Below, one piece after another: positions 1-64,000 of a stretch of DNA of 64,000 nt. The position numbers were made by a program, and so were the translations under genes. The DNA lies in NCBI GenBank assembly GCA_964592785.1, contig CAZQHU010000001.1, positions 45,687-109,686 on the forward strand, written 5' to 3'. A model generated the notes under the pieces. It searched no databases. It had not been told where the DNA came from and saw only the letters and a list, made by a program, of their open reading frames with translations. Source of the stretch: an uncultured Gammaproteobacteria bacterium (lineage in GTDB: Bacteria; Patescibacteriota; Patescibacteriia; Magasanikbacterales; UBA922). How positions within the stretch are numbered: the first letter of the stretch is position 1; every line of letters begins with the position of its first letter.

Positions 1-422
1 GTCAAGATGAAGTAATTTATAAAAATTTGTTTGGTGCCGGACTTTTGCAAGTTGATAAAGCTGTGGAATATGCCTGGGAACGGCGGATTGATGAAAGTTA
101 TTTGCAGTTATTGGAAAAAGATACGCCTGCCAGCAATACTCTGGTTGTTGATATAAATGACGATGGTAAAGAAGAATCAATTATTGCCAAAGATGGACAA
201 ATAATTATTTATGATTCTTTAGGCAATTTACAAAGGAAATTTTTAGCTTTTGATAATCCAGAAAAATTAAATTTGATTTTAATGGCTTTGGATTTTGATC
301 GTGATGGTAAACAGGATTTGGCAGTCTATGCCCGCGGGAGTAATTTGCCAATAAGAATTTGGAATTATAAAATTAAAAAAATTTGGGAACACCAACCAAA
401 TGTAAGTCAATTTAAAAAATAA
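1..422 (+). CDS. C-terminal fragment of a secreted repeat protein (FG-GAP/VCBS-like Asp-rich repeats); the ORF runs off the window start
   Basis: Repeated DxDxDGxxD-like motifs (DINDDGKEE, DFDRDGKQD); stop at 420-422; the upstream part lies outside the window. Confidence 0.4.
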   Translation, partial: QDEVIYKNLFGAGLLQVDKAVEYAWERRIDESYLQLLEKDTPASNTLVVDINDDGKEESIIAKDGQIIIYDSLGNLQRKFLAFDNPEKLNLILMALDFDRDGKQDLAVYARGSNLPIRIWNYKIKKIWEHQPNVSQFKK

Positions 423-463
423 GGTTTGCACCCCTACTGCTTGTCGTGGTATAATTAAATCCT

Positions 464-1492
464 ATGTTGCAATCAAGGCCGATTTTTGAAAAGAAAAATG
501 TTTTGGTAACCGGTGGTGCCGGGTTTTTGGGCTCGCATCTATGTGAGAGGCTTTTGCGTGAGGCCAAAGTTATTTGTGTGGATGATTTGTCCAATTCTAC
601 TATCCAAAATATTGATCATCTTTTACAATACCCTGATTTTGAGTTTATTAAATTGGATGTAAATAAGCCGATTGATTTGGAGCAGTTTGATGAATTAGAC
701 AAGTTCAAACTCAAATTTCAAGGTATTCAGGAAATATATCATCTAGCTTGTCCGACCAATATTAAAAATTTTACTGATTTAAAATTACATTCTTTGTGGG
801 CCAATTCTGCGGCTATGCTCTATACCTTGGATTTGGCAGTCAAGTACAAAGCCAAATATGTTTTTGCTTCTAGTTCAGTAGTTTACGGACCGAGTACTCC
901 AGCCAAGAAAATTTTTAAAGAAGAAGACAATGGACTTGTTGATCAACTTTCACCACGAGCTTGTTATGATGAGGGCAAGAGATTTGCCGAGACCTGTGTG
1001 GCCACTTACAAACAAGTTTTTGGTGTAGATGCCAAAATCGCCAGAGTTTTTACCACTTATGGACCAAGAATGAAATTGCGTGATGGTCTTTTGATCCCGG
1101 ATTTTATTATTGATGCTCTAGAAGGTAGGGATTTGGTTATTTATGGTGGGGAAGATATGGAGACCTCGCTTTGTTATGTTTTGGATATGGTTGATGGTTT
1201 GATTCGCCTCATGAAGACTGGTCCAGAAGTGGAATTGGTGAATCTTGGTGGTGATGAATTATTTAATATCAGCAAGGTGGCACAAAAAATTATAGAAATG
1301 ACCAATTCCAATTCGCGCATTACTTTTGCGGATCCTCTGTTGTTTTTGACTGCCAAGGGTATGCCGGATTTGGTTCGTGCCAAGGATCAATTATCTTGGT
1401 TACCTTTGGTAAACTTGGAAGACGGTTTACGCAAGACTATTGATTATACCATTGCCAAAAAAGAAATGTTTGAGTTCAATCATAATAAATAA
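464..1492 (+). CDS. NAD-dependent epimerase/dehydratase, UDP-glucuronate decarboxylase (UXS)-like
   Basis: N-terminal VTGGAGFLGSHL Rossmann motif; catalytic YDEGKRFAE (YxxxK); IYHLACP; overall UXS-like order. Confidence 0.8.
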   Translation: MLQSRPIFEKKNVLVTGGAGFLGSHLCERLLREAKVICVDDLSNSTIQNIDHLLQYPDFEFIKLDVNKPIDLEQFDELDKFKLKFQGIQEIYHLACPTNIKNFTDLKLHSLWANSAAMLYTLDLAVKYKAKYVFASSSVVYGPSTPAKKIFKEEDNGLVDQLSPRACYDEGKRFAETCVATYKQVFGVDAKIARVFTTYGPRMKLRDGLLIPDFIIDALEGRDLVIYGGEDMETSLCYVLDMVDGLIRLMKTGPEVELVNLGGDELFNISKVAQKIIEMTNSNSRITFADPLLFLTAKGMPDLVRAKDQLSWLPLVNLEDGLRKTIDYTIAKKEMFEFNHNK

Positions 1493-1494
1493 TT

Positions 1495-2154
1495 ATGTTT
1501 TTGGCTATAGTACCAGCTTTTAATGAAGAAAAAACCATTGGTTCCGTAGTGCGGGACCTTTTTAGTCTTGTAGATCAGGTGGTGGTAGTGGATGATCGTT
1601 CTTCCGATAGGACAGCTCAAGTGGCCAAAGAAAATGGAGCAATTGTTTTACAACATAAAATAAATCGCGGTCAGGGTGCAGCTTTGGAAACTGGGCATGA
1701 ATATGCTCGTCAATCGGAAGCAGATTTTGTATTACATTTTGATGCTGATGGACAGTTTGATCCAAATGATATTTTGCCAGCTTGGGAAAAATTGAAACAA
1801 GAGCAGGCTGATTTACTTTTGGGTTCCAGATTTTTGGATGGGCGTTCTCAATTACCTTGGACTAAAAAGTTTTTATTTTTGCCTTTGGGTCGTTTGATTC
1901 AGCAGCTGTTTTTTGGTATTAAAAATAGTGACGCGCATAATGGTTTTAGAATTTTGAATAAAAAAGCTTTGCAAAAAATAAAAATTACTCAAGACCGAAT
2001 GGCTCATGCCACAGAAATTATTATTTTGGCTCAAAAAAATAATTTAAAAATCATTGAATTTCCTGTTAAAGTAATTTATCATCGCTATGGTCAAGGTTTG
2101 GGTGGTGGCCTCAAAATTTTACAGGATTTGTTCACTGGTAAATTTTTAGATTAG
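1495..2154 (+). CDS. Family 2 glycosyltransferase (DPM1/GtrB-like)
   Basis: LAIVPAFNEEKTIGSVV...VVVDDRSSDRT, typical GT2 DxD-containing N-terminus. Confidence 0.75.
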   Translation: MFLAIVPAFNEEKTIGSVVRDLFSLVDQVVVVDDRSSDRTAQVAKENGAIVLQHKINRGQGAALETGHEYARQSEADFVLHFDADGQFDPNDILPAWEKLKQEQADLLLGSRFLDGRSQLPWTKKFLFLPLGRLIQQLFFGIKNSDAHNGFRILNKKALQKIKITQDRMAHATEIIILAQKNNLKIIEFPVKVIYHRYGQGLGGGLKILQDLFTGKFLD

Positions 2155-2157
2155 GAT

Positions 2158-2745
2158 ATGGAATTAGGAGCTGCACAAAAAATATTTGACCAATTATTTT
2201 CCGAAGTCAATGGTTTTCAACTGTCTTATTCTTTACAAAATTTAGAAAATAATGAAGATATTAGAAATCGAGATTTAACTTATGGCGAGATTGATTTTCA
2301 AGGCTTTTTTAAAATTTTATTAGATGTTCCTGGTATTCAGGAACGAAAGGTCTTTTATGATTTGGGTTCTGGAGTTGGCAAAGCTGTAGTGGCTGCAGCT
2401 TTACTGGGTGCTTTTGAAGAAGTGGTGGGAGTGGAAATTTTGCCAGGTTTGCACCGAGAAGCAGTCAAGGTTTCTGAATTTTTACCCACAGTAAATTCCC
2501 AGATTACTTTTTTACAAAAAAATTTTTTGGAGGTAGATTTAAGTCGGGCTGATCTGGTCTATACTCATTCCACTTGTTTTTCCAAAGATCTAATGTGTGC
2601 TATGGAAAAAACTTTTGAAAGTTTGCCTGCGGGGGCGATTGTCTTGACGGTTTCCCAATCTTTGCCTAAAATGGAGATAATAAAGACAGGTAAATACCCT
2701 TTTAGTTGGGGAGAGGGGACGGTTTATTTTCATTTAAAATCTTAA
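2158..2745 (+). CDS. Putative class I SAM-dependent methyltransferase
   Basis: DLGSGVGKAV glycine-rich motif I followed by an acidic residue (VEIL). Confidence 0.5.
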   Translation: MELGAAQKIFDQLFSEVNGFQLSYSLQNLENNEDIRNRDLTYGEIDFQGFFKILLDVPGIQERKVFYDLGSGVGKAVVAAALLGAFEEVVGVEILPGLHREAVKVSEFLPTVNSQITFLQKNFLEVDLSRADLVYTHSTCFSKDLMCAMEKTFESLPAGAIVLTVSQSLPKMEIIKTGKYPFSWGEGTVYFHLKS

Positions 2746-2755
2746 AACCAAATTC

Positions 2756-2832
2756 CTCCCCCTATAAGGGGGAGGTAGGAGGGGTTTGCCAATTTGTGCA
2801 ACCCCACCCTAACCCTCCCCTTGTAGGGGAGG
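2756..2832. repeat. Pair of GC-rich perfect palindromes (CCTCCCCCTATAAGGGGGAGG and CCCTCCCCTTGTAGGGGAGGG); member of the poly-C/poly-G hairpin repeat family
   Basis: Read directly: two perfect hairpins in an intergenic spacer; related copies at 12698-12790 and 59438-59520. Confidence 0.7.
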
Positions 2833-2844
2833 GAAGAAAAAAAT

Positions 2845-3180
2845 ATGCTTTTAATTTTTCAAATTTTATTTTCATTGTTTGTTTTGACTGCTTTTTTTTC
2901 TGTACTCAAAAAACGTCAAGAAGGATTATTGGGACCCAAAGGATCTTGGTTTTGGTTTTTATTCTGGTTGGTAGCAGGAGTGGCTGTCTGGTGGCCAGAC
3001 AGTACAGTTATTTTGGCCAATGCTTTGGGGATTGGTCGAGGATCTGATTTGGTGTTATATGTGGCAATGATAGTGTTATTTTATTTGGTATTTAAATTAC
3101 ATATAAAATTGGAGAGTGTAGGAAGAGATATTACCAAAGTAGTCAGGGATAAGGCTATCAAAGATATAGAAAAATTATGA
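2845..3180 (+). CDS. Small two-TM membrane protein, DUF2304-like (commonly paired with GT2 genes)
   Basis: Two hydrophobic helices plus a charged C-terminus; lies between GT2 and GT1 genes; 4-bp ATGA overlap with the next gene. Confidence 0.5.
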   Translation: MLLIFQILFSLFVLTAFFSVLKKRQEGLLGPKGSWFWFLFWLVAGVAVWWPDSTVILANALGIGRGSDLVLYVAMIVLFYLVFKLHIKLESVGRDITKVVRDKAIKDIEKL

Positions 3181-4367
3181 AAATAGCTCACATTGTCTGC
3201 ACTTATCCTCCCTACTATGGCGGTATGGGTAATGTTGTTTTCAATTTGGCCAATGAATTATCTACCCTGGGTCATGAAGTGGAAGTTTTGACTCCCGGAT
3301 TTTATGAAAATAAAGAAATTAGAGATCGAGAAGTAGAACCAGTAAAAAATCATGTGCCTGAATTGACTGAACAAATTGATTATGTCACTCGTTTGACTCC
3401 TCGAATTCAATATGGTAATGCCGCTTATTTGCCTCAAATTCAAAATGAGTTGGATCGTTTTGATTTAGTTCATTTACATTATCCTTTTTTTGGTACAGCC
3501 AATTTGGTGCGACGTTGGAAAAAAAAGCATCCAGAAAAACCCTTGGTGATTACTTACCACATGGATACTCGTTCACCTGGTTGGAAAGGATTATTTTTTA
3601 AATATTATGCCAAATTTTGGCTACCAAAAATTTTATCCACCGCTGACAAATTATTGGTAAGTTCTTTTGATTATTTGGAAAATTCTGATGCCGCCGAACT
3701 TTTTGCTCGCACTCGAGCCAAATGGGAAGAATTGCCACTCGGGGTAGATACGGAAAGATTTTTTCCTGCTGATCCTTTGGTTGAATTGGTTAGAGAAATA
3801 AATTTAGATTTACAATTACCAACAGTTTTGTTTGTAGGTGGTATGGATGCGGCGCACTATTTCAAAGGAGTAAATATTCTTTTACAAGCTTTGTATATTT
3901 TGAAAAGGAATAATACCCCAGTTCAAGCAGTATTAGTAGGAGAAGGGGAATTGCGCACAGTTTTTGAAGAAAGATCGAGATTGATGGGTTTGACAGATTT
4001 GGTGCATTTCGTGGGTAAGGTGAGTGAAGAAAAATTGCCGGAGTATTATCATTTGGCCAATTTGTTGGTTTTGCCTTCACTCAATCGTGGTGAGGCCTTT
4101 GGCATGGTGATCTTGGAGGCCTTTGCTTCGGGTGTGCCCGTGGTAGCTAGCGATTTGCCGGGTGTGCGAGCAGTGGCGGGTTCTGGTGGAGTTCTGGTGC
4201 CTGCCGGTAAGCCAGAAGAATTGGCGGAAGCGATTTATGGTTATTTTGATGATTTGGATTTAGTAAGAACTATGCCAGAGAAAGTGCGGCTTTTATCAGA
4301 AGAAGTTTATGCTTGGCCCCGTATTGCCAAAAAATTGGATAATATTTATCAACAGCTTGCGCAATAG
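3177..4367 (+). CDS. Family 1 (GT4-type) glycosyltransferase
   Basis: C-terminal EAFGMVILEA (E-x7-E) motif and GT-B architecture. Confidence 0.8.
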   Translation: MKIAHIVCTYPPYYGGMGNVVFNLANELSTLGHEVEVLTPGFYENKEIRDREVEPVKNHVPELTEQIDYVTRLTPRIQYGNAAYLPQIQNELDRFDLVHLHYPFFGTANLVRRWKKKHPEKPLVITYHMDTRSPGWKGLFFKYYAKFWLPKILSTADKLLVSSFDYLENSDAAELFARTRAKWEELPLGVDTERFFPADPLVELVREINLDLQLPTVLFVGGMDAAHYFKGVNILLQALYILKRNNTPVQAVLVGEGELRTVFEERSRLMGLTDLVHFVGKVSEEKLPEYYHLANLLVLPSLNRGEAFGMVILEAFASGVPVVASDLPGVRAVAGSGGVLVPAGKPEELAEAIYGYFDDLDLVRTMPEKVRLLSEEVYAWPRIAKKLDNIYQQLAQ

Positions 4368-4432
4368 ATGCCAATTTGGTATTATATCAAAAGTTAAATT
4401 TTTAATTTTTAAAATTAGTTTAATTAATCTCT

Positions 4433-5185
4433 ATGGAAGAAAACAAAAAAAGTTTTTTTGAAAATCTTTCCAAAGCACAAGCTTTTGTCTTTGGAATAGT
4501 AGGGGCTTTTTTGGTGCTTTGTACCATTGGCTTTTTTATTTTGTTGGGGATAATATTTGGTGGTAATGCCAAATCTTCCGGTTCTGAAAGTTTGGTTGAA
4601 GCCAGCGGTAATGCTAAAAAATTTAATCAATGCTTGGATGAGGGAAAATATGCTAGCATCGTAACTTCAGATATGAATTTGGGTACTAGTTTGGGAGTTC
4701 AGGGTACACCGGCTACTTTTATCAATGGTTATCTTATTTCCGGGGCTTTTCCTTATACTATCGTCAAACAAGTTTTGGATGATGTTTTGGCTGGTAAAGA
4801 TCCAACCAAAAGCTGGGATACTGCTAACTATGGCGAACTTACTAAAGTCAACATGCCAGAACTTGAAGACGTTCTCTGGTATGGTAATGACAAGGCCAAA
4901 GTTTCTATAGTGGAATTCAGTGATTTTGAATGCCCGTATTGTAATCGCTTTTATGATACTATGGAACAGATTTTATCTGAATATAAAGATAAAATAAGAT
5001 TTACTTATCGTCATTTTCCATTATCATTCCATCCACAAGCACAAAAAGCAGCAGAAGCTTTTGAATGCGCCAAAGAGCAAGGCAAAGCTTGGGAAATGTA
5101 TGATGCTCTATTTGATCAAGCCAAAGCTAGCACTTTGAGTGTAAACAATTTCAAGAAGGCAGCTGATGAGATTGGGTTGAAGTGA
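4433..5185 (+). CDS. Membrane-anchored DsbA-like thiol:disulfide oxidoreductase
   Basis: N-terminal TM helix; thioredoxin-fold CPYC active site (FECPYCNRF). Confidence 0.7.
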   Translation: MEENKKSFFENLSKAQAFVFGIVGAFLVLCTIGFFILLGIIFGGNAKSSGSESLVEASGNAKKFNQCLDEGKYASIVTSDMNLGTSLGVQGTPATFINGYLISGAFPYTIVKQVLDDVLAGKDPTKSWDTANYGELTKVNMPELEDVLWYGNDKAKVSIVEFSDFECPYCNRFYDTMEQILSEYKDKIRFTYRHFPLSFHPQAQKAAEAFECAKEQGKAWEMYDALFDQAKASTLSVNNFKKAADEIGLK

Positions 5186-5189
5186 GGAA

Positions 5190-5600
5190 ACAGGAATTGT
5201 GAATCAAGGAATAAGGAGAATAAAAAGTTTTACTGATTTGGATGCATGGAAAGAAGGACATAAATTGGTTTTGGAAATATATAGGACTACTAAAAATTTT
5301 CCTAAAGAAGAAATTTTTGTGTTGACAAATCAAATGAGACGTTGTGTCGTGTCAATTACTTCAAATATAGCCGAAGGTTTTAGTAGACAGTCTTATAAGG
5401 AAAAAATACAGTTTTATTCAATATCCTTAGGATCAATTACTGAGTTACAGAACCAACTTTTGATAGCTAGAGATATCAGTTATATTAATGAAGAGTCTTT
5501 TCAAGAAATTGCTCAGCAAGCGGTTAAAGTACATAAAATTACTAATGGATTGATTAAAGCTTCAAAAACCATTATTCATAATTCCTAATTCTTAATTCAT
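5190..5600. mobile_element. Small cassette with imperfect terminal inverted repeats (GGAATTGTGAAT / ATTCATAATTCC) carrying a four-helix-bundle protein gene
   Basis: IR arms at about 5192-5209 and 5572-5600; the AGGAATAA-rich subterminal motif recurs at 45443-45472. Confidence 0.45.
5199..5588 (+). CDS. Four-helix-bundle protein (TIGR02436; the family also found in 23S rRNA intervening sequences)
   Basis: Characteristic RRCVVSITSNIAEGFSR and FYSISLGSITELQNQL motifs. Confidence 0.75.
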   Translation: MNQGIRRIKSFTDLDAWKEGHKLVLEIYRTTKNFPKEEIFVLTNQMRRCVVSITSNIAEGFSRQSYKEKIQFYSISLGSITELQNQLLIARDISYINEESFQEIAQQAVKVHKITNGLIKASKTIIHNS

Positions 5601-5608
5601 CAAATGCT

Positions 5609-5923
5609 ATGGGTAAGTTTAAAAAAGGCCTTTTTCTCGGTGGTCTTTTGGGAGCAGGACTTATGTGGCTCTCTACCACCAAGAAAGGTAAAGAAGTACG
5701 TGAACAAATGTTGGATCATGCCGCTGAAATTTATGTAAAGTTAAAAGAAGAAGTAATTAATTCTCCACAATACACAGATTTAACCAAGAATAAATATGTG
5801 CAATTAGTGAGAGAATATGTGGATAAATATGCCATTCAAAATGGGCTGGCTGAGAATGTGAAGAATATGGTGGTGAAAGTTTTGAACGCCCAATGGGATA
5901 AATTGAGAGAAGAAATAAAGTAA
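5609..5923 (+). CDS. YtxH-like membrane-anchored protein
   Basis: GLFLGGLLGAGLMWLSTTKKGKEVRE N-terminus followed by a coiled coil. Confidence 0.45.
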   Translation: MGKFKKGLFLGGLLGAGLMWLSTTKKGKEVREQMLDHAAEIYVKLKEEVINSPQYTDLTKNKYVQLVREYVDKYAIQNGLAENVKNMVVKVLNAQWDKLREEIK

Positions 5924-5929
5924 GTAAAA

Positions 5930-6030
5930 ACCCCCCAGGCTTCGCCCTTCGGGCTACGCCTGGCAAGCTAATATTATTATTAACATATCATACTAGCTTG
6001 CCAGGCGTAACGAAGTGAAGCCTGGGGGTT
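5930..6030. repeat. Long imperfect hairpin (about 40-bp arms) built from two inverted copies of the GGCTTC..ACGCCNGGCAAGCTA repeat; probable bidirectional terminator
   Basis: Arms CCCCCAGGCTTC...TACGCCTGGCAAGCTA / TAGCTTGCCAGGCGTA...GAAGCCTGGGGG with an AT-rich loop; flanked by A and T runs. Confidence 0.6.
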
Positions 6031-6035
6031 TTTAT

Positions 6036-6111
6036 TGGTCGGGCTAGGCAGACTTGAACTGCCGACCTCATCGTCCCGAACGATGCGCGCTACCAACTGC
6101 GCTATAGCCCG
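6036..6111 (-). tRNA. tRNA-Pro (anticodon CGG), CCA encoded
   Basis: Hand-folded cloverleaf: acceptor CGGGCUA/UAGCCCG, D-arm GCGC-AGUUGGUA-GCGC, anticodon stem CAUCG/CGAUG with loop UUCGGGA, T-arm GGCAG-UUCAAGU-CUGCC, discriminator A plus CCA. Confidence 0.85.
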
Positions 6112-6209
6112 AGGTTAGCAGATAATGTACTCCTATTTAGAAGAAAAATCAAGCATTGAGCTTGATTTTTAAATGTGGTAAAATATAGAGGTAAATTTTA
6201 AGAAAAATT

Positions 6210-7244
6210 ATGAAAACATTGAAATCATATTTTGAGGAGGCCATAAAAAATCAAGCTTCAGATTTGCATCTGGTGGCAGGTGAAAAACCCATGTTGCGTG
6301 TGCATGGTGAATTACAAGATATTGAAGATAAAACACTTCCCAATAAAGAATTGGAGGCGGCCATTTTGGGACTTTTGACAGCTGAACAAAAAAAGCGTTT
6401 TACAGAAGAATTGGAATTGGATTTTGGTTATGAATACGATGGAGTAAGGTTTAGAGTAAATTTACATCAACAAGAAGGACAAATTGGTTTGTCAGCCCGT
6501 TTGATTCCTGAAACTATACCCACACCAGAAGAATTGCGTTTTGAACCAACACTTTTAAACTTTACCAAATTGATGGATGGGTTGGTCTTGGTGGTGGGTC
6601 CCACTGGCCATGGTAAATCTACCACTTTGGCCAGTATGATAGAAGAGATAAATAAAAGCAGGAAAACTCATATTATTACGGTGGAAGATCCAATTGAATT
6701 TATTTTTGAAGATAAAGAAAGTCTTATTGAACAGCGAGAAATAGGTGTGGATACCAAATCTTTTGCCAATGCTTTGAAACATGTTTTGCGCCAGGACCCC
6801 AATGTAATTTTAGTAGGGGAAATGAGAGATCCAGAAACAATTGCCACTGTTTTGACTGCGGCAGAGACAGGACACTTGGTTTTTTCCACTCTTCACACTT
6901 CTAGTGCGGCTGAAGCAGTAGAACGTATAGTAGATGTTTTTGAAGGTTCCAAACAAAAACAGATTCTAATTCAGTTATCTTCAGTATTGAGGGGGATAGT
7001 GGCTCAGCAGTTATTACCAGGCAAAGATGGCAAAAGAGTAGCTGCTAGAGAAATTTTGATAAACACGCCGGCTGCTGCAAATCTTATTCGTGAGAATAAT
7101 ATCGCCCAGATTTCCAGCGCTATACAAACCGGGGCAAAAGATGGAATGGTCAGTATGGAAAATTCTTTAAAAGCATTGGTAAAAGAAGGTCTTATTGAAG
7201 AAGAAGTGGCTGAAAGAAGAACTGGTAGACAAAAAAGAATTTAA
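6210..7244 (+). CDS. pilT: Type IV pilus retraction ATPase PilT
   Basis: Walker A GPTGHGKSTT; DPIEF; GEMRD; TGHLVFSTLHT; collinear with PilT along its whole length. Confidence 0.85.
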   Translation: MKTLKSYFEEAIKNQASDLHLVAGEKPMLRVHGELQDIEDKTLPNKELEAAILGLLTAEQKKRFTEELELDFGYEYDGVRFRVNLHQQEGQIGLSARLIPETIPTPEELRFEPTLLNFTKLMDGLVLVVGPTGHGKSTTLASMIEEINKSRKTHIITVEDPIEFIFEDKESLIEQREIGVDTKSFANALKHVLRQDPNVILVGEMRDPETIATVLTAAETGHLVFSTLHTSSAAEAVERIVDVFEGSKQKQILIQLSSVLRGIVAQQLLPGKDGKRVAAREILINTPAAANLIRENNIAQISSAIQTGAKDGMVSMENSLKALVKEGLIEEEVAERRTGRQKRI

Positions 7245-9030
7245 TTTACTTGTGTCTTATTTGAGAGCAAAAAATGGTGACAAATTTAAACCGATAGGCC
7301 ATGATCCTCGTTTACGGCTGTTTTTGTTAATCTTTTTTTTGTTGACCGTCATCATTTGTGGTAGATTGGTGATTTTAATGTTTTTTCAACATGATTTTTA
7401 TTTAGCCATGGCAGCAGGAAACCATGATTTTTATGATTTACTTCATCCCAAACGTGGAGAGGTATTTGTTCAGGATACTCGTACTGGTGAAGAATTTCCT
7501 TTGGCTATGAATAAAGATTATTTTTTACTTTATGCTGACACCAGGGCGATTGAGAATGATGAAACTGCTGAAAAAACAGCAGAAAAGTTATCAGAAATTT
7601 TGCAATATGATGATGAAAAAAAATTGACGCTTTATTTACAACTTAATAAGCGGACAGATCCTTATGAACCAATTGAAAATAAATTGGAGCAAGATTTAGT
7701 AGATAAAATTAAGGAATTATCTTTACCAGGTATAAATTTTATTCGTCAATCTCATCGCTATTACCCCGAAGACGAGTTGGCATCTTCAGTTATCGGTTTT
7801 TTGGGAAAGGATGAACAAGGTAATGACATTGGCCGATATGGTGTAGAAGGTTACTGGCAAAAAGAATTGGCCGGTAAAGGTGGTTTTTTGGCTGGAGCCA
7901 AGACCGCTGGTGGCGGTTTGGTGGCTTTGTCGGATTGGTCTATTGATAAGGCTGAAAATGGTGCCGATCTGGTGCTTACGATTGATAGAACTTTGCAATA
8001 TAAAGCTTGTGAAATTTTACGACAAGGAAAAGAAAAGTTTGGGGCTGTTTCTGCTTCTTTGGTAATGCTCAATCCGCAGACTGGTGCGATTTTGGCTATG
8101 TGTTCTTTGCCGGATTTTGATCCTAATAATTATGGTTTTGTTTCTTCAACTGCTAATTATAATAATAGTACAATTTTTACTCCTTATGAACCAGGTTCGG
8201 TTTTCAAGCCAATTACCATGGTGGCAGCGCTTAATGAAGAACTGATTAAACCAACAACTACTTTTGTGGATACAGGGGAAAGAGCCGGCATTTGTCATAA
8301 GCCAATTAAAAACGCGGCAGGTAAAATTTATGGTTCGCAAGATATGAACGGAGTTTTGGAAAATTCTATCAATACCGGGATGGTTTTTGTGGCAGAAAAA
8401 TTGGGAAAGAAAAAATTTGTGGAATATGTGGAAAATTTTGGTTTTGGGGTAAGGGAGGGGATAGAATTGGACACAGAAGTTACTGGTAATATCAGTACGC
8501 TTTATGAAAAAAAGGGTGACAATATAGATTGTTACGCAGCTACTGCTTCTTTTGGGCAAGGTATTACAGCCACACCTTTGCAATTGGCTATGGCTTATGG
8601 AGCGATTGCCAATGGTGGTAAATTACTAAAACCTTATATTGTAGAAGAGATTCGTTATAGTAGTGGTAAAATAGAAAAAATTAAACCCCAGGAAATCAGA
8701 CAAATTTTGGATAATAGATCAACTGTTTTATTGCGAGCTATGCTCGTGAATGTAGTAGATCATGGTCATGCCAAATTGGCCGGAGTTAAAGGTTATTATA
8801 TTGGTGGTAAAACTGGTACAGCTCAAATCCCTGGTCTAGGCGGTTATAGTTTAGATACCAACCACAGTTTTGTTGGTATAGCGCCGATTGATGATCCAAA
8901 ATTTGTGATGGTGGTCAAGTTTGAAAAACCGCAGATGGAGTGGGCTGAATCTACAGCTAGCCCGGTATTTGGTGAGATTGCCAAATTTGCTTTGCAATAT
9001 TATAAAATACCCCCAAGCCGTGAGGATTGA
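7195..9030 (+). CDS. Penicillin-binding protein 2 / FtsI-type transpeptidase. The annotated start overlaps pilT by 50 nt; a GTG at 7252 is an alternative start
   Basis: N-terminal TM helix; SVFKP (SxxK), SIN (SxN), KTGT motifs. Confidence 0.8.
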   Translation: MKKKWLKEELVDKKEFNLLVSYLRAKNGDKFKPIGHDPRLRLFLLIFFLLTVIICGRLVILMFFQHDFYLAMAAGNHDFYDLLHPKRGEVFVQDTRTGEEFPLAMNKDYFLLYADTRAIENDETAEKTAEKLSEILQYDDEKKLTLYLQLNKRTDPYEPIENKLEQDLVDKIKELSLPGINFIRQSHRYYPEDELASSVIGFLGKDEQGNDIGRYGVEGYWQKELAGKGGFLAGAKTAGGGLVALSDWSIDKAENGADLVLTIDRTLQYKACEILRQGKEKFGAVSASLVMLNPQTGAILAMCSLPDFDPNNYGFVSSTANYNNSTIFTPYEPGSVFKPITMVAALNEELIKPTTTFVDTGERAGICHKPIKNAAGKIYGSQDMNGVLENSINTGMVFVAEKLGKKKFVEYVENFGFGVREGIELDTEVTGNISTLYEKKGDNIDCYAATASFGQGITATPLQLAMAYGAIANGGKLLKPYIVEEIRYSSGKIEKIKPQEIRQILDNRSTVLLRAMLVNVVDHGHAKLAGVKGYYIGGKTGTAQIPGLGGYSLDTNHSFVGIAPIDDPKFVMVVKFEKPQMEWAESTASPVFGEIAKFALQYYKIPPSRED

Positions 9031-9039
9031 CAAAATAAT

Positions 9040-9256
9040 ATTTTTATAATATAATTTTTACACTTTGGTTGTCGTTTCCGGCTTCACTAACGTTACGCCG
9101 GGCAAGTCAATTATTTAAGGCCCGTTCGTCCCACCTCCGCTAAAGCTACGGCGGGCAGGCTAGTGGCTAGTCCCGATTTTGGCTTCGCGATCAAAATCGA
9201 AGATCCTCGATTCAGCTCGGAGCCGAATCGGGAGACACATGGTTCCCCGCCTGCAT
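9040..9256. repeat. Array of degenerate copies of the CTTCACTAACGTTACGCCGGGCAAGCTA-type hairpin repeat (family 2) preceding tRNA-Glu
   Basis: Units at about 9058-9095 and 9120-9160 plus small extra hairpins; the six-frame ORF 9163..9420 is an artefact across these repeats and the tRNA. Confidence 0.6.
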
Positions 9257-9328
9257 GCCGTCATCGTCTAATGGTTAGGACGCCAGGTTCTCATCCTGGT
9301 AATCGGGGTTCGATTCCCCGTGGCGGTA
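9257..9328 (+). tRNA. tRNA-Glu (anticodon CUC)
   Basis: Acceptor GCCGUCA/UGGCGGU; D-arm GUCU-AAUGGUUA-GGAC; anticodon stem CCAGG/CCUGG with loop UUCUCAU; T-arm CGGGG-UUCGAUU-CCCCG; 4-nt variable loop; no encoded CCA. Confidence 0.8.
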
Positions 9329-9329
9329 C

Positions 9330-9470
9330 AAGAATTACGGCGGGCAGGTCATCCATGCAACAAGGGTTCAATTTCCTTACGGGCTACCAGACTTCGTTAA
9401 AGCTTCGCCTGACAAGCTAGAACTATTATCTTAATAGATTTAGCTTGTCCGGCGTAGTCCGCTAGGACGT
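9330..9470. repeat. Family-2 repeat copies, including an inverted pair forming a hairpin (GCCTGACAAGCTAG...TAGCTTGTCCGGCG) between two tRNAs
   Basis: Same unit as at 5930-6030 and 9040-9160. Confidence 0.6.
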
Positions 9471-9476
9471 AGACGG

Positions 9477-9550
9477 GTCAGAGTAGCTCAGTCGGTTAGA
9501 GCGTAGCATTCATAACGCTAAGGTCGAGAGTTCGATCCTCTCCTCTGACA
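9477..9550 (+). tRNA. tRNA with CAU anticodon (elongator Met, or Ile2 if lysidinylated)
   Basis: Acceptor GUCAGAG/CUCUGAC (G1-C72, so not an initiator); D-arm GCUC-AGUCGGUUA-GAGC; anticodon loop UUCAUAA; T-arm GAGAG-UUCGAUC-CUCUC; A31/C39 mismatch noted. Confidence 0.75.
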
Positions 9551-9581
9551 CAAAACCCTGCATTTATATGCAGGGTTTGTT
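9551..9581 (+). terminator. Rho-independent terminator after the tRNA cluster
   Basis: AAAACCCTGCATTTATATGCAGGGTTTGTT hairpin plus T tract. Confidence 0.7.
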
Positions 9582-9603
9582 GTATAAAATATTTGTGTAT
9601 TTT

Positions 9604-9882
9604 TTACTTTTTCAAAGCATCTTTTAATCCTTTACCAGCTTTGAATTTTGGCACACGCACTGGAGGAATTTGAATTTTTTCGCTGGGGTTTTGAGGATTG
9701 ACACCAACTCGGCCAGCACGAGTCTTGGCGGAAAAAGCACCAAAGCCAGCGATAGTTACTTCACCATTATTTTTAATGGTTTCGGTGATGATGTCTGTCA
9801 ACGCCTCCACCATGGCTTCTCCTTCTTTTTTGGAAAGGCCAACTTTTTCAGCAATTTTTTGTGCGAGTTCTGCTTTGTTCAT
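9604..9882 (-). CDS. hup: HU-family nucleoid-associated DNA-binding protein
   Basis: 92 aa; MNKAELAQKIAEK...GFGAFSAKTRAGRVGVNPQNPSEKIQIPPVRVPKFKAGKGLKDALK. Confidence 0.85.
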   Translation of the reverse strand: MNKAELAQKIAEKVGLSKKEGEAMVEALTDIITETIKNNGEVTIAGFGAFSAKTRAGRVGVNPQNPSEKIQIPPVRVPKFKAGKGLKDALKK

Positions 9883-10048
9883 AAAGAATGAATTAAGAAT
9901 AAAGTATTATGACTAAGTTAATTATTTAGCTTAATCTACACTAATATTGTATATTTTTAATTTTTTGATGTCAATAGAGCGAAATTTTTTATCTGTGGAC
10001 AAAAATAGTTCATAAAGTTTGTAAAGTTATAAAGTCTATAAATTAAAA

Positions 10049-10082
10049 AACCGCCCCGTATATTGTGGGGCGGTTTTTTTAT
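10049..10082. terminator. Bidirectional intrinsic terminator (downstream of rny)
   Basis: AAAAAACCGCCCCGTATATTGTGGGGCGGTTTTTTT. Confidence 0.7.
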
Positions 10083-10096
10083 GGTTTTAGTTTGTT

Positions 10097-11641
10097 TTAT
10101 CTGGCGTATTCGACAACACGAGTCTCACGAATTACATTTACGCGTATTTCTCCAGGATATTGTAATTCATTTTCAATTTTTCTGGCAATATCTTTGGCTA
10201 GATTGTAAGCTTGATAATCATCAACATCATCAGATTTTACAAATACTCGCACTTCACGTCCAGCTTGGATAGCATAAACTTTATCAATGCCAGGGAAGTC
10301 AGAAGCAGTTTTTTCCAGTTCTTCCAAACGGGCTACATATTGTTCGTAAGTATCACGTCGAGCGCCAACTCTGGAGCCAGAAATAGCATCCGCTGCTTTA
10401 GCGATTTGAGTGTAGACATTTTCTGGTTTGTCATCATGGTGATGGGCAGCAGCATCGCAAGTATCTTCATCCAGAGCAAATTTTTTCAAAATAGTCAGAC
10501 CAATTTCTGGGTGTGTTCCTTGGGTTTCTTGGTCTACAGCTTTGCCAATATCATGGAAGAATCCAGCTTTTTTGGCTTTGGCACCATCAAAGCCAAGCTC
10601 TTCGGCAATCATAGCCGAAAGTTGAGCCACTTCAATAGAGTGATTCAAAACATTCTGACCATAAGAAGTCCGGTATTTGAGACGGCCCACAATGGAAACT
10701 AATTTTGGATCGAGACCGGTAATACCAAGTTTATAAAGGGCCTCTTCACCAGCTTTTTTAATGTCAATTGCCAACTCTTTTTTGGCTTCTTCAATAAATT
10801 CTTCAATTCTCGCTGGTTGGATGCGACCATCTTTGATCAATTTTTCCAGAGCCAATTGACAAACGCGACGACGGATAGGGGAGAACCCTGAGATAAGGAT
10901 CATGTCAGGAGTTTCATCAATAATAAGTTCACAACCAGTTAGTTTTTCAATAGTTTTGATATTTCTACCATCTTTACCAATGATTCTGCCTTTCATTTCA
11001 TCACTGGGTAGTGGCACAGCTGTAGAAGTAGTTTCTGAAGAATGATCGGAAGCACAACGTTGAATAGCATCCATAACTATTTCCCGAGCTTTGTTTTCAT
11101 AAGTTTCAGAATTTTCTCTTTCTAGTTTAATGATTCTACTCATTAAATCATCTTTGACTTGTTTTTCTATGCGAGTTAATAATTCTTCGTGAGCCTCATC
11201 ACGACTTAATCCAGATAATCTTTGGAGTTCCTGTAGTCCTTTTTCATAGGCCTCATCAACTCGAGTTTTGATTGATTGTATTTCCTCAACCTTTTTTTGT
11301 AATTTTTCTTTACGTTCCTCAAATTCCAAAAGCTGTTTGTCAAACATGCTTTCGCGTTGTTCTAGACGTTTTTGAATTTGTGACAATTCTTGGCGTCTTT
11401 GATTTTCTTCCAATTTGGCTTCATCAATAGCTTTCAGAGCCTTTTCTTTGGCTTTGAGCAAAAGCTCTTGTTCTTTGTTTTTGGCTTCAATGATAATTTT
11501 TTCGGCTTTGGTTTCAGCAGAATTGGCTTGTGCTTGAGCGATTTGTTTTCTCAAGATATAACCCAAAGCCAAACCCACTGCGATACCAATACCAGAGAAG
11601 GCAATTATCACAAATATTTGTGTAGACATAAAAATTCTCAA
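10097..11641 (-). CDS. rny: Ribonuclease Y
   Basis: N-terminal TM, coiled coil, KH domain (GRIIGKDGRNIKTIE), HD domain (HSIEVAQLSAMIAEELG...FHDIGK). Confidence 0.9.
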   Translation of the reverse strand: MRIFMSTQIFVIIAFSGIGIAVGLALGYILRKQIAQAQANSAETKAEKIIIEAKNKEQELLLKAKEKALKAIDEAKLEENQRRQELSQIQKRLEQRESMFDKQLLEFEERKEKLQKKVEEIQSIKTRVDEAYEKGLQELQRLSGLSRDEAHEELLTRIEKQVKDDLMSRIIKLERENSETYENKAREIVMDAIQRCASDHSSETTSTAVPLPSDEMKGRIIGKDGRNIKTIEKLTGCELIIDETPDMILISGFSPIRRRVCQLALEKLIKDGRIQPARIEEFIEEAKKELAIDIKKAGEEALYKLGITGLDPKLVSIVGRLKYRTSYGQNVLNHSIEVAQLSAMIAEELGFDGAKAKKAGFFHDIGKAVDQETQGTHPEIGLTILKKFALDEDTCDAAAHHHDDKPENVYTQIAKAADAISGSRVGARRDTYEQYVARLEELEKTASDFPGIDKVYAIQAGREVRVFVKSDDVDDYQAYNLAKDIARKIENELQYPGEIRVNVIRETRVVEYAR

Positions 11642-12053
11642 ATATACTATTGAGAGTCCGAAAAAATCATTGGCTGATTATGCCAACTCAAAAAGATGGT
11701 CCCTAAACAGGGTTGCGGTTACTTTAGAAGAAGAGTAAATTGCCTTATTTAAGCAAAATTTCTTGACTAACATAATGCATTTCCATTCTTTCCTAACGTT
11801 TTTTTCGGTTTCAATAGCTTTATTATTTAATGCCTTAAGTATAGCTGAAAACAGACTATTTGTCAAGATTTAAGATTTGCGAAGAGAAAAGGTTTATGGC
11901 TGTGGATAAATCCAATGTACATAAAAATTTATGTAAATTGGATCAAGGTGGTGAACGAAACGCAAATGCGACGTACATCACCATAGGTGGGCACATAAGC
12001 CCGCCGGAGTATATGATCTCCGGTTTCCCTCCTTGATCGTCGAACGATCTGGA

Positions 12054-12302
12054 TTACACCAGTGTCCAATTTCTGCCGTTGGTATTAATCTTGATCGTAG
12101 TTCTGGCTTTCTTCGGGTGGCGTTCGTCGGCGTTGACGATGACTACCAGGTTGTGGTCGATGACCACACCGAACCCGTCTCTGATGTCTCTGACGCAAGA
12201 GATCTTCCCTGTTCGTCCACTGTACTTGCCCCTCAGCATCAGGACGCGTGCTCTTCGAGCAACGAGTTCGTCATTGGTTTCTTTCAGTTGCTGTTGTTCC
12301 AT
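12054..12302 (-). CDS. Hypothetical 82-aa protein in a GC-rich island
   Basis: GGAGG ribosome-binding site 7 nt upstream of the ATG; promoter-like TTGACT-17-TATTTT overlapping the truB terminator; local GC far above the surrounding sequence. Confidence 0.4.
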   Translation of the reverse strand: MEQQQLKETNDELVARRARVLMLRGKYSGRTGKISCVRDIRDGFGVVIDHNLVVIVNADERHPKKARTTIKINTNGRNWTLV

Positions 12303-12329
12303 TTTAACCTCCAATTGAATAAACCAAAA

Positions 12330-12362
12330 CCCTGTGGTAAAAATACCACAGGGTTTTGGTTT
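12330..12362 (-). terminator. Intrinsic terminator of truB
   Basis: AAACCCTGTGGTATTTTTACCACAGGGTTT hairpin. Confidence 0.6.
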
Positions 12363-12370
12363 AGTCAATT

Positions 12371-13108
12371 TTACTTAGTGATAGTTTTGGCCTGGTTTAG
12401 ATCATATGATCCAATCGCTGTTCTTTTTAATTCTTCGCAATAAGCGCCACAGCCAAGTTTTTGGCCAATATCATTGGCAAGGGTGCGGATATAAGTTCCT
12501 GTTGAACAATTTACTTCAATTTTTAAGTCAGGATAGCTATATTCCAATAATTTTATATTATAAATCTCTATTTTTTGTTTTTTGCGTTTTATATTTTTTC
12601 CTTTTCTGGCCAGTTTATACAGTTTTTGGCCGTTTATTTTTTTAGCGGAGAACATGGGGGGGAGTTGTTTTTGTTTGCCGATGAACTTTTTTAAAACTTT
12701 TTCAATTACCCCCCTTGAAAAAGAGGGGCGAGGGGGGATATTGGCCAAGAATTTTGACAACATCCCCCTTATTCCCTCTTTTTTAAGTGGGAGAATATTT
12801 CCTGTCTTATCAAAAGTATCACTAACATATCCAAGTTTGATTGTTGCAATATAAGTTTTGGGAAGATTTTTAAATTCATCCAGTTTTCTGGTTGCTTCGC
12901 GGCCAATACCAACAATTAAAAGGCCGGTCGCAAAAGGATCTAGTGTTCCACTGTGACCTACCTTCGCCTTGCAGGCTTCGGTGGGCAAGCCATTTTTTTT
13001 TCTTTCCTGGTAAATTTGTTTTCTAATATAATTAACCACGTCAAAGCTGGTCCAACCTGCCGGCTTATTAATCAATAAAAAATTATGATATAATTCAGTC
13101 ATATGCAA
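12371..13108 (-). CDS. truB: tRNA pseudouridine(55) synthase TruB, with an in-frame GC-hairpin repeat insertion at about 12698-12790
   Basis: LLINKPAGWTSFDVV and GHSGTLDPFATGLL catalytic region; insertion translated as LPLKKEGIRGMLSKFLANIPPRPSF. Confidence 0.85.
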   Translation of the reverse strand: MHMTELYHNFLLINKPAGWTSFDVVNYIRKQIYQERKKNGLPTEACKAKVGHSGTLDPFATGLLIVGIGREATRKLDEFKNLPKTYIATIKLGYVSDTFDKTGNILPLKKEGIRGMLSKFLANIPPRPSFSRGVIEKVLKKFIGKQKQLPPMFSAKKINGQKLYKLARKGKNIKRKKQKIEIYNIKLLEYSYPDLKIEVNCSTGTYIRTLANDIGQKLGCGAYCEELKRTAIGSYDLNQAKTITK

Positions 13109-14065
13109 AACAATAATACTCTTGGTTGGGGAGTGAAGTCAACAGCTGGCGCTGAGATCTGGGATAGTGAGCCAATTTTTAAAAATGAAAAAATAAATTA
13201 TAAAGATTGGCTCAAACTTCTTTTTTATCCTAAGAAATGGTTTTTGTATCGCTGGGTGAAGAGCGGGGTGAACAAGGTGGAAAAAGAAAATAATATTGTT
13301 AGAGTGTTAGACGTAGGATGTGGCACAGGCGCAAGTCTAGTTGATTTTAAAAGAATTTTTGGTAGAAAAGTTGAGGTTTATGGAGTAGAGGTGGTGCGTT
13401 TGCAAGTAGATTTGGCCAAAGAAAAAATAAGCAAATATGGAGTCTGGTCAGAAGTGAAGTGGTATGATGGGCAAGAATTGCCTTTTTCAGAAAATTATTT
13501 TGATGCTATATATACTTCTGATGTTTTGGGCCATGTGGCTGATGTGCGTTCTTGGCTTGGTGAATTGAATAGGGTTTTAAAATCTGGTGGAACTTTAGCG
13601 ATGTTTGCTGAATCAAAGCTCGGCAAGCACGCTTACATTCGCAATTATTTATCTGAGCATGGTTTGAATGTTGATCCTCATGCTGAGTTTCATATCTCAC
13701 TTTATTCCAAAAATATTTTACAAGAATATTTGGAAGCAGCGGGTTTTCAAATTAAAAAAATGTATAGTGCTTTTTGGGCAAGTTTTTTGGTGCATCCAGA
13801 TGAGTTTTATCATGCATTACAACGTCATCCTGAGCGAAGCCCACAAGGCGGAGTCGAAGGATCTCTTAGTTCTCGGGATGTTTCGGCTTTGCTCAACATG
13901 ACAATTAGAATTTTAAAATTTATTAATAAAGTTTTGTATAAAATCAAGAAAAAACTCCATCCCTATTCTACAGCTTTGTGTGAGTTGTATGGTTTGGTGG
14001 AGATGTATTTGGTTGGTAGATTTGTAGAAGCCCAAGGATATGTGATATTGGCTAAGAAGAAATAA
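13103..14065 (+). CDS. Class I SAM-dependent methyltransferase with an in-frame family-1 repeat insertion (13834-13875)
   Basis: VLDVGCGTGASLVD motif I; insertion translated as HPERSPQGGVEGSL. Confidence 0.6.
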   Translation: MQNNNTLGWGVKSTAGAEIWDSEPIFKNEKINYKDWLKLLFYPKKWFLYRWVKSGVNKVEKENNIVRVLDVGCGTGASLVDFKRIFGRKVEVYGVEVVRLQVDLAKEKISKYGVWSEVKWYDGQELPFSENYFDAIYTSDVLGHVADVRSWLGELNRVLKSGGTLAMFAESKLGKHAYIRNYLSEHGLNVDPHAEFHISLYSKNILQEYLEAAGFQIKKMYSAFWASFLVHPDEFYHALQRHPERSPQGGVEGSLSSRDVSALLNMTIRILKFINKVLYKIKKKLHPYSTALCELYGLVEMYLVGRFVEAQGYVILAKKK

Positions 14066-14202
14066 AAACACCCACCATGAAAGTGGGTGTTTTTAATATT
14101 TTCAATCTCCGGTTTGTACTTGTCACAAATATTTATGGCAAGTAGGTGTGCCGGAGAGTGAGGATATGTGATGCCGGCACATGCGTGGGTGAAGTTATCG
14201 GT

Positions 14203-14850
14203 CTAGACGAGGAGGATGAAGCTGTTGTCGTTCGATGGGTAGCCAGAGGAGTGTCTATAGGTTACCTCGTTGTCAGTAACCTTGAAGACATCAGTTGATG
14301 CTGGCATCTCGCGTTCCCTTCGAACAATACAAACTTCTTTGCCTGTGAGTTGTTTTCGATGTTCTCGGACGAACGCGATGACCTCTTGCAAGGTTGCTGA
14401 ACGTCTTCCCAGAACCTTGTAGACCACCTGTTCGATGGTTTCTTCGAATTTGCTCAGATTGCACATTGGCCCAAATCCAGCAAGAGGGAAAAGGAAAACT
14501 GGAAGGGCATAAGTGGTTGTCCTTTCACTGAAATTGAGGAAATGTGAGACAAGATGACCACTTTGCGTTCTTTCCGTGCATTTGAACAAACGATTGAACT
14601 CTTCTTCGTTTACGGCCTGGCCGTTCATGTTGAGTACGAAGCGTTCGCAAGTGACGCCGACCACCGACTTTCCAGCTGATGCGGGCAAGTCTTGGGCCCT
14701 GGTCAACACCAGTTTTCTCCTGATGATCATCAAGAGTCTGGACCAGTTGTCCAGGACCCATTGGATGACCATCTCCGCCTCGGGGTATTTCCCGGACGTG
14801 AGATCATGTAGAACTCCCCATCCATCAGGTCTGTCCTTTTTCGTTCCCAT
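14203..14850 (-). CDS. Hypothetical 215-aa protein, GC-rich island B (start placed at the ATG with an AAGGAG RBS; the six-frame ORF extends to 14952)
   Basis: Composition contrasts with flanks; AAGGAGAAcatcATG; no recognisable motifs. Confidence 0.4.
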   Translation of the reverse strand: MGTKKDRPDGWGVLHDLTSGKYPEAEMVIQWVLDNWSRLLMIIRRKLVLTRAQDLPASAGKSVVGVTCERFVLNMNGQAVNEEEFNRLFKCTERTQSGHLVSHFLNFSERTTTYALPVFLFPLAGFGPMCNLSKFEETIEQVVYKVLGRRSATLQEVIAFVREHRKQLTGKEVCIVRREREMPASTDVFKVTDNEVTYRHSSGYPSNDNSFILLV

Positions 14851-15187
14851 GATGTTCTCCTTTACCCATCTGGTAATGACGGTTTCAGCTACCGAGCTTT
14901 TGCTCTTGACCGAAGCCGATAAGCCAGACGAGCGCATGTGGGCTAGGACCAATTCCTAGCTCTAGATTTTATATACCATATATTGTTTATTTTGTAAAGC
15001 TAGTGCACCTATATCAATCATTGGGAGCAAACAATTTTTGATTAATTATTCATTATAAATTAAAAAATCCGCTTAAAACGGATTTTTTAATTTCAATTAT
15101 TTACAAATAATTTTGTAAACACTTGAGTCACCCCGGTCCTCCAGGTCCGAGTGCTCCTACAGTGTAGGAAAGGTGCAGGACAGTTGG

Positions 15188-15541
15188 TCACAACATGCCC
15201 CAATAGAAGAGTTTGGAGACAAGTGGAATATTGAAAACGGCGCCGATGATGGTTTCGACACTTCCTTCTGAGGGTGTCTTGTAGAAGACAAATGCAGGAA
15301 TGCCACAGATGCTGTGGGCCTTGGCAATTGTTGGGCAATTGTCCGCATTGAATTCCACAATCTTGAGTCGGTGGCCGAATTCTTCGGCTATATGGTTGAG
15401 ACGATCTATGGCAAGCCCACAGGGTTGGCACCAATCTGTCCAGAAGAAAACTAGCACTGGTATGGGCGATTTGGTCACTTCTTGTTCGAAGTTTGTCGTG
15501 GTCCCGTGCGTTACCTGCTCGTGAAATCTTGGCATTGCCAT
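15188..15541 (-). CDS. Thioredoxin (GC-rich, second copy; distinct from native trxA at 24035)
   Basis: WCQPCGLA active site in a thioredoxin-length protein; the overlapping ORF 15093..15617 is an artefact. Confidence 0.75.
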   Translation of the reverse strand: MAMPRFHEQVTHGTTTNFEQEVTKSPIPVLVFFWTDWCQPCGLAIDRLNHIAEEFGHRLKIVEFNADNCPTIAKAHSICGIPAFVFYKTPSEGSVETIIGAVFNIPLVSKLFYWGML

Positions 15542-15659
15542 TAGAGTCTCTCCTGCAGAAGTAATTGTTCAAACATCTTCCAATATGATTTTTATAATAA
15601 ATCTTATTTTTTGTCAATAGTTCATACTTGGCATTTTATTTTAACGTGTTATAATTAAA

Positions 15660-17867
15660 ATGGTTAATTTTAAAAGCCATTTTTTTATGTCAAATAATCC
15701 AATACATTTAGATTTACAAAATAAAAATTTAGAGGATTTACCAGGTATTGATGTAGCCAAATTTAATGAGTTGGCTCGTATTATGCGTGGTTTTATTTTT
15801 GCCACAGTAGAGGCGGCGCGTAGTGGACACCCTGGCGGGCCATCGGCCAAAGTGGAACAGTTTCTTGGCATGGTACTTGGTGGGACAATGGCTTTTGATG
15901 CATTGGATCCCAAAAACCCTGGTCGAGATAGAGTGATTTGGTCGGCGGGACATTGCTCACCTGGCTTGTACGCTGGCTTGGCTTTAATTTATGAAAGTTT
16001 GAGAAAAGCTGGAATAAAATTTGATAAAGAAAAATTGCAAACTTATTTGCCAGAAGATTTGGTTCGCTTTCGCCATCCCGATGGGCCACAGGGTCATATT
16101 GAAAATTATAATCCTTTAACAGATTTTGCCACTGGCCCTTCTGGACATGGTTTGTCTGGTGCTGGTGGTATGGCAGTAGTACACAAATCATGTGGACTGG
16201 ATACGCGAGTTTGGGTGTTTATGGGTGATGCTGAGAGTGAAGAGGGTATGAGTTATGAGGCGCGCAATCTTATCAACACTTTGGGATTGGATAATGTGAT
16301 TGTTAGTCTTGATTATAATCATTATGGGATTGATGGCGATATTGATGAAGTGATTGCTACTCCATATATCAATCATTGGTTGGGGTTGGGTTGGAATGTG
16401 ATTGAAATTGATGGGCACAATATTTTGCAGTGCGTTCATGCTTATCGACAGGCGGCCAAAGGATTTGGAAACAGCAGTCCAACAGTAGTTTTGGCACATG
16501 CTATCAAAGGCAAGGCCTATGGACAAAAAGAAAATACTGCAGATTCACATGGTACGCCAGCCAAATTTGATGAGTATGTACAAATCATGAAAGAATTAGG
16601 ATTTGAGATTCCAGGAGTTGAAAAAGAAGTGTTGAAAGATGTTGAAGTGGTGAGTGAAGCAATTACTTCGGAGTTAGCAGGATATGTGAAAGAAAGACTT
16701 GAAAGTCAAAAGTCAAAAGTCAAAAGTCAAAAAGAATTGACTGGTCAAATGGAGAAAACATTGGCTGGGCGTCAGTTAGTCAATCCAACTAGTATAAAAC
16801 GACCAAAAGAATTACCGACAGAGCTTATTTTTGAACCTGGAACAAAAGTGGCGACTAGAAAAGCCACTCAAGCCTGGTTTGAATGGTTGATGAAACAAAC
16901 AGCATTTTTTTATGCAGGAACAGGGGACTTGAGCAAATCTATTCTTACTGATAAAGCAGAAAAAGTGTTTGGAATAATGTCTCGTGAAAATCCTTTGGGT
17001 AGGGGAATTCGTTTTGGGATAGCTGAGCAAAACATGGCCATGTGGTCTACCGCCCTTACAACCGATCGTTTACCGGGAGGATTTGCACCAGTTTCAGTTT
17101 TTTCTTCTTATGCAGTGTTTACTTCCATGATGACCAATTGTGTACGTTTGACTTTGATCAATAATCATTTAAATCCAGAAAACAAAGGCTTTTTTATTTT
17201 ACTAGCGGCGCATGATGGCCCAGAAACAGGCGAGGACGGACCTACTCATCAGGGGATGTATTGGATGAGTATGTTCACCGCTTATCCAGGAATAAAAGTT
17301 TATAAACCAATGGATGCCAATGAAACAATTGAAATGCTTTTTTACGCTCTAGAACGCGGTGAGCCGATCGCTTTGTCAGTGAGTCGTCCAGATACTATTG
17401 TTTTGGATAGAAGTATTGGAAATTCAAAAGCTAGTGAGGCGGTAAATGGGGCATATGTGTTCTACGAAAGTCAAAAGTCTTTAAAGTCCATAAAGTCAAA
17501 AGTCGTGATTGTGGTTGCTGGTGGAATTACTTTGGCGAATACGATGGAGACAGTGCCGGAGTTGGAAAAACAGGGATTGAGTGTGAAAGTATTAGCAGTA
17601 ACTTCTCCCCAGCTTTTTGAAGAGTTGAGGAAAAATGATCCAAAGAAAGCCGAGGAAATATTTTCTGCTGAAGACAGAAAAAATGTGATAGCCATACACA
17701 ATGGTTGGAAAGGGTTTCTTTATCCGTTTCTTTTGCCAGAAGATTATCTGGAGCGAAATATTGGCATTGATACTTATCTCAAATCCGGCAATATAAAGGA
17801 AGTGTATGAATTGGCTGGGTTGACGACGGAAAATATTAAACAGAAAATTTTAAATATTAAAAAATAA
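15660..17867 (+). CDS. tkt: Transketolase (alternative start at 15687) with two in-frame KS-repeat insertions
   Basis: SGHPGGPSAKVEQFLGMVLGG TPP-binding N-terminus and GDAESEEG motif; insertions at 16703-16733 and 17467-17505. Confidence 0.85.
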   Translation: MVNFKSHFFMSNNPIHLDLQNKNLEDLPGIDVAKFNELARIMRGFIFATVEAARSGHPGGPSAKVEQFLGMVLGGTMAFDALDPKNPGRDRVIWSAGHCSPGLYAGLALIYESLRKAGIKFDKEKLQTYLPEDLVRFRHPDGPQGHIENYNPLTDFATGPSGHGLSGAGGMAVVHKSCGLDTRVWVFMGDAESEEGMSYEARNLINTLGLDNVIVSLDYNHYGIDGDIDEVIATPYINHWLGLGWNVIEIDGHNILQCVHAYRQAAKGFGNSSPTVVLAHAIKGKAYGQKENTADSHGTPAKFDEYVQIMKELGFEIPGVEKEVLKDVEVVSEAITSELAGYVKERLESQKSKVKSQKELTGQMEKTLAGRQLVNPTSIKRPKELPTELIFEPGTKVATRKATQAWFEWLMKQTAFFYAGTGDLSKSILTDKAEKVFGIMSRENPLGRGIRFGIAEQNMAMWSTALTTDRLPGGFAPVSVFSSYAVFTSMMTNCVRLTLINNHLNPENKGFFILLAAHDGPETGEDGPTHQGMYWMSMFTAYPGIKVYKPMDANETIEMLFYALERGEPIALSVSRPDTIVLDRSIGNSKASEAVNGAYVFYESQKSLKSIKSKVVIVVAGGITLANTMETVPELEKQGLSVKVLAVTSPQLFEELRKNDPKKAEEIFSAEDRKNVIAIHNGWKGFLYPFLLPEDYLERNIGIDTYLKSGNIKEVYELAGLTTENIKQKILNIKK

Positions 17868-17933
17868 CTGTCATTCCTGCGAAGGCAGGAATCCAGATTT
17901 TTGATTAGATTCCCACCTTCCCGGGAATGACAA
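17868..17933. repeat. Inverted pair of GTCATTCCTGCGAAGGCAGGAATC-type repeats (family 5) forming a hairpin
   Basis: CTGTCATTCCTGCGAAGGCAGGAATC...GATTCCCACCTTCCCGGGAATGACA; further copies at 33784-33847, 34181-34245 and 44010-44076. Confidence 0.7.
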
Positions 17934-17940
17934 TAAAAAT

Positions 17941-19341
17941 ATGCAAATACCAAAATTTCTCACAGACAAAAATCTCACACCTAACGTCACTATCAATCCT
18001 GCGTTAAATTATCTAGGCACTGAAACAGCTTTTGGTTTTGGCGCAGAAGTAATAAAAGTAGAGAGCTCTAGTAAGTTTTCGCAAGTTTATAAATTTCATG
18101 TTGGCGATACTGGTCCGACTACACCTCAGCCGATCATTGAAACAGCTATTCAAGCACTCAAAAATAAAATGACCAAGTATGGGCATTTTCAGGGTTATCC
18201 AGCGGTTAGACAAAACATTGCCAAATATTGGAGTGAGATTCGGGGTGTGGAAATTAAGCCTGAAAATATTTTATTAGAGCCGGCTGGCAAGTCAGCTATT
18301 GAACTAGCTTTACAAACCCTTATTGCTCCGGGAGATAAAATCATTGTTCAGGATCCTGGATATCCGGTATATGAATCTTTGGCAGAGTTTTATCATCACG
18401 GATCTGTTTTACACTGGCAAGCGTTCAAAGATCAAGAGAAGCAAACTTTGGAGTTTAGAGTTGAAGATTTGGAAAAATTATTGACGGAAAATAAACAAGT
18501 CAAATTATTGGTCATCAATACTCCGCAAAATCCTACTGGCATGATAATTGGACAAGAGAAGTTGGAAGCGGTAGCTGAATTGGTTAGAAAATATAAATTC
18601 TTTGTAATTTTTGATGATATTTATGATCAGATAACTTTTGGTGGACGTCAGCATTTTTCTTTTATTTCTATCCCCGGTATGCTCGATTGGACAGTGAATT
18701 TAAATGGTTATTCCAAAAATTACGCGATGACTGGTTGGCGTTTAGGATTTTGTGTAGCACCAGAGTGGCTTATAGAAATTTTTGGTCGATTGGCGATTAA
18801 TAAATGGAGTAATGTAAATAAGATGGAGCAGATAGTTGCTGGTGCTATTTATGGTGATATAGAATTGGAGGGTTTTAAATATCCAAGTGTGCGTGGACAA
18901 GTACAGGAAATAATTAATAAAGATTTTATTGAATATGAAAAAAAAGGCGGGTTTGTTTCCGAAAGCTTAAATTTGCTTCAGCCGTATGTAGTTTGCAATG
19001 AAGCTGAAGGGGCATTTTATTTATTTCCCAGTTTTCAACGAGTTTTGGATTTAAAATATGTTAAAGAAGATTTAGGTTTAAAAACAGATGTAGATTTGCG
19101 CAATTGGTTTTTACATGAGAAGGGGATAGCTACGTTGTCTGGTAGAGATTTTGGAGCTAGAGGGGCGGGCCATATTCGCTTTTCTTATGCTGAAGACAGA
19201 AATAAGCACATTATTCCGGGCATGAAGCATGTTTTGAAAGTGATTATAGAATTAATTGAAAAGAGTGGGGAAGTGTCGCCTTTGAAAGCAGAAGAAGTGG
19301 ATGAGAAAATACAGAAATTACAAGAGAAATATTTTGTTTAG
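17941..19341 (+). CDS. Class I/II PLP-dependent aminotransferase
   Basis: NTPQNPTG motif; YSKNYAMTGWRLGF (lysine plus arginine region). Confidence 0.7.
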   Translation: MQIPKFLTDKNLTPNVTINPALNYLGTETAFGFGAEVIKVESSSKFSQVYKFHVGDTGPTTPQPIIETAIQALKNKMTKYGHFQGYPAVRQNIAKYWSEIRGVEIKPENILLEPAGKSAIELALQTLIAPGDKIIVQDPGYPVYESLAEFYHHGSVLHWQAFKDQEKQTLEFRVEDLEKLLTENKQVKLLVINTPQNPTGMIIGQEKLEAVAELVRKYKFFVIFDDIYDQITFGGRQHFSFISIPGMLDWTVNLNGYSKNYAMTGWRLGFCVAPEWLIEIFGRLAINKWSNVNKMEQIVAGAIYGDIELEGFKYPSVRGQVQEIINKDFIEYEKKGGFVSESLNLLQPYVVCNEAEGAFYLFPSFQRVLDLKYVKEDLGLKTDVDLRNWFLHEKGIATLSGRDFGARGAGHIRFSYAEDRNKHIIPGMKHVLKVIIELIEKSGEVSPLKAEEVDEKIQKLQEKYFV

Positions 19342-19378
19342 TCTTGCACATTTTTGATTTTTTGTATAATTTATCTAT

Positions 19379-19549
19379 ATGGAAGAAGTATCTAATAATT
19401 ACAATATAGAAAAGGAGAAAATTTGGAAACAATTTTTGCAGAGAATAAGCCAGATAAGGAAGGATTTTTTTGCAAAGCTATCAGTCATACGTTCTCAGAA
19501 TGACCAAAAAAAGATAGAAGATGTAAAAAATAAAATAAATAATATTTAA
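19379..19549 (+). CDS. Possible small protein (56 aa)
   Basis: ATG downstream of a TATAAT box; lysine-rich; not in the ORF track because it is under 60 aa. Confidence 0.2.
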   Translation: MEEVSNNYNIEKEKIWKQFLQRISQIRKDFFAKLSVIRSQNDQKKIEDVKNKINNI

Positions 19550-19559
19550 TTTTAATAAT

Positions 19560-20165
19560 ATGGATGAGGAAATGCTTCCACAACCAGTTGAAATAGGTGA
19601 AAATCAAAGAAGGTTGGAATTATTGGAAACAGTACCATCGGATTTTGGAAATGCAACAGAAGAAGTAGTATCCAGTCTTACTGGGGATGTTAAAAGTGCA
19701 GTGGATCCAAATGATCCTAGACAAGAAGAGCTAGCACAAAAAGCAATAGAAAAGGCAGAAAAGGAAAAAAGATACGCATTTGCTAGAGTAATTTTGCTTG
19801 AGGTTATTGGCAAATATCCAGGTCTTGAAGTGAATAGCATGGCTATTTTGGGTAAAGCCACTAGTTTTAGAGAGGGTGAGGAAAAATCTTCTGTGTTTAT
19901 GGATAATTTTAAAAAAGTGATTGTGGATATGATAAAGTCGGGTCTTAGTCCTTCGCAAATAGAAAGAAAAAAGGATAAAAATCAGCCAAAAAATGAAGTA
20001 AGATTGCCCAGGGCAGGAGTTGTATCAGTAGAGGGGAGAAATGATTTTATTAGAGGAACAAATATGACTGTCACAGAATATGTGGATGAAGCATATAAAA
20101 AAGTTTTATGGGCTTGTGAAGAATATGGGAAAGCTTATAACGCCATGATTGAAGGTACTTCATAA
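19560..20165 (+). CDS. Hypothetical protein
   Basis: 201-aa ORF with host-like composition followed by a strong terminator. Confidence 0.4.
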   Translation: MDEEMLPQPVEIGENQRRLELLETVPSDFGNATEEVVSSLTGDVKSAVDPNDPRQEELAQKAIEKAEKEKRYAFARVILLEVIGKYPGLEVNSMAILGKATSFREGEEKSSVFMDNFKKVIVDMIKSGLSPSQIERKKDKNQPKNEVRLPRAGVVSVEGRNDFIRGTNMTVTEYVDEAYKKVLWACEEYGKAYNAMIEGTS

Positions 20166-20316
20166 AAATATATAAATTTGGACAAAAATAAAAACCCCCG
20201 CCTTTCAGTTAACTTTCGAGGCGGGGTTTATTTTTGAGGTAGCCCCTAGGCGCGTGTTGAGGGCACGGCTTTGGGGCTTGGTTTGGAGGGCATAGAACCT
20301 CCGATTTTCCGACGCC

Positions 20317-20535
20317 TCACCTGCTGGCATGGCGTACGGGTAAAGAAAGAGCCTCGCGGTCGATCGCGATCGGTCGTCTGTCGATCCGAGAAGCGGCATA
20401 GAAGCCGTCTATGAGGACCGAGCCGTCCGGAGCGAAACCAACCACTTGGACGATACCATGCCCCTCACAATGGAACCAACGTCCCACTTGGGGTTCACGG
20501 TCATCGTCAACCAGAAATTCCTTACGTCCTTCCAT
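20317..20535 (-). CDS. Hypothetical 72-aa protein in GC-rich island C
   Basis: GGAGGTGAAAAATG ribosome-binding site; composition contrast with flanks. Confidence 0.4.
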   Translation of the reverse strand: MEGRKEFLVDDDREPQVGRWFHCEGHGIVQVVGFAPDGSVLIDGFYAASRIDRRPIAIDREALSLPVRHASR

Positions 20536-20653
20536 TTTTCACCTCCTTTGTGGAAGGGATAAGAGTAGTATAGGTTGTTGATAAGAATTTTTTAAGAAAC
20601 TTGTCAAGAGTTAATAAATATTTGTCTTATTTACATTTTGTCCACTTTTTTAA

Positions 20654-20682
20654 TTGACAATTTTTAAAAAATTAAGTAACAT
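20654..20682 (+). promoter_or_regulatory. Sigma70-like promoter TTGACA-N17-TAACAT
   Basis: Read directly; matches the promoter architecture at 26866 and 41985. Confidence 0.45.
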
Positions 20683-20689
20683 TTATTTG

Positions 20690-21107
20690 ACGTTGGTCCA
20701 GCGACGTTGCCTTTGGGGATAAGATCCTCACAACGTGTCCTGGAGTAAACCAACGAGTAGTCGAGGGGGCTAAGCCCCAATGTATAAGGATGGCCCACGT
20801 GCCATCCGAAGAACGGCGGTTCCTATACCGCCATGTACACTGGCGGGTTGGCTGCAAGATGCCAACCGCCACTCGCGGGCGCACGTCGCCCGGGTTCCCG
20901 GGGGCTGTGGTTACTTTGCCCCCACGCACTTCAGTGGCTTGCTACCTTTCGAGGCGCAGGCTTAGCTCTCCTGGATTTCCGGGACTGAAGTGACTGCTGA
21001 TGGTTCCCGTCGTGGTACTGTCCAAGGAGGGGGGAAGATTAGAGCAGATAATGTCTTCCCGCACCTCATACTTTAGACACCACCCAAAAGGGTGGTGTTT
21101 TTTTATT
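20690..21107 (+). ncRNA. Candidate structured noncoding RNA of about 415 nt, promoter to intrinsic terminator, GC-rich, class unknown
   Basis: Promoter at 20654-20682; terminator ACACCACCCAAAAGGGTGGTGTTTTTTT at the 3-prime end; multiple internal hairpins; only short ORFs in all frames. Confidence 0.35.
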
Positions 21108-21214
21108 TTGTTAAATTACTTAATTTTGTCTATGGATGAGATAATAATATCTAAGAGATGGATTTTATAGTATGAAGTTGACATTTTTGGCTAATTTATA
21201 TATAATCAAAACAC

Positions 21215-21310
21215 TTTTAGGAATGTCATGCTGAACTTGTTTCAGCATCTTTCCATAAAATGTATTTTTTAAATGATTTGTATTGAGAAAGACCCTGAAA
21301 CAGGTTCAGG
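21215..21310. repeat. Twin-hairpin repeat element (ATGCTGAACTTGTTTCAGCAT ... ACCCTGAAACAGGTTCAGGGT) immediately upstream of infB; second copy at 36985-37080
   Basis: Near-identical copy after the pyrH-like gene; the two hairpins are inverted copies of each other. Confidence 0.65.
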
Positions 21311-23350
21311 GTGATAAACATTATGAACGTCACAGAACTCGCTAGACAATTGAGAATAAACACCAAAGAATTGTTGGATGTACTCCCGCAGTATGGTTTT
21401 GATATCGGAGCTAGAGCGGTAAAAGTAGATGACAAAGTTGCAGATAAGATTATGCGTCAGTGGAGGTATATTAAGCGAGATTTGGAAGAAAAGAAAAAGA
21501 AAGAAATAGAAGAGAGAAAACTCAAAGAAAAGGAATTGCGTCGAGAAAGTGGTCAGACAGTAGAACTACCAGAAGTGATTACAGTTAGACTTTTTGCAGA
21601 AAAATTAAATTTACCGGTTACTCAGATTATTACCGAGCTCATGAAGAATGGTATTTTGGCCAATCAAAATCAAAATATTGATTATGATACAGCGGCTATC
21701 TTAGCTGGTGAGTTGGGTTTTTTTGTAAAAAAAGAAGAAGGTGAAACCATTCGTAAAGCTCAGAGTGAAGAAGAAAAGGCCAAAGCTCTGGAAGAAGCTT
21801 TGAGTAAATTGGAAAATTTGGAACCTCGTTCTCCTGTGGTAGTAGTGATGGGTCATGTTGATCATGGTAAGACCAAATTATTGGATTCTATTAGAAATGC
21901 CAATATTATTGATACTGAAGCCGGTGGCATTACTCAGCATATTGGTGCTTATCAGACTATCTGGAAAGACCCCAAGACCAAAGAAGAAAGAGCTCTTACT
22001 TTCATTGATACACCGGGCCATGAAGCTTTTACAGTGATGCGCAGTCGTGGAGCCAAGATTGCGGATATTGCTATTATGGTGGTGGCGGCCGATGATAGTG
22101 TCAAACCTCAGACTGAGGAAGTTATCAAGATTATTCAAGCAGCCAAATTGCCGTTTGTCGTGGCGATCAATAAGATCGATAAAGAAGGCGCCGATCCTAC
22201 CCGGGTGCGCGCAGATTTGGCGCAACGAGGTATTCAGAGTGATGAATGGGGTGGTGCTGTGCCTATGGTAGATATCTCTGCTAAACAAAATTTAAACATA
22301 GACAAATTATTGGATGTCATTCTCTTGGTGGCGGATATGAATGCTGATAAAATTCAAGCTAACCCTCATATTCCAGCGATTGGTACGATTATTGAATCAC
22401 ATGTGGATAAGGGGATGGGTCCGGTGGCCACTGTTCTAGTACAAGCCGGGACTCTACGTACCAATGATCCTTTGGTAGTTAATGGTGAAATTTATGGAAA
22501 AGTAAGAGCCATGAAAAACTACAAAGGCGAAAATATTAGTGAAGCTATTCCTTCCACCCCTGCGCAAATTATTGGTTTCAAAGTGGCTCCAGAAGTAGGG
22601 GATATTCTAGATGTAGGCAGGGCTGACAACGCTGAGAAAATCGATGTGCGTCAAAAACGTGGTTTGCAAACCGGAGCGGAAAAACAAACCATTGTCGTGG
22701 CCGAAGAAGGAGATGAAAACGTCAAAAAAACTTTAAATCTACTTATCAAAGCCGATGTTTTGGGTTCTTTGGAAGCGATCATTGGTTCTTTGGAAAAATT
22801 GAAACATGAAGAAGTGGGAGTAAAAATTGTTGGTAAGGGCTTGGGTAATATTACAGAGGATGATGTGCATAAGGCCGAAGCCGGTGAAGCGTTGGTTGTG
22901 GGTTTCAATGTAAATGCCACGGGCATTGCCGAGGAATTGATGAATGATAAAAATATCCAGTTCAAACACTATGATATTATTTATGATTTGATCAATTGGG
23001 TAAAAGAAGAGCTGGAGAAAATGTTAGATGTAGAAAAAATTGTTACAGAAATAGGCCGAGTAAAAGTTTTAGCTATTTTTAGAACTGATAAAAATGCCAT
23101 GACTATAGGCGGAAGAGTGGAGGATGGTAAAGTTATTCCTGGTTTATTGGCGCGTATCAAGCGTGATGGTCTATTGATCGGTACCGGAAAGATTTCTCAG
23201 TGTCAAGTCGGTCAAGCAGTAATGAAAGAAGTAATTCAAGGCACAGAATGTGGTATGCGTTTTGAAGGAAGAGAAAAAATTGAAGAAGGTGATGTTTTGG
23301 AGATTTACCGAGAAGAAAGTAAGATTAGAAAAATTATTTTTGAAAAATAA
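21311..23350 (+). CDS. infB: Translation initiation factor IF-2
   Basis: G-domain VVVMGHVDHGKTKLLD, DTPGHEAF, NKID; full-length architecture. Confidence 0.9.
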   Translation: MINIMNVTELARQLRINTKELLDVLPQYGFDIGARAVKVDDKVADKIMRQWRYIKRDLEEKKKKEIEERKLKEKELRRESGQTVELPEVITVRLFAEKLNLPVTQIITELMKNGILANQNQNIDYDTAAILAGELGFFVKKEEGETIRKAQSEEEKAKALEEALSKLENLEPRSPVVVVMGHVDHGKTKLLDSIRNANIIDTEAGGITQHIGAYQTIWKDPKTKEERALTFIDTPGHEAFTVMRSRGAKIADIAIMVVAADDSVKPQTEEVIKIIQAAKLPFVVAINKIDKEGADPTRVRADLAQRGIQSDEWGGAVPMVDISAKQNLNIDKLLDVILLVADMNADKIQANPHIPAIGTIIESHVDKGMGPVATVLVQAGTLRTNDPLVVNGEIYGKVRAMKNYKGENISEAIPSTPAQIIGFKVAPEVGDILDVGRADNAEKIDVRQKRGLQTGAEKQTIVVAEEGDENVKKTLNLLIKADVLGSLEAIIGSLEKLKHEEVGVKIVGKGLGNITEDDVHKAEAGEALVVGFNVNATGIAEELMNDKNIQFKHYDIIYDLINWVKEELEKMLDVEKIVTEIGRVKVLAIFRTDKNAMTIGGRVEDGKVIPGLLARIKRDGLLIGTGKISQCQVGQAVMKEVIQGTECGMRFEGREKIEEGDVLEIYREESKIRKIIFEK

Positions 23351-23354
23351 TTTT

Positions 23355-23942
23355 ATGTCAGATTTACAAAAATTAAGGGGGTTTGCTTCAATGGAACGTT
23401 TTGCCAAAATAACCAATGATAAAGGTGAACCAGTACTCAACTCAGCAGTGGATATAGAAATAGTCAAAAGTCAGGATATGGATTTTAAACAGATAGAAGC
23501 CAAAGGTGAAAAAGATCCAAAAATGGTCAATTCTCCAACCATAGAAGAAAGTAAAGATTTTGGTGGAGAAAAATTATTTCAAAAATATTTGGAAATTATT
23601 TTTAGAAAATTTCCAGGTGAGATTTATCGGGCTGGAAATGTTAATGAGCGCGCTTTGGGTGATCGGGTAAAGTTGACACAAGGAAGAGGGGAATATATTT
23701 ATATAATTCCAGTCTCTTTGTCTGAACAAATGAAAAAACTTTTGGAAGAACCAGTAGATTTGGGTGTGGATGATCCAGGTATAGAATTTTCCAAAATGAC
23801 TGGCTTGAGTGAAGATATTTTGGACCAAAACAATCTTGGTTTTACTCGTAAAATGGAAATCAATGGGCAATTTTTTACGGTTAAGTTTTTGTATGGTCAA
23901 GAAAAAGAAGTATCTCCTGGCTCTTATCAGGAGGCTGCTTGA
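23355..23942 (+). CDS. Hypothetical protein (start moved to the ATG after the infB stop)
   Basis: ORF with the same codon bias as the host; no recognisable motif. Confidence 0.4.
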   Translation: MSDLQKLRGFASMERFAKITNDKGEPVLNSAVDIEIVKSQDMDFKQIEAKGEKDPKMVNSPTIEESKDFGGEKLFQKYLEIIFRKFPGEIYRAGNVNERALGDRVKLTQGRGEYIYIIPVSLSEQMKKLLEEPVDLGVDDPGIEFSKMTGLSEDILDQNNLGFTRKMEINGQFFTVKFLYGQEKEVSPGSYQEAA

Positions 23943-24034
23943 TCGGAGTTATCCACTTCTTGCCAGTATTTTTTTAGAATGTTAAAATAGACCCTGTACT
24001 GCAAAAGTACAGGGTTAATTTTTTAATATTTATT

Positions 24035-24361
24035 ATGTCACACGTAAATTTGACAGATCAAAATTTCGAGGAGGAAGTAGTTAAATCAACAGTTCCGGTG
24101 TTGGTAGATTTTTGGGCGCCCTGGTGTGGTCCTTGCCAGATGATGGGTCCGATTGTTGAAGAGTTGGCAGGTGAACTTGATGCCAGTAAAGTGAAAATTG
24201 CCAAGCTTAATGTTGATGAAAATCAGGTTTCAGCTGGGAAATTTCAAGTAATGAGTATTCCCACTTTCCTTGTTTTCAAAGGTGGTCAAGTTGTTGATCA
24301 AATGGTCGGTGGTGTACCAAAAGAAAAGTTGAAAGAGATGCTGGAAAAACACCTGGCTTAA
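24035..24361 (+). CDS. trxA: Thioredoxin
   Basis: WCGPC active site, 108 aa. Confidence 0.85.
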   Translation: MSHVNLTDQNFEEEVVKSTVPVLVDFWAPWCGPCQMMGPIVEELAGELDASKVKIAKLNVDENQVSAGKFQVMSIPTFLVFKGGQVVDQMVGGVPKEKLKEMLEKHLA

Positions 24362-24464
24362 AAAAGTGATAAAAATATTTAAACAATCCTGATCTATTCA
24401 GGATTGTTTGCTTTTGGAATATGTTATATAATAATTATAGTTTAGTTTTAATTTATTCAATTAT

Positions 24465-25391
24465 ATGAAGAAAAATTGGAAAATATTTCTGGGCATTGTT
24501 ATTTTGGTTTTGGTGGTAGTCTTGGCTTTTTTTGCTTTGTCTAGCAGTAGGAAAATTGCTGACAAAAATGGTTTATCTTTTTCGGTCAATGAGATGGCTA
24601 GAGATACTGCCAGTTTTGGAGTTTCTTTTGGTGGTGTTTCTGGTTCAGCTATGAAGATTGCTACAGCACCAGAAGCTGATAGTTATAACCAAGAATCTCA
24701 AAACATCAAAGAAAGAATGATTATCAAAACCGGCTCTCTATCTATGGTGGTAGAAGATGTGAGAGAGGGGGTACGCCAAATTATTCAATATGCCACTGAT
24801 AATGCAGGCTTTGTGGTGCACAGTAATATTTATAAGTCAGGCTTGTCACCAGTAGGTGAAGTCAGTATCCGCATTCCGGTTGCGCTTTTTGACAGCGGTC
24901 TAGGAGAAATAAAAAAACTTGGGGAAGTTAAGAGTGAGTCAGTCAATGGTCAAGATGTTACCGAAGAATATGTAGACCTTGATTCCCAGTTAAAAAATTT
25001 GCGAGCAGCAGAAAACCAATTTTTACAGATTATGAGTCGGGCAGTGAAGATTGAAGATGTGTTGGCAGTACAAAGAGAATTGACCAATGTCCGCGGTCAG
25101 ATTGAAAGTATTCAAGGTCGAATGAAATATTTGACCCAAAGCGTGGAAATGTCCACTTTGACCGTTTATTTATCCACCGATCCTAGTGTTTTGCCGGCAG
25201 TTGATCAAGAAAATAAATGGAAACCCTGGGCTGAGATCAAAGCCGCCGCTAGAAGTCTTTTGGAGGTAGGCAAGAGTTTGGCGAATTTTGTTATTTGGCT
25301 AGTGATTTTTATTCCTGTCTGGTTGGTGGTAGGTTTGGTGGTTTGGATGGTGTTGAGAATCATTAAGAAGAGAAAAAATTTAAACATGTAA
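24465..25391 (+). CDS. Membrane-anchored protein with N- and C-terminal TM helices (DUF4349-like architecture)
   Basis: Signal-anchor, coiled-coil middle, C-terminal hydrophobic segment. Confidence 0.4.
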   Translation: MKKNWKIFLGIVILVLVVVLAFFALSSSRKIADKNGLSFSVNEMARDTASFGVSFGGVSGSAMKIATAPEADSYNQESQNIKERMIIKTGSLSMVVEDVREGVRQIIQYATDNAGFVVHSNIYKSGLSPVGEVSIRIPVALFDSGLGEIKKLGEVKSESVNGQDVTEEYVDLDSQLKNLRAAENQFLQIMSRAVKIEDVLAVQRELTNVRGQIESIQGRMKYLTQSVEMSTLTVYLSTDPSVLPAVDQENKWKPWAEIKAAARSLLEVGKSLANFVIWLVIFIPVWLVVGLVVWMVLRIIKKRKNLNM

Positions 25392-25409
25392 AGATTAGTT
25401 AAAAAGTTT

Positions 25410-25490
25410 TTAAAGTTCATAAAGTTTATAAAGTATCAGATTTTGTTTGGTCTTTATACTTTATGGACTTTTTACTTTATAAACTTAGGT
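25410..25490. repeat. Inverted pair of AAAGTTCATAAAGT-type repeats (family 3) forming an intergenic hairpin
   Basis: AAAGTTCATAAAGTTTATAAAGTATCAG...CTTTATACTTTATGGACTTTTTACTTTATAAACTT. Confidence 0.6.
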
Positions 25491-25554
25491 AGTTATCCAC
25501 TATTGAAAGGTTTTTGAACGAGTAGTAGAATATATGGGCTTTTAAAAAATATTT

Positions 25555-26814
25555 ATGAACAATCAATTTGAAAATGCTTTGGCCCAGTTAGATAAGGCAG
25601 CCAGAATCATGAACCTAGATAAAAATATTCATGAGGTTTTGAAATATCCGGATAGAGTTTTGACTGTGGCTATTCCGGTCAAGATGAATAGTGGTGAAAC
25701 AAAAGTCTTTACTGGTTTTAGATCTCAATACAATGATGCACTTGGTCCTTATAAAGGCGGAATTCGCTATCATTCGGGTGTTAGTCTGGAAGAAGTGAAA
25801 GCTTTGTCTTTTTGGATGATGATTAAATGCGCTACTGTAAATATTCCTATGGGTGGTGGCAAGGGTGGAATAATAGTTGATTCCAAGCAATTATCGGAAA
25901 ATGAATTGGAACAACTTTCTCGTGGTTATGTGCAGAAATTATGGCGTTATTTTGGTTCAGACAAAGATGTGCCAGCTCCTGATATGTACACCAATGGCAA
26001 GATCATGGGTTGGATGAGGAATGAGTTTGAAAAATTATCTGGTCAAGCAGATCCAGGATTTATCACTGGCAAATCTCTAGCTGATGGTGGTTCAGAAGGT
26101 AGAGAAACTGCCACAGCTCAAGGCGGGCTCTATACTGTGAGAGAATTGGCCAAAAGAGTTGGTTTGAAACCAGAGGAAACTACTGTGGCTGTGCAGGGCA
26201 TGGGTAATGTTGGGGGTTTTATGGCAAAATTATTAAAGCAAGATGGTTATCGAGTGGTAGCGATTAGTGATTCCAAAGGTGGAGTTGTAGTAAGGAATAA
26301 GGAAGAAGGAATAAAGAATAATGAGCGTTTGAATCTTGATGAAGTTTTTCAACATAAAGAAAAAACCGGTTCATTATCAGGTTTGGCAGTAGTACAAAAT
26401 ATTTCCAATTCAGAACTTTTGGAGTTACCAGTGGATATTCTGATTCCAGCAGCTATGGAAAATCAGATTACTATGGATAATGTGAATAATATCAAAGCAA
26501 AATATATTGTGGAGATGGCTAATGGTCCAACAACACCAGAAGCTGATGAAATTTTGAAAGAGAGAGGAGTAATCCTTGTTCCTGATGTTTTGAGTAATGC
26601 TGGTGGTGTGACAGTGTCATATTTTGAGTGGTATCAAAATGTACATAATGAAAAATGGAATGAAGCAGAAGTTTTTGCCAAGCTTGAGCCAATCATGATT
26701 ACCGCTTTTAATGAAGTTTGGGAGACAAAAGAAAAATATAATATTGATATGAGAACTGCGGCTTTTATCAAAGCGATTGAGAGGGTGGCAGGGCGTATGT
26801 CATCCCGAGCGTAG
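25555..26814 (+). CDS. gdh: Glutamate dehydrogenase (Glu/Leu/Phe/Val dehydrogenase family); the 3-prime end overlaps a family-1 repeat
   Basis: KGGIRYH region, GGGKGG motif, Rossmann GMGNVGG. Confidence 0.85.
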   Translation: MNNQFENALAQLDKAARIMNLDKNIHEVLKYPDRVLTVAIPVKMNSGETKVFTGFRSQYNDALGPYKGGIRYHSGVSLEEVKALSFWMMIKCATVNIPMGGGKGGIIVDSKQLSENELEQLSRGYVQKLWRYFGSDKDVPAPDMYTNGKIMGWMRNEFEKLSGQADPGFITGKSLADGGSEGRETATAQGGLYTVRELAKRVGLKPEETTVAVQGMGNVGGFMAKLLKQDGYRVVAISDSKGGVVVRNKEEGIKNNERLNLDEVFQHKEKTGSLSGLAVVQNISNSELLELPVDILIPAAMENQITMDNVNNIKAKYIVEMANGPTTPEADEILKERGVILVPDVLSNAGGVTVSYFEWYQNVHNEKWNEAEVFAKLEPIMITAFNEVWETKEKYNIDMRTAAFIKAIERVAGRMSSRA

Positions 26815-26865
26815 TCGAGGGATCTCTTTGTTATAAAATACCTGCCTCTTCGGCGGGTTTTGTTG

Positions 26866-26894
26866 TTGACATTTTTTTTGATAGTTGTAAGATA
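26866..26894 (+). promoter_or_regulatory. Sigma70-like promoter TTGACA-N16-TAAGAT
   Basis: Read directly; near-identical to the promoter at 41985-42012. Confidence 0.45.
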
Positions 26895-26923
26895 AAGTTA
26901 TCTCGTTGGCATGGAGGTGCCAG

Positions 26924-27070
26924 ATGGATTCGATCAGTCCTGGATGGGTGGTCATTGGCCTGGTGGGTCTGTTCATCTTCGGATTTCTCATCCGGAGGGC
27001 AGTGACAGTGCACCGCCACAACGCGCGCGTCTCGGATTCCGAGAAGAAGACGGAGGAGGCGACGTGCTGA
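26924..27070 (+). CDS. Small hydrophobic peptide (48 aa; single TM then a basic/acidic tail), GC-rich island D
   Basis: GGAGGtgccagATG ribosome-binding site; MDSISPGWVVIGLVGLFIFGFLIRRAV...; own promoter and terminator. Confidence 0.4.
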   Translation: MDSISPGWVVIGLVGLFIFGFLIRRAVTVHRHNARVSDSEKKTEEATC

Positions 27071-27147
27071 AGGTCGCCACACCCGAGTGCAGTCGGGTGA
27101 AGTTTCGTAGGAGTGGGCGCGTACTGCATAGCGCGCCCCTTCACAAC

Positions 27148-27186
27148 AAAAAACCACCTCGAATTTTCGGGGTGGGTTTATTTTAG
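27148..27186 (+). terminator. Intrinsic terminator after the small peptide gene
   Basis: AAAAAACCACCTCGAATTTTCGGGGTGGGTTTATTTT. Confidence 0.6.
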
Positions 27187-27458
27187 GGAAGTACAGAGGG
27201 TGTCACCAGACACACCCCCTGTACGAGAAAGGAACGGTTTTCCTCAATACGTTGGGTTCAAGGAACCCTGTCTTTGTCCACGGCACAAGAGCAAGTAACT
27301 GGAAATGGGGGTTGGGGCTCAAGCATCGTCGGCATGAGACGGGGTTGGAACAGGCACAAGGCACTGCGACGAACCACAGACGTATGGGCGGCGAGGAAAC
27401 TGGCAATCGTATTAGACCATGATTTTTCTAAAAAGTAAACTTATTTTGTGGATAAAAA

Positions 27459-27718
27459 ATCCCCGCGTCAAATGCGGGGTTTAAAAATGAGGCGTCCCGG
27501 GCGACGGAGCAAGGTGCCTCCGTCGCCCGGGGAAAGGAACACGTCAGTTCAGCATGAGGGCACTTACGTCCCCTTAGTTAAGGGCGGGGTCATCACACCT
27601 CGCGCCCGTAGCCACACTGGTCTTTTTCTTTTGGTTCACTCGTCGCTACTACAAAAGAGGTTGGGCAGGCGCAGAACGCGCCCTCAACCGGATCCAGTTT
27701 TGAACCGACTGAACTGAC
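27459..27718 (-). ncRNA. Candidate structured RNA of about 260 nt on the minus strand (12-bp terminal closing helix ACGUCAGUUCAG/CUGAACUGACGU, a large GC hairpin, and a terminator)
   Basis: Promoter-like TTTACA-N17-TTAAAT at 27725-27760 on the minus strand; terminator CCCCGCATTTGACGCGGGGATTTTTT. Confidence 0.3.
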
Positions 27719-27798
27719 GTTACTATATTTAAACACATTATATTTAATTTGTAAATGCCTTGATTTTTTAGTTTGAAAAGAGTAAAATAAGATTAAAT

Positions 27799-28578
27799 AT
27801 GTTAAATTACGCTAAACAAATTACCAAAGAAGCCGGCAAATTGGCTTTGGGTTATTATAAAGATGGGGTTGCTTTTAAAGTAAAAAGTGAACCAAGTGAT
27901 CTTGTTACCGAAGCTGATACTGCTGTTAATGATTTTTTGGTTAAGAAAATTAAGAAGAAATTTCCTAAACATGGAATTATTAGTGAAGAATTGGAAGAAC
28001 CAATAAATTCTCACGCTGAGTATGTTTGGGTGTTGGATCCCATAGATGGCACAGGAAATTTTGCTGCTCATATCCCAATGTGGTGTGTGATGGTGGGGAT
28101 TGAAAAGAAAGGCAAGCCTTTTATTGGGGTTGTTTATGATCCAATACAAGATGAACTTTATTATGCTGAAGCAGGCAAGGGTGCATTTTTAAACGGTAAA
28201 AAAATCCATGTCAATAACAAAGAGAAAGTTGATTTTAGTTTTTTGTCAGTTTGTCCTGGGCGCTATATGCCGGGTAATCCTTATTCATCAGAAGAATATC
28301 CAAGATATGCTAAATTTTTACAAAATTTAATGGGTGATAAAGGTTTTTGGTTTACTTATTATCGTTGTAATATTTCTTTTTGTCATTTGGCCAAAGGCAG
28401 TATTGATGGAGTAATAATGAATGGTTGTCTTTATCATGATTATCTGGCTCCCTATGTGATAGCTACCGAAGCTGGGGCCAAATTTACCGATAGCTATGGT
28501 AAGAAGTGGACCAAAGAGAAGAAGGATTCAGTCATTGCCAATCCCAAAATGCATAAAAATTTGCTTCGTTTATTCTGA
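27799..28578 (+). CDS. Inositol monophosphatase family protein (SuhB/IMPase-like)
   Basis: WVLDPIDGTGNF motif. Confidence 0.75.
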   Translation: MLNYAKQITKEAGKLALGYYKDGVAFKVKSEPSDLVTEADTAVNDFLVKKIKKKFPKHGIISEELEEPINSHAEYVWVLDPIDGTGNFAAHIPMWCVMVGIEKKGKPFIGVVYDPIQDELYYAEAGKGAFLNGKKIHVNNKEKVDFSFLSVCPGRYMPGNPYSSEEYPRYAKFLQNLMGDKGFWFTYYRCNISFCHLAKGSIDGVIMNGCLYHDYLAPYVIATEAGAKFTDSYGKKWTKEKKDSVIANPKMHKNLLRLF

Positions 28579-28671
28579 ACGAAGTGAAGAATCTTTTTTA
28601 AATAATTAAATATTCATCTAAAATGTGCGAGGTAGGAAAGATCCTTCGCTTCGCTCAGGATGACTGGCAGT

Positions 28672-31600
28672 ATGTCAAAATACGATCATAAAAAAATTGA
28701 AAGTAAATGGCCCGCCTCCGCTAAAGCTACGGCGGGTAAACACTATGATCCGAAGGCTATTGAAAATAAATGGCAATTATTTTGGGAACGTGATAAAACT
28801 TTTGAAGTTACTGAGGATGAAACTAAAAAGAAATTTTATGTTTTGGATATGTTTCCTTATCCTTCTGGTGCTGGTCTTCATGTTGGTCATCCGAAGGGCT
28901 ATATTGCGACTGATGTTATGGCTCGCATGAAAATGATGCAGGGCTTCAATGTTCTTCATCCAATGGGTTGGGATGCTTTTGGACTTCCAGCAGAGAATTA
29001 TGCAATTGCGAATAAAGTTCATCCTTCGGTGGCGACAGCCAAAAATATTGAAACTTTCAAAAAGCAACTGGGTTTACTAGGTTTTACTTATGATTGGGAG
29101 AGGGAAGTGAATACTACTGATCCAAATTATTACAAATGGACCCAGTGGGCCTTTATTCAAATGTTTAAGCGTGGTTTGGCTTATGAATCTTTTGAACCGA
29201 TCAACTGGTGCCCCACTTGTCAGACTGGCCTTGCTAATGAAGATCTTGAAGATGGTAAGTGCGAACGTTGTGGCACTTTGGTCGAACGTAAGCCATTACG
29301 TCAATGGGTTTTGAAAATTACAGATTATGCTGAAAGATTATTAAATGATATTGATAAATTAGAACAATGGCCAGAACCGATCAAAGAAATGCAAAGAAAT
29401 TGGATTGGGAAGAGTGAAGGTGCAGAAATAAACTTTCGCGTCATGTTGAGCGAAGTCGCGTCGGACGCGACGAAGTCGAAACATCCCGTGGAACAAAGGG
29501 ATCCTTCCCCGCAAGGCGGGGCTCAGGATGACGATGTGGTGCTTACAGTTTTTACCACTCGTCCTGACACTCTTTTTGGGGTAACATATATGGTCGTTGC
29601 TCCTGAACATCCGTTGCTCGGGAATAATGAATTAGGAATTAAGAATTATGATGAAGTGTTGGGGTACATTGCCAAAGCAAAAAACAAATCAGACTTAGAA
29701 CGTACAGAATTACAGAAAGAAAAGACTGGAGTCGAGTTGAAGGGAGTGAAGGCAGTCAACCCAGTGAATGGCGAAGAGATCCCTATTTTTGTAGCGGATT
29801 ATGTTTTGATGAATTATGGCACTGGAGCCATCATGGCTGTGCCAGCACATGATGAGAGAGATTTTGAGTTTGCAAAGAAGTTTGGTTTGCTAATGAAAGA
29901 AGTAGTAGTTGAACAAGTAAATTCTCGTTTTAGTGATTCTGAGCCACGCAGAATAGCTATAGCCATTGTTGAAAATGATAAAGGGGAAATTCTTATACAA
30001 TCAGATACCCGTAATAATAAAACCACTTATTGTTTGCCAGGTGGGGGGGTAGATGAAGGAGAAGACATTAGAGAGGCATCTTTGAGGGAAATTAAAGAAG
30101 AGACGGGTTATATCGAATTTGAGAGTATAAAGAAAGTGGGAACTTTGGAAGCAAATTATTACAATCCTAGAAGAGAAATTAACCGACAAGCTTTAGCCAC
30201 CTGTTTTTCAATGAAATTAAAAAGTAATAAAAAGATAGAAGTTCAATTTTCTGAAACAGAAAAACAAGGGTTGATTAAACACTCTTGGTTGAGTAAGGAG
30301 GAAGCAATGAAAGTTTTATCAAGCGAAAATGCTTCTTCTGGTGAGGATCTTGCTTTATTTAAACGTTATTTGAAGAATAAAGATGAAGCCTTTTCAAATT
30401 TAGGTGTTGTTATCAATTCTGACTTCTTAAACGGCTTAGAAACAAGAGACGCCAAAGAAAAAATGATTCAATATTTAGAAGAAAAAAATATTGGTAAAAG
30501 AAAAGTGCAATACAAACTTCGTGATTGGGTATTTTCTCGTCAACGTTATTGGGGTGAACCAATTCCGCTTGTTCATTGTGAGAATTGTGAGAATAAAAAA
30601 TATAATTATATTTTTATTCATGGTTTTTCTTCAAGTTCTGAAAGAGGTTTTAAACCTTGGTTGAAAGAAGAATTAGAAAACAGAGGTCATAAGGTTTGGA
30701 ATCCTGATTTACCAAATACCAATAATCCTAGTGTTAATGAACAAGCTGAATTTATTTTGAAAAATTCACCATTTGCCATTGATGATAATTTAGTTTTGGT
30801 TGGACACAGTTTGGGTGGACCAGCGATTTACCGAATTTTAGAATCAATAAGCCACAAGATTGCTCGGGCTGTTTTGGTTGATCCGGTAGTTCGTCCACGA
30901 TTTAATGATCAAGATCGTCCAGAAGTGGTGGCTAGTTGTGATTGGAAGTTTAATTGGAAAAAAATAAAAAATAATTGTCAGCAATTTATTATTTTGGGTG
31001 ATATAAATAGACCAATTATAAAAAAGGAACATTTAATAGAGTTAGAAAAAAATCTATCAGCTGATTTATGGTGGGTGACTCCAAGAAATTATCATTTTAG
31101 CAGTCGTAATGGTGCAGTAGAAGATGAACCGACAATATTAAAAGCGGCCGTAGCTAATGGCTGGATTCCAGTTCCAGAAAAAGACTTGCCACTGGAACTT
31201 CCCAAAGTAGAAAACTATGAACCAAGTGGAACAGGGGAATCACCTTTGGCCAATATTGAAGAATGGGTGAATACCAAGTGTCCGGTGTGTGGTGGGCATG
31301 CTAAACGAGAAACAAACACTATGCCGCAGTGGGCGGGAAGCTGTTGGTATTACCTACGCTATTGTGATCCGAAGAATAAAAAAGAATTAATTAATAAAGA
31401 AAAAGAAAAATATTGGAATCCAGTGGATCTTTATGTTGGTGGAGCAGAACATGCTACTCGTCACCTCATCTATGCTAGATTTTGGCATAAGTTTCTTTAT
31501 GATATTGGCGTAGTTTCTCATGAGGAGCCATTTATCAGATTACAAAATGTGGGTTTGATTTTGGCCGAAGATGGTCGCAAGATGAGTAAGCGCTGGAATA

Positions 31601-32250
31601 ATGTAATTAATCCTGATGATGTTGTTGCAGAATATGGTGCGGATGCCATGCGACTTTATGAAATGTTTATGGGTCCATTTGATCAGCCAGTAGCTTGGAG
31701 TACTCAGGGAGTGGTAGGGATGAGAAGGTTTTTGGAGAAGGTATGGGCACTCAAGTCAAAAGTTCATAAAGTCGAAAAGTCTGTAAAGTCTAATATTGAT
31801 ACCTTATTACATCAAACTATCAAAAAGGTATCTGAAGATATTGAAGCCATGCGATATAATACAGCCATCTCTCAAATGATGATATTGGTAAACGAAATGA
31901 TCAAAGAAGAAAAATTATTCCTTACTCATTATTCTTTATTCCTTCAATTATTGTCACCGTTCGCTCCACATATAGCCGAAGAATTATGGAGTGAATTGGG
32001 AAATAAAGAATCAATCTTCAAATTTGATTGGCCAAAATATGATCCAGCTTTGATTCAAGACGAAAAGATTACTATTGCCGTACAAGTAAATGGTAAATTG
32101 CGTGATACTTTTGATATTCCAGTTGATATGTCTGAAGAAGAAATTAAAAAATTAACTCTGTCATCTGAAAAAGTTCAAAAATGGCTAGAGGGTAAAGAGC
32201 CAAAGAAAGTTATTTATGTGAAAGGTAGGCTAGTGAGTGTGGTGGTGTGA
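28672..32250 (+). CDS. leuS: Leucyl-tRNA synthetase with an inserted NUDIX domain (about 29944-30390), an inserted alpha/beta serine-hydrolase domain (about 30598-31160), and several in-frame short-repeat insertions. The ORF track start at 28660 is an alternative
   Basis: HVGHPKGY (HIGH), CP1 editing domain TTRPDT, KMSKR; Nudix box GGGVDEGEDIREASLREIKEETG; hydrolase IFIHGF...GHSLGG; both insertions are flanked by LeuRS segments conserved in other bacteria (RDWVFSRQRYWGEPIPLVHC, IPVPEKDLP). Confidence 0.9.
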   Translation: MSKYDHKKIESKWPASAKATAGKHYDPKAIENKWQLFWERDKTFEVTEDETKKKFYVLDMFPYPSGAGLHVGHPKGYIATDVMARMKMMQGFNVLHPMGWDAFGLPAENYAIANKVHPSVATAKNIETFKKQLGLLGFTYDWEREVNTTDPNYYKWTQWAFIQMFKRGLAYESFEPINWCPTCQTGLANEDLEDGKCERCGTLVERKPLRQWVLKITDYAERLLNDIDKLEQWPEPIKEMQRNWIGKSEGAEINFRVMLSEVASDATKSKHPVEQRDPSPQGGAQDDDVVLTVFTTRPDTLFGVTYMVVAPEHPLLGNNELGIKNYDEVLGYIAKAKNKSDLERTELQKEKTGVELKGVKAVNPVNGEEIPIFVADYVLMNYGTGAIMAVPAHDERDFEFAKKFGLLMKEVVVEQVNSRFSDSEPRRIAIAIVENDKGEILIQSDTRNNKTTYCLPGGGVDEGEDIREASLREIKEETGYIEFESIKKVGTLEANYYNPRREINRQALATCFSMKLKSNKKIEVQFSETEKQGLIKHSWLSKEEAMKVLSSENASSGEDLALFKRYLKNKDEAFSNLGVVINSDFLNGLETRDAKEKMIQYLEEKNIGKRKVQYKLRDWVFSRQRYWGEPIPLVHCENCENKKYNYIFIHGFSSSSERGFKPWLKEELENRGHKVWNPDLPNTNNPSVNEQAEFILKNSPFAIDDNLVLVGHSLGGPAIYRILESISHKIARAVLVDPVVRPRFNDQDRPEVVASCDWKFNWKKIKNNCQQFIILGDINRPIIKKEHLIELEKNLSADLWWVTPRNYHFSSRNGAVEDEPTILKAAVANGWIPVPEKDLPLELPKVENYEPSGTGESPLANIEEWVNTKCPVCGGHAKRETNTMPQWAGSCWYYLRYCDPKNKKELINKEKEKYWNPVDLYVGGAEHATRHLIYARFWHKFLYDIGVVSHEEPFIRLQNVGLILAEDGRKMSKRWNNVINPDDVVAEYGADAMRLYEMFMGPFDQPVAWSTQGVVGMRRFLEKVWALKSKVHKVEKSVKSNIDTLLHQTIKKVSEDIEAMRYNTAISQMMILVNEMIKEEKLFLTHYSLFLQLLSPFAPHIAEELWSELGNKESIFKFDWPKYDPALIQDEKITIAVQVNGKLRDTFDIPVDMSEEEIKKLTLSSEKVQKWLEGKEPKKVIYVKGRLVSVVV

Positions 32251-32255
32251 TGAAT

Positions 32256-32714
32256 GGAACACGGATTTAACGGATTAAACGGATTTTAACGAATTATAAA
32301 TTATGCTTCAGGAGGAAATAAGTAGTAAAGTATTACGAGCATACTATAATGTTTATAATACCTTGGGTTATGGTTTTTTGGAGAAAGTTTATGAAAATGC
32401 CATGGTAATTGAATTACGAAAATTGGGTTTACATGGTAGAAGACAAGTACCAATCAAAGTTTATTATGATGATTTACAGGTTGGGGATTATTATGCTGAT
32501 ATTATTATTGAAGATAAAATAATAGTAGAATTAAAAGCAGCCGAAGCTCTGTGTGAAGAACATGAAGCTCAATTGATAAATTATCTTAGAGCTACTTCTA
32601 TTGAAGTTGGCTTTTTATTAAATTTTGGTAAGAAACCAGAATTTAAAAGGAAAATATTTGAAAATAAATATAAGAAATCCGTTCCGATTTGTTAAATTTG
32701 TTCAATCCGTGTTC
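32256..32714. mobile_element. Cassette flanked by an 11-bp perfect terminal inverted repeat (GAACACGGATT / AATCCGTGTTC) carrying a GxxExxY gene
   Basis: Left arm GGAACACGGATTTAACGGATTAAACGGATT, right arm AATCCGTTCCGATTTGTTAAATTTGTTCAATCCGTGTTC; inserted between leuS and comEC. Confidence 0.55.
32303..32695 (+). CDS. GxxExxY protein (TIGR04256, PD-(D/E)XK-like)
   Basis: GYGFLEKVYENAM...LNFGKKPEFKR hallmark motifs. Confidence 0.7.
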   Translation: MLQEEISSKVLRAYYNVYNTLGYGFLEKVYENAMVIELRKLGLHGRRQVPIKVYYDDLQVGDYYADIIIEDKIIVELKAAEALCEEHEAQLINYLRATSIEVGFLLNFGKKPEFKRKIFENKYKKSVPIC

Positions 32715-32722
32715 TATTATTT

Positions 32723-34216
32723 ATGATAGAAAAAATTATCAATTCAAAAAGCAAGACGTTTTTGGCGCTTTGCTTTTGTTTTTTATTAGGAGTTTTGTTT
32801 ATTTCTATTTTTGATTGGCGCTTTGCTTTTGTCTATTTATATTCATTATTATTCATCATCATATCATTTATTATTTATTTTTGGTCTAATAAAAAATTAT
32901 TATTTTTATTTTTTTGTTTTCTGATTTTTTTGCTGGGCGTGGTCCGTTATCAATTGTCTTTTTGGGGGCAGGAAATTTCAACCGGTATAAAAGAATTTAC
33001 AGCTTATATTTCGTCTGAACCAGATGTGCGGACAGATGGGGTGCGCTATATTGTCAAGTCAGATTTTGGTAAAGTTTATTTAAAAGAGCCATTATACCCA
33101 CGCTATAGTTATGGTGATGAACTTGAAATAAAATGTGATTTACAAAAACCAGAAGTTGGTTCAGACGGTTTTCGCTATGATATGTATTTGGCGCGCTATG
33201 GAGTTTTTACAGTTTGCAATAAGACCACAATAGAAAAAATTGGCACAAACAAAGAAAATTTTTTATTGAGAGGGATTTTTAATTTTAAAAATACCATTGC
33301 CAATAGAATAAATAAACTTTGGCATGAACCGTATGCTAGCTTTATGGCCGGGCTACTCTATGGTTATCGCGGGGGACTGGGGAGTTTGAATGAATTATTT
33401 AGTCGAACAGGTGTCACGCATATTATTGCCATTTCTGGTTATAATATTACCATCATAGTAACAATACTCATGACGATTTTTGTTAATTTTTATATTCCAC
33501 GTAAGAAAGCTTTTTGGATGATTGTTGCAGGAGTTATTTTATTTGTAATTTTTACTGGAGCATCAGCCTCGGTCGTGCGAGCGGGCATCATGGGAATAAT
33601 AGTACTTTTAGCCAAACAAATGGGGAGATTGTCTCGAGTAGGGAATGTCCTAGTCTTAACTGCCGTAATAATGGCTTTACAAAATCCTTTGATTTTACTT
33701 TGGGATGCTGGTTTTCAATTGTCTTTTATTTCTACTCTAGGTTTGGTTTATTTGTCACCACTTATTAATTCTCTCATCCCCGTGAAAGCAGGAATCTTGG
33801 CTATAAAAAATAAGATCCCCGCCTTCGCGGGGATGATAGAGGTTTTACAAGAATCGGTTGTTTCCACTTTTTCGGCGATCATTGCTACTTTGCCATTGAT
33901 TCTATTTCAATTTGGCCGACTGTCTATAGTCGCGCCTGTGGTTAATATGCTTATTCTTTGGTTGATTCCTTTTTTGATGTTAAGTGGTTTTTTGGCATTA
34001 TTATTTAGTTTTTTATTTTTTCCTTTGGGTCAAGTGGTCGCCTGGTTGAGCTGGGTAGGACTCAAATACATTACGACAATAGTTGAGTGGTTTGCCAGCT
34101 TAAAATTTGCTGCTATTGATCTACAAATAACTTGGTGGATGATGGCAGTCTTGTATGGAGTTATGATATACTTTATCACACGTCATCCCCGCGAAGGCGG
34201 GGATCTCGTTAGGTAA
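32723..34216 (+). CDS. comEC: ComEC/Rec2 DNA-internalisation competence protein (DUF4131 plus competence domain), with in-frame family-5 repeat insertions at 33784-33847 and 34181-34205
   Basis: Polytopic; MAGLLYGYRGGL...THIIAISGYNITI competence-domain motifs. Confidence 0.8.
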   Translation: MIEKIINSKSKTFLALCFCFLLGVLFISIFDWRFAFVYLYSLLFIIISFIIYFWSNKKLLFLFFCFLIFLLGVVRYQLSFWGQEISTGIKEFTAYISSEPDVRTDGVRYIVKSDFGKVYLKEPLYPRYSYGDELEIKCDLQKPEVGSDGFRYDMYLARYGVFTVCNKTTIEKIGTNKENFLLRGIFNFKNTIANRINKLWHEPYASFMAGLLYGYRGGLGSLNELFSRTGVTHIIAISGYNITIIVTILMTIFVNFYIPRKKAFWMIVAGVILFVIFTGASASVVRAGIMGIIVLLAKQMGRLSRVGNVLVLTAVIMALQNPLILLWDAGFQLSFISTLGLVYLSPLINSLIPVKAGILAIKNKIPAFAGMIEVLQESVVSTFSAIIATLPLILFQFGRLSIVAPVVNMLILWLIPFLMLSGFLALLFSFLFFPLGQVVAWLSWVGLKYITTIVEWFASLKFAAIDLQITWWMMAVLYGVMIYFITRHPREGGDLVR

Positions 34217-34245
34217 TAAGATTCCTGCTTTCGCAGGAATGACAT
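34181..34245. repeat. Family-5 inverted repeat pair spanning the comEC stop codon
   Basis: CGTCATCCCCGCGAAGGCGGGGATC...ATTCCTGCTTTCGCAGGAATGAC. Confidence 0.65.
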
Positions 34246-34254
34246 TTATTAAAT

Positions 34255-34890
34255 ATGATAAAAGTCAAAGTTTTAAATTCAAAAAATGGCTATGATTTAT
34301 TGGCCGATTATTATACAAAGAAAGAAAAATACTGGGATAGTTTTGAAAAAGATCAAGTATTAACTTTGCTTGGTGATGTAAAAGCTAAGAAAATTCTAGA
34401 TGTAGGTGCAGGTAATGGACGTCTAGGTCTACGTTTGGCTAAATTAGGTGCAGAAGTGACAGCGCTTGATGTTTCCGAAGAGATGTTGAATAAAATAAAA
34501 ATTAAAAATTTAAAATTAAAAATTAATACTGTGATTGGCGAGGCCGAGGATTTGCCTTTTGAAGACGAAAGTTTTGATATTGTGATTGCTACTTTTTTAA
34601 TTGTGCATTTGAAAAGTTTAACTAGATTTTTTGATGAAGTTTACCGTGTACTTAAACCAGCCCTTCGGCAAGGCTCAGGGCAAGGTGGAAAGTTTTTAGT
34701 AACCAATATCAATCAGCGCAAAGCGCCAGAAATTAAAATTGGTAAAGATGTGGTAGAAGTGGAATCATATTATCACCGACCAGAGAGTGTGGTAGAAGAG
34801 TTGGAGAATTTAGCTTTTTCTGTGGAAGAAAATAAGTTTGTCAAAGAAAAAGAAGTGTGGGTGAATCAGATTGTTTTGGCTAGAAAGTAG
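34255..34890 (+). CDS. Class I SAM-dependent methyltransferase (UbiE/COQ5-like)
   Basis: ILDVGAGNGRLGLRLA motif I, DVSEEML, acidic post-II. Confidence 0.65.
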   Translation: MIKVKVLNSKNGYDLLADYYTKKEKYWDSFEKDQVLTLLGDVKAKKILDVGAGNGRLGLRLAKLGAEVTALDVSEEMLNKIKIKNLKLKINTVIGEAEDLPFEDESFDIVIATFLIVHLKSLTRFFDEVYRVLKPALRQGSGQGGKFLVTNINQRKAPEIKIGKDVVEVESYYHRPESVVEELENLAFSVEENKFVKEKEVWVNQIVLARK

Positions 34891-34894
34891 TGTT

Positions 34895-34995
34895 CGTCAT
34901 TCTGAGCGAAATGAGCGTTAGCGAATGTAGCCGAAGAATCTCGTCTAGAAAGGGATCTTTCGACTTCGTTCACTCCGTTCACTTCGCTCAAAATG
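34895..34995. repeat. Two inverted family-1 repeats (GTCATTCTGAGCGAA...TTCGCTCAAAATGAT) in an intergenic spacer
   Basis: Read directly; same unit as the in-frame intragenic copies. Confidence 0.65.
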
Positions 34996-35004
34996 ATGAG
35001 TATG

Positions 35005-35907
35005 AAAAAATTTATTTTCATAATTTTTATTTTACTTTTGATAGTGCTTGGTTTATTGTGGAAAATAAAAAGTGAGTCGTCACCCAATCTAGCTGTAGAG
35101 ACGATAGCAGAAGAAACAGAAAAAAATTTAAAAATTACTTTCCTAGACATTGGACAAGGGGATGCTAGTTTTATTGAATTTATTGATGGCCAGCAAATGC
35201 TCATTGATTGTGGGATTGATGCTAGAATCTTGGAAGCTCTAGGCAGGGTAATGCCTTATTATGACAGAGTAATAGATTATTTAGTTGTCACTCATCCGGA
35301 CAATGATCACTACGGTGGCTGTATAGATGTTTTGGATAGATTTGAAGTGAAAAATATTATTTATAATGGCCTAGAAAAATCTGCTGATAAATTTTGGCAA
35401 GAATTTTGGCAGAGAATAGAAAATGAAAATGCCAATTATTTTAAGATTGAAAAATTAGATGTTTGGGAAGTTGCAAGTACAACTATGACTTTTTATTATC
35501 CCAATCATGATTTGGCAGAAAATTTAAACATTCCTGGGAGTGATAAAAAAGCCAGTGATAATAATACTTCTATAATTTTTGAATTAAATTATCTGGGCCA
35601 TGAAATTTTGTTTACTGGTGATATGGAAGAGACTTTGGAAAAATATTTATTAAGTGTTTTTGCCGAGAAACTTGATAGTGATATTTTGAAAGTCGGGCAT
35701 CATGGCAGTGCCACAGCTTCAAGTCAGGAATTTTTGAAAATAGTCTCTCCCAAGTATGCTGTAATTTCTACAGATAAAAATAATAAATTTGGTCATCCTT
35801 CACTTCGGATTTTGAAACGATTGGAACGTTCTGAAACAGAGATTTTACGAACAGATTTGCAGGGTGATATTGTCTGTGAAATTGGGGAGCAAATAAGTTG
35901 CCAATAG
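35005..35907 (+). CDS. Metallo-beta-lactamase-fold protein, ComEC C-terminal-domain-like, encoded separately (ORF track start 34993)
   Basis: FLDIGQGDA...VVTHPDNDHYGG...VGHHGS motifs. Confidence 0.7.
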   Translation, partial: KKFIFIIFILLLIVLGLLWKIKSESSPNLAVETIAEETEKNLKITFLDIGQGDASFIEFIDGQQMLIDCGIDARILEALGRVMPYYDRVIDYLVVTHPDNDHYGGCIDVLDRFEVKNIIYNGLEKSADKFWQEFWQRIENENANYFKIEKLDVWEVASTTMTFYYPNHDLAENLNIPGSDKKASDNNTSIIFELNYLGHEILFTGDMEETLEKYLLSVFAEKLDSDILKVGHHGSATASSQEFLKIVSPKYAVISTDKNNKFGHPSLRILKRLERSETEILRTDLQGDIVCEIGEQISCQ

Positions 35908-35934
35908 TATAATTTTTTGCTAATATAAACTTAT

Positions 35935-36273
35935 ATGAAATTAATACTACGTTGGGTTATCAATGCCGGAGTGTTATTGCTCCTAGCTAATTATTTACCA
36001 GGAATAACAGTCTCTGGTTGGTATACGGCGCTTATCACTGCCCTAGTTTTGGGTTTGGTAAATGCTCTTATCAAGCCTTTATTGATTATTCTTACTTTGC
36101 CGATCAATATTTTGACTCTGGGCCTGTTTACTTTGGTTATCAATGCTTTATTGTTTTGGTTTGTAGGGACTTTTATTCAAGGTTTTTCAGTGGCTGGTTT
36201 TTGGCCAGCCTTTTGGGGTGCTTTGATTTTGAGTTTAGTAAGCTGGTTTGTTAGTAGTTTACTTAAAAAATAA
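35935..36273 (+). CDS. DUF360 / phage-holin-4-like small membrane protein
   Basis: Four hydrophobic helices; VNALIKPLLIILTLP and GFWPAFWGALILS signature. Confidence 0.55.
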   Translation: MKLILRWVINAGVLLLLANYLPGITVSGWYTALITALVLGLVNALIKPLLIILTLPINILTLGLFTLVINALLFWFVGTFIQGFSVAGFWPAFWGALILSLVSWFVSSLLKK

Positions 36274-36274
36274 T

Positions 36275-36973
36275 ATGTCCAATTATAAAATTATTTCTGT
36301 CGGTGGCTCAATTATTATTCCCAAAACTGGGTTTGATATTAAATTTCTCAAAGCTTTTAGAAAATTGATTTTGGATCGGGTAAAAAAAGGTGATAAATTT
36401 ATTCTAGTTATTGGTGGCGGAGCGACTTGTCGATATTATCAAGAGGCTTTGAAAAAAGTAAATAAAGTTAGTGATACAGATTTGGATTGGCTAGGGATCG
36501 CTTCTACACATTTTAATGCGGAGTTAGTGAGATTAATGTTTAGTGGTTATTCCTATCCCGAGGTAATTAAAAATCCTACCAAGAAATTAGAAATTAAGAA
36601 ACTAAGAAACTGGCCAATTATTATCGCTGGTGGCTGGAAACCTGGCTGTTCTACAGATAAGGATGCTGTGCTATTGGCAGAGAATTTTGGTGCCAAAGAA
36701 ATGTTGAATTTATCAAATATAGAATATGTTTATGATAAAGATCCTAATAAATTTAAAAATGCTAAGAAAATAGAAAATATAACTTGGAAAGACTTCCGTA
36801 AAAATATTGTTGGTTATAAATGGGTGCCGGGTAAAAATGTGCCTTTTGATCCAATGGCTGCTGGCTTGGCCGAGAAGTTGAAATTGAAAGTAGAAATATT
36901 ACGAGGAACAGATTTGGTAGAGGTGAAGAATGCTTTGGTGGGAAAGAAATTTAGAGGAACGGTAGTTGAATAG
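36275..36973 (+). CDS. pyrH: Amino-acid-kinase-fold protein, archaeal-type UMP kinase-like
   Basis: IISVGGS...VIGGGATCRYY...PGCSTDKDAVLLAE. Confidence 0.6.
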   Translation: MSNYKIISVGGSIIIPKTGFDIKFLKAFRKLILDRVKKGDKFILVIGGGATCRYYQEALKKVNKVSDTDLDWLGIASTHFNAELVRLMFSGYSYPEVIKNPTKKLEIKKLRNWPIIIAGGWKPGCSTDKDAVLLAENFGAKEMLNLSNIEYVYDKDPNKFKNAKKIENITWKDFRKNIVGYKWVPGKNVPFDPMAAGLAEKLKLKVEILRGTDLVEVKNALVGKKFRGTVVE

Positions 36974-36984
36974 TGTGATATTTG

Positions 36985-37080
36985 TCATGCTGAACTTGTT
37001 TCAGCATCTTTTCCAAATTTTATTCAGCGTAGCAAGTATGATTTTATAAAAGACCCTGAAACAAGTTCAGGGTGACAAAC
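36985..37080. repeat. Second copy of the twin-hairpin element (see 21215-21310), followed by a terminator
   Basis: GTCATGCTGAACTTGTTTCAGCATCTT...GACCCTGAAACAAGTTCAGGGTGA. Confidence 0.65.
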
Positions 37081-37121
37081 CGCCTTGCCAAAGGCGGTTT
37101 TTTTGTTTATATTAAGATAAT

Positions 37122-38213
37122 ATGGAAGAGTCAAATTTTCAGGTATATTCAACTTCTGAAGAGGCCTGGAAAGCCATGTTTCAGGCGATTTTAGGGGCCA
37201 CCAAGTCAATTTATTGGGAATTGTATGTTTTTGTGGATGACGAGGCTGGTGGGCCTTTTTTTGAGGTTTTGGAAAATAAGGCTCGAGAAGGAGTGGACGT
37301 CAAATTGACTATTGATTCCCTGGGAAGTTTTTGGTTATCCAAGAAACGTGTTGAATCTTTGAAAATGGCCGGAGTTGATTTACGTTTTTTCCACGAAAGG
37401 AAAAATCGTTATCGTGGTTGGTGGAAAAGACTGTGGGCCAGAACGCATCGAAAAATTTTGATTATAGATGAAGAAACGGGCTTTATTGGCGGGGTTAATA
37501 TTGATAAAAAAATGCGTGATTGGTTGGATGTGCAAGTGAAAATAATTGGCACACCTGTACGTTCACTCTTACGAGCTTTTGCTAAAAATTATTTGATCTG
37601 CGGTGGGGAAAAGTCCAAAGTTAAACATTTATTAAAATATCGTTTTAGAACAGATCAAGAAAAGCTTCGTTTTGTCTATGATGAACCGCATAAAAGCCAT
37701 TCGCGAGCACGTAAAAAATATACAGAAGCTCTACGCAGAGCTAAAAAAAGAGTAATTTTTTTCTCCCCTTATTATTTTCCAGATAGAAAATTTCTGCATG
37801 CTTTGTGGCAAGCCAAAAAACGTGGTATTAGAATTGATTTGCTTATTCCCTTTCGAGCTGATGTAAAAATTTTGGCCTATGCCAACTATTTTTGGTTTGC
37901 TCTGATGAGAAAGATGGGGGTAAATATTATTTTTTCTTCAAAAATGATGCATGGCAAAGGAGTGATTGTGGATGATGAGTGGGCCATGGTTGGTTCTAGT
38001 AATTTGGAACAAACCAGTTTCTACAATAATTATGAAGCAAATTTACATCTTCGTGATAAAAGATTAGTTGATATTTTAAAATCAAATGTGGAGAAATGGC
38101 TCCTGGATTCAGTACAATTTGACGAAAATAAATGGTCCAAGAGGGGAGTTTGGCATAAATTTAATGAATGGCTGGCAGTAAAATTATATAAACTTTGGTA
38201 TGGTGATAAATAG
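37122..38213 (+). CDS. Phospholipase D-family protein (cardiolipin synthase-like), two HKD motifs
   Basis: HRKILIIDEETGFIGGVNI and HGKGVIVDDEWAMVGSSNL. Confidence 0.75.
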   Translation: MEESNFQVYSTSEEAWKAMFQAILGATKSIYWELYVFVDDEAGGPFFEVLENKAREGVDVKLTIDSLGSFWLSKKRVESLKMAGVDLRFFHERKNRYRGWWKRLWARTHRKILIIDEETGFIGGVNIDKKMRDWLDVQVKIIGTPVRSLLRAFAKNYLICGGEKSKVKHLLKYRFRTDQEKLRFVYDEPHKSHSRARKKYTEALRRAKKRVIFFSPYYFPDRKFLHALWQAKKRGIRIDLLIPFRADVKILAYANYFWFALMRKMGVNIIFSSKMMHGKGVIVDDEWAMVGSSNLEQTSFYNNYEANLHLRDKRLVDILKSNVEKWLLDSVQFDENKWSKRGVWHKFNEWLAVKLYKLWYGDK

Positions 38214-38232
38214 AAATTAGAAATAATCAATT

Positions 38233-39507
38233 ATGGATCAGGAAAATAAAATTCAACCGTTAGCAGACAAAATGAGACCGCGTACTTTTAGTGAGTTTTT
38301 TGGTCAGGAGGAAATTGTGGGTGAGGAAAAACTATTACGTAAACTAATCGAGAGCGATCAGTTGTCTAGTTTAATTTTTTGGGGTCCACCCGGTGTGGGT
38401 AAGACTACTTTGGCGCAGATTATTGCTGAGAAAACCAAATCATATTTTGTGGTACTTTCAGCAGTTGATAGTGGTAAAGAGGATTTACGCAAAGTGGTAA
38501 AAGAAGCTAAAGATCGCTTGCATGGATTGGAGCAACAAAAAACAATTTTATTTATTGATGAAATTCATCGTTGGAGTAAGGCCCAACAAGATGCGCTTTT
38601 GCCATTAGTTGAAAGAGGGGATTTGATTTTGATTGGCGCGACGACGGAAAATCCTTCGTTTGAAATTATTGGTCCGCTTTTATCTCGTTCACGAGTGTTT
38701 ATTTTGAAAAAATTAGAAGATAAAGATATTATAAAAATAATTGTTCAGGCTTTAGCAGATAAAGAAAGGGGATTGGGGAATTATAATGTAAAAATAGATA
38801 AAGAGGCTTTGGAACTTTTGGCGGGTTTAGCAGCAGGTGATGCACGAGTGGCGTTGAATGGGTTGGAACTTGCGTTCAAGTCCAAAGTCCAAAAGCCTGC
38901 CCGCCAAGCTGGCATGACAGGCGGGTCCGTAAAGTCTAAAGTTGTGATTGAGGTGGGTGATATTAAAGAATCATTACAAAAGACGCACTTAATCTTTGAC
39001 AAAAAGGGTGAAGAGTTTTACAATCTTATTTCTGCTTTACACAAATCCATGCGGGGGAGTGATACTAATGCTAGTTTATATTGGTTGGCAAGAATGGTAG
39101 AAGGTGGGGCTGATCCACTCTATGTAGCACGCCGGATTTTACGTTTTGCGGCAGAAGATATTGGCGTGGCAGATTCTAGGGCTTTGCTGGTGGCTAATGC
39201 GGCCTATGATGCTTGTCATAAACTGGGATTTCCCGAGTGCAATGTTCACTTGGCCGAAGCTGTGGTTTATTGCGCTCTAGCCAAAAAGTCCAATTTATTA
39301 TACACTGCTTATAACCAAGCGGCGGAAGACGCTAAAAACACTTCACATCTAGGTGTTCCACTACATCTCCGTAATGCACCAACCAAGTTTATGAAAGAGA
39401 TTAGATATTCCAAAGGATACAAGTATACACCAGATTACAAGCCCGAAGATGCAAAACAGGATTACTTGCCGAAGGAGTTGAAAGGAAGAGCGTATTTAAA
39501 AAAATAA
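38233..39507 (+). CDS. rarA: Replication-associated recombination protein RarA/MgsA with an in-frame composite repeat insertion (38874-38943)
   Basis: GPPGVGKTTLAQIIA Walker A, DEIHRW, C-terminal MgsA domain. Confidence 0.85.
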   Translation: MDQENKIQPLADKMRPRTFSEFFGQEEIVGEEKLLRKLIESDQLSSLIFWGPPGVGKTTLAQIIAEKTKSYFVVLSAVDSGKEDLRKVVKEAKDRLHGLEQQKTILFIDEIHRWSKAQQDALLPLVERGDLILIGATTENPSFEIIGPLLSRSRVFILKKLEDKDIIKIIVQALADKERGLGNYNVKIDKEALELLAGLAAGDARVALNGLELAFKSKVQKPARQAGMTGGSVKSKVVIEVGDIKESLQKTHLIFDKKGEEFYNLISALHKSMRGSDTNASLYWLARMVEGGADPLYVARRILRFAAEDIGVADSRALLVANAAYDACHKLGFPECNVHLAEAVVYCALAKKSNLLYTAYNQAAEDAKNTSHLGVPLHLRNAPTKFMKEIRYSKGYKYTPDYKPEDAKQDYLPKELKGRAYLKK

Positions 39508-39514
39508 AAGTAAT

Positions 39515-40306
39515 ATGAGAGAAGAAGAAGCTAGAGAAATATTGAAACAAAGAGTTGAAAAGTTAATGTCCAATAGGGCTTTTTTACGTTTTGCCAGAAG
39601 TTTTTTGGTTTATCAAGAAATATATGGCAGTACGGATAGTATTAAGAAGAAAAAAGAAATGAGGCAGAAGATGGGGGATGTTTTTAATGGTATTTTTTTT
39701 GGAACTGTAATAGATAGAGAAGAATTATGTACAAATTTAGCAGAATTTTTCAGAGAGCTTTTTATTGAATGTGAAAAAGGTCAATTTGATACTAAAAAGT
39801 TGGCTGAAAAATTGGCGCTATCCTCGTTTTATGAAAGATTTGATTCAGAATGGAATAGTAAACCAGAAGTTTCTGAACATGATGAACAGATTAATGAATT
39901 GGTACTTTATACAAAACATCCAGATTACCCCATTATGATTCATATAAAGCCAGCTAATCTCGATACTAAGGACTTTGTGCCAAAGTTGGTTGAAGGTTTT
40001 AGAATTATTGCTGGAAAAATGAAGAGTGGGGAGATTGATGAATCTTATAAAGATGTAGTGATGAAGTCTTGGCTTTTGTCTGGAAAGTTTTGGGATGAAA
40101 TCAAAAAAATTTTTGGTGATACGGTCAAAGGCTATCTGTCCTTGGGTAAAGAAGATACCAAACCGGAAGATGTCAATGTTGCTTTGATTTATAATAGAAA
40201 GTCTTTAGAAGAATATTTAAAAAGTGGAGAAGTGCCATTAATTGGGATTATTACGTTGACAAGGGAACAATTTTTAGAAAGGTTTGGTAGTGTAAATCCC
40301 CTCTAG
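39515..40306 (+). CDS. Hypothetical protein
   Basis: Host-like composition; stop codon lies inside the left terminal repeat of the adjacent cassette. Confidence 0.4.
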   Translation: MREEEAREILKQRVEKLMSNRAFLRFARSFLVYQEIYGSTDSIKKKKEMRQKMGDVFNGIFFGTVIDREELCTNLAEFFRELFIECEKGQFDTKKLAEKLALSSFYERFDSEWNSKPEVSEHDEQINELVLYTKHPDYPIMIHIKPANLDTKDFVPKLVEGFRIIAGKMKSGEIDESYKDVVMKSWLLSGKFWDEIKKIFGDTVKGYLSLGKEDTKPEDVNVALIYNRKSLEEYLKSGEVPLIGIITLTREQFLERFGSVNPL

Positions 40307-40730
40307 AGAGGGGTGCCGACCCGCCAATTTGGCGGGGAGGCGGGGTGTGTGACCGTGGTTTGCAAAATTATGCCAGTTATTAACTACCAACAATCATTAA
40401 AACAAAAGGCCCGGGAACTACGCAAACATTCCACACTAGGCGAAGTAATACTCTGGAAATATTTAAAAAATAAACAAATGTTGGGTTTTGACTTTCATCG
40501 TCAAAAATCAATCCACAACTATATTGTAGACTTTTATTGCCCCAAATTAATGTTAGCAATAGAAATAGATGGTTTTGCTAGTCATGATATGAAGTCAGAT
40601 TACGATAAACAGAGACAAGAGTTTTTGGAAAATAAAGGCCAAAAACTTTTAGAAAATTATATCACTAACCAACGGTAACACACCCCGTCTCCGACTGCGA
40701 CGTCGGAGCCACCCCTCTCTAGAGGGGATT
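40295..40730. mobile_element. 436-bp cassette flanked by 21-bp perfect terminal inverted repeats (AATCCCCTCTAGAGAGGGGTG) carrying a DUF559 endonuclease-like gene
   Basis: Left 40295-40315, right 40710-40730 (exact reverse complement); subterminal GGGGTGTGT(G/T)ACC is also shared. Confidence 0.65.
40370..40678 (+). CDS. DUF559 (Vsr-like very-short-patch-repair endonuclease fold) protein
   Basis: LRKHSTLGEVILWKYLKNKQMLGFDFHRQKSIHNYIVDFYCPKLMLAIEIDGFASH matches the DUF559 core. Confidence 0.65.
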   Translation: MPVINYQQSLKQKARELRKHSTLGEVILWKYLKNKQMLGFDFHRQKSIHNYIVDFYCPKLMLAIEIDGFASHDMKSDYDKQRQEFLENKGQKLLENYITNQR

Positions 40731-40737
40731 AATATTT

Positions 40738-41367
40738 ATGAAAAAATTTTTACTCCACACCTGCTGTGCGCCGTGTAGTATCGCCATTATAGATGAACTC
40801 AAAGATAAGTTTGATTTGACAGTCTTTTTTTATAATCCAAATATTTTTCCAGAAGAAGAATATTTGAAGCGCAAGAAATATGTTATTCAAGTTTGTGAAG
40901 AATGGGGTGTGAAGATGATAGATTGGGATTATGAAGTAGAGAAATGGAACGAGACAGTTAAGGGTTTAGAGAATGAACCAGAGGGAGGAGCGCGGTGTGC
41001 GGTGTGTTTCAAAATGCGTTTAGAAAAAACTGCCAAGTATGCCAAAGAAAATAATTTTGATATTTTTTCTACCAGCCTTACTTCTGGGCGAACTAAGCGC
41101 GCAGAAATAATCAACCCTATTGGTCAGTTATTGGCAGATAAATATGGACTTGAATATTTAGCTGAAGATTGGAAAAAAGGTGGACGACCCACCTCCGCTA
41201 CCACCTTCGCTGAAGCTTCGGCGGTCAAGAAAGCTACGGCGGGCAAGCAGGAAAGTAGACAAGAAAAAGCTACTAGGTTGGTTAATGAGCGAGGGATTTA
41301 TCGGCAGAATTATTGTGGATGTAAGTATTCTTTAAAATTGAATTACATAGATAATAATAAAAAATAG
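40738..41367 (+). CDS. queH: Epoxyqueuosine reductase QueH (DUF208) with an in-frame family-2 repeat insertion (41188-41250)
   Basis: N-terminal LLHTCCAPCS motif and C-terminal NYCGC; insertion translated as PTSATTFAEASAVKKATAGKQ. Confidence 0.75.
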   Translation: MKKFLLHTCCAPCSIAIIDELKDKFDLTVFFYNPNIFPEEEYLKRKKYVIQVCEEWGVKMIDWDYEVEKWNETVKGLENEPEGGARCAVCFKMRLEKTAKYAKENNFDIFSTSLTSGRTKRAEIINPIGQLLADKYGLEYLAEDWKKGGRPTSATTFAEASAVKKATAGKQESRQEKATRLVNERGIYRQNYCGCKYSLKLNYIDNNKK

Positions 41368-41423
41368 TTGACAAAGTATCGTTTTTTTGATATAATGATA
41401 TTACTATTATTAATATTCATTGT

Positions 41424-41936
41424 ATGAAAAGTGACTTAGCACTTCAACAATTGTCTGCTTTAATTAAAGAACGTTCCGTTACCATTTGTTCCAAAGAAGA
41501 AATTGATAGTATTTATAGTAAGGACAGATGGCCAAAACCAGGTAGACTTCCAAAAGAAACAAATGATGGAGACGCTGAATTTTATCATAGTGATAAAGGT
41601 GTAGATGGATTTCGTATTTTGTATAAATCGGGTGATGGTAGTATTAAACAGTTTGTTGTAACAGAAAAAGAAATAGAAAGTGGCGCTTTCGATGGAGTAA
41701 AAACAAGTGATGATTTTATATATTTATTATTGGATGCTCAATTTAGATTAACTTTAAATGATGTAGCACGTAATGAACATGGGCCTTTAGATCAAACTAT
41801 CCAGGCTGTTACAGACTATAAACGCGAAAGAGAATTAGCTGAGGCATCTGCAGCTAGACAGCGGGAGGAAAAACTTAAAAAAGAGGAAGAAGCAAGAATA
41901 CTGAAAGAGAGAACAGAAGGTGGTTTCCGTTTTTGA
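41424..41936 (+). CDS. Hypothetical protein
   Basis: 170-aa ORF followed by the terminator AAAACCGACCAAGTGGTCGGTTTTTTG. Confidence 0.4.
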   Translation: MKSDLALQQLSALIKERSVTICSKEEIDSIYSKDRWPKPGRLPKETNDGDAEFYHSDKGVDGFRILYKSGDGSIKQFVVTEKEIESGAFDGVKTSDDFIYLLLDAQFRLTLNDVARNEHGPLDQTIQAVTDYKRERELAEASAARQREEKLKKEEEARILKERTEGGFRF

Positions 41937-42019
41937 TGTGTATTTATATAATATAAAACCGACCAAGTGGTCGGTTTTTTGTTCTTGACATTTTTTATGT
42001 TTATGTTAAGATTGTTTGG

Positions 42020-42283
42020 CTGATGAACCTTGCGTCACGTGTATGGATGGCCTGAGAGCCATAGCACTGATGTGAGTTTTGTTGGCTGGGGGCTGACAGC
42101 GGTCCGATACGGACTGAGTTTTCGACGAAAGTCGACGATTGTGGTCTCGGACCGCTGTCGCCCCTGTTTTGAACGGAGGCTAAGGGGGTGTGTTTTTCTG
42201 TATACACATCCCCCGCGTTCCAAATAAATAAATTTTGTTTATTTAGAATGAAAAATAATCCCGATATTATGTCGGGATTATTT
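42020..42283 (+). ncRNA. Candidate GC-rich structured RNA (promoter TTGACA-N16-TAAGAT at 41985-42012; long helix GGGGCTGACAGCGGTCCGA/TCGGACCGCTGTCGCCCC; terminator)
   Basis: Promoter nearly identical to that of island D; nested hairpins; terminator AATCCCGATATTATGTCGGGATTATTTTT. Confidence 0.3.
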
Positions 42284-42698
42284 TTATCTTTCTTCCTTTG
42301 TCTATGTGTTCAATTTTTATTTTTTTTACTTTCTTTCCTTTCAACAATCTACGCAATTTTTCTGGCCATTCAATAATACAGACCGTATCGGGCGCGCCGA
42401 TGTAGTCTTCGGCACCGATTTCAATTAGTTTTTCTTCATTTTCTAGTCGATATGTATCTATATGGACAAGACTTTTGACTTTAGAGACTTTAAGACTTTT
42501 GACTTCGTACACGTTCATGAGTGAAAAAGTGGGGGAGGTGATATTTTTTTTCACGCCAAAATATTCCGCTATGCCTTTGGTGAGGGTAGTTTTTCCAGCG
42601 CCTAGGTCACCTTCAAGTAATATAACATCACCGCCTTGGAAAGTGGTAGCTATTTTTTTGCCGAGATTGATTGTTTCTTTTTGATTTTTGGTTATCAT
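42267..42698 (-). CDS. tsaE: tRNA t6A biosynthesis protein TsaE (YjeE P-loop ATPase), with an in-frame KS-repeat insertion
   Basis: [15 protein letters not shown] Walker A; insertion translated as [13 protein letters not shown] at 42466-42510. Confidence 0.75.
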
Positions 42699-43945
42699 GC
42701 AAGTTCAGGATAAAGAGGAAATTTCTTTGTCAGTTCAATAACTTGTGTTTTAATATTTTTTAATTTTTCTTCGTCTTGCCAATTTATAATTGCTTCGTTC
42801 ATCCAGTCAGCAATAATTTCCATTTCTGCTTCTTTCATGCCACGAGTAGTTAGAGCCGGTGTACCAAAGCGAATACCAGATGGGTCCATTGGACTTCGTG
42901 GATCATCTGGGATCATATTTTTATTGAGAGTGATGCCGGCGATATCTAGCGCATCTTGGGCTTGTTTACCAGTTACACCTTTGGAAGAAAAAACATCAAC
43001 CAGAAGTAGATGATTGTCTGTACCACCAAAACAAAGTTTGTAGCCAAATTCATTAAATTTTTTCTCCAGCACTTTGGCATTGGTTTTTATTTGTCGAGCA
43101 TAATCTGCAAAAGCTGGTTCTAGAGCTTCTTTAAAAGCTACAGCTTTGGCAGCAATATTATTTTCATGCGGTCCACCTTGGAGTCCAGGGAAAACAGCTT
43201 TGTCAATTTGTTTGGCAAATTTTTCTTTACACATAATCATTCCACCTCTGGGACCACGCAGAGTTTTGTGAGTAGTAGTAGTGACTACATCAAAGATTGG
43301 CACTGGATTATTCATTTGTTTGCCAGCAATGAGACCACCAATGTGTGAAACATCAGCCATGGTGATCGCTCCTACTTCGTCAGCAATGATTTTTATTTTT
43401 TCATATTCAATCTCGCGTGAATAAGCTGAATAACCAACAAGAATCATTTTTGGTTTGTGTTCTAGTGCCATTTGGCGGAGATTATCCAAATCAATATTAC
43501 CTTCAGCATTGGTTTTGTAGCGGATAAAATTAAAAACTTTGGCCATGTAAGTGACTGGATGGCCGTGAGTTAGGTGCCCACCATGAGAAAGATCCATTCC
43601 AAGAATAGTATCACCAGGTTCGAGAAGTCCGAAATAAACTGCCACATTCATAGGTGCTCCAGAAAGAGGCTGGACATTTACATGTTCGGCTTGAAAAAGC
43701 TCTTTGGCACGGTCGATAGCTAGGCCTTCGGCGACATCAATAAACTGACAACCTCCGTAATAGCGTTTGCCAATATAGCCTTCGGAATATTTATTGGTCA
43801 TTACTGAGCCCAAGGCCTCAAGCACTGCCAGAGAAACAAAGTTTTCACTGGGAATCATTTCAATACCTTCTTCTTGGCGGGCCAGTTCGTTTTTTATTGC
43901 CTCAGCGACTTTTGGGTCAAAGTCTGATAATTTTAGTTTGTTCAT
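42695..43945 (-). CDS. glyA: Serine hydroxymethyltransferase
   Basis: [26 protein letters not shown]-lysine region. Confidence 0.9.
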
Positions 43946-44009
43946 AATACTTTGTAATTATTGAAATTTAAGTGTTTTTATGGTATCATAATGGGGTACA
44001 ATAATCAAA

Positions 44010-44076
44010 CGTCATTCCTGCGAAGGCAGGAATCTTTCTTTAAATCAAATAAGATTCCCGCTTTCGCGGGAATGAC
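44010..44076. repeat. Family-5 inverted repeat pair (GTCATTCCTGCGAAGGCAGGAATC ... GATTCCCGCTTTCGCGGGAATGAC)
   Basis: Read directly; intergenic between glyA and the next gene. Confidence 0.7.
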
Positions 44077-44085
44077 ATACAATTT

Positions 44086-44991
44086 ATGACTTGGATATTT
44101 TTTGCTCTAGGAGCTAGATTTCTTTGGTCGTGGACTAATATTGGGGATAGATTTCTTTTGACTAAAAAGATCAAAAATCCTTTGGTTTATTTAGTCGTTG
44201 GTTTTTTGGTTGATATTTTTATTATTCCTTTGTGGTTATTTTTTGGGCTACAATGGTATGGTTGGAATAATTTATTTTTGATTATTTTTCAAGCTATCTT
44301 ATTTTTTTCCGGGACTTTTTTGTATATTTTATCAATCCAGAGGGAAGAAGCTTCACGTGTAAATTTACTTTGGAATATAATGCCACTACATGGGCTTTGG
44401 CTCTCTTGGTTGATTTTGGGAGAAAAATTATCAAACAATCAATTATTAGCTCTCTTAATTTTGTTGATTGCCAGTATTTTGGCTGGTTTGCATGCCGTTG
44501 GTAAAGAAAAATTTAAATTTTCAGTAAGTTTTTGGCTAATGTTGGCGAGCACTTTTCTTTACGTGAGTGCTGATGTAATAACGCGTTATCTAACCCAAAA
44601 TAATATTTCAGCTTTGCATTTGGCTGGTTATCAGTTGTTTATTCTACCTATTTTAGCTGGGTTATTTTTCTTTTTTAAAAATTTCCGTCAGCAATTTTAT
44701 TTAGAAAAAAATAATTATACTTGGAAAATTTTATTGATTCTTGTTGTCATGGCCCTATTTAGTCGTGTGGGTGTATTGTTTAATATGAAAGCTTTGAGCT
44801 ATGGTCACATTGCTCTGGTCAATGTTTTGGAGGGTGCTCAAGCAATTATGGTTTTTTTAATTGCTCTTCTGTTTACTTACTTTGCCCCCAAAATTATTAA
44901 AGAAGAAATTGATCGTAAAAATTTAATATTAAAACTTGTGGCTTTGGTTTTGATGGTGGTGGGCATTGCAGTTTTGAATTTGAATGTGTGA
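44086..44991 (+). CDS. Polytopic membrane protein (about 10 TM; DMT/EamA-like transporter guess)
   Basis: Hydrophobicity pattern only. Confidence 0.4.
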   Translation: MTWIFFALGARFLWSWTNIGDRFLLTKKIKNPLVYLVVGFLVDIFIIPLWLFFGLQWYGWNNLFLIIFQAILFFSGTFLYILSIQREEASRVNLLWNIMPLHGLWLSWLILGEKLSNNQLLALLILLIASILAGLHAVGKEKFKFSVSFWLMLASTFLYVSADVITRYLTQNNISALHLAGYQLFILPILAGLFFFFKNFRQQFYLEKNNYTWKILLILVVMALFSRVGVLFNMKALSYGHIALVNVLEGAQAIMVFLIALLFTYFAPKIIKEEIDRKNLILKLVALVLMVVGIAVLNLNV

Positions 44992-45092
44992 TAGTTTATA
45001 AAGCTCATAAAGTCAAAAGTCCATAAAGTAAAAGTATTGATGTTTTATTGTTTAAATGATAAAATGTTTTTACTTTAATAATATCTAAAATT

Positions 45093-45443
45093 ATGCAAGA
45101 CATTCAAGAGATTTGGGCGAGGATTCAAGGCATTAAAAAACAACAAAAAGATTTGCGTGCAGCCTATAAAGAAGCACTCCAGGCATCGCTAGAATATGTG
45201 GAGCTTTCTGACAAACTCAAAACCATGCGCGAGAGAAAGAAACAAATCGAAAATAGCGTGAAAAATGATTTTGCTAGTGAATTTACCAAGTTGGATGATT
45301 TGAAAATAGATTTGGAATCTGATATGACCATGCTTTCTGATTTAGCAATGACCAAATTTATGAAAGGGGAGACAGTGGAAATAAAAGATGAGTATGATAA
45401 TGTTTATGAGCCGGTGTTTAGTGTGAAATTTAAAAAGACTTAG
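45093..45443 (+). CDS. Hypothetical coiled-coil protein
   Basis: 116-aa ORF followed by a terminator. Confidence 0.4.
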   Translation: MQDIQEIWARIQGIKKQQKDLRAAYKEALQASLEYVELSDKLKTMRERKKQIENSVKNDFASEFTKLDDLKIDLESDMTMLSDLAMTKFMKGETVEIKDEYDNVYEPVFSVKFKKT

Positions 45444-45631
45444 TCAAGGAATAATGAATAAAGAATAAGGAATAAAAAATGCCCCGTATATTGCGAGGCA
45501 TTTTTATTTAGATTCATCAGTTCCCCAAAATTTTTATTTTTTAAAAACTTTGGGGATATGGAACTGACGAAGAACAAAAGGTACAAGCGAATCAGCCCCA
45601 CATCCCAGCGCGAAAAAACGCAGAGCAGGAG

Positions 45632-45910
45632 CTAGGCATCCAGGCGACCGGCATTGTCCAGGGAGAAGTAGAACCTCACATCGGTCAGGGTGAGGGGGGC
45701 GCTGGGATCCTCGGGGACTTCGTATTCGATGTAGAGAAGTCTTCCGCTGATCTTGGCCTCACAGAGGAACTGCGCCATTCCTCGGCCTTGGAATCGGCAG
45801 ACCCGTTGTGGGCCCACTTCGAAGGTGCAAAATCCTTCGCCGTTCGGCCCGGTGAGAGTGAGCAAGCTCACTCTTGCACTCTTGAACTGCATGGGCATCT
45901 TCCCTGGCAT
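45632..45910 (-). CDS. Hypothetical 92-aa protein in a GC-rich island
   Basis: GAGGAAACGAAATG ribosome-binding site; composition contrast with flanks. Confidence 0.4.
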   Translation of the reverse strand: MPGKMPMQFKSARVSLLTLTGPNGEGFCTFEVGPQRVCRFQGRGMAQFLCEAKISGRLLYIEYEVPEDPSAPLTLTDVRFYFSLDNAGRLDA

Positions 45911-45989
45911 TTCGTTTCCTCGTTGTTGAAACCCAAAATAACATTAGCCCAAAAATGTTTTTTTGTCAAGAGTAAACAAAAAAACTGGC

Positions 45990-47642
45990 TTAAACCAGTT
46001 TTTTCGTCATATAGGTTTTTTCTAGTTTGTAGCCAAGTTTTCGATAATAATCTCTTACTCCCACGCCAGAAATTACTGCGATTTTTTGGTATTTATTTTT
46101 CTTGGCGATTTTCTCGGCTTCAGCTACCATTTTTTTTCCCAGGCCTTTGTGTTGACTAGCAGTCTTTTCATCTTTGCCAACGTTGACCAGTTGACCGTAA
46201 GTGTGGAGTTCGCGGATGAAAGCCAAGTTTTCTAAGTTTATTAAGTTTTTTAAGTTGACTAAATTATTTTGATTTGGAAGTCGGAGACGGAGAAAAGCGA
46301 AGACTACCTGTCTTTTGTTGTCTTCAAAAGAGAGAAAATATTCTGTACCACCAGTAGTTTTATATTTTTCTATAAATAGTTTTGGTTCAAGTGTTTTTTT
46401 GTTTTTATGTTTTATTGCTTTTATGTCAATATGCCCAACTTCTCGACAACGGAGACAATGACAGACAAGACCACGTTTGCTCATTTCTTTTTTTAATTCT
46501 TCGCGTAGATTGGTGATAGCGTTGCCAGCTTCGATATCAGGATTGGGGATGTCGCGAATAAGACGAGAAATACGGCAATAGCGTGGCGTGGCAGTCTTCA
46601 TTTTTATGAGAGTTTCAAACAGTTTTTTATCTGAGTAAGGTTTGTATCTCCCGGCTTTATACCATTTATACAATTTTGCTGATTTGATCACTGTACAAGG
46701 ATAAATTTTTATCATATCTGGTTTGAATCCCGGATCAGAAAAAAGTAATTTATACATTTCTAAATCATGTTTTGGAGTGGTTCCTGGTAAATCTGGCATA
46801 AAGTGAAGATCTACTTTAAATCCAGCTTGGCGGAGCAGGAGCATAGCATCTTTGAATTGTTTTACAGTGTGTCCACGATCAACAAGTTTTAGTATTTTAT
46901 CATCCGGGGCTTGGAGACCAAGTTCAATCCTGGTACAGCCCATTTGTCGCATGTGAAAGATTGTTGTGGGATTGACAGCGTCGGGCCGAGTTTCTAGAGT
47001 GAGCCCGATGATGCGGTGTTTGGCTTTTTCATTTTTGCGTTGGGCTTCTCTCAGAGCTCTTTGTAGGGAAGAAAGGGATTCTTCGACTTCGGTCTTCGTC
47101 CTTCGCTCAGGATGACCAAAATCGTTGCATGCACGAAAAGACTCCAATATAAACCAATACTGGTACTTTAGCGGGTAGGCATTCCAAGTTCCACCTTTGA
47201 TAATAAATTCAATTTTGTCAGTTGGATGACCATTTTGTTCTAGCATCATTATGCGACGACGCATTTGTTCATAAGGGTCAAATTTTAGAGCCAAAGCCCG
47301 AGCAGCGGCCGGTTCACTAGATAAATAACTTTTGGGCATTTTTGTTTCAGTAGGACAATAAACACAATCTCCTGGGCAATTGTAGGGCTTAGTCAGGGAA
47401 GTAATGATAGCCACTCCAGAGAGGGTGCGGATCTGGGCTTTACGCAAGAAAAATTCAAACTGCTTGTCATTTTTTAGACTTTTATTTTTTAATAATTTCT
47501 GGTAAGCTAGTAACAGTTTATGATTTGCAGGTTGAGAAATTTTAAGTTTACCACAAATTTTTCGGCGCAGTTCATCAAATTCAACCTTGGATTTAGGCTT
47601 GTGTTCATAAATATAAATAATAATTTTTTCTAAATTATTCAT
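45990..47642 (-). CDS. Elp3-like radical-SAM / GNAT protein (tRNA U34 carboxymethyluridine synthase homologue) with an in-frame family-1 repeat insertion (47074-47118)
   Basis: CPGDCVYCP (CxxxCxxC) radical-SAM motif; C-terminal GNAT QHKGLGKKMVAEAE. Confidence 0.8.
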   Translation of the reverse strand: MNNLEKIIIYIYEHKPKSKVEFDELRRKICGKLKISQPANHKLLLAYQKLLKNKSLKNDKQFEFFLRKAQIRTLSGVAIITSLTKPYNCPGDCVYCPTETKMPKSYLSSEPAAARALALKFDPYEQMRRRIMMLEQNGHPTDKIEFIIKGGTWNAYPLKYQYWFILESFRACNDFGHPERRTKTEVEESLSSLQRALREAQRKNEKAKHRIIGLTLETRPDAVNPTTIFHMRQMGCTRIELGLQAPDDKILKLVDRGHTVKQFKDAMLLLRQAGFKVDLHFMPDLPGTTPKHDLEMYKLLFSDPGFKPDMIKIYPCTVIKSAKLYKWYKAGRYKPYSDKKLFETLIKMKTATPRYCRISRLIRDIPNPDIEAGNAITNLREELKKEMSKRGLVCHCLRCREVGHIDIKAIKHKNKKTLEPKLFIEKYKTTGGTEYFLSFEDNKRQVVFAFLRLRLPNQNNLVNLKNLINLENLAFIRELHTYGQLVNVGKDEKTASQHKGLGKKMVAEAEKIAKKNKYQKIAVISGVGVRDYYRKLGYKLEKTYMTKKLV

Positions 47643-47645
47643 GTT

Positions 47646-48329
47646 ATGGATTACATCAAATTAAATAATGAAACTTATAATAAGATTGCTCGTCTTTTTG
47701 ATATGACCCGTCGTTGGCTTTGGGATGATTTGAAGCCTTTGAAAAAATATACCAAAGATGGCTTTCATATTCTTGACCTGGGTTGTGGGTCAGGCCGATT
47801 ATACCATCTTTTTCAAGATTTTCAAGACATTCAATACATTGGTCTTGATCAAAGTGAGGAACAGATAAAAATTGCCAGAGAAAAATTTCCTGGTGTTGAT
47901 TTTCGAATAGGAGAGATGACGACTTTGCCTTTTGCGGATGGCGAGTTTGATGTACTGTATTGTATTGCTACTTTTCATCATTTGCCGGATGAAGAAACAA
48001 GGATAAAATCATTGCGAGAAATGGTTAGAGTGACTAAGCCCGGTTCGTATATTTTGCTTACCAATTGGAATATGTATTCTGAAACAGCTTATAAGCTAGT
48101 TGAAAAAGGAAAGTTCAAAGAAGTTTCCAAAGGTGATTTTTTGATTCCCTGGATGAATTCACAAGGTGAAGTTTTGGGTGAACGATATTATCATGGATTT
48201 ATCACAGAAGAATTGGAAAGATTATTTAAAAAAGTAGGTTTAGAATTAGTAGATCAGTATTATTCTACTAAAGGAGTAGGAAGTAGTAAAACAAACCCCG
48301 GGAATATTGTGAGTATTTTAAGAAGATGA
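47646..48329 (+). CDS. Class I SAM methyltransferase, Trm9/ALKBH8-MT-like
   Basis: ILDLGCGSGRLY motif I; YCIATFHHLPDEETR (Trm9-like HH motif); divergent from the Elp3-like gene. Confidence 0.55.
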   Translation: MDYIKLNNETYNKIARLFDMTRRWLWDDLKPLKKYTKDGFHILDLGCGSGRLYHLFQDFQDIQYIGLDQSEEQIKIAREKFPGVDFRIGEMTTLPFADGEFDVLYCIATFHHLPDEETRIKSLREMVRVTKPGSYILLTNWNMYSETAYKLVEKGKFKEVSKGDFLIPWMNSQGEVLGERYYHGFITEELERLFKKVGLELVDQYYSTKGVGSSKTNPGNIVSILRR

Positions 48330-48347
48330 TTTATCCACAGATTTTCT

Positions 48348-48382
48348 TGAAATCGTAAAAAATCGCTGTTATACTTTAATCA
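48348..48382 (+). promoter_or_regulatory. Near-consensus sigma70 promoter TTGAAA-N17-TATACT
   Basis: Read directly. Confidence 0.5.
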
Positions 48383-48388
48383 GTATGA

Positions 48389-48500
48389 CTCAACAAATGT
48401 CTTTCAGCATTTATTTTATTAAGAACCTCTGTTAACGGTGGGGCTTTTGTTGCAGTCTACAAATAGAAAGTTAGTCCACCGTAAACGGTGGTTTTTTATT
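48389..48500 (+). ncRNA. Candidate small RNA of about 110 nt between the strong promoter and the intrinsic terminator CCACCGTAAACGGTGGTTTTTT
   Basis: No ORF over 15 codons; two related hairpins; class unknown. Confidence 0.35.
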
Positions 48501-48566
48501 TAGTATTCACGCTCAGAATATAGAAATATTTTGATCGGGGATTCTAAATTGATAAAGGAGGGTGGC

Positions 48567-48803
48567 ATGGTTCCAGATGCCGATGTTTACCAAAGGTTCC
48601 AGATCATTCTGGAGAGCAGTCTCACGGGAAAGGTTTACGAGAAGTGGGCGGCGACAAGCTACCTGCCAATCGTGGCTGGAGCAGTGTTGCGACGGGTGGC
48701 TTCTTTTCCTATGGAGGAGGAATCTAACCGCGCAGTGGTGGAGGCTGCACGCAAGTGTCTTTCAGAAGGCGCTGGCAATGAGGTGTCGCCATGCGTTGTC
48801 TGA
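48567..48803 (+). CDS. Hypothetical 78-aa protein, GC-rich island F
   Basis: AAAGGAGGGTGGCATG ribosome-binding site. Confidence 0.4.
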   Translation: MVPDADVYQRFQIILESSLTGKVYEKWAATSYLPIVAGAVLRRVASFPMEEESNRAVVEAARKCLSEGAGNEVSPCVV

Positions 48804-49118
48804 AGATGCGAAGGAGGTTTTTGTTCTTTCTTTTTTTACCCGCTGGTTCATGGAGGTAAGCCAAGCGGGGTTCGTCTTAGGCAATAATACTTGTTGTTTA
48901 AGATAAATACTATATGAAACAAAATACAATAAATTTTTATTTCTTTTATTTTAATTACTACAGGCGGTGTGTTGTTTAGTTTTGTTTAAAAAATAAAAGA
49001 CAACCACTGCCAAGTGGTTGTTTTATTTTGTTCTTTAAATTTTAATGTCTCAGAAGGTGGTCAGGAAGTTCCTGATTAATGATGGGTCACTAATAAAAAG
49101 GAGGGCGTTGTGGAGGAA

Positions 49119-49184
49119 ATGACTTGGGAGGAGATCGTTCGGTCCATGGGTAAGTCGGTGGGTCCTTCTGGTAATGGCTGTTGA
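49119..49184 (+). CDS. Possible 21-aa leader/micro-ORF (MTWEEIVRSMGKSVGPSGNGC) directly upstream of, and translationally coupled to, the next gene
   Basis: AAAAAGGAGGG ribosome-binding site; its stop sits beside the next RBS. Confidence 0.25.
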   Translation: MTWEEIVRSMGKSVGPSGNGC

Positions 49185-49198
49185 AAGGAGGAATGACG

Positions 49199-49558
49199 AT
49201 GTTTAGACTGCCTAAAGGTGTTTGTTTCTTCTTTATGAAAGATCCTGCTGATCGGGGGGTTCACCATCACCGCGGTAGAGGTCATAGGAGGACTGAAGAT
49301 CTGCCGGTCAAAGACCACGAACTTGGTCTAGGGTTTGAAGCTTGGGCGAGAAAGAAGGTGAGAGTTCCCACTGAACAGGAGACTCGTACCTACACCTATC
49401 ATCCGCTCATCACCGAACACTGCTTGGCTTGTGGTTGTCCACCAGATCGTCTGGGTGGTGGCCTTAACACCATTCCTTTCCCTGTTTTCACTTTGAAAGT
49501 GGACAGAGAAGGTGTGGTACGCCATGTTTGTGGTAAGGAGGTTTTCCGAATGAAGTAA
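49199..49558 (+). CDS. Hypothetical 119-aa Cys/His-rich protein, GC-rich island F
   Basis: AAAGGAGGAATGACGATG ribosome-binding site; HCLACGC...HVCGKE possible metal-binding site. Confidence 0.4.
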   Translation: MFRLPKGVCFFFMKDPADRGVHHHRGRGHRRTEDLPVKDHELGLGFEAWARKKVRVPTEQETRTYTYHPLITEHCLACGCPPDRLGGGLNTIPFPVFTLKVDREGVVRHVCGKEVFRMK

Positions 49559-49595
49559 TTCGGAACGTCTGCCGGCGCGTTAGTCCGGCACTCAC

Positions 49596-50489
49596 TTATC
49601 TTCCAGTAATGAGACAAACAACTGCTCCAGTAAATTTCCAATTATTTTCAATCGCCTTTTTCAATCCAGCTACTGAAAGAGCGCTGTTTGGAGAAATTTT
49701 TATTTTGCAAGTTTCTTCTATCAGGTTGATTGAATCTCTAATCTCTGAGTCTGTCACCACCCAACCTTTGCCTTGGGTATTTTTTAAAATTTCTAAGATT
49801 TTTTCTTTGCGGTGAGCTATATTGTCAACAATTGCATCAGCCAAAGATGTGTCAGTTTTTTCTTCTGAATCTACCATTGGGTGGCAGGCAGTGGTTTGAA
49901 CAATATGAATTTGCGTTGGACAGTTTAATTTTTTAAAAGCTTCACCAAGTGCTTGAGCAGTAGTGCCACTGGAAGTAGGAACAAAAACTGCTTGTAAATT
50001 GGGGATTTTGCTCAGTTCTTCTGCCAATTCAAAATAACCTTCAAGTGCCAGGTCATCAGTGGATTGGCGCAAGAATTTTTTTGTGCCATTCTTATCTTCC
50101 AAAAAAGCTTCTTGCTTGGGATTTTCTACTTGTTCTAGAGAAATATTTTGGTCTTCAATTACAGTCATCAAGATTTTTAATTTTTCCGGATTAATATTTT
50201 TACCAATATAAATTTTCAATTTTATTTTTTGTTCATTATTTCGATTGTGAGCTTGAACAGCATGAATGGCGGCGAGTGCGGCATTGCCCGAAGAAGAAAT
50301 GACAAACTCTTGATAGGGTCCACCAATCGTTTCAGTATAAGGTCCAACTTTTGAATATTTTTTGATCATTATTGGCAGGGATCTTCCTTTGTGTGAACCA
50401 TATTTATGAAGATCTTCTCGTTTGAGATAAACTTCCGGAGTATTTAGAGTTTCTGCTAATTCAGGGTAAGACTGTTGAATAGTTTTCAT
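49596..50489 (-). CDS. PLP-dependent fold-type II enzyme (threonine synthase / cysteine synthase-like)
   Basis: KREDLHKYGSHKGR (PLP-lysine motif GS[FH]K[DG]R), SSGNAA glycine loop. Confidence 0.6.
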   Translation of the reverse strand: MKTIQQSYPELAETLNTPEVYLKREDLHKYGSHKGRSLPIMIKKYSKVGPYTETIGGPYQEFVISSSGNAALAAIHAVQAHNRNNEQKIKLKIYIGKNINPEKLKILMTVIEDQNISLEQVENPKQEAFLEDKNGTKKFLRQSTDDLALEGYFELAEELSKIPNLQAVFVPTSSGTTAQALGEAFKKLNCPTQIHIVQTTACHPMVDSEEKTDTSLADAIVDNIAHRKEKILEILKNTQGKGWVVTDSEIRDSINLIEETCKIKISPNSALSVAGLKKAIENNWKFTGAVVCLITGR

Positions 50490-50530
50490 AGTTGTGTTAT
50501 ACTTTGCTTGTTAAATATTTATTTTAAAAT

Positions 50531-50695
50531 ATGAAATTAATTTGTCCAGAATGTAAAAATAATGTTGATTTGTCAATTTATCCCAATTTGGCAATAGAAC
50601 AGGTGATAGAGTGTAATGTGTGTGGAATTTCTTTGTTGGTGACAGAAATGAATGACGAGGAAATTCAGACAGAAGTGGTGGATGAGGGGAAATAA
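50531..50695 (+). CDS. 54-aa zinc-ribbon protein with an acidic C-terminus (LysW-like appearance)
   Basis: CPEC...CNVCG pair; not in the ORF track because it is under 60 aa; terminator at 50726-50757. Confidence 0.4.
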   Translation: MKLICPECKNNVDLSIYPNLAIEQVIECNVCGISLLVTEMNDEEIQTEVVDEGK

Positions 50696-50748
50696 TGCGG
50701 ACTAACGCAGACTTACGCAGAATAAACGCAGAAAACATTTCTGCGTTT

Positions 50749-51306
50749 TTATTTTTTAAATAGTTTTTGTTTGAATTCTTTTAATTTTCCTTGGTACTTT
50801 AATCTTAAAATATCAATTACCATATCCTGGGAACGAAAATTTTCTTTTAAAATAATTTTCATAAAGTCTTGAAAATTTACTTTCAAGATTTTTATTTTTT
50901 CTCCATTATCCAATGCTTGTTTTTGGATTGACACACAGTTACGAGCAACATAGTTATACATTGTCCATTCAATTTTATGATATAGTGCTTTGGTGGTAAT
51001 CAACTCCCAATCATTGGAAATACATCCGGATTCTTCCAAGAGTTCGCGTTTAGCTGCTTGGAGTGGTGATTCACCAGGATCAATTCGTCCACCAAAAACA
51101 GAATAAAAATAATTTTTATATTGTGGTTGTTTCTGTTTGGCTAAAAGAATTTTTTTATCTGAGGTCGTGGCAATAATTTGTACTGTATCTGGACGTTTAA
51201 GCATTTCAAAAGTAGCCATTGATCCATCATACATTTTTTGAGGCCATTGGTAAACATCAAAAATCACTCCTTTGAATACTCGTTTGGCTTGTTTGGGTAT
51301 TTTCAT
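50749..51306 (-). CDS. NUDIX hydrolase
   Basis: Nudix box GGRIDPGESPLQAAKRELLEESGC. Confidence 0.75.
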   Translation of the reverse strand: MKIPKQAKRVFKGVIFDVYQWPQKMYDGSMATFEMLKRPDTVQIIATTSDKKILLAKQKQPQYKNYFYSVFGGRIDPGESPLQAAKRELLEESGCISNDWELITTKALYHKIEWTMYNYVARNCVSIQKQALDNGEKIKILKVNFQDFMKIILKENFRSQDMVIDILRLKYQGKLKEFKQKLFKK

Positions 51307-51376
51307 AGTAATCTCGAGTCACAGCGAGAGATCCCTTTTCATTGGGTTAAACTTCGCTTAATTATTTATTATTGTT

Positions 51377-53017
51377 TTATATTTTAAAAAGGGATTCCTC
51401 ACCCTGTTGGGTTCGGAATTTTGAAATTAGTTCTTCAATCATTCCGCGGAAACCATGGCTACCACAAAAAACTATAGTAACCTTATTTTGTTTGATTAAA
51501 TAATTTACTAATTCTTCATCATCATCAATATATTTTACATTGGGGTGGGTCTTGGCAATGATTTTTGTCAGTTCGCTTCCTTCCCAGTGTTTTAATTTTT
51601 CTGAAGTTTTTAATTTGGTTAGTTTAGGAATAATTACTTCGTCAGCGTTTTCAAAAGCATTATTATAGCTTGGTTCAGATTGTGGTTGGCGATTGCCGGT
51701 ATTGGGTTCGAAGATGCAGAAGATTTTGGTTCTGTCATTTTGAGCCCCGCCTTGCGGGGAAGAATCCCGACGGGATCCTTCGTCACTTCGTTCCTCAGGA
51801 TGACGCTTGTATATGTTGGCTAAATTTTCCAAAACACTTTTGGCTTTGGCGGGGGAGTGAGCAATATCATCAAAAATAGTAATATTTTCATTTTCAAATC
51901 TTTTTTCCAGTCTTCTTTTTAGGCCTTGAAATTTAGCGATTGCTTGAATAATTTTTTCTGGTTCAATACCAATTTGGTGAGCCATGGCGAAAGCGCCGGT
52001 GATGTTTTCAACATTGTAAGAACCCAAGGTTTTAGTTTGTAGCTTATAGTTTTTAGAATCATGTATAATTTCAAACTGCAAACCAGATTTGTCCATTGTC
52101 ACATTGCCACATTGATACGTTGTCGATGGGGAAAATCCATATGTGATAATTTGGCAATTTGACAATTTGACAATGTTTTTTGTTTTTTCACCTGCTACAA
52201 TTATGCCATTCTTTGGCACAGACTTAATTAATTTTTCAAACGCCTGAAAATAACTTTTTTCAGTGGGATAAACATCCGCATGATCCCATTCTATGGCTGT
52301 CAAAAGCAGGTGAGTGGGGTGATAATGAAAAAATTTGGCGCCATCATCCCAGCGAGAAGATTTGTATTCATCACCTTCAAGTACTGACCAATCGTCATCT
52401 TGAGCGGATCCGCCAGTTGGCGGAGGAGTCGAAAGATCCCTTGTAAGAAGTAAGGGATTCTTCGACTTCGTCGCGTCTGGCGCGACTTCGCTCAGAATGA
52501 CGTTTCCTAAGCTAGCACTATCAAACTCATCAATCACAATTCCTCCAAACATATAACTGGGATTATAACCACATTCTGACAGGATAAAAGAGAGTAGGGC
52601 AGAAGTCGAGGTCTTACCATAGGTACCAGCACAAACAATTGAATTTTCTTTAACAAAATATTTTTCAATAGCTTCTGGATAAGATAAATAATTTAATTTA
52701 TTTTTTTGAACATAGAGCCACTCAGGATTTGTAGAACTAGCGACATTGCCGACTATTACTAAATGGTCATTTTTTCCTCCTTCGCTACCACCTTCGCCAA
52801 GGCTTTGGCGGTCAAGAAAGCTTCGGAGGACGAAGTCTGGATGCCAGCCTGGATAGAAATCTATCTGATGTTTTTCTAGATTGGTAGAAACTGGAGGAAA
52901 GAAACCGACATCAGATCCGGACACCTCAAAACCAGCTTTTTTGAAAGCTATAGCGAGAGCCGACATGGCTACTCCACAGATGCCGATGAAATGAATTTTG
53001 TGAATTTTGTTGTTCAT
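51377..53017 (-). CDS. murC: Mur ligase (MurC/Mpl-type) with three in-frame repeat insertions
   Basis: IHFIGICGVAMSALAIAFKKAGFEVSGSD N-terminus, GTYGKTSTS P-loop; insertions at 51734-51804, 52394-52503 and 52775-52838. Confidence 0.8.
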   Translation of the reverse strand: MNNKIHKIHFIGICGVAMSALAIAFKKAGFEVSGSDVGFFPPVSTNLEKHQIDFYPGWHPDFVLRSFLDRQSLGEGGSEGGKNDHLVIVGNVASSTNPEWLYVQKNKLNYLSYPEAIEKYFVKENSIVCAGTYGKTSTSALLSFILSECGYNPSYMFGGIVIDEFDSASLGNVILSEVAPDATKSKNPLLLTRDLSTPPPTGGSAQDDDWSVLEGDEYKSSRWDDGAKFFHYHPTHLLLTAIEWDHADVYPTEKSYFQAFEKLIKSVPKNGIIVAGEKTKNIVKLSNCQIITYGFSPSTTYQCGNVTMDKSGLQFEIIHDSKNYKLQTKTLGSYNVENITGAFAMAHQIGIEPEKIIQAIAKFQGLKRRLEKRFENENITIFDDIAHSPAKAKSVLENLANIYKRHPEERSDEGSRRDSSPQGGAQNDRTKIFCIFEPNTGNRQPQSEPSYNNAFENADEVIIPKLTKLKTSEKLKHWEGSELTKIIAKTHPNVKYIDDDEELVNYLIKQNKVTIVFCGSHGFRGMIEELISKFRTQQGEESLFKI

Positions 53018-53088
53018 TAATATTTGGTTAGTATTTTTCTAGTATTCATGAAATATTAAACATATACTAAAAAAATATTAACAAAATA

Positions 53089-53802
53089 TTATTTAAGGAT
53101 TTCTTTCAGCTCATTTAAACTATCACTCCATTTCTCACCATCAAACCATTCCAATCCTGTGAATTGTAGTTTGTAAGTGTCAGTTGGACGTTGGGCAGAT
53201 CCCAAGTAAATATATTTTTTATTATTTTCTTTGGCGTAGAGAATAGCTCGGAGCATCATACCCATGCCGAGGTTGGATAAACCGACCGTTAAAGAATAGA
53301 AAGGATAGGAGTAGTGTAGGATTTCGTTCGTTTCGTGACAGATGGCGTAGCCGATGATGAGGTCATCCTGAGCGGATCCGCCAGTTGGCGGAGGAGTCGA
53401 AGGATCCCTTTCTAACTCGGGATTCTTCACTTCGTTCAGAATGACGTATTTGAAAAGTTTATTAAAATTATGTTCAGTCGTTAATAATTCTTTTATCTTG
53501 TTGGCAGAAAAAACTCCTTTACCAAATTTAGTTTCGTAAAAATCTTTAGCAATTTTACCAATTTGCCAGTTGTAACTAGTAACTGGTAACTCGTAACTAG
53601 TAAATGTTAAGTTTTCAGTTTTTTTTAAAATGCGTTTATTTTCGCTTGACAATTTAAACTTGTTCAAATCAATTCGTAAACTTCGCGTTTGGTACATGCT
53701 TCCCAAGTGTTCGCGGGTGAATAAATAACCCTCGTTGTAGAGAGAGTTGATGTTGTCGTCGGAAAAATTAGTAGTAGTTTTTTCGTTCCATTTTAGGTAC
53801 AT
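53089..53802 (-). CDS. Ate1/Bpt-like aminoacyl-tRNA--protein transferase (tentative) with an in-frame family-1 repeat insertion (53363-53446)
   Basis: C-terminal YIYLGS...YKLQFTGLEWFDGEKW resembles the Bpt/Ate1 C-domain. Confidence 0.4.
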   Translation of the reverse strand: MYLKWNEKTTTNFSDDNINSLYNEGYLFTREHLGSMYQTRSLRIDLNKFKLSSENKRILKKTENLTFTSYELPVTSYNWQIGKIAKDFYETKFGKGVFSANKIKELLTTEHNFNKLFKYVILNEVKNPELERDPSTPPPTGGSAQDDLIIGYAICHETNEILHYSYPFYSLTVGLSNLGMGMMLRAILYAKENNKKYIYLGSAQRPTDTYKLQFTGLEWFDGEKWSDSLNELKEILK

Positions 53803-53803
53803 A

Positions 53804-54037
53804 TTACTTCACCCAAAAATAATATATGGGTACGAATTGTCCAATACCTGTGGTTCTTACATCAATACACTGGGTATTAGGAGGACATATTTGTTTAGAG
53901 TTTGTTTCAATAATTTTGCAATAGGATGGTGGTTTGGTGGACATCGTGACTTCCAAACACTTTTCAGAGATGATGAAATTTATTGTAGTAAGAATACCAA
54001 CTATAATTATTATTAATAGAATTATTTTTTTTGACAT
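53804..54037 (-). CDS. Small membrane-anchored Cys-containing protein
   Basis: N-terminal hydrophobic anchor; paralogue-like to the next gene. Confidence 0.35.
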   Translation of the reverse strand: MSKKIILLIIIIVGILTTINFIISEKCLEVTMSTKPPSYCKIIETNSKQICPPNTQCIDVRTTGIGQFVPIYYFWVK

Positions 54038-54064
54038 AAATTTTAATTTAATAAGTAGAATATA

Positions 54065-54412
54065 CTATCCTAAGCAAATTGCGTTGTCCTTTGAAGTACA
54101 AAATTCATATGATTCAGCTTGTGGATCCCAACCATTTTTGCATTGCATCCAAGTACAAGCATTTTGTTTTTCACACGATTCTTTTGTTTTTAGTTTGTGA
54201 CAGGTTTCATATTCTTTACGAAGTTGTTGTTGTTTGATAATACATTTTGTAAATTCTTCGCCCTTGAATTGGCTACACATTTGTTTATCCGAATTTTGTG
54301 TATTAATTTTTTCTATTTCGTAATGATAAACTAATTGATAAATTAAAACTGACGCGCAAACAACAATTAATATAAGTATCCAATATGGTAGTTTGAGGGA
54401 GAGTATTTTCAT
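54065..54412 (-). CDS. Small membrane-anchored Cys-rich protein
   Basis: Signal anchor plus 8 Cys. Confidence 0.4.
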   Translation of the reverse strand: MKILSLKLPYWILILIVVCASVLIYQLVYHYEIEKINTQNSDKQMCSQFKGEEFTKCIIKQQQLRKEYETCHKLKTKESCEKQNACTWMQCKNGWDPQAESYEFCTSKDNAICLG

Positions 54413-54418
54413 ATTAGT

Positions 54419-55540
54419 TTAATACAGCGCTATCCAAAGTCCTAAGAGCACCATCGCTCCATGGGCGATCCAAAAACGCATAACAGTTTTTTCTTCTGTC
54501 CACCCTAGGAGTTCAAAATGATGATGCAGTGGGGCCATCTTGAAAATTCTTCGTCCCCAAGTATAGCGACCAAAAATTTGAATAATTACAGAAACCAATT
54601 CTACATAAAAAATAAAACCAAAGAAGGGGAGTAGGAGCATTTTATTTATAACAATAGCATTTATTGCCAATAAAGCTCCCAAACCAAGTGAACCAACATC
54701 ACCCATTTGAAAACGAGCTGGTTTGACATTGAAATAAGTGTAAGTAATCAATGCTCCAGAAGCAGTGGCATTTAATAGAGTAATTTCGTGGTAACCAGTA
54801 AGCCAGCTAAGAATAGTCAAAGTGGAAAAAGTAATAATAAGCGAACCACCAGCTAGTCCGTCCATGCCATCGGCTACATTTACGGCATTGGCAGTAAACA
54901 TGACAAAGAAAATAATAATTGGCATGATCCACCAGCCAATATCTACTAGGCCATCAAAAGGAATAAAAATTTCCCGCCAGCTTTCTCCCAGTTTAAAATA
55001 GATCCAATAAGCAGTAATGGCTCCAGCTGCAAATTGTAAAAGCAATTTTTCATGAACATGTACGCCTCTTCCTGGATGAGAACCGAGTGATAGAGCCAGA
55101 CGTTTAAAAATAGACCAAGGCAAAGTAATAATTAACCAGAGACGATATCTCCAGTCAGCATGCACCCGAATAAGAGTAAGAATTTGTTTGATTTTTCTAT
55201 TTCTTCTTTCATGTCCATAAATATGCATCACATCATCAATGCCACCCAAGAGTGCAGCGAGTAACATTACACCGATTGGCACCCAGGTAAAGCTTCGTTC
55301 CCAGTTGAAGAAATAAGTAATAATAGCGACAGTGATAATAACTAAAAGTCCACCCATGATTGGTGTGCCAGTTTTTTGGGTGATACCCAAGGTAGCATCA
55401 TAATCTCCCCGTCTGGTAAGCTTGAAATGATAAAGAAATTTAATCAAAACTGGAGCCCAAACAAAAGCCAAAACAGCCGAAAAAATACCGAAACTAATAG
55501 CGGTTTTGAGTTCTGGCAATGTTCCCAAAGGGATATTCAT
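54419..55540 (-). CDS. mraY: Phospho-N-acetylmuramoyl-pentapeptide transferase MraY
   Basis: NAVNVADGMDGLAGG motif, polytopic. Confidence 0.85.
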   Translation of the reverse strand: MNIPLGTLPELKTAISFGIFSAVLAFVWAPVLIKFLYHFKLTRRGDYDATLGITQKTGTPIMGGLLVIITVAIITYFFNWERSFTWVPIGVMLLAALLGGIDDVMHIYGHERRNRKIKQILTLIRVHADWRYRLWLIITLPWSIFKRLALSLGSHPGRGVHVHEKLLLQFAAGAITAYWIYFKLGESWREIFIPFDGLVDIGWWIMPIIIFFVMFTANAVNVADGMDGLAGGSLIITFSTLTILSWLTGYHEITLLNATASGALITYTYFNVKPARFQMGDVGSLGLGALLAINAIVINKMLLLPFFGFIFYVELVSVIIQIFGRYTWGRRIFKMAPLHHHFELLGWTEEKTVMRFWIAHGAMVLLGLWIALY

Positions 55541-55716
55541 AAGTCTAGATTATTTTATCAACAATTGACTAAAAAATCAAGTTTTGAAAATGCTTGAAAA
55601 ATTTTTGGATTTGTGTTTAAATAAATTGAAAGCTTGAATAAAAGAGCTGATGAGGTTGGGATTTACTCGTCCTAGTAGAGTTGATTTGGTCAGCTCTTTC
55701 ACAACTGGAGGCAATC

Positions 55717-56871
55717 ATGTCCATTGGTGGAGTGGTCATCACTACGGGCGTAGCCTGTGCCAAACTGGATCTGCTCAAGGTCATGATCGAGATGGTTCTC
55801 CAGGCAGGTCTTCAGCCGGTGTTGCGGATCAATACCGCGCATCACGGCAGTCCGTTGTTCCAGCAGATACTGGACGTGACCTGTGAAGCTAGGTATGCGT
55901 ATCCGGAAGGTGAAGTCCTGCTTCAGATGGACTTGCCTGGTCCGAAAATCCGCGCGCGGATTGCAAGCGGGGTCAAGGAAAGGGAACTCAAGCCTGGTGA
56001 TGAGATCTTCTTCGGCCATGAAGGCTGTCTACCGCAGTTCTCGTTCAACAATGGCCGTGAACTTCTCTGCCCCAATCTGCCCGAAGTGCTCTTTGGGCTG
56101 GAGGCGGGGATGGACATTGTCATGGCCGACGGTGCATTCCGTTTCCAGGTGAAGGAAGTGGTGGAGCAAAATCGTCTATTCCTGCTCGTGGTCTTGAGGG
56201 CCAAGGAAGTGTTCAAGGATTACCGTGGTGTTTCCTTCCCGAAACGGAGAGGTATCGGTGGTATCTGCTGCCCCACTCAGGAAGACCTAGACCTGGTACC
56301 GCTGGTAGTTTCTTCGAGTGCGAACATCGTTGCCCAATCCTTCACGCTGAACGGTGATTCCATTCGCACTCTGCGTTCGCAGATCGAGAAGTGCGGTGGA
56401 AGGAACGTGCAGGTGATGGCTAAGCCGGAAAACCGCGATGCCTTGTACAACTGGAGGAGCATCTGCGAAGCGAGCGATTCACTGATGGTTCCTCGGGGTG
56501 ACCTGGCAGTGGAAGTCTCCCTTCTGGATCTGCCTTTCATCCAGCAGATACTGGTCATTTGGGGACGTTCCTACAACAAGCCGGTCACCATTGGTACGGG
56601 GCTCTTGCGTAGCATGCTCGAAGACGACGAGTATGCACGTTCGGAAGCCACGGATGTCACGGTGGCGATTCAGCAGCTCTGGGGGACCCCAGGCTTCGTG
56701 ATGCTGACGAACGAAACCTGCGAGGGTAAACACCCGGCCGAGACCGTGGCAGTGATCCTGGCGACGGTCCAGAGGAACAGGAAGTATTTGGAGATCCTTC
56801 ACCATCTGGTTCCGACTGACTTGGACAGGTTCGAGGAGGAATATCGGGGGCTTTTGGACAGTTGCACTTGA
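55717..56871 (+). CDS. Divergent pyruvate-kinase-like TIM-barrel protein lacking the C-terminal domain, GC-rich island G
   Basis: GGAGGcaatcATG ribosome-binding site; DLPGPKIR, MAKPENRDAL, MVPRGDLAVEV and KPVTIGTGLLRSM parallel the PK motifs DTKGPEIR, KIENQEG, MVARGDLG and KPVICATQMLESM. Confidence 0.6.
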   Translation: MSIGGVVITTGVACAKLDLLKVMIEMVLQAGLQPVLRINTAHHGSPLFQQILDVTCEARYAYPEGEVLLQMDLPGPKIRARIASGVKERELKPGDEIFFGHEGCLPQFSFNNGRELLCPNLPEVLFGLEAGMDIVMADGAFRFQVKEVVEQNRLFLLVVLRAKEVFKDYRGVSFPKRRGIGGICCPTQEDLDLVPLVVSSSANIVAQSFTLNGDSIRTLRSQIEKCGGRNVQVMAKPENRDALYNWRSICEASDSLMVPRGDLAVEVSLLDLPFIQQILVIWGRSYNKPVTIGTGLLRSMLEDDEYARSEATDVTVAIQQLWGTPGFVMLTNETCEGKHPAETVAVILATVQRNRKYLEILHHLVPTDLDRFEEEYRGLLDSCT

Positions 56872-56940
56872 TCTCCCTTGGGAGGTGGAGGGAATCGTGG
56901 TCTGGTTGATTAGTGCGATAAGTAGAAAGGAGGTGTGATC

Positions 56941-57279
56941 ATGATGCCTGAACTCGTCAGAACCTTTGGAGGACATCAGTTTCCGCTCTCCATTTACATG
57001 GGAGAGAGGAAGGTGGTGGTCCAGGTACCAGAAGAAGGAGAACTCAAGACCATCGAGCGTGGTTCTGGCAATGGCAGGAAGGTCATCCTCTACCCGCTGA
57101 CCATGGTCGATGGAGTGAATCACCGTTTCGTGTTCAATCACGAAAATGGTGTTCCGATTTCGGGCTACATCGAGGAAGCCAAGGGACACCGTCTCAAGCC
57201 GGGAGTGAAATTCACCTTTTCGGTGATCACGAGCGGTGGTCGGTGCCCGGTCCAGGCTCGAGTGGAACTGCAGTCATAG
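56941..57279 (+). CDS. Hypothetical 112-aa protein, GC-rich island G
   Basis: AAAGGAGGTGTGATCATG ribosome-binding site. Confidence 0.4.
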   Translation: MMPELVRTFGGHQFPLSIYMGERKVVVQVPEEGELKTIERGSGNGRKVILYPLTMVDGVNHRFVFNHENGVPISGYIEEAKGHRLKPGVKFTFSVITSGGRCPVQARVELQS

Positions 57280-57324
57280 TCCTGGGGGCTTGACTGACTG
57301 GCCGGCTTGTGTTAGGATAGTTTT

Positions 57325-57600
57325 GGCTAACTTCGCGTGAAGGGACCGCACGAATGCTCTGCTACGGGCGCGGTTGCGCGAATTTTGGCTGGCCCACAGG
57401 GGCCGGGTGGTGGGTCGTTTGGCACGACCCCCCAGGTTGGACACCGTTGCAAGATACGGCGACCATGGCCTTTCGGCCCACCACCCAACCCTGTCCACAA
57501 GGAGGACGGGGGTGTATTCTGCACCCCCCAAGTTCCAAACCAATAAACATTTGTTGATTGGGAATAACAAAAAATCGCTTTAAAGCGATTTTTTGTTTTA
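57325..57600 (+). ncRNA. Candidate GC-rich structured RNA (promoter TTGACT-N17-TAGGAT at 57290-57318; terminator AAAAAATCGCTTTAAAGCGATTTTTTGTTTT)
   Basis: Long-range pairing GGCCGGGTGGTGGG / CCCACCACCCAACC; many overlapping short ORFs on both strands, typical of non-coding GC-rich sequence. Confidence 0.3.
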
Positions 57601-58365
57601 TATTTTTAATCTTTTTATTACAAATTCTTTGGCTTTTTTCGCATACTCTTGCATTTGTGGTTCGGACCAAGTTTGTTCTAATAAATTTTTGTTGGGGTTG
57701 GTAATTGTAATTGTTTCTTGTCGGACGCCGTGGTTGTATTGTCCGTCGGTAGGGTATTGGAAGGAGTGAATATAGTTCAGAGTTCCTAGTTCAGAGTTCA
57801 CAGACTCTACTAGTAAAACATGGTTGTAATCTTGTTTTAGTCCTGCACCCATAATAATGATCATATCACCCGGTTGAATTTCTGATAATTTAATTTCAAA
57901 ACTATTTACTTTGTGATGGAAAGTTCCCACGCCAGTATTTTCAATCGGACGAAGTTTGACCAAAAATTTTCTGAGAGGATTTTTGAACCAAGGTCTTTTC
58001 AAAACCTTATGTAAACTGCCTTTGCCACGAGCCTGCATTTCAGCGTCTAGTATGTGATAAACCAGTCCCGAACAATCAATACCTAGATTATGGTTGATTA
58101 AAAATTTTTTTAATTCTTCATTATTCAGTTTGTTTAAATCAACTTTTTCTCGGAGTGAAAAAATAGTTGCTTCTTCTACAATATCTTCAGGGCTACCTTT
58201 GCCGATCATGGCGCGTAAACCTCCGCGAAGTCGAGCACGACGATTATTAAAATAAGGACAAGAAATTTGTTTGCCAGGGAAGGGAAGTTGGAGATATTTT
58301 TGAATAACTTGCAGGGCTTGAGGAGATAGACTATTCATAATTTTTAATTTGAAATTTTTAAACAA
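57598..58365 (-). CDS. NlpC/P60-family cysteine peptidase-like protein
   Basis: GIDCSGLVYHIL catalytic Cys context and a downstream His. Confidence 0.55.
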   Translation of the reverse strand: MFKNFKLKIMNSLSPQALQVIQKYLQLPFPGKQISCPYFNNRRARLRGGLRAMIGKGSPEDIVEEATIFSLREKVDLNKLNNEELKKFLINHNLGIDCSGLVYHILDAEMQARGKGSLHKVLKRPWFKNPLRKFLVKLRPIENTGVGTFHHKVNSFEIKLSEIQPGDMIIIMGAGLKQDYNHVLLVESVNSELGTLNYIHSFQYPTDGQYNHGVRQETITITNPNKNLLEQTWSEPQMQEYAKKAKEFVIKRLKI

Positions 58366-58372
58366 TTTTTAA

Positions 58373-59782
58373 TTATTTAATTTTCAATAAATTTACAATT
58401 TTATTACCAATTATACTAAATTCATTATGTTTTTTCATTATTCCAGTTTTGCTTTGAATGCGAATCAAATCCGAATTTAATTTTGTGTTGTTATACTGGA
58501 TGGTATTAAAATTATTTTTTTTGAGTTTTTCAATAATCTTATAATTATTTAATTTTTTAATCATTTGCTCATCGTTCATTCTCTGTATTATTTGTGCCCC
58601 GTCTTGGATTTTGATTAATGTCTGATTTTCTAAATTCATGTTTAACAAAGCTAGTAAATGCGCTTCAAAAGTTGTCATTCCGAGCGAAGTCGAGGAATCC
58701 CTTTTACATTGTTTAAGGGATCCCTCCACTCGTTTACACTCGGTCGGGATGACAGACCGTTGTAATTGTGATTCGTAGGTAGTGGAGGCCGGTTGTCGGC
58801 AATTGATTTCCAACAAATACAATTTGCCAGTCTTCTCGTGCATTACTATATCGATCCCAAATAAACCGCGCCAACCAGCTTTTTTGAGCCTTAGACCAAC
58901 ATCAGTGGCAATTTTTTTATATTGTGCAATTTGTTTTTTATTTAAAATTTTATGAGGCAATGCCCAATCATTTCCAATAGTAGAAAAAGGCAGATCAGTA
59001 AAAGGCTTGAGGCCGGTAATTTGGTAATTGATATTACCAACCATTATTTCAGAATTTGCAACTACATTATTGTTGGTAAAAAGTGGACCAGGAATATATT
59101 CAGCGATTCGTACTTCACGTTCAGGAAATTTTTGTTGCAGAGTTTGTAGTTGTTTTTTGGATTCAATTAGAGTAGTACCACTACCAGTGTGGGATCTATT
59201 AAATTGCAGAATAAATGGCCCGACTCCGCTTCGTTGCGCCAGGGTAAGTTTACCCCAGGCAATTTCTTTACACTTCAAAACTTTATATTTTGGTAAATAT
59301 TTTTTTAATGGTCCGAGCCAAGTAATTTGCGAAATTTTTTCTTCTACCTCATTGGAAATTCTAGCTGGAGGATTTAGAAGTTTCCAATTATTTTCAGCAC
59401 AAGTTTTTTCAATTTGTAAGGTGTTTTTGAATACCAAAATCCCCCCCGGCCCCCCTTTACAAAGGGGGGAAGTGTCCAATTTCCCCCTTAGAAAAGGGGG
59501 ATTAAGGGGGATATTGGCAATATTATTAATAAACTTCTTTACTTGTTTATTCTGTAGTAGCTCCCAAGTATCCAGAATCTTTTTTTCTTTGATAAGTAAG
59601 ACATTTTTGTGTTTTTGATAAGACTTGGCAAAGTCAGAAAAATTTGAGATAATAAAATAACCTTTGGTATTAACAGGTAGTCCTAGAGCGCGCTCAAGAT
59701 CACGCGTAACGTAGATTATGGGTTGTTTGGTTAGGTCAAGCATAACGAGGGTAATTATAATAAAATTAAGCAAAAAAATCAA
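58373..59782 (-). CDS. ATP-grasp domain protein with two in-frame repeat insertions (58674-58755 family 1; 59438-59520 GC-hairpin family)
   Basis: LFGIDIVMHEKTGKLYLLEINCRQPAST C-terminal ATP-grasp signature. Confidence 0.6.
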   Translation of the reverse strand: MIFLLNFIIITLVMLDLTKQPIIYVTRDLERALGLPVNTKGYFIISNFSDFAKSYQKHKNVLLIKEKKILDTWELLQNKQVKKFINNIANIPLNPPFLRGKLDTSPLCKGGPGGILVFKNTLQIEKTCAENNWKLLNPPARISNEVEEKISQITWLGPLKKYLPKYKVLKCKEIAWGKLTLAQRSGVGPFILQFNRSHTGSGTTLIESKKQLQTLQQKFPEREVRIAEYIPGPLFTNNNVVANSEIMVGNINYQITGLKPFTDLPFSTIGNDWALPHKILNKKQIAQYKKIATDVGLRLKKAGWRGLFGIDIVMHEKTGKLYLLEINCRQPASTTYESQLQRSVIPTECKRVEGSLKQCKRDSSTSLGMTTFEAHLLALLNMNLENQTLIKIQDGAQIIQRMNDEQMIKKLNNYKIIEKLKKNNFNTIQYNNTKLNSDLIRIQSKTGIMKKHNEFSIIGNKIVNLLKIK

Positions 59783-59784
59783 TT

Positions 59785-60753
59785 ATGCAAGAATATTATC
59801 AGCAGTTAAAAGAATTTGGCCATGTTCGTCTCAATGAACCATTATCCAAACACACAACTTTTAAAATTGGTGGACCAGCTGATTTTTTTATTGAAGTAAA
59901 TGAAGTTGCTAAATTAACTAAGTTATTAAATTTTTTGAATAGTGAGGGGATAAGCTGGTTTGTTCTAGGTGGTGGAAGTAATATTTTATTTAAAGACGAA
60001 AATTTTGAAGGAGTGGTAATAAAAATTAAGACTACAGACCACAGACTAACTCTCGGCCTGAGCTCGGATCGAAAGCAGACTATGGACACAATTATAGCAG
60101 ACAGTGGAGTGTTGTTGTCACAAATAGTAAATTTGGCAGTACAAAATAATTTATCAGGTATGGAGTGGGGGGTGGGAATACCGGGTACAGTCGGCGGAGC
60201 GGTACGTGGTAACGCCGGTGCCATGGGCTATGATACTTCTCGGGTAGTGGAAAAAGTAGAAGTTTGGCGCGATGGTGAAGTTTTGATTTTGAATAATAAT
60301 GAATGCGGTTTTTTTTATCGTGGTAGTGATTTTAAGAAAAATGGCGGAGTGATTTTACGCGCCTGGTTCAAGCTTGTGCCCGGGGAGAAACAGTCAATCG
60401 TGAATGAAGTGGGGCGTTTTTTGCAACAAAGACAAGGACGCTATCCGACTTTTCCTTCAGCCGGAAGTTTTTTTCAGAATATAGATATAGATAAATGGCC
60501 GGGAGATACCAAAAATTTACCAGAAATTTTTGTAGAGCGTAAAAAAATTCCAGTTGGTTGGCTAGTGGAGCAATGCAATTTGAAAGGTTATACTGTCGGT
60601 GGAGCCAAGGTTTCTGATGAGCATGGTAATTTTGTAGTCAATTTTAAAGAGGCTACCCAAGCAGAGATTTTGGCTGTGGTTGAGACAGTTCAAGAAAAAG
60701 TGTATAATAAATTTGGCGTAGAATTAAAACCTGAAGTAGAAATTATAAAATAA
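59785..60753 (+). CDS. murB: UDP-N-acetylenolpyruvoylglucosamine reductase MurB
   Basis: FKIGGPADFFIEV FAD-binding N-terminus, GGGSNILF. Confidence 0.85.
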   Translation: MQEYYQQLKEFGHVRLNEPLSKHTTFKIGGPADFFIEVNEVAKLTKLLNFLNSEGISWFVLGGGSNILFKDENFEGVVIKIKTTDHRLTLGLSSDRKQTMDTIIADSGVLLSQIVNLAVQNNLSGMEWGVGIPGTVGGAVRGNAGAMGYDTSRVVEKVEVWRDGEVLILNNNECGFFYRGSDFKKNGGVILRAWFKLVPGEKQSIVNEVGRFLQQRQGRYPTFPSAGSFFQNIDIDKWPGDTKNLPEIFVERKKIPVGWLVEQCNLKGYTVGGAKVSDEHGNFVVNFKEATQAEILAVVETVQEKVYNKFGVELKPEVEIIK

Positions 60754-60760
60754 TAAAAAT

Positions 60761-61105
60761 ATGCAAATAAAAATTAAAGGTACTGGCATCGACCTTACTG
60801 AGCCAATTAAAAATTATGTCATAGAAAAAATAGAAAGTTTGGAAAAATTTTTTGATAATATTCAATCGGCCGATGTGGATGTGGGTATGCAGTCGCATCA
60901 TCATCTCAAAGGCAAAGTTTATTATGCTGAAGTAAACTTATCAGTACCAGGTAAGTTGATAAGAGTAGTTAAAGAATCTGAAGATTTGTATAAAGCTATA
61001 GACAAAGTCAAAGATCATCTAAAAGTTGAACTGGAGAAGATGAAAGAAAAAAAACGTGCTCGAGATAAAAAAGTATTACGGGAAAACAAACAATATCAGG
61101 AATAA
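60761..61105 (+). CDS. hpf: Ribosome hibernation-promoting factor (HPF/RaiA)
   Basis: MQIKIKGTGIDLTEPIKNYVIEKIESLEKFFDNI, 114 aa, followed by a strong terminator. Confidence 0.8.
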   Translation: MQIKIKGTGIDLTEPIKNYVIEKIESLEKFFDNIQSADVDVGMQSHHHLKGKVYYAEVNLSVPGKLIRVVKESEDLYKAIDKVKDHLKVELEKMKEKKRARDKKVLRENKQYQE

Positions 61106-61275
61106 AAAATATCCGCCCCGCGTATTGCGGGGCGGATATTTTTAATTTTAGAACTGTCCGATATTATTTTAAATTTCTAGATTTAGAAATTTAAAGGGGG
61201 GATCGGACAGTTCTTTTGGGGAGTGCAGTCCCAAAGAACGACTGATCCCACGAAGCTGAAGTGGCGACCGGTCTT

Positions 61276-61527
61276 TTAACCGGTCGTGCAGTGCTTGCGT
61301 CCGTCGGGGGTCTCGGTGACCGTGACCCCGGGTTCGCCGACGTTCTGGCGACGATCGAGGGCTTCCTGGGTTCTCGGTGGTTCCCGGTGCTTGTCCTGGC
61401 CGCACTTGAAACAGAAGCGGCCCTCGGATTCGTGTCCGCAGTTAGGACACTTCTGGATCGGCGCCGGCCGAAGCCAGGACGGAGTCCGGTCGGGTCCGAT
61501 GTTGGCAGGTCGGGGTCGGAGTGGCAT
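61276..61527 (-). CDS. Small C4 zinc-ribbon protein, GC-rich island H
   Basis: CAGGAGGTTCACATG ribosome-binding site; CPNCGHESEGRFCFKCG. Confidence 0.45.
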   Translation of the reverse strand: MPLRPRPANIGPDRTPSWLRPAPIQKCPNCGHESEGRFCFKCGQDKHREPPRTQEALDRRQNVGEPGVTVTETPDGRKHCTTG

Positions 61528-61682
61528 GTGAACCTCCTGGTGTTTGCCTGCCTTATTTGTGGCAGGGAAAGAGAAATTGGCTCCATTTAACAGTATTTTC
61601 TAAACTTTGTCAAGGGTAGACAAAAGAGACAAATAGTGATACAATGCAGTTCATGGTTCAATAATTATAAAATAGTTATTTT

Positions 61683-64000
61683 ATGTCGTTTTTAACTAAA
61701 ATTTTTGGTGACCCTAACAAAAAGATTTTACGCGAGGTTCAGCCACTTGTAGAAAAAATAAATTCTTTGGAACCGGATTGGCAAAAATTGACGGATCAAC
61801 AATTGAAAGATAAAACTTTGGAATTTAAAAATCGTTTAGCTCAGGGAGAAACTCTTGATGAAATTCTTCCTGAAGCTTTTGCCACAGTGCGTGAAGTAGG
61901 CAGACGTGTTTTGAATATGCGTCATTTTGATGTTCAGCTTATTGGTGGCATAGTTTTGCATCGTGGGAACATTGCCGAGATGCGTACTGGTGAAGGAAAA
62001 ACTTTGGTAGCGACTTTGCCGGTTTACCTCAATGCACTCGAAGGCAAAGGCGTGCATGTGGTAACAGTCAATGATTATTTGGCCAAGCGTGATGCTGTTT
62101 GGATGGGCAAGATTTATGATTTTTTGGGTTTGAGCGTGGGTATAGTGCAAAACATGAGAGTGAGTTATCGCTATGATGCAAGTGTCAAGAAGAGTGAAGA
62201 GATTATGAATGAAGGCACAGCAAGTGATGAATTGGAGATAGAAAGTTTTAAAATTGAAGAGGATTTTATTCGCCCTTGTTCTCGACAAGAAGCTTATCGC
62301 TCGGATATTACTTATGGAACCAATAATGAATTTGGTTTTGATTATTTACGCGACAACATGGTGCAGAGTTTGGAAGAGATGGTGATGCGTCCGGGTGAGG
62401 AAATGCATTATGCGATTGTCGATGAAGTCGATTCCATTCTTATCGATGAAGCTAGAACACCGCTTATTATTTCTGCTCCTGCCGAAGAGGCGGCGGATCA
62501 ATACTATCAATTTGCAAAATTAGTTCGTCAACTTAAAGAAAATGAAGATTATAATGTTGATGAAAAAATGCGTAGCGCCACTCTTACCGAGGCAGGTATT
62601 GCTAAATTTGAAAAATGGTTGAATGTTGAAAATATTTATGCTGAAGGTGGAGTGAGAATAATCCATCATATTGAACAAGCGCTCAAAGCTGAGGTTCTTT
62701 TTAAGCGTGACAAAGATTACATGGTAGATGCCAATAATGAGGTTATTATTATTGATGAATTTACCGGACGCAAAATGCCAGGAAGACGTTATTCCGAAGG
62801 TTTGCATCAAGCGATTGAAGCCAAAGAAAATGTAGATATTAAACGTGAAAGTCAAACGTTGGCCACTATTACTTTTCAAAATTTATTTCGCATGTATCGC
62901 AAGCTTTGCGGTATGACTGGTACAGCCGCCACTGAAGCTGAAGAGTTTGGCAAAATTTATAATTTGGATGTGCTGACCATCCCTACCAACAAAAAAGATG
63001 GCAGAATTGATCATCCGGATAGGATTTATCGCACTGAAAATGGCAAATTTAAGGCAGTGGTAGAAAAAATAAAAGAATGCCAAGACAAAAACCAGCCAAT
63101 GCTTATTGGTACAATTTCTGTAGAAAAAAACGAAGAGTTGAGTGAATATCTAAATAGAAATGGGATTAAGCATGAAGTTTTGAATGCCAAGAATCATGAG
63201 CGTGAAGCTGAGATCATTGCTCAGGCTGGGCGTCCTGGGGTTATCACTTTGGCGACCAATATGGCTGGCCGTGGTGTGGATATTAAGCTTGGTGGCAACC
63301 CAGTAAACCTTGAAGAAGCGGAAATTGTCAAAAAGGCTGGGGGGTTATTTGTGCTTGGTACTGAAAGACATGAATCCAGGCGCATTGATAATCAGCTTCG
63401 TGGGCGTAGCGCCCGCCAAGGTGATCCAGGTCAAACTCAATTTTTTGTTTCCACCGAAGACGATTTGATGCGTATCTTTGCCGGAGAAAGAATGAAGGCC
63501 GTGATGACCACGCTCAAAGTTCCCGAAGACATGCCGATCGAACAGCGCATGATCACCAAAATGCTGGAGAGCGCCCAAAAAAAAGTTGAAGGTTTTCATT
63601 TTGACACTCGTAAGCACTTATTGGAATATGATGATGTCTTGAACAAGCATCGCGATGTAATCTACAAAAAACGCCGGGAAGTTTTGGAAAGTGAGAATTT
63701 GAAAAAGATTATTTTGGATTTGGTAGAACAAGAGATTGAACTGGTGGTTTCTTTTCATACCAATTTTGAAGATAAGCGGGAGTGGAATATTCAGGAAATT
63801 TTTGAAACCATGCAAACTATTTTTCCATTCAGTCCGGAAGAAAGAGAAAAATTATTGCATTTCAATAAAAATGGCAATAGCAAACTTGATGATGTACTAG
63901 TGAAGGAAGAAATGATTAAGTTTCTTATGGAAAAAGCTGGATTGGAATATGAAAAATTATCAGGACAAATTTTGGCGATGAGTGGTAATCAAGAAGAAGG
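61683..64000 (+). CDS. secA: Preprotein translocase ATPase SecA (N-terminal about 770 aa; continues beyond the window)
   Basis: [17 protein letters not shown]..., [13 protein letters not shown] Walker [19 protein letters not shown]. Confidence 0.9.

Follow-up and report, generated by a model that had tools for sequence, protein, structure and literature searches.

The GC-rich islands of the window (the whole 64,000-nucleotide stretch of DNA analyzed here) probably represent ~16 independent moron-like accessory transcription units that occupy nine intergenic hot spots, fall into two classes, and form part of the flexible genome, with a presumed translation mechanism. In each unit, a GC-rich body would be preceded by a sigma-70 promoter of the host type and followed by an intrinsic terminator. 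The first class would comprise mostly small, mostly orphan protein genes that differ from the host in codon dialect and have a strong Shine-Dalgarno (SD) site, and the second would comprise GC-rich structured small RNAs, including the paralogues I5 and I8c, a new pair, as well as a 3' module that recurs in I4b and in an RNA of another species.

The host chromosome (“Ca. Magasanikbacteria,” CPR, ultra-small) is AT-rich, with a background GC of 0.38. The nine intergenic loci (11990-12330, 14200-15545, 20200-21100, 26830-27720, 42010-42210, 45560-45950, 48530-49600, 55650-57560, and 61150-61620) have a GC of 0.46 to 0.56 as a whole, peaking at 0.60 in windows of 400 nt, and carry units of 49 to 60% GC. 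This agrees with the initial annotation, with the sole correction that 14200-15545 contains two separate units (I2a and I2b) and 26830-27720 contains three (I4a, I4b, and I4c). The remaining GC-rich patches are tRNAs (6036-6111 and 9257-9551) or fall within host genes. Units measure only 0.3 to 2 kb (single genes or RNAs) and comprise 11 protein genes, mostly orphans, and five ORF-free structured RNAs (Table 1). GC3 of the protein genes is 0.43 to 0.76, versus 0.30 for the host, and their codon dialect differs from that of 37 to 43 host genes. Open reading frames overlap on both strands within islands. Neighboring genes are housekeeping genes, and the flanks include murB, secA, infB, and leuS; ComEC and a pilus ATPase are also encoded near islands.

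Table 1. Units of the GC-rich islands, with positions counted from the first letter of the window
Unit	Position	Strand	Content	Fold z (interval)
I1	12054..12302	-	82-aa orphan ORF, SD GGAGG, GC3 0.63; unit about 11960-12368
I1 -35 element	12368-12340	-	TTGACT
I2a	14203..14850	-	215-aa complete orphan, SD AAGGAG, GC3 0.56; terminator 14095-14063	-5.7 (mRNA)
I2b	15188..15541	-	second thioredoxin, WCQPC, GC3 0.55; promoter 15617-15588, terminator 15057-15093
I3a	20317..20535	-	72-aa orphan ORF, SD AAGGAGG
I3b	20654..21100	+	TTGACA-N17-TAACAT promoter, ORF-free RNA ~390 nt, terminator 21075-21100	-5 to -6 (20690-21075)
I4a	26866..27175	+	TTGACA-N16-TAAGAT promoter, 48-aa single-TM protein (26924-27070); bidirectional terminator 27154-27175
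I4b	27176..27415	-	structured RNA, hairpin-C / UUCCCUAAAAUAAA 3' module	-2.7 (27183-27415)
I4c	27461..27715	-	structured RNA, 10-bp terminal stem closing, terminator 27479-27461	-5.1 (27485-27715)
I5	41985..42285	+	TTGACA-N16-TAAGAT promoter, RNA ~220 nt, own terminator 42251-42285	-6.8 to -8.9 (42012-42230)
I6	45632..45910	-	92-aa orphan ORF, SD GAGGAAA, GC3 0.72; terminator 45505-45475
I7a	48567..48803	+	78-aa orphan ORF, SD AAGGAGGG
I7c	49199..49558	+	119-aa Cys/His-rich orphan ORF, SD AAGGAGG; short SD-led ORF upstream (about 49110-49180)
I8a	55717..56871	+	pyruvate-kinase-like A+B barrel without C-terminal domain, 384 aa
I8b	56941..57279	+	112-aa orphan ORF, SD AAGGAGG; 99% conserved between strains	-3.9 (mRNA)
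I8c	57290..57597	+	TTGACT-N17-TAGGAT promoter, RNA ~230 nt, terminator 57566-57597	-3.3 (57318-57550)
I9	61276..61527	-	83-aa zinc-ribbon-like ORF, SD AGGAGG, GC3 0.74; TTGACA-N17-TTAAAT upstream (read by eye)

At the level of sequence patterns, a sigma-70 promoter of the host type and an intrinsic terminator bracket the units, making the islands discrete modules between housekeeping genes, with their own transcription signals and a foreign-looking composition. The nearly identical promoters previously noticed at 20654, 26866, and 41985 are real and are joined by a fourth at 57290, but host genes use the same consensus, TTGACA-N17-TAnnAT (9027, 21178, and 41368), and the shared promoter is therefore not island specific. 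The T-rich spacer is also found in the IF-2 promoter at 21178.

Among the predicted cargo, the second thioredoxin (thioredoxin fold family with CxxC, Pfam 8.4e-16) and the pyruvate kinase (PK) barrel (PF00224, 6e-41) hold up, the zinc ribbon of I9 is a weak match, and no family was assigned to the other island proteins. I2a matched only itself among 1.84 billion representatives, and the homology search for I2b yielded no candidate or near relative. Homology of I1 with a 77-aa ORF of the related locus L005 was ruled out (E = 0.12).

Translation initiation signals separate island genes from host genes. A GGAGG-like site lies 5 to 10 nt upstream of the start in all 11 island ORFs, and the strong SD sites proposed initially, including AAGGAG before 14850 and GAGGAAA before 45910, were verified. 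Complementarity to the anti-SD of at least 5 nt was found for 10 of 11 island ORFs versus none of 42 host genes (Fisher p = 5.6e-10). Core genes show no SD enrichment in the window or in 27 related loci, and those of the clade lack SD whatever the genome GC, the GC-richer relatives being likewise non-SD. Translation of the clade's core genes would dispense with SD, their mRNAs being AT-rich, unstructured, or leaderless, while GC-rich mRNAs, which fold, would be expressed only with a strong SD, so that GC-rich cassettes with GGAGG would be those retained. The cassettes are presumably SD dependent, and a mechanism presumably keeps them GC-rich, candidates being selection at the mRNA level or constant exchange with an extrachromosomal pool that is GC-richer and so far unsampled. 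Approximately half of Parcubacteria lack an anti-SD (Tsurumaki et al. 2022, PMC9297842). The literature is ambiguous on the anti-SD status of this lineage, and no 16S rRNA 3' end was present in the window or among the fetched related loci; if the 16S rRNA of this lineage lacked an anti-SD, the argument for SD dependence would fail.

An artifact, whether chimeric assembly joins or ORFs that are open by chance within GC-rich RNA genes, is an extremely improbable source of the islands. GC-rich DNA has few stop codons, the overlapping frames on both island strands fit such an artifact, as RNA, I2a and I8b have unusually strong folds, and AlphaFold (AF2, single sequence) gave neither protein a confident fold (pLDDT of 43 and 36, respectively). 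However, correctly spaced GGAGG in 11 of 11 ORFs is not chance, the RNA units carry no SD-start pairs, PK and thioredoxin match Pfam, and pN is well below pS in the PK gene. In addition, Logan contigs from independent samples (SRR8925817, SRR8925793, SRR10276719-21, and SRR32129872) reproduce island-flank junctions at 99 to 100%. Independent assemblies (four to five samples) cover I3, I4a, I6, I7, I8, and I9 but not I1 and I2, for which exact-protein look-ups of the flanks in other assemblies returned nothing. The islands thus survive the check for chimeric joins that had been suggested with their description, the junctions of I3 to I9 being reproduced, and also that for AT-rich orthologues, as orthologous loci hold GC-rich rather than AT-rich versions.

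The islands belong to the flexible genome of the species, and units come and go between near-identical strains. Among strains that are ~99% identical, the whole I3b unit (20613 to about 21176) is missing from contig L108, I4b and I4c are missing from L106, and the whole I5 unit (41979-42277) is missing from L086, in each case with intact flanks; I3a persists in L108 and I4a in L106. No target-site duplications, terminal inverted repeats, or direct repeats were found at the three sequenced junctions. Flexibility extends beyond the GC-rich units, as two AT-rich accessory indels were also seen. Elevated divergence of the islands in general was ruled out by mismatch densities of 1.0% in islands versus 1.07% in host sequence. 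The island units are absent from the sister species, and GC-rich, SD-led islets are present in relatives. At I7 the hot spot is conserved, the locus being syntenic with an islet of another species (L098), and the islet of L002 and L005 is syntenic and orthologous across two species with core genes about 72 to 76% identical in nucleotide sequence, with GC-richness and SD both kept.

The PK-like gene I8a, which lies inside a murein gene cluster adjoining cell envelope genes, provides a second comparison. Its product aligns with residues 8-341 of 2e28 and retains AKxEN, RGDL, T-x-x-L, and ETxxG, whereas the C-terminal alpha/beta regulatory domain (PF02887), present in almost all listed homologues, is absent. 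Two alleles of the gene occur, sharing ~60% identity and bounded by sharp breakpoints and flanks that are 99 to 100% identical, and its sole near relative is the allele in the same species. Catalytic motifs and SD are conserved in both (pS 0.76 versus pN 0.29), and GC-richness is kept although synonymous sites are saturated. DGR-type hypermutation was rejected, substitutions of all types being spread over the whole ORF. The divergent alleles are exchanged, and the simplest route would be uptake of DNA, for which the nearby ComEC and pilus ATPase genes may be relevant, followed by homologous recombination in the conserved flanks.

These comparisons bear on the proposal that the islands are recent, not yet ameliorated horizontal acquisitions from GC-richer, SD-using donors, such as a host, a partner organism, or phages and plasmids of either, with SD and codons as donor fossils. 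Deviant GC3 and codon dialect, an SD foreign to this clade, strain variability, absence from sister species, and the presence of ComEC are all compatible with such transfer, and the best named PK matches are Betaproteobacteria, though at just 29 to 33% identity. Nevertheless, it is possible rather than likely: both saturated PK alleles and the species-level islet retain SD, AT-rich host-consensus promoters and terminators fall inside the indel boundaries, and searches of 5.8 to 15 billion proteins returned no donor-like homologues of I2a, PK, or thioredoxin. GC-richness also persists between species, over divergences that saturate core synonymous sites, and between the similarly saturated PK alleles, which speaks against a simple transfer that is recent and un-ameliorated. 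High GC in the coding cassettes would be a long-lived property of a gene pool and not the fading mark of recent import. That persistence is read from one cross-species islet and one allele pair, which may also reflect separate acquisitions at one locus. Neither a donor nor an extrachromosomal pool was found, and the distinct gene pool is therefore defined by composition alone.

The initial annotation had considered foreign modules such as phage morons, genes from a high-GC host or partner, or one dispersed element family. Discrete promoter-body-terminator units, foreign-looking composition, and gain or loss of whole units were borne out; phage origin, donor, and recency were not. In addition to the housekeeping context, PADLOC gave no defense match, viral-contig scans, which covered the PK-like protein and I2a, turned up no relatives, and PHROGs gave only generic or weak matches (a thioredoxin domain at 1.6e-4, the unknown-function phrog_25828 for the PK-like protein at 2.3e-26, and weak matches for the zinc-ribbon protein), with nothing for eight of ten island proteins. 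A high-GC donor is also disfavored by the non-SD genes of GC-rich clade relatives. A single mobile element family (MITE, IS, or integron-cassette-like) copied around the chromosome is largely refuted and very improbable, even though the promoter-body-terminator layout recurs, whole units are gained or lost, and I5 and I8c are paralogous, with a 3' module in common with I4b. The other islands share no sequence similarity, full-length likeness is limited to I5 and I8c, the promoter follows the host consensus, the junctions lack the duplications and inverted repeats of transposition, and no Pfam domains of transposases, integrases, or reverse transcriptases occur in the 64 kb.

The structured-RNA candidates noted initially are supported, as all five units fold with z scores of -2.7 to -6.8, versus an average of -0.4 ± 0.8 for host control sequences. 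They may be GC-rich because structural RNAs in an AT-rich genome need to be, as the tRNAs here do. In Rfam, only three tRNAs passed the gathering threshold and nothing credible was found in islands at E<=1; identity with hammerhead, RNase P, tmRNA, 6S, or SRP RNA is unsupported by Rfam or ARAGORN. I5 and I8c have a common architecture and sequence (z = 6.9). A coding reading of this pair (62- to 67-aa Cys/Trp-rich ORFs) is less likely, given the lack of a proper SD-start pair; strain differences within these ORFs are non-synonymous only, and both long hairpins are kept despite different sequence. The 3' hairpin/tail module is common to I4b, I5/I8c, and the L098 RNA, in which two pairs are compensatory, although the set comprises four sequences and 56 of 500 shuffles matched this covariation. 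Scanning viral contigs with this motif gave two chance matches inside GC-rich phage coding sequence.

RNA units and small SD-led ORFs occur together at three loci of the window and in L098, which might indicate local regulatory or addiction modules, with RNAs acting on neighboring SD-led small-protein mRNAs as type I toxin-antitoxin systems or SD-blocking sRNAs (candidate pairings are I4a and I4b/I4c, I8b and I8c, and the ORF and RNA of L098). I4a is a type-I-toxin-like TM peptide with clustered amino acid changes in L106, the strain lacking I4b/I4c, and the RNAs carry either CCUC(C) motifs (I4b and L098) or exposed GGAGG (I5, I8c, and I3b). However, I5 stands alone, I4a and I3a outlive their RNA partners, the RNAs are not antisense to ORFs, and energies of RNA-TIR duplexes are no better than those of composition-matched shuffles, making such modules quite improbable.

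A broader possibility, distinctly unlikely on present evidence, is that SD-independent, AT-rich Patescibacteria keep a second native class of GC-rich, strictly SD-dependent cassettes and companion sRNAs as a private translational channel, with GC-richness kept by selection or a dedicated exchange pool and not by recency. The cassettes would encode small proteins, often Cys-rich or membrane proteins, and the sRNAs would expose SD-like GGAGG or anti-SD-like CCUCC. With SD use limited to the accessory class, such RNAs, or any shift in anti-SD availability, could turn that entire set on or off separately from the core proteome.

CPR/Patescibacteria, which have minimal genomes and unusual ribosomes, make up a large share of bacterial diversity, most of it uncultured. 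Under the preferred reading of independent moron-like units, the accessory genome of one CPR lineage is recognizable in the bare sequence by its coupled GC-rich and strong-SD signatures, which stand out from an AT-rich core lacking SD and offer a simple handle for strain-variable small proteins and new sRNAs and raise the question of how an SD-ignoring ribosome treats SD-led mRNAs. The compositional signature outlasts speciation here, and compositional islands should therefore not automatically be taken as recent foreign DNA. The RNA pair with its 3' module and the hypervariable, C-terminally truncated PK-like gene are targets for follow-up.

The units resemble several known systems in part. 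A phage moron, following Hendrix and Juhala, is said to be an insertion of one or a few genes of deviant composition that separates genes adjacent in relatives and carries a sigma-70 promoter and a factor-independent terminator of its own. The island units similarly have their own promoter and terminator patterns and a composition unlike that of their neighbors, and I5, I4b+I4c, and I3b sit between genes adjacent in L086, L106, and L108. They differ in lying among housekeeping genes and not in a phage or prophage, in that a third are non-coding RNAs, and in a shift towards GC that is coupled to a switch in translation initiation signal. Classical genomic islands or integrative elements fit poorly, with no integrase or transposase in the window and no repeats at the three junctions, as do integron gene cassettes, which are promoterless, end in attC, and lie near intI, judging from the units' own promoters and the lack of integrase domains. 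I4a, hydrophobic, SD led, and beside convergent structured sRNAs sharing its bidirectional terminator, recalls type I toxin-antitoxin systems, but complementarity does not exceed chance (duplex z of -2.8 to +2.3 versus shuffles) and the gene survives without the RNAs in L106.

GC content has reportedly been used to screen for ncRNA genes in AT-rich genomes, an approach attributed to Klein, Misulovin, and Eddy (2002). The ORF-free islands, which are GC-rich, bounded by promoter and terminator, and strongly structured like tRNAs, resemble the targets of such screens, but they match no Rfam family and are strain variable instead of housekeeping. Pangenome studies distinguish flexible genomic islands and islets of “additive” and “replacement” types. 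Strain-level presence or absence at fixed intergenic hot spots, and the PK-like locus, with deeply divergent alleles between identical flanks adjoining cell envelope genes, match these islets, whereas the very small size of the units, the lack of a tRNA, integrase, or direct-repeat signature, and the uniform compositional and SD dichotomy do not. Finally, core genes without SD enrichment are a feature shared with the non-SD or leaderless translation of Parcubacteria, to which the window adds a minority class of strongly SD-led genes not described there (Tsurumaki et al. 2022, PMC9297842).

The nine GC-rich intergenic islands (I1 to I9) reach a GC content of 0.47 to 0.60 in a sliding profile, against about 0.35 around them and 0.38 for the window overall, and the peaks fall where the initial annotation had placed them. 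The remaining GC-rich patches are tRNA genes or richer portions of host genes. On reading, the islands split into about 16 separate units, 11 of which are ORFs with a GGAGG-like sequence 5 to 10 nucleotides 5' of the start codon. Complementarity of at least 5 nucleotides to the anti-Shine-Dalgarno (anti-SD) sequence was found for 10 of these 11 ORFs and for none of 42 host genes (Fisher P = 5.6e-10). The island feature is genuine and statistically strong. Mis-set start codons do not explain the missing host SD sites, since host ORF lengths agree with independent gene calls on Logan contigs. Host genes have AT-rich upstream regions, frequently with TATAAT a few bases 5' of the ATG; at several operon-first genes, including the three tabulated, the distance is merely 5 to 10 nucleotides. 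This spacing suggests that core genes may produce leaderless or very-short-leader mRNAs. According to Tsurumaki et al. 2022 (PMC9297842), roughly half of Parcubacteria have lost the anti-SD. Among the long core genes of 27 related loci, SD sites occur at background frequency irrespective of genome GC (31 to 55%), so that GC-rich relatives are no obvious donors.

Codon use differs between the two gene sets. Third-position GC (GC3) is 0.43 to 0.76 in island ORFs versus 0.30 ± 0.04 in host genes; from host to island, the leucine codon TTA falls from 27% to 1%, CTG plus CTC rises from 13% to 64%, and the lysine codon AAA falls from 80% to 32%. The Cys content of island ORFs is three times that of host genes. 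Two tRNAs encoded in the window, tRNA-Pro(CGG) and tRNA-Glu(CUC), decode only G-ending codons, which are rare in host genes and preferred in island genes (CCG, 15% versus 33%; GAG, 22% versus 37%).

The window belongs to a bacterial chromosome and encodes an IF-2 that is 67 to 73% identical to that of “Candidatus Magasanikbacteria” MAGs, and the genes between islands are housekeeping genes (RNase Y, TruB, transketolase, IF-2, GDH, LeuRS, ComEC, SHMT, a mur cluster, SecA, and PBP). Anaerobic-digester and biogas metagenomes are the source of near-identical contigs. Host proteins identical between strains were used to retrieve colinear contigs from further samples, and in them I3, I4a, I6, I7, I8, and I9 recur at 99 to 100% identity, including junctions, with the same mismatch density in islands as in host DNA. 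Other units are strain-variable. The promoter, body, and terminator of I5 are replaced in contig L086 by 19 bp between the terminators of the neighbors, L106 has an 88-bp AT-rich spacer instead of I4b and I4c, and L108 has 10 bp instead of I3b; inspection of these indels showed neither target duplications nor inverted repeats. Two AT-rich accessory segments are likewise strain-variable: a NUDIX gene found only in L086, between SHMT and EamA, and a pair of 201- and 56-amino-acid ORFs absent from L107 and L108. Among host segments, the one diverging most between strains (75% identity or unalignable versus L106) is an insert in the 1,196-amino-acid LeuRS, where NUDIX and α/β-hydrolase domains lie C-terminal to the editing domain. 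Dispersed REP-like palindromic repeats of about 65 to 75 nucleotides are 78 to 89% alike; some copies vary among strains, one of them within the Mur-ligase ORF, and related motifs lie in the spacers of the tRNA operon and immediately 5' of the start codon in several host genes. One gene in a glycosyltransferase cluster has a bacterial product with a Pfam match (3.8e-12) to the DOT1 histone-methyltransferase family.

The three near-identical promoters reported in the initial annotation are all present and are joined by a fourth, but the pattern is host consensus rather than island specific: TTGACA-N16-18-TAnnAT also serves the tRNA operon, the IF-2 operon (12/12 match, T-rich spacer as well), and other host genes. 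Intrinsic terminators were called by a prediction tool at the ends of most units.

Coordinates of features (window positions unless a contig is named)
Feature	Position	Strand
I2a, 215-aa ORF	14203-14850	-
I4a, 48-aa membrane peptide	26924-27070; L106 5700-5846	
I8b, 112-aa ORF	56941-57279	+
PK-like/112-aa/RNA island	55560-57600	
Peptidoglycan gene cluster	51377-60753	
Fourth promoter	57290	
tRNA operon promoter	9027	
IF-2 operon promoter	21178	
TATAAT near ATG	464; 13103; 15660	
tRNA-Pro(CGG)	6036-6111	
tRNA-Glu(CUC)	9257-9329	
NUDIX gene	L086 2962-3465 (window 43949-43958)	
201-aa + 56-aa ORF pair	19337-20226	
LeuRS	28660-32250	
LeuRS insert	~29436-30414	
ComEC (DUF4131 + Competence)	32723-34216	
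PilB/PilT-type ATPase	6210-7244	
DOT1-family protein	2158-2745	
REP-like repeats	17870-17932; 33774-33836; 34175-34251; 36984-37080; 44002-44078	
REP-like, also listed/related motifs	9060-9470; 51310-51418; 51726-51820	
L098 islet	L098 1003-1640	-

Pfam matches indicate that the pyruvate kinase (PK)-like product (6e-41) and the thioredoxin (8e-16) are genuine proteins; no family was matched by the remaining island ORFs. The sole match of I2a among 1.84 billion representative proteins is itself, a single relative of the PK-like protein exceeds 33% identity, a homology search gave no near relative of the thioredoxin, and PADLOC, PHROGs, and viral-contig scans returned nothing useful for the islands. 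Most island ORFs fold as ordinary mRNA; the exceptions, I2a and I8b, have unusually stable RNA (z = -5.7 and -3.9, respectively) and may act as dual-function RNAs or as strongly structured mRNAs. The membrane peptide I4a carries about 15 clustered substitutions in L106, giving seven amino acid changes within and after the TM helix, in a block otherwise 99.4% identical; this is also the strain without the neighboring RNAs I4b and I4c.

The PK-like gene stands apart from the other units. Its flanks (the 5' leader with SD, the 112-amino-acid ORF, and the RNA I8c) are 98 to 100% identical in three samples, whereas the ORF itself is only about 60% identical between alleles, with breakpoints at its own start codon and the next SD. 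Hypermutation was considered and rejected: synonymous divergence is saturated (pS, 0.76; pN, 0.29) and both variants retain the PK catalytic motifs, indicating two old, functional alleles. The island lies within a peptidoglycan gene cluster (Mur ligase, FemAB-like, MraY-like GT4, ATP-grasp, and MurB), and a tie to the use of PEP by MurA is conceivable. ComEC and a PilB/PilT-type ATPase, DNA-uptake machinery, are encoded in the window and could supply recombination-based cassette exchange.

Five segments without an SD-start pair have fold z scores of -2.7 to -6.8 against dinucleotide shuffles, versus -0.4 ± 0.8 for 24 host pieces; none matched an Rfam family. Full-length alignment of I5 and I8c (z = 6.9) identifies them as paralogues. 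Their common layout starts with a TTGAC-N16/17 promoter and a 5' GUUU(U)GG able to pair with a 3' CCAAAY, continues with a hairpin of about 67 nucleotides, one of about 80 nucleotides with a perfect 13-bp helix but unrelated sequences, a single-stranded GGAGG, and a GGGGGUGU...ACACCCCC hairpin, and ends with a GUUCCAAA-AAUAAA tail ahead of the terminator. I4b, although its body differs, ends in this hairpin and tail as well. When the 3' module was searched for with a covariance model, an RNA in another species (L098) was also detected, with two U-A to C-G compensatory changes in the hairpin and a tail nearly identical to that of I4b. Across the four sequences 100% of cells are paired, yet 56 of 500 shuffles equal this, and the covariation is suggestive only. 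The GC-richness of the RNA units would follow, as in tRNAs, from a need for stable structure. That the RNAs might regulate SD-led genes is an attractive idea in view of the GGAGG or CCUCC motifs and the co-location; duplex tests gave it no support.

None of the window island sequences was found in 18 related loci; comparable islets do occur in relatives. In L005 and L002, a TTGAC-promoted, SD-led islet (GC, 0.59 to 0.68; GC3, 0.62 to 0.83) lies between truB and a methyltransferase gene; the small Cys-motif proteins that it encodes in the two are homologues (36% identity, E = 6e-8), and the surrounding core genes are about 72 to 76% identical at the DNA level. SD-led Zn-ribbon, TM, or Cys-rich ORFs are also present in L095 and L098. 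The L098 islet, at a locus syntenic with I7, comprises an SD-led 65-amino-acid Cys-rich ORF followed by the RNA, which is structured, TTGACA promoted, C-rich, and about 190 nucleotides long, and carries CCUCC motifs.

This architecture and population behavior are consistent with accessory cassettes that resemble morons and occupy intergenic hot spots. They support the earlier proposal of repeated modules and rule out its alternative of a single dispersed element family, as well as prophage and assembly error. Simple recent foreign DNA is a weakened explanation: very large databases yield no donor, AT-rich host-consensus control elements lie within the indel boundaries of units, and GC-richness and SD are kept both in the orthologous islet across species and in alleles with saturated synonymous divergence. 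A long-lived accessory gene pool of distinct composition is therefore favored. Unstructured leaders are in general linked to SD-independent initiation, and in such a pool a strong SD might permit translation of GC-rich, foldable mRNA where core mRNAs start without one. Moron-like flexible islets are a known kind of feature, of which the window islands are a variant with two points that look new: GC-richness is coupled to SD use within a genome otherwise without SD, and accessory structured RNAs form a set that has a common 3' module.

Follow-up and report, generated by a model that had tools for sequence, protein, structure and literature searches.

Short hairpin-forming DNA repeats of the kind known from Neisseria and Rickettsia densely occupy a Magasanikbacteria locus, about half of them in frame within essential enzymes

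The window, 64 kb of Candidatus Magasanikbacteria (CPR) DNA, is dense in short repeats that form DNA hairpins, elements of a type familiar from Neisseria and Rickettsia. Roughly half of the copies lie in frame within essential enzymes, to which they would add floppy loops at the surface. Pfam assignments agree with the gene names given in an earlier, sequence-only reading of this DNA: the hosts are TruB, a SAM methyltransferase, transketolase (Tkt), LeuRS, ComEC, MgsA/RarA, QueH, TsaE, an Elp3-type radical-SAM enzyme, MurC, an ATE_C/Bpt-like protein and an ATP-grasp protein. All the repeat sequences quoted in that reading are present where it placed them, and each in-gene copy does lie within a continuous ORF with conserved domains flanking both sides. 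Its division into five palindromic families was only partly sustained. The repeats are real and non-random, but two of the five families are not palindromes, families 1 and 5 represent a single design in two variants rather than independent kinds, and a sixth family (GTCATGCTGAACTTGTTTCAGCATC, at 21225-21315 and 36984-37076) was missed, as were copies that provide C-terminal residues and stop codons in ComEC (34182-34243) and glutamate dehydrogenase (26799-26826). The copies are collected in Table 1.

Table 1. Repeat copies in the window (z, DNA-fold z-score; pLDDT from the AlphaFold model of MurC).
Feature	Position	Strand	z	Reading and remarks
Variant C-rich/G-rich hairpin doublet, intergenic	2753-2833	.	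-5.7	beyond the span of the sequence-only reading
Family-2 unit cluster (CCNCCTYCGCTRAAGCTWCGGNGG) around tRNA-Glu	9077-9412	+
Intergenic family-3 copies	10004-10038, 25405-25492, 44993-45033
Family-4 doublet (C5TT..AAG5-N-G5ATATTGGC arms) in truB	12710-12791	.	-4.3
Family-1 doublet in methyltransferase gene 13103-14065	13824-13902	.	-2.3	read ..HPERSPQGGVEGSLSSRDVSALLNM..
Further in-gene family-3 copies	16693-16728, 31758-31797, 38874-38943, 42470-42499			38874-38943 in rarA, inner GC hairpin; 42470-42499 in tsaE
Family-3 AAAGTC heptad cluster in tkt	17467-17504	+
Family-5 doublet (dRS3/NTS-like), tkt-aminotransferase spacer	17870-17931	.		left arm GTCATTCCTGCGAAGGCAGGAATC then tail CCA
Family-6 doublet (GTCATGCTGAAC.. 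/ ..GTTCAGGGTGAT), intergenic, upstream of infB	21225-21315	.		arms match 36984-37076
Single family-1 unit over last codons and TAG stop of glutamate dehydrogenase gene 25555-26814	26799-26826	+
Family-1 doublet just upstream of leuS	28571-28664	.		terminal ATGAC holds first ATG of leuS ORF
Family-2 unit, LeuRS N-terminal extension	28711-28736	+		alignment to 1h3n begins at aa 28
Family-1 doublet in leuS	29440-29532	.	-3.1	read VMLSEVASDATKSKHPVEQRDPSPQGGAQDD; GC mini-hairpin module in loop of each arm
Family-5 doublet in comEC, mutated tags (CTCAT..ATGAT)	33773-33837	.	-5.4	read LIPVKAGILAIKNKIPAFAGM
Family-5 doublet spanning comEC end	34182-34243	.		left arm codes last residues; TAA stop in spacer
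Family-1 doublet, spacer before metallo-beta-lactamase-fold gene	34896-34997	.		MFE -47.5 as RNA
Family-6 doublet, intergenic	36984-37076	.	-7.3
Nested family-2 units in queH	41188-41243	+	+0.6	not palindromic
Family-5 doublet, intergenic	44011-44076	.	-7.4	right arm 44053-44076 (minus strand) reads GTCATTCCCGCGAAAGCGGGAATC
Single family-1 unit in Elp3-type gene	47075-47116	-		read HPERRTKTEVEES
Family-1 doublet, murC site 3	51734-51804	.		read HPEERSDEGSRRDSSPQGGAQND; coil, pLDDT 51-72
Family-1 108-nt doublet, murC site 2	52394-52501	.	-6.3	read VILSEVAPDATKSKNPLLLTRDLSTPPPTGGSAQDD; pLDDT ~41
Nested family-2 units, murC site 1	52776-52829	+	-2.0	85% identical to queH copy; pLDDT ~51
Family-1 doublet in ATE_C/Bpt-like gene	53362-53445	.	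-4.4	read VILNEVKNPELERDPSTPPPTGGSAQDD
Family-1 doublet in ATP-grasp gene	58674-58753	.	-4.9	read VIPTECKRVEGSLKQCKRDSSTSLGM
Family-4 doublet in ATP-grasp gene	59433-59518	.		read ANIPLNPPFLRGKLDTSPLCKGGPGGIL; absent in L003 orthologue

Families 1, 5 and 6 share one design, (C/T)GTC, AT-stem, loop, stem-AT and C, and their units stand mostly in inverted doublets of 60-110 nt; an extra GC mini-hairpin is frequent in the family-1 loop. Each unit is predicted to form a single-strand DNA hairpin: the invariant (C/T)GTC tag is followed by an AT-first stem, a loop of the GAAG type, the complementary stem, with AT at its end, and a C that is likewise invariant. The doublets fold strongly as DNA (z from -2.2 to -7.4), and nine strongly folding GTCAT...ATGAC doublets were observed against 0.18 expected (maximum 1) in dinucleotide shuffles. 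The stems covary with fixed flanks: of 14 GTCAT-xyz heads in the window, 12 have their cognate complement x'y'z'-ATC after them, as have 29 of 35 in other Magasanikbacteria loci, and non-cognate stem partners occur at just 1-2% of the possible pairings. Arms within the window are 96-100% identical, and unrelated genes share 49-nt arms at up to 96% identity (murC/bpt and leuS/murC, for example), so that these segments cannot be ancestral protein sequence, the outcome that the sequence-only reading had named as fatal to its proposal. Arms of different families are also joined in one doublet. The two family-6 doublets have arms identical at 29/29 and 30/32 positions and unrelated spacers, which fits unit-wise assembly or arm selection better than the copying of whole doublets.

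The arm at 44053-44076 is identical at 24 of 24 positions to the Neisseria NTS/dRS3 core (positions 2-25 of the NTS consensus), and the window units show the tag, the 8-bp AT-first stem, the 4-nt loop, the CCA tail and the inverted dimers that define the CGTC-REP superfamily (Di Nocera et al., 2013, PMC3733652); families 1, 5 and 6 belong to it. RPE-4 and RPE-6 of Rickettsia are themselves CGTC-tagged REPs in one superfamily with Neisseria dRS3 (PMC3733652). The comparison with Rickettsia palindromic elements was therefore correct, and it goes beyond analogy where the GTCAT families are concerned. The Ssn-related motifs (SRMs) are the same class as families 1, 5 and 6, and it is on the invariant GTC and the trailing C that cleavage and binding by SsnA critically depend; what was demonstrated for them is cleavage and an effect on transformation, not transposition (Chenal et al., 2025). 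The sole exact match in the window to the strict SRM search pattern published by these authors is at 34181-34208. Intragenic GTAG and CGTC REPs had been catalogued in several phyla by 2013, including dimers that code for 20-30 aa; truB and aminoacyl-tRNA synthetase genes were among the hosts (PMC3733652). Exact copies of the 26-nt family-1 unit are present in over 15 phyla, among them an in-frame copy in Obg of a verrucomicrobium; the unit is thus not special to the genome of the window, and the earlier remark that such insertion would be unusual was overstated.

Family 4 is a second hairpin doublet, unrelated to families 1, 5 and 6 (four matches vs 0.00 expected). Families 2 and 3 consist of short repeats in which hairpin character is slight or absent; single copies, taken earlier for palindromes, have DNA-fold z-scores of +0.6 to -2.0, and folding in family 3 is limited to intergenic pairs (z = -4.8). 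Both are over-represented (four matches vs 0.00 expected for family 2, seven vs 0.10 for family 3), and the family-2 segments of queH and murC have 54 nt in common at 85% identity. No counterpart of these two families is known, and they may have arisen differently.

The inserts are net insertions relative to homologues at a number of sites. QueH has a 26-aa insertion where structure 9dco has 2 aa, TruB has ~17 extra aa relative to TruB 1ze2, the Elp3-type enzyme has 17 aa inserted compared with the Elp3 structure 6iaz, and LeuRS has a net insertion at aa 265-291, the family-1 doublet 29440-29532 adding 25 aa that fall between residues 240 and 239 of the T. thermophilus enzyme 1h3n. Compared with homologues, RarA has a net insertion of ~12 aa, and TsaE and the second Tkt site each have a 6-aa family-3 insertion. 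MurC has net insertions at three sites, and pairwise alignment with the syntenic orthologue of the relative L003 reveals two inserts in the ATP-grasp protein, where L003 has just a half remnant of the 58674-58753 doublet. Three sites do not conform: Tkt 16703-16733 and LeuRS 31752-31792 are no net insertions relative to homologues, and LeuRS 28711-28740 lies within an N-terminal extension, outside the enzyme core. The methyltransferase doublet 13824-13902 is C-terminal to the MTase domain, whose end is near aa 217. L003 has an AT-decayed remnant of the same length at the bpt site, hence no net gap, and L125 has a full copy there; L003 has zero units in 21.5 kb. The in-gene doublets are stop-free in one to four of the six frames, and the host reads an open one in all ten hairpin inserts (joint chance ~4e-5); the 108-nt murC doublet has a single open frame, the one used by its host. 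Intergenic doublets have zero to two open frames.

MurC shows turnover of these elements. Among its orthologues, elements of different families have been gained in the same loops, three in number; 60-90% of 120 orthologues have nothing in the inserted columns, and presence of the inserts on the MurC tree is patchy. Filled and empty murC sites were paired at 94% and 89% DNA identity, with the element ending exactly at GTCAT..ATGAC, and recent gain or loss has thus taken place at these sites. The target-site duplication for which a search had been proposed was found neither at 15 doublets nor at one filled/empty pair. The 108-nt doublet of murC recurs in the bpt-like gene of L125 at 102 of 108 positions (94%), spacer included, and the host genes are 70-75% identical between the two genomes. 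In the AlphaFold model of MurC (mean pLDDT 86.5), low-confidence coil within the chain is confined to the three inserts. They are modelled as disordered loops; the sequence-only reading had expected surface loops.

A candidate enzyme is suggested by the neighbourhood of the family-1 unit elsewhere. In L036 and L038 the 26-nt unit directly adjoins GIY-YIG genes of ~100 aa. A unit lies within 400 nt of the gene in 54 of 80 metagenomic GIY-YIG loci, and units stand on both sides in 32 of the 70 with enough sequence on both gene flanks for the test. Near the gene there are 2.99 units per kb, vs 0.20 per kb further off, an enrichment of about 15-fold beside these small, Ssn-like genes. Pfam searches of ~55 ORFs and a six-frame jackhmmer search found no GIY-YIG gene, RAYT or transposase in the 64-kb window, and among the 240 best homologues listed for the Ssn-like proteins not one carries a CPR label; for this organism the proposed enzyme is therefore only a candidate.

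Other means of spread must be weighed against it. RPE-1 is often described as moved by an IS-encoded transposase, and double-strand cut-and-paste by such an enzyme, acting on terminal inverted repeats, would agree with the inverted doublet ends (GTCAT...ATGAC) and with the 108-nt doublet recurring whole in two genes of two genomes. We judge it quite improbable in view of the missing target-site duplications, the lack of a transposase in the window, the solitary units at 26799-26826 and 47075-47116, the doublet that mixes arms of different families, the identical arms with unrelated spacers, and the compensatory changes by which each arm keeps its own hairpin. REPINs, moved by RAYT (an IS200/IS605-type tyrosine transposase) as are the GTAG-tagged REPs of Pseudomonas and E. 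coli, have the same architecture of inverted hairpin doublets, in clusters and without target duplication. However, the tag here is CGTC/TGTC, a Y1 transposase is absent from the window, the gene beside the units elsewhere is of the GIY-YIG type, and Di Nocera et al. found no RAYT with CGTC REPs (PMC3733652), all of which makes this route very unlikely.

The inserts might instead be protein sequence of low complexity, or common variable linkers, produced in place by slippage or drift rather than by mobile DNA. For families 1, 4, 5 and 6 this is excluded, since nucleotide identity extends across unrelated genes and close relatives have the sites empty, so that the proposal mainly concerns families 2 and 3; there it draws on the in-gene family-3 copies, direct AAAGTC heptads that are all in the sense direction and devoid of hairpin potential, on two family-3 copies and the N-terminal family-2 copy of LeuRS that are not net insertions, and on AAAGTC not being over-represented beyond its clusters. 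Sequences of 22-54 nt nevertheless recur in unrelated genes and spacers far above chance, the queH/murC segment among them, and we regard the proposal as unlikely. Translation should be hampered by strong hairpins within coding mRNA, a reason to consider removal from the mRNA or ribosomal bypass like that of 'byp' in yeast mitochondria; against it stand the open frame used in all ten hairpin inserts, the frame kept across all inserts, the decay of old copies as same-length coding sequence in L003, and splice-like or take-off/landing motifs, of which none were seen, and its likelihood is slim indeed. Repeats can cause chimeras in metagenome-assembled genomes, the source of this window, but nothing observed here points that way: like orthologous inserts recur in independent assemblies from NCBI, ENA, JGI and Logan, and reading frames and synteny are intact; the chance of an assembly or binning artefact is close to nil.

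We propose that units and doublets were copied into many places of the gene-dense Magasanikbacteria genome and that selection purged the copies that break genes. Surviving in-gene copies would be those with a stop-free frame and a length in multiples of three bases, placed where the protein tolerates them, in loops of its surface or at its ends, and their open frames suggest that they are translated as disordered peptides. As for the mechanism of spread, we infer that a trans-acting enzyme, be it a single-strand nuclease of the Ssn type or some other, may drive the copying in this lineage and keep the copies uniform. This explanation as a whole, in which families 1, 5 and 6 are CGTC-tagged repetitive palindromes, alias Ssn-related motifs, that are copied and then selected as in-frame loops, is probably the right one. 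The literature searched gave no CPR case of such repeats, and relative to it the phylum of the host, the density of the repeats and their pattern of turnover are new. The window thereby extends a known phenomenon, intragenic REPs, to another phylum, CPR, at unusually high density.

The window is gene-dense (ORFs of at least 100 aa cover about 80% of it), has a G+C content of 36-44%, and encodes a MurC whose best named relatives are all from Candidatus Magasanikbacteria or Patescibacteria. The repeats quoted in the sequence-only reading lie where it had placed them, its host gene names were all confirmed by Pfam, and repeat finding and self-BLAST of the window returned the same repeat sets. Identity is 96% between one murC arm and one bpt arm and 85%, over 54 nt, between the queH and murC copies of family 2; arms in leuS and murC are complementary at 88-91%. 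Nine strongly folding GTCAT...ATGAC doublets, each consisting of two inverted units (arms) across a spacer, were observed against 0.18 expected from dinucleotide shuffles; the corresponding figures are 4 against 0.00 for family 2, 7 against 0.10 for family 3 and 4 against 0.00 for family 4. Under a loose definition the window holds 23 units (0.36 per kb). The claimed five families do recur, but a sixth had been overlooked. Rfam contains no family for these elements and gave only sub-threshold matches, of one doublet to the Francisella sRNA FtrB (E = 0.07) and of another to the Bacteroides sRNA BTnc231 (E = 0.03); REP-type doublets may themselves underlie these two curated sRNA families.

Families 1, 5 and 6 are hairpin units of one plan: a (C/T)GTC tag, an AT-first stem, a short GAAG-type loop and the complementary stem ending in AT, followed by C. 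Two facing units with a spacer of 10-40 nt form inverted doublets with a total length of 62-108 nt, which account for 15 of the 17 GTCAT-type elements in the window and have z-scores of -2.2 to -7.4 when folded as single-stranded DNA. The GTC is invariant in the 15 doublets; an internal copy in comEC has decayed to CTCAT. The stems of families 5 and 6 are 8 bp long (ATTCCTGC/GCAGGAAT and ATGCTGAA/TTCAGCAT) with 4-nt loops. In family 1 the stem is formed by ATCCT..AGGAT, a G-C pair and G-A/A-G mismatches, and the loops, often enlarged, frequently carry an additional GC mini-hairpin (CCCCGCAAGGCGGGG, CGCGTC-N-GACGCG or CCGCCAGTTGGCGG), the same modules turning up in different arms. The stems covary within fixed flanks: GTCAT-CCT is answered by AGG-ATC, -TCT by AGA-ATC, -GCT by AGC-ATC and -GTT by AAC-ATC, the cognate partner being present in 12 of 14 cases in the window, where non-cognate partners are seen in about 2% of the possible pairings. 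Loci of other Magasanikbacteria show such covariation too (29 of 35), as do unrelated genomes.

The palindromic character ascribed to families 2 and 3 did not hold: family 2 is a weak palindrome at best (z +0.6 to -2.0), and the in-gene copies of family 3 are direct AAAGTC heptads without a hairpin (z near 0), folding being seen only for an intergenic pair of blocks. The proposal that AAAGTC serves as a DNA-uptake or strand-marking word was rejected because, away from the clusters, the hexamer shows no over-representation. Family 4 forms a hairpin doublet of another type, with arms C5TT-loop-AAG5 followed by a G-run and ATATTGGC (fold z -2.5 to -5.7). Its architecture is similar to that of a unit that sits between two genes and resembles a small mobile cassette, in which a 102-aa DUF559 (Vsr-like endonuclease) ORF is enclosed by terminal inverted repeats, about 55 nt long and composed of C-rich/G-rich hairpins (AATCCCCTCTAGAGAGGGGTG... 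/ ...CACCCCTCTCTAGAGGGGATT); the derivation of family-4 doublets from this cassette as gene-less copies was dropped because the sequence similarity is not significant. A second nuclease-fold ORF, of the PDDEXK_3 (GxxExxY) type, lies between leuS and comEC and is flanked by 43-nt inverted repeats made of AACGGATT-like words.

Nine of the 17 GTCAT-type elements lie in coding sequence, and about 12 of some 60 genes are affected. Net insertions were judged against solved structures or the syntenic relative L003 (GCA_035417325.1). In MurC, the repeat-derived residues 64-82, 171-206 and 406-430 correspond to columns absent from 60-90% of 120 orthologues, and in an AlphaFold model (mean pLDDT 86.5, pTM 0.88) the three inserts are the only internal low-confidence coil segments. 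The claim of in-frame palindromic insertion in the style of the Rickettsia palindromic elements (RPEs), compatible with the protein fold, is borne out by the insertions in unrelated host genes and by the disordered loops of the MurC model. Alignments removed three of the copies claimed in the sequence-only reading, the first tkt copy, one in leuS and the leuS N-terminal copy, none of which brings a net insertion. The Bpt site shows no net gap against L003 because that relative keeps an AT-decayed remnant of equal length. When the 40-aa MurC insert peptide was searched against 1.84 billion representative proteins, three weak matches were obtained, which give no indication of prevalence. Elements also reach gene ends: the last residues and stop codon of ComEC come from the left arm and spacer of a doublet, and the glutamate dehydrogenase stop codon lies within a unit. 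MurB and a PALP-family enzyme each have one more insert of 8-9 aa relative to the syntenic relative, outside all of the repeat families.

Coordinates of repeat elements, host proteins and neighbouring loci in the window
Feature	Coordinates	Observation
murC arm; bpt arm	52394-52442; 53362-53410
CGTC tags	34181; 44010
TGTC tags	17869; 21224; 36983
Sixth family	21225-21315; 36984-37076
Strict SRM match	34181-34208
NTS-core arm	44053-44076
FtrB-matching doublet	34163-34259
BTnc231-matching doublet	36932-37104
Doublet at comEC end	34182-34243
Unit with glutamate dehydrogenase stop	26799-26826
murC sites 3, 2, 1	51734-51804; 52394-52501; 52776-52829
MurC insert		predicted junction-spanning peptide ..GNVILSEVAPDATK..
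QueH		net insertion, 26 aa where 9dco has 2 aa
TruB		net insertion, ~17 aa
RarA		net insertion, ~12 aa
LeuRS	28660-32250	net insertion, aa 265-291
Elp3		net insertion, 17 aa
TsaE		net insertion, 6 aa
Tkt, second site		net insertion, 6 aa
ATP-grasp protein	58373-59782	two inserts
tkt, first copy	16703-16733
leuS copy	31752-31792
MurB insert	60040-60080
PALP-family enzyme insert	~50300-50330
LeuRS NUDIX domain	~29905-30384	aa 416-575
LeuRS alpha/beta-hydrolase domain	~30586-31161	aa 643-834
DUF559 unit; ORF	40296-40730; 40370-40678
PDDEXK_3 unit; ORF	32253-32718; 32303-32695
PF05635 gene	5199-5588
G+C-rich block; barrel-domain ORF	55541-57597; 55681-56871
G+C-rich islands	14501-15560; 20161-21100; 26841-27740; 45521-45960; 48521-49600; 61161-61660	GC hairpin at 27496-27531

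The ten hairpin inserts have only one to four stop-free frames out of six, and the host frame is open in all ten, with a joint chance of about 4e-5 (product); in the 108-nt murC doublet and the bpt doublet the single open frame is the host frame. Intergenic doublets have zero to two open frames. That the host frame is always open although few frames are argues that the in-gene copies are a selected, read-through subset, and the open frames suggest that the inserts are translated.

Compared with Thermus thermophilus LeuRS, the LeuRS of the window, 1196 aa long, has two complete additional domains in its catalytic body, a NUDIX domain and an alpha/beta-hydrolase domain, both in one continuous frame, the latter exactly between residues 442 and 443 of 1h3n. 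The L003 orthologue of the ATP-grasp protein (5552-7195 in that genome) has a C-terminal NUDIX domain, which the window protein lacks. A free-standing "23S rRNA-intervening sequence protein" gene (four-helix bundle, PF05635) lies among cell-envelope genes. A 2-kb block of 55% G+C, against about 37% for the genome, encodes a pyruvate-kinase barrel-domain ORF and unannotated ORFs, and is missing from the otherwise syntenic L003, where the equivalent position lies between mraY and an NlpC/P60-like gene; the block has probably been acquired. Six further G+C-rich islands (50-56%, 400-900 nt), some with strong GC hairpins, lack any ORF annotated by Pfam and any match to Rfam at a cut-off as loose as E = 0.1; they may be unknown RNAs or small foreign genes.

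The MurC inserts are patchily distributed on a distance tree, 42 of 120 orthologues having one or more inserts at these three loops, and their peptides point to many hairpin families (VILSEAKNL, HPERS..VEGS, CHCEE..RRSNP, IPRSARNDS, LKQVQHD and PLLDKER); in one orthologue, site 3 holds about seven units in an in-frame cluster of 99 aa. Two near-isogenic pairs of orthologues consist of a filled and an empty site: P0011 (filled) and P0019 (empty), at 94% DNA identity, and P0003 (filled) and P0015 (empty), at 89%. In P0003 the inserted DNA comprises a GTCAT...ATGAC doublet of 81 nt and 6 nt more, and the doublet joins a GTCATTGCGAGG-type arm to a family-1 arm. The 108-nt murC doublet of the window matches a doublet from a second genome (L125), located there in the bpt-like gene, at 102 of 108 positions including the spacer; identity of the host genes is 70% for murC and 75% for bpt. 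At the Bpt site, orthologous copies share 86% identity and are distinguished by a loop module of 21 nt; a further genome (L001) has a family-4-like insert at this site. L003 has no units in 21.5 kb. Taken together, the patchy inserts, the filled and empty pairs, the uniform doublets and the L003 remnant indicate recent gain of copies, which would be kept uniform where the system is present and left to decay where it is absent. The signs regarding the copying unit are mixed, as the 108-nt doublet is conserved with its spacer and two family-6 doublets have common arms but not spacers. A lineage-specific 33-nt arm, TGAGCGGATCCGCCAGTTGGCGGAGGAGTCGAA, had no match in the metagenome scan.

The GTCAT-type elements belong with a known class of repeats, the CGTC-tagged REP superfamily defined by Di Nocera, De Gregorio and Rocco in 2013 (PMC3733652), which is characterised by an unpaired tag at one end of the stem-loop (CGTC, with the variants TGTC and CCTC), an AT-first stem of 8-9 bp, a loop of 4-5 nt, a CCA tail and inverted dimers. 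Families 5 and 6 conform to this description, down to the 8-bp stem and 4-nt loop, and family 1 conforms loosely. The window elements share with CGTC REPs the unpaired CGTC/TGTC tag, the AT-first stem, the short tail, the predominance of inverted dimers, the presence of several families per genome without an associated transposase, and the occurrence of in-gene singles, dimers and clusters, including those in truB and aminoacyl-tRNA synthetase genes; intragenic copies were recorded in several species (PMC3733652). They differ in the host phylum, CPR/Patescibacteria lying outside the five phyla reported, in the two G-A mismatches and GC mini-hairpin loops of family 1, in a much larger intragenic share, and in the recurrent filling of the same protein loops, of which only one case, in recB, is given (PMC3733652). 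The only link in sequence to the Rickettsia elements runs through the literature on this superfamily, since CGTC-1 is both dRS3 and RPE-6, and CGTC-4 is RPE-4 (both RPEs of Rickettsia conorii; PMC3733652), and one family-5 arm of the window equals the dRS3/NTS core. RPE-1 and the other RPEs (Ogata et al. 2000, 2002), as summarised in PMC10969869, are likewise in-frame palindromes in unrelated housekeeping genes, fall into several families, give peptides tolerated on the protein surface and occur in the reduced genome of a host-dependent bacterium; RPE-1, of about 100-150 bp with its own consensus, is unlike the window elements, which are doublets of 60-110 bp with units of 24-45 nt.

The Neisseria repeat NTS (CGTCATTCCCGCGMAVGCGGGAATCYRG) contains dRS3 and is a target of SsnA, a GIY-YIG nuclease of 94 aa with a single domain, which binds and cuts it exclusively in single-stranded form; cleavage depends on the three bases preceding the palindrome and binding on the C that follows it, and motifs related to NTS lie on the flanks of ssn homologues from different phyla (Chenal et al. 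2025, PMC11893778). That study demonstrated cleavage, not transposition. One window arm matches the NTS core at 24 of 24 positions, and the upstream GTC and post-palindrome C are conserved in the window units. The strict Ssn-related motif (SRM) pattern, HGTCWYN(0-2)YYVSBRHN(0-5)WNVSBRGN(0-2)RNCYNB (Chenal 2025), has one exact match in the window against 0.04 expected; the remaining family-5 arms are one base off it and family 1 falls outside its fixed spacing. As this pattern gives one copy only, units were otherwise defined structurally. The exact 26-nt family-1 unit occurs in at least 120 stretches from more than 15 phyla among contigs representing one genome per species, where about 0.002 are expected, and lies immediately beside GIY-YIG genes coding for about 100 aa in two genomes, one verrucomicrobial and one of Ruminococcus (L036 and L038). 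At least one unit lies within 400 nt of the GIY-YIG gene in 54 of 80 metagenomic loci (68%), and units lie on both sides in 32 of the 70 loci with enough sequence either side (46%), rates close to the 71% and 42% given in PMC11893778, the genes being assigned here by Pfam PF01541 and there to the Ssn class cd10448. Unit density is 2.99 per kb near the GIY-YIG gene and 0.20 per kb away from it, a 15-fold difference. In other phyla the family-1 copies are mostly intergenic, although in-frame examples exist, e.g., in Obg of Candidatus Udaeobacter; the Neisseria repeats are intergenic and modulate transformation (PMC11893778), whereas half of the window copies are coding.

Other types of hairpin repeat account less well for the data. 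REP/BIME/REPIN elements also consist of hairpin units with a short unpaired tag, form inverted doublets and clusters without target duplication, and are presumed to have a single-strand DNA intermediate; however, their tag is GTAG and their gene a tyrosine transposase, whereas the tag here is CGTC or TGTC and the associated gene a GIY-YIG nuclease, and no transposase (Y1 or other), RAYT or GIY-YIG protein was detected by Pfam among the roughly 55 window ORFs scanned, whose functions are housekeeping only. A MITE origin is unlikely in view of the same absence of a transposase from the window and of the absence of target-site duplications both at the 15 window doublets and at the P0003 insert when the filled and empty sites were compared. 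Phage carriage is unlikely in view of the near absence of the family-1 unit from contigs of viruses, just one of which contains it. The palindromes in Nematomorpha mitochondrial coding sequences (PMC6649704) are also hairpin-forming inverted repeats in frame in conserved genes, but are long and perfect, belong to animal mitochondria, and have neither a common tag or unit nor dispersed families.

The best-supported reading has two parts. We propose that the elements, as single-stranded hairpins, would be recognised by an Ssn-type nuclease and copied without target duplication, and that purifying selection would then spare only those copies that keep the frame and fall in tolerant loops, spacer DNA being scarce in this genome. 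In the window, a GIY-YIG motif regex, inspection of small ORFs and a homology search revealed no ssn gene for this putative enzyme. Two homologue searches with Ssn-like GIY-YIG profiles listed matches from Verrucomicrobia, Oscillospiraceae, cyanobacteria, KSB1 and Thermodesulfovibrio, with no CPR-labelled name among the matches listed, and none of the AT-rich metagenomic GIY-YIG loci was assignable to CPR.

The elements and their occasional coding position are already known; their presence in CPR, high coding fraction, repeated use of particular loops and stronger conservation than the genes that carry them appear to be undescribed in the literature searched, of which coverage was partial. Proteins of CPR/Patescibacteria are known for odd lineage-specific insertions, and the window gives one concrete source of these, dispersed hairpin repeats of a pan-bacterial class that are predicted to be translated. 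The finding joins three fields that have been treated separately, the Rickettsia RPEs, the Neisseria dRS3/NTS with its Ssn nuclease, and the REPs, and brings in a further phylum, where half of the copies fall in coding sequence. In practice, such inserts inflate protein length, create spurious "hypothetical" ORFs and can mislead CPR marker alignments and phylogenies. The filled and empty sites, together with doublets more conserved than the genes that host them, offer a natural test system for the spread of CGTC REPs, a question open since 2013. We tentatively raise the further possibility, for which the odds are rather against, that CGTC-REP doublets in Magasanikbacteria, and perhaps in CPR at large, constitute an active, self-homogenising system that continually rewrites protein surface loops. 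Several observations fit it: whole doublets keep 86-94% identity between genomes with a gene identity of about 70-75%, a small set of MurC and Bpt loops is repeatedly filled by different families, arms of different families are paired in one doublet, nested mini-hairpins are gained in unit loops, and copies decay only in lineages without any remaining units. If such a system were at work, REP activity, through an Ssn-type nuclease or ComEC-imported DNA, would be a main source of lineage-specific inserts in CPR proteins, at a density beyond that of Rickettsia.

Follow-up and report, generated by a model that had tools for sequence, protein, structure and literature searches.

An accessory GC-rich unit upstream of infB that may encode a structured untranslated RNA in Candidatus Magasanikbacteria

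In the present study, a GC-rich insertion/deletion unit (module c, positions 20611 to 21164, + strand) located between an aminotransferase gene and infB was analysed in a stretch of 64,000 nucleotides (the window) from the chromosome of Candidatus Magasanikbacteria (CPR). We give about even chances to the interpretation that module c is an accessory, self-contained transcription unit that makes a structured, untranslated RNA and resides in an aminotransferase-infB insertion hot spot. According to this interpretation, transcription would start at approximately position 20689 from a strong sigma-70-type promoter, and the transcript would immediately adopt a structure comprising a 5' hairpin of 65 nt, a multibranched GC-rich core of 240 nt and a 3' hairpin. 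Transcription would end at a strong intrinsic terminator, leaving a presumably stable, stand-alone RNA of approximately 415 nt that is not translated. Such a structured RNA might act in trans by binding protein or by associating with itself, most likely in a strain-specific role, e.g. conflict or host interaction, and not in core physiology. Our direct observations comprise the signals for transcription, the predicted fold, the lack of coding signal and the presence or absence of the unit in strains; that the RNA is expressed, is stable, acts in trans and has a function is inferred.

The limits of module c were set by a three-way alignment of the window with two independent Logan contigs, L001 (SRR8925817) and L002 (SRR32129872). 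Within these limits, an 80-nt AT-rich promoter region is followed by a GC-rich core, a terminator and a 57-nt AT-rich tail. The promoter claimed in the original prediction is indeed present at 20654-20682 (+ strand) as a sigma-70-type sequence with 10 of 12 matches, comprising the -35 element TTGACA (20654-20659), a 17-nt spacer and the -10 element TAACAT (20677-20682), and the RNA would start at approximately 20689-20690. Sites of the form TTGACA-N17-TANNAT occur six times in the 64-kb window versus 0.2 expected from shuffles, an approximately 30-fold enrichment, and the RNA promoter and the infB promoter account for two of the six. The intrinsic terminator, likewise anticipated as canonical at 21075-21107 (+ strand), has an 11-bp stem (21075-21100, P 0.96), an AAAA loop and a T-run, i.e. 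the U-run of the RNA, extending to 21107. The GC-rich core is bracketed exactly by promoter and terminator, the terminator lies immediately 3' of the last hairpin, and both signals are located inside the indel unit itself. Based on the fold, the coding tests and the Rfam scan, the predicted non-coding transcript would span 20689-21107 (+ strand, approximately 415-417 nt). The GC richness claimed for this segment of approximately 415 nt was also verified: the RNA core has a GC content of 58-62% versus approximately 38% in the surrounding genome, and GC reaches 0.60-0.625 over 20201-21100 (200-nt windows) versus 0.383 in the whole window. In addition, the transcribed region is bracketed by a perfect 12-nt inverted repeat, with the left arm AAAATTAAGTAA at 20668-20679 and the right arm TTACTTAATTTT at 21116-21127; these arms lie 58 and 38 nt inside the indel boundaries and do not coincide with them. 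A transposon, IS or MITE was rejected, with no terminal repeats or duplication at 20611/21164 and no other copies in the window or in 163-165 loci.

The lack of coding potential in the RNA segment was confirmed by several lines of analysis. Codon-position GC is flat (0.54-0.62) in every frame, and the true GC-rich genes of the window have a position-2 GC of 0.37-0.45. The six-frame concatenated translation matched none of 5.8 billion proteins in a word-indexed search, an insensitive method that likewise failed to relate the neighbouring 72-aa ORF to WD40 proteins. No match was obtained for the frames of the segment in Pfam, and 150 WD40 proteins compared with the region by tblastn returned nothing on the RNA. 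The GGAGG-plus-start arrangement of the protein cassettes is found on none of the ORFs of the RNA segment; the longer internal ORFs are without Shine-Dalgarno sites, and their GC at position 2 is at least as high as at position 3. None of the overlapping ORFs is conserved or matches a protein or Pfam family. A pseudogene or hidden protein gene in 20683-21107 was therefore rejected on the basis of the protein, Pfam, codon-GC and tblastn negatives.

The Rfam scan proposed along with the original prediction was performed using cmscan with all 4227 Rfam 15 families, at the gathering score on the whole window and at E<=10 with permissive filters for both the interval 20100-21350 and the RNA by itself. 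No family was matched over the RNA core even at E<=10 with permissive filters, in keeping with the earlier description of the transcript class as unknown; the hits were sub-threshold and driven only by the terminator, e.g. GcvB with 23.8 bits versus a 42-bit threshold. RNase P (RF00010/RF00011), including the P4 core, gave no hit at the gathering score or at E<=10, and no tmRNA was observed using either Rfam or ARAGORN, which reported three tRNAs only in the window, so that the reported lack of RNase P and tmRNA signatures holds. The covariance models of OLE, GOLLD, ROOL, raiA, HEARO, group I/II introns, 6S and SRP did not match over the core, and the 5' end of the RNA has no GUGYG start. A known RNA class for 20683-21107 was thus rejected by Rfam (gathering score and E<=10) and ARAGORN. 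Regarding homologues, blastn in 'distant' mode against phages and plasmids detected none, four exact 20-24-mers of the RNA were absent from IMG/VR and one exact 22-mer was absent from JGI metagenomes. Using nhmmer, no diverged homologue was observed in 163-165 infB neighbourhoods taken from GTDB genomes and JGI metagenomes, and neither nhmmer nor blastn detected another copy elsewhere in the window. The sole relative of the RNA found in all of these searches is the identical copy in L001. Since there is no coding signal and nothing in the Rfam, Pfam, phage, plasmid and metagenome collections, the RNA is regarded as a candidate ncRNA of no known class, and as an interesting orphan candidate.

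The many nested hairpins described earlier correspond to a dense predicted fold. For 20688-21107, the minimum free energy of the + strand is -190 kcal/mol, with z = -6.3 against dinucleotide shuffles (z = -4.3 for the - strand), and z remains -4.6 once the terminator is removed. The predicted structure contains 22 helices, most with a mean pair probability of at least 0.9. The 5' domain (20691-20755, + strand) is predicted as one long hairpin of four stacked helices with mean pair probabilities of 0.90-0.96, and its first helix starts 2 nt past the inferred transcription start. The fold prediction continues with a central multibranch domain (20756-20998, + strand) of seven hairpin arms (P 0.9-1.0) closed by a 7-bp helix, which has a P of 0.60 only; palindromic loops are located in this domain at 20795 (CCACGU) and 20882 (CACGU). 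In the 3' hairpin (21024-21067, + strand), the pair probabilities place a Shine-Dalgarno-like sequence, AAGGAGGGGGG, in pairing with UCUUCCC..CCUC, and no ATG, GTG or TTG lies 4-12 nt past it. GNRA tetraloops are common in large functional RNAs, and none was observed among the predicted loops. Although strong, the fold signal is shared with other parts of the window, since folding z values of -3 to -5.7 were also obtained for other GC-rich islands, among them the 72-aa mRNA. Because these neighbouring GC-rich segments, one of them protein-coding, are also strongly negative, the fold signal of the RNA may partly reflect the DNA type.

Module c is present in L001 with 100% identity. In L002, approximately 12 nt are observed in its place between flanks that are approximately 99% identical, an absence seen at the aminotransferase-infB locus of that contig, such that a copy elsewhere in the L002 genome is possible. 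The unit is likewise missing at this position in all related species, and in the relatives L007 and L090 the aminotransferase gene adjoins infB directly, so that the whole 2-kb interval consists of inserted modules. The original prediction had implied a conserved RNA of the RNase P or tmRNA type, and this is incorrect, given the absence of the unit from a strain approximately 99% identical and from the slot in related species. The loss of module c in a near-identical strain indicates an accessory, dispensable RNA and not a housekeeping RNA, and an RNA essential at this locus would not be missing from both the sister strain and the syntenic slot of all relatives. The interval also contains module a (19337-20234, + strand), which is observed in the window haplotype only and comprises AT-rich ORFs of 56 and 201 aa and a bidirectional terminator at 20183-20236; the module a ORFs match no family. 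Exact-protein look-ups with the 201-aa ORF, the aminotransferase, infB from the GTG start and P0151 gave no match. Downstream, the Pfam-confirmed infB (21311/21323-23350, + strand) is separated from the RNA unit by a consensus promoter, TTGACA-17-TATAAT (21178-21206, + strand), which lies approximately 70 nt past the unit and is kept in all haplotypes. Since this promoter precedes infB both in haplotypes containing the unit and in L002, from which the unit is absent, the RNA is not considered an infB cis-leader or riboswitch.

The divergent 72-aa ORF belongs to module b (20235-20610, - strand), a GC-rich cassette consisting of the ORF with its 5' UTR and promoter-like sites, together with a GC-rich 3' region of 82 nt. 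The window, L001 and L002 all carry this module, with a common left boundary at 20235 beyond which the DNA differs. The ORF was placed correctly by the original prediction at 20317-20535 (- strand), with GGAGG at 20546-20542, 6 nt before the ATG, and promoter-like sites are located at 20567-20607 (- strand), i.e. TTAAAA-17-TATACT at 20595-20567 and TTGACA at 20607-20602. The grouping of this ORF and the RNA as one island proved only partly correct: both parts are present, but they are separable modules, because L002 has the ORF without the RNA. The ORF differs from that of L002 at three sites (20497, 20515 and 20527), all third-position and synonymous. A total of 379 hits at E<=1e-3 were obtained, all multi-repeat WD40 proteins; residues ~10-55 fit the repeat signature ..DDR...W..C-EGHG-V--V-FAPDGS-L--G, and the repeat-by-repeat alignments cover residues 23-51. 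No full-length homologue was detected, and no Pfam match was obtained even at E<=10, the WD40 score being below threshold. The ORF thus shares the repeat signature of WD40 proteins, e.g. PkwA (PDB 5yzv), but holds approximately 1.3 repeats only, a single WD40-like blade, whereas several tandem repeats are needed to close a beta-propeller. The AF2 model is a four-strand beta meander of low confidence (pLDDT 58).

Several more GC-rich cassettes, variable between strains and each equipped with a promoter and a terminator, were observed in the window, and their layout resembles that of phage morons. These cassettes have a GC content of 55-66% in a 38% GC genome and vary between strains that are otherwise 99-100% identical, and other cassettes carry protein genes with canonical Shine-Dalgarno sites. 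For example, a cassette of the same architecture at 27187-27797 is missing in strain contig L083, and in L164 an allele with 57% identity takes the place of a PK-like (pyruvate-kinase-like) ORF, the flanks being identical. One GC-rich cassette shows conservation across species, as seen in L004 and L007. A defence, toxin-antitoxin or phage context was rejected, as PADLOC and PHROGs gave no match for the local ORFs. With respect to type III toxin-antitoxin systems and retrons, the RNA contains no tandem or direct repeats, and its neighbours are infB and the 72-aa WD40-like ORF.

Another interpretation, which we consider unlikely while granting it real weight, is that module c is inert foreign or relic DNA, i.e. 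a functionless GC-rich fragment that came from natural-competence uptake or a mobile element and settled in an intergenic hot spot tolerant of insertions, any transcription of which would be due to promoter-like and terminator-like sequences abundant in the AT-rich flanks. An orphan without homologues in the collections searched, dispensable in a sister strain and adjacent to an ORF resembling a fragment of a multi-repeat WD40 gene is consistent with such an origin, as are the unusually good folding of every GC-rich island, coding or not, and the local frequency of promoter-like sites (10 around the RNA locus versus 4.5 expected). However, the bracket appears too good for chance: the promoter has a perfect -35 element and a 17-nt spacer, a combination with 0.2 expected per 64 kb, and is followed after 7 nt by the helix-forming 5' end, the 11-bp terminator comes right after the last hairpin, and both signals are part of the indel unit. 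A typical bacterial genome is approximately 88% coding, and no trace of a former protein gene was observed in any frame. Moreover, cassettes of sibling layout encode Shine-Dalgarno proteins and one is conserved between species, suggesting that this cassette type is not generally junk.

The remaining interpretations assign the transcript to translation, to a two-gene system or to a known RNA class. It is quite improbable that the unit is an mRNA or a leader, in which an internal ORF of 51-67 aa is translated, or in which AAGGAGG at 21024-21030 drives a 12-codon mini-ORF (AUU at 21038 to UAG at 21074, at the foot of the terminator) whose translation modulates read-through to infB. The Shine-Dalgarno-like sequence is perfect and 7 nt before the AUU, the stop codon abuts the terminator stem, and the unit is co-oriented with infB; however, this sequence is paired in the predicted fold (P 0.8-0.98), the AUU start required is of a very rare type, the longer ORFs have the unfavourable features described above and no matches, no known leader or riboswitch family was matched, and infB has its own promoter in L002, which works without the unit. 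A system of the RNA and the divergent WD40-blade protein, either an RNP or toxin-antidote-like with a shared 155-nt promoter region, is very improbable in our estimate. The two genes are adjacent, divergent, both GC-rich and found together in the window and L001, but L002 retains the protein gene with synonymous changes only and without the RNA, no defence or toxin-antitoxin model was matched, and the RNA lacks tandem repeats like those of type III antitoxins. Finally, we give hardly any credence to a highly diverged known large RNA (RNase P, tmRNA, 6S/Ms1-like, group I/II intron remnant, OLE, GOLLD, ROOL, raiA or HEARO) that CPR sequence drift has pushed below detection. CPR RNAs are often atypical, and a stand-alone gene of approximately 400 nt with promoter and terminator resembles RNase P RNA genes; against this, the only Rfam hits are terminator-borne, ARAGORN found no tmRNA, the 5' end is without GUGYG, and the RNA is missing from the sister strain and the syntenic slot of all relatives.

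Compared with known systems, the candidate RNA unit shows partial similarities only. Like a phage moron (Hendrix/Juhala concept; criteria summarized in PMC2920897), module c lies as an independent unit with its own promoter and terminator between two conserved genes, differs in GC content (0.58-0.62 versus 0.38 in the surroundings) and is variably present among close relatives, with different inserts in the slot. In contrast to morons, its host is a CPR chromosome, the neighbours are infB, the aminotransferase and other chromosomal genes, no PHROG hits nearby or similarity to phage records were found, and the payload is a predicted non-coding RNA and not a protein gene. Because module c lies outside any phage or prophage, it is moron-like in behaviour but not a moron. 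Structured ncRNAs are over-represented in the long GC-rich intergenic regions of AT-rich genomes (PMC6429828). Similar to OLE, GOLLD, ROOL, raiA and HEARO, the window RNA occupies such a region, is predicted to fold densely with multiple branches and has a terminator of its own; unlike these RNAs, it is strain-variable and has no covariance-model match, detectable homologues or GNRA-type loops. The bacterial RNase P RNA gene is also a relatively GC-rich, stand-alone gene of approximately 400 nt with its own promoter and terminator. The window RNA, however, lacks P4 or any other conserved core and an RF00010/RF00011 signal, and RNase P RNA would be present in every strain, whereas module c is deleted in L002 and absent at the locus in relatives.

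Should the transcript prove real and functional, it would represent a complex-folded bacterial RNA of more than 400 nt without relatives, serving as an accessory gene of an ultra-small CPR symbiont. To our knowledge, hardly any RNA biology has been established experimentally in CPR organisms. The cassette context may outweigh the RNA itself, as it points to cassette-level strain diversification in Patescibacteria. We also propose, as a minor likelihood, that a previously undescribed system of cassettes operates in Magasanikbacteria, perhaps in Patescibacteria more widely, with the RNA as one of its payloads and as a functional accessory gene with fast turnover. In such a system, intergenic hot spots with native-style promoters, Shine-Dalgarno sites and terminators would accommodate GC-rich payloads, either small proteins or structured RNAs, and strains identical in other respects would gain, lose or exchange these payloads as entire alleles. 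The RNA might self-associate via its palindromic CACGU(G) loops and could serve strain conflict or host interaction. Nothing specific on GC-rich cassettes or ncRNAs in Patescibacteria or Magasanikbacteria was found in the literature.

In two other Magasanikbacteria, infB is also preceded by a structured element of 243 nt (L008:182-424 and L085:4113-4354). This element resembles the window RNA in slot and orientation, lying immediately upstream of the infB promoter, and in an AAGGAGG-like tract followed by a terminator. Homology with the window RNA was rejected, since the local alignment (p ~0.02-0.03, post hoc) was not significant against shuffles, and a covariance model from the L008 and L085 copies gave no hit in 20683-21107. 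The two copies of the element are 91% identical to each other, and at some paired positions their differences preserve the stems.

The main new result of the present study came from comparing strains across the approximately 2 kb between an aminotransferase gene (17941-19341) and infB (21311/21323-23350, identified by Pfam). Two GC-rich blocks (20201-20550 and 20701-21100, GC up to 0.60-0.625) lie in this interval of the AT-rich window (38.3% GC), which was assigned from infB to Candidatus Magasanikbacteria (Patescibacteria/CPR); the infB protein is 73% identical to the best GTDB species representative and 71% identical to the best JGI metagenome locus. For the 72-aa protein encoded by the cassette at 20235-20610, the only recorded occurrences are two short Logan contigs. 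The contig L001 (SRR8925817) matches 20235-21253 at 100% identity, and on the left the aminotransferase gene, at its 3' end, borders immediately on position 20235, 19337-20234 being absent. In L002 (SRR32129872), whose shared genes are ~99% identical to the window, the left junction is the same and the 72-aa cassette is present; position 20610 is joined to the infB promoter, and the 554 nt of 20611-21164, comprising the promoter, candidate RNA, terminator and an AT-rich tail, are gone, with ~12 nt instead. In two loci of related species (L007 and L090), the aminotransferase gene is followed at once by a terminator and then by the infB promoter, presumably the ancestral state. The interval is therefore made up of three separable modules stacked in an insertion hot spot, and the RNA gene is both dispensable and accessory. 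Neither a target duplication nor a terminal repeat was found at the ends of the 554-nt indel; the transcribed part is bracketed, inside the indel boundaries, by the two arms of a perfect 12-nt inverted repeat (20668-20679 / 21116-21127). The leftmost module (19337-20234), with AT-rich ORFs of 56 and 201 aa and no family match, is missing from both Logan haplotypes, where the aminotransferase gene is immediately followed by a different terminator; it is a third independent presence/absence polymorphism at this hot spot.

The original prediction described the right-hand block as a GC-rich, structured unit running from promoter to terminator, and this description was accurate, as GC content, signals and fold were all recovered. 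The promoter (TTGACA-17-TAACAT, 20654-20682) and the terminator (11-bp stem and T-run, 21075-21107) are both present. A chance match of the promoter is unlikely because the 64 kb contain six TTGACA-N17-TANNAT sites where 0.2 would be expected; the infB promoter (21178-21206) and a site ahead of the tRNA cluster are among the other five. The predicted transcription start lies near 20689-20690, with the first helix opening 2 bases further on. The plus strand of 20688-21107 folds at -190 kcal/mol (z = -6.3, with no shuffle equally good), and the minus strand folds less well (z = -4.3). From its 5' end, the predicted fold passes from a 65-nt hairpin (20691-20755) through a multibranched core of 240 nt (20756-20998) to a 3' hairpin (21027-21067) in which an AAGGAGGGGGG tract is buried; the terminator comes next, and most helices have a pair probability of at least 0.9. 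In a control without the terminator, z weakens to -4.6. Coding segments gave z of 0 to -2 (three pyruvate-kinase-like ones) and -0.1 (one of infB), and unusually stable folds were also predicted for other GC-rich pieces (the region of the 72-aa mRNA, z = -4.4; 27450-27735, z = -5.7). In other words, the fold signal is real, yet shared with other GC-rich segments of the window.

A non-coding product is the best reading of this region, in agreement with the lack of coding potential originally claimed. No Shine-Dalgarno-plus-start arrangement was found in any frame of 20640-21130, where the longest ORFs are 51-85 aa, and codon-position GC is flat (0.54-0.62) in all six frames, against the position-2 dip (0.37-0.45) of real GC-rich genes of the window. 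Pfam returned no match from any frame, tblastn of 150 WD40 proteins gave no signal, and the concatenated open frames had no match at E <=10 among 5.8 billion proteins, a result that is supportive and not conclusive because the word-indexed search was not very sensitive and missed the WD40 signal of the neighbouring 72-aa ORF. Rfam 15 at the gathering score found only three tRNAs in the whole window, permissive filters (E <=10) gave only weak terminator-riding matches over the RNA region (e.g. GcvB, 23.8 bits against a 42-bit threshold), and ARAGORN found no tmRNA. Because Rfam at both stringencies and ARAGORN were negative, RNase P, tmRNA, 6S, SRP, introns, OLE, GOLLD, ROOL, raiA and HEARO are unsupported; the absence of RNase P and tmRNA noted originally holds, and so does the cautious reading as a structured transcript of no known class.

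The neighbouring 72-aa ORF shows the predicted arrangement, with GGAGG 6 nt ahead of the ATG and promoter-like sites upstream. A HMMER search of its protein against 1.84 billion representative proteins gave 379 matches at E <=1e-3, all of them long WD40-repeat proteins aligned repeat by repeat to residues ~23-51, with one alignment extending back to residue 2; the sole solved relative is PDB 5yzv (PkwA). The protein thus consists of ~1.3 WD40-like repeats, i.e. one blade, and falls below the Pfam threshold for WD40. Four beta strands were predicted by AF2 from the single sequence, with low confidence (pLDDT 58). Within the ORF, the window and L002 differ at three positions (20497, 20515 and 20527), all synonymous third codon positions, an outcome with a chance of ~1 in 27. 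In our view the ORF is a genuine small gene that may derive from a fragment of a WD40 gene.

We propose that the module at 20611-21164 is a self-contained accessory transcription unit, and we infer, with about even confidence, that it yields a stable, non-translated RNA of ~415 nt that would act in trans. The sequence data directly show its transcription signals, predicted fold, lack of coding signal and strain-dependent presence. An infB leader was rejected because infB has kept a consensus promoter of its own and works in the absence of the unit; nor is the candidate RNA a housekeeping one. A doubtful but appreciable alternative is a piece of inert foreign or relic DNA lodged in a tolerant slot; the precise bracketing by promoter and terminator speaks against it. 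A peptide-coding or attenuator role is improbable, coding signal being lacking here, and a two-gene system of RNA and 72-aa protein is slightly more improbable still: because L002 has the 72-aa gene without the RNA, the two are not an obligate pair. Least probable of all is a diverged member of a known RNA class, for which the family searches gave nothing.

No relatives of the candidate RNA were found in 163 loci (nhmmer), in the remaining window sequence, among phage and plasmid records, in IMG/VR (four exact probes) or in JGI metagenomes (one exact probe). In two other species, the same slot directly upstream of the infB promoter carries a structured non-coding element of ~243 nt with promoter and terminator (L008:182-424 and L085:4113-4354); the two copies are 91% identical, some differences at paired positions keep the stems, and no Rfam match was found at the gathering score. 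Homology to the candidate RNA was rejected, as alignments were not significant, and a covariance model from the pair did not match 20683-21107. The candidate RNA at 20611-21164 is an orphan and, carried on a moron-like cassette, a new ncRNA candidate. Phage morons are recognized by having a promoter and a terminator of their own, a GC content that departs from the surroundings and a presence at hot spots that varies (PMC2920897); the window cassettes are alike in all of these features but differ in having no phage context.

Further islands (GC 0.5-0.66) lie at 26851-27700, 41984-42230, 45551-45950, 55651-57600 and 61151-61650, where GC-rich payloads are surrounded by AT-rich promoters of native appearance, by canonical Shine-Dalgarno sites and by terminators. 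These payloads are orphan small proteins and one pyruvate-kinase-like barrel protein. ORFs of 92 aa (45632-45910, minus), 131 aa (61191-61586, minus; CxxC zinc-ribbon-like) and 114 aa (56935-57279, plus) have Shine-Dalgarno sites and no Pfam, PADLOC or PHROGs match, and a 54-aa ORF with such a site and one predicted membrane helix (26906-27070, plus) had no match in a Pfam search only. Next to each of the four lies a terminator hairpin from one recurring family (D2: 10046, 27149, 45474, 61108). The barrel-only protein (55717-56871; PF00224, 6.6e-41) is only ~32% identical to genuine pyruvate kinases. In the strain contig L164 (1358-2518), this ORF is cleanly swapped as a whole, from about codon 9 to the stop, for an allele 57% identical in protein, with all substitution types plus indels; this allele, in L164 and L165, is the only close relative. 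The flanks are 98-100% identical: MraY (373-aa glycosyltransferase-4 gene, 54419-55540) shows 100% protein identity, and the following gene with its 3' region shows 98% DNA identity. In L083 (99.4% identical), 88 AT-rich nt replace 27187-27797, a candidate second strain-variable non-coding cassette. This strain-variable landscape is arguably a more testable lead than the candidate RNA.

Several minor observations concern these cassettes. The 611 nt of 27187-27797 hold two GC-rich stretches (~27190-27440 and ~27490-27720) with no convincing ORF in either. Both appear to be minus-strand units served by a promoter-like site near 27745-27720, each stretch ending at a terminator (27485-27450 and 27183-27149, the latter bidirectional); 27450-27735 reaches z = -5.7 on both strands. 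In two related species, a cassette of 65-73% GC precedes a methyltransferase-like gene at a syntenic site (L007:101-750 and L004:450-800). By eye, the two appear to encode homologous proteins, small and rich in cysteine (..MAKDKA..DPRCLEGYIEGRC.. / ..MAWDKI..EPACVEAYVSGEC..); should this hold, GC-rich cassettes would in some cases be old, their GC content kept in 40% GC genomes. A TTGACA-16-TAAGAT promoter at 41984-42012, near-identical to one at 26866, precedes ~205 nt of GC-rich sequence. A 38-nt motif (GGAGG..GGGGGTGT..CCCCC..TTCCAAA..AATAAA; blastn E = 5e-4) recurs at the 3' end of this sequence (41984-42240) and in the 3' untranslated region that follows the 114-aa gene (57283-57575); it could be an RNA end common to both or a conserved peptide of short length (..SPAFQINK.. 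/ ..APPKFQTNK..). REP-like or MITE-like elements are also dispersed in the window, namely several families of short GC-rich palindromic repeats, of GTCATCCTGAGCGAAG...CGAAGGATC and GTCATTCCTGCGAAGGCAGGAATC types (13824-13872, 29439-29532, 47068-47116, 51734-51768, 52394-52502 and 53362-53410; further sites at 17863-17893, 34220-34250 and 44007-44036), and a ~90-nt hairpin element (TGTCATGCTGAACTTGTTTCAGCA...) at 21224-21314, in the infB leader, and at 36981-37079.
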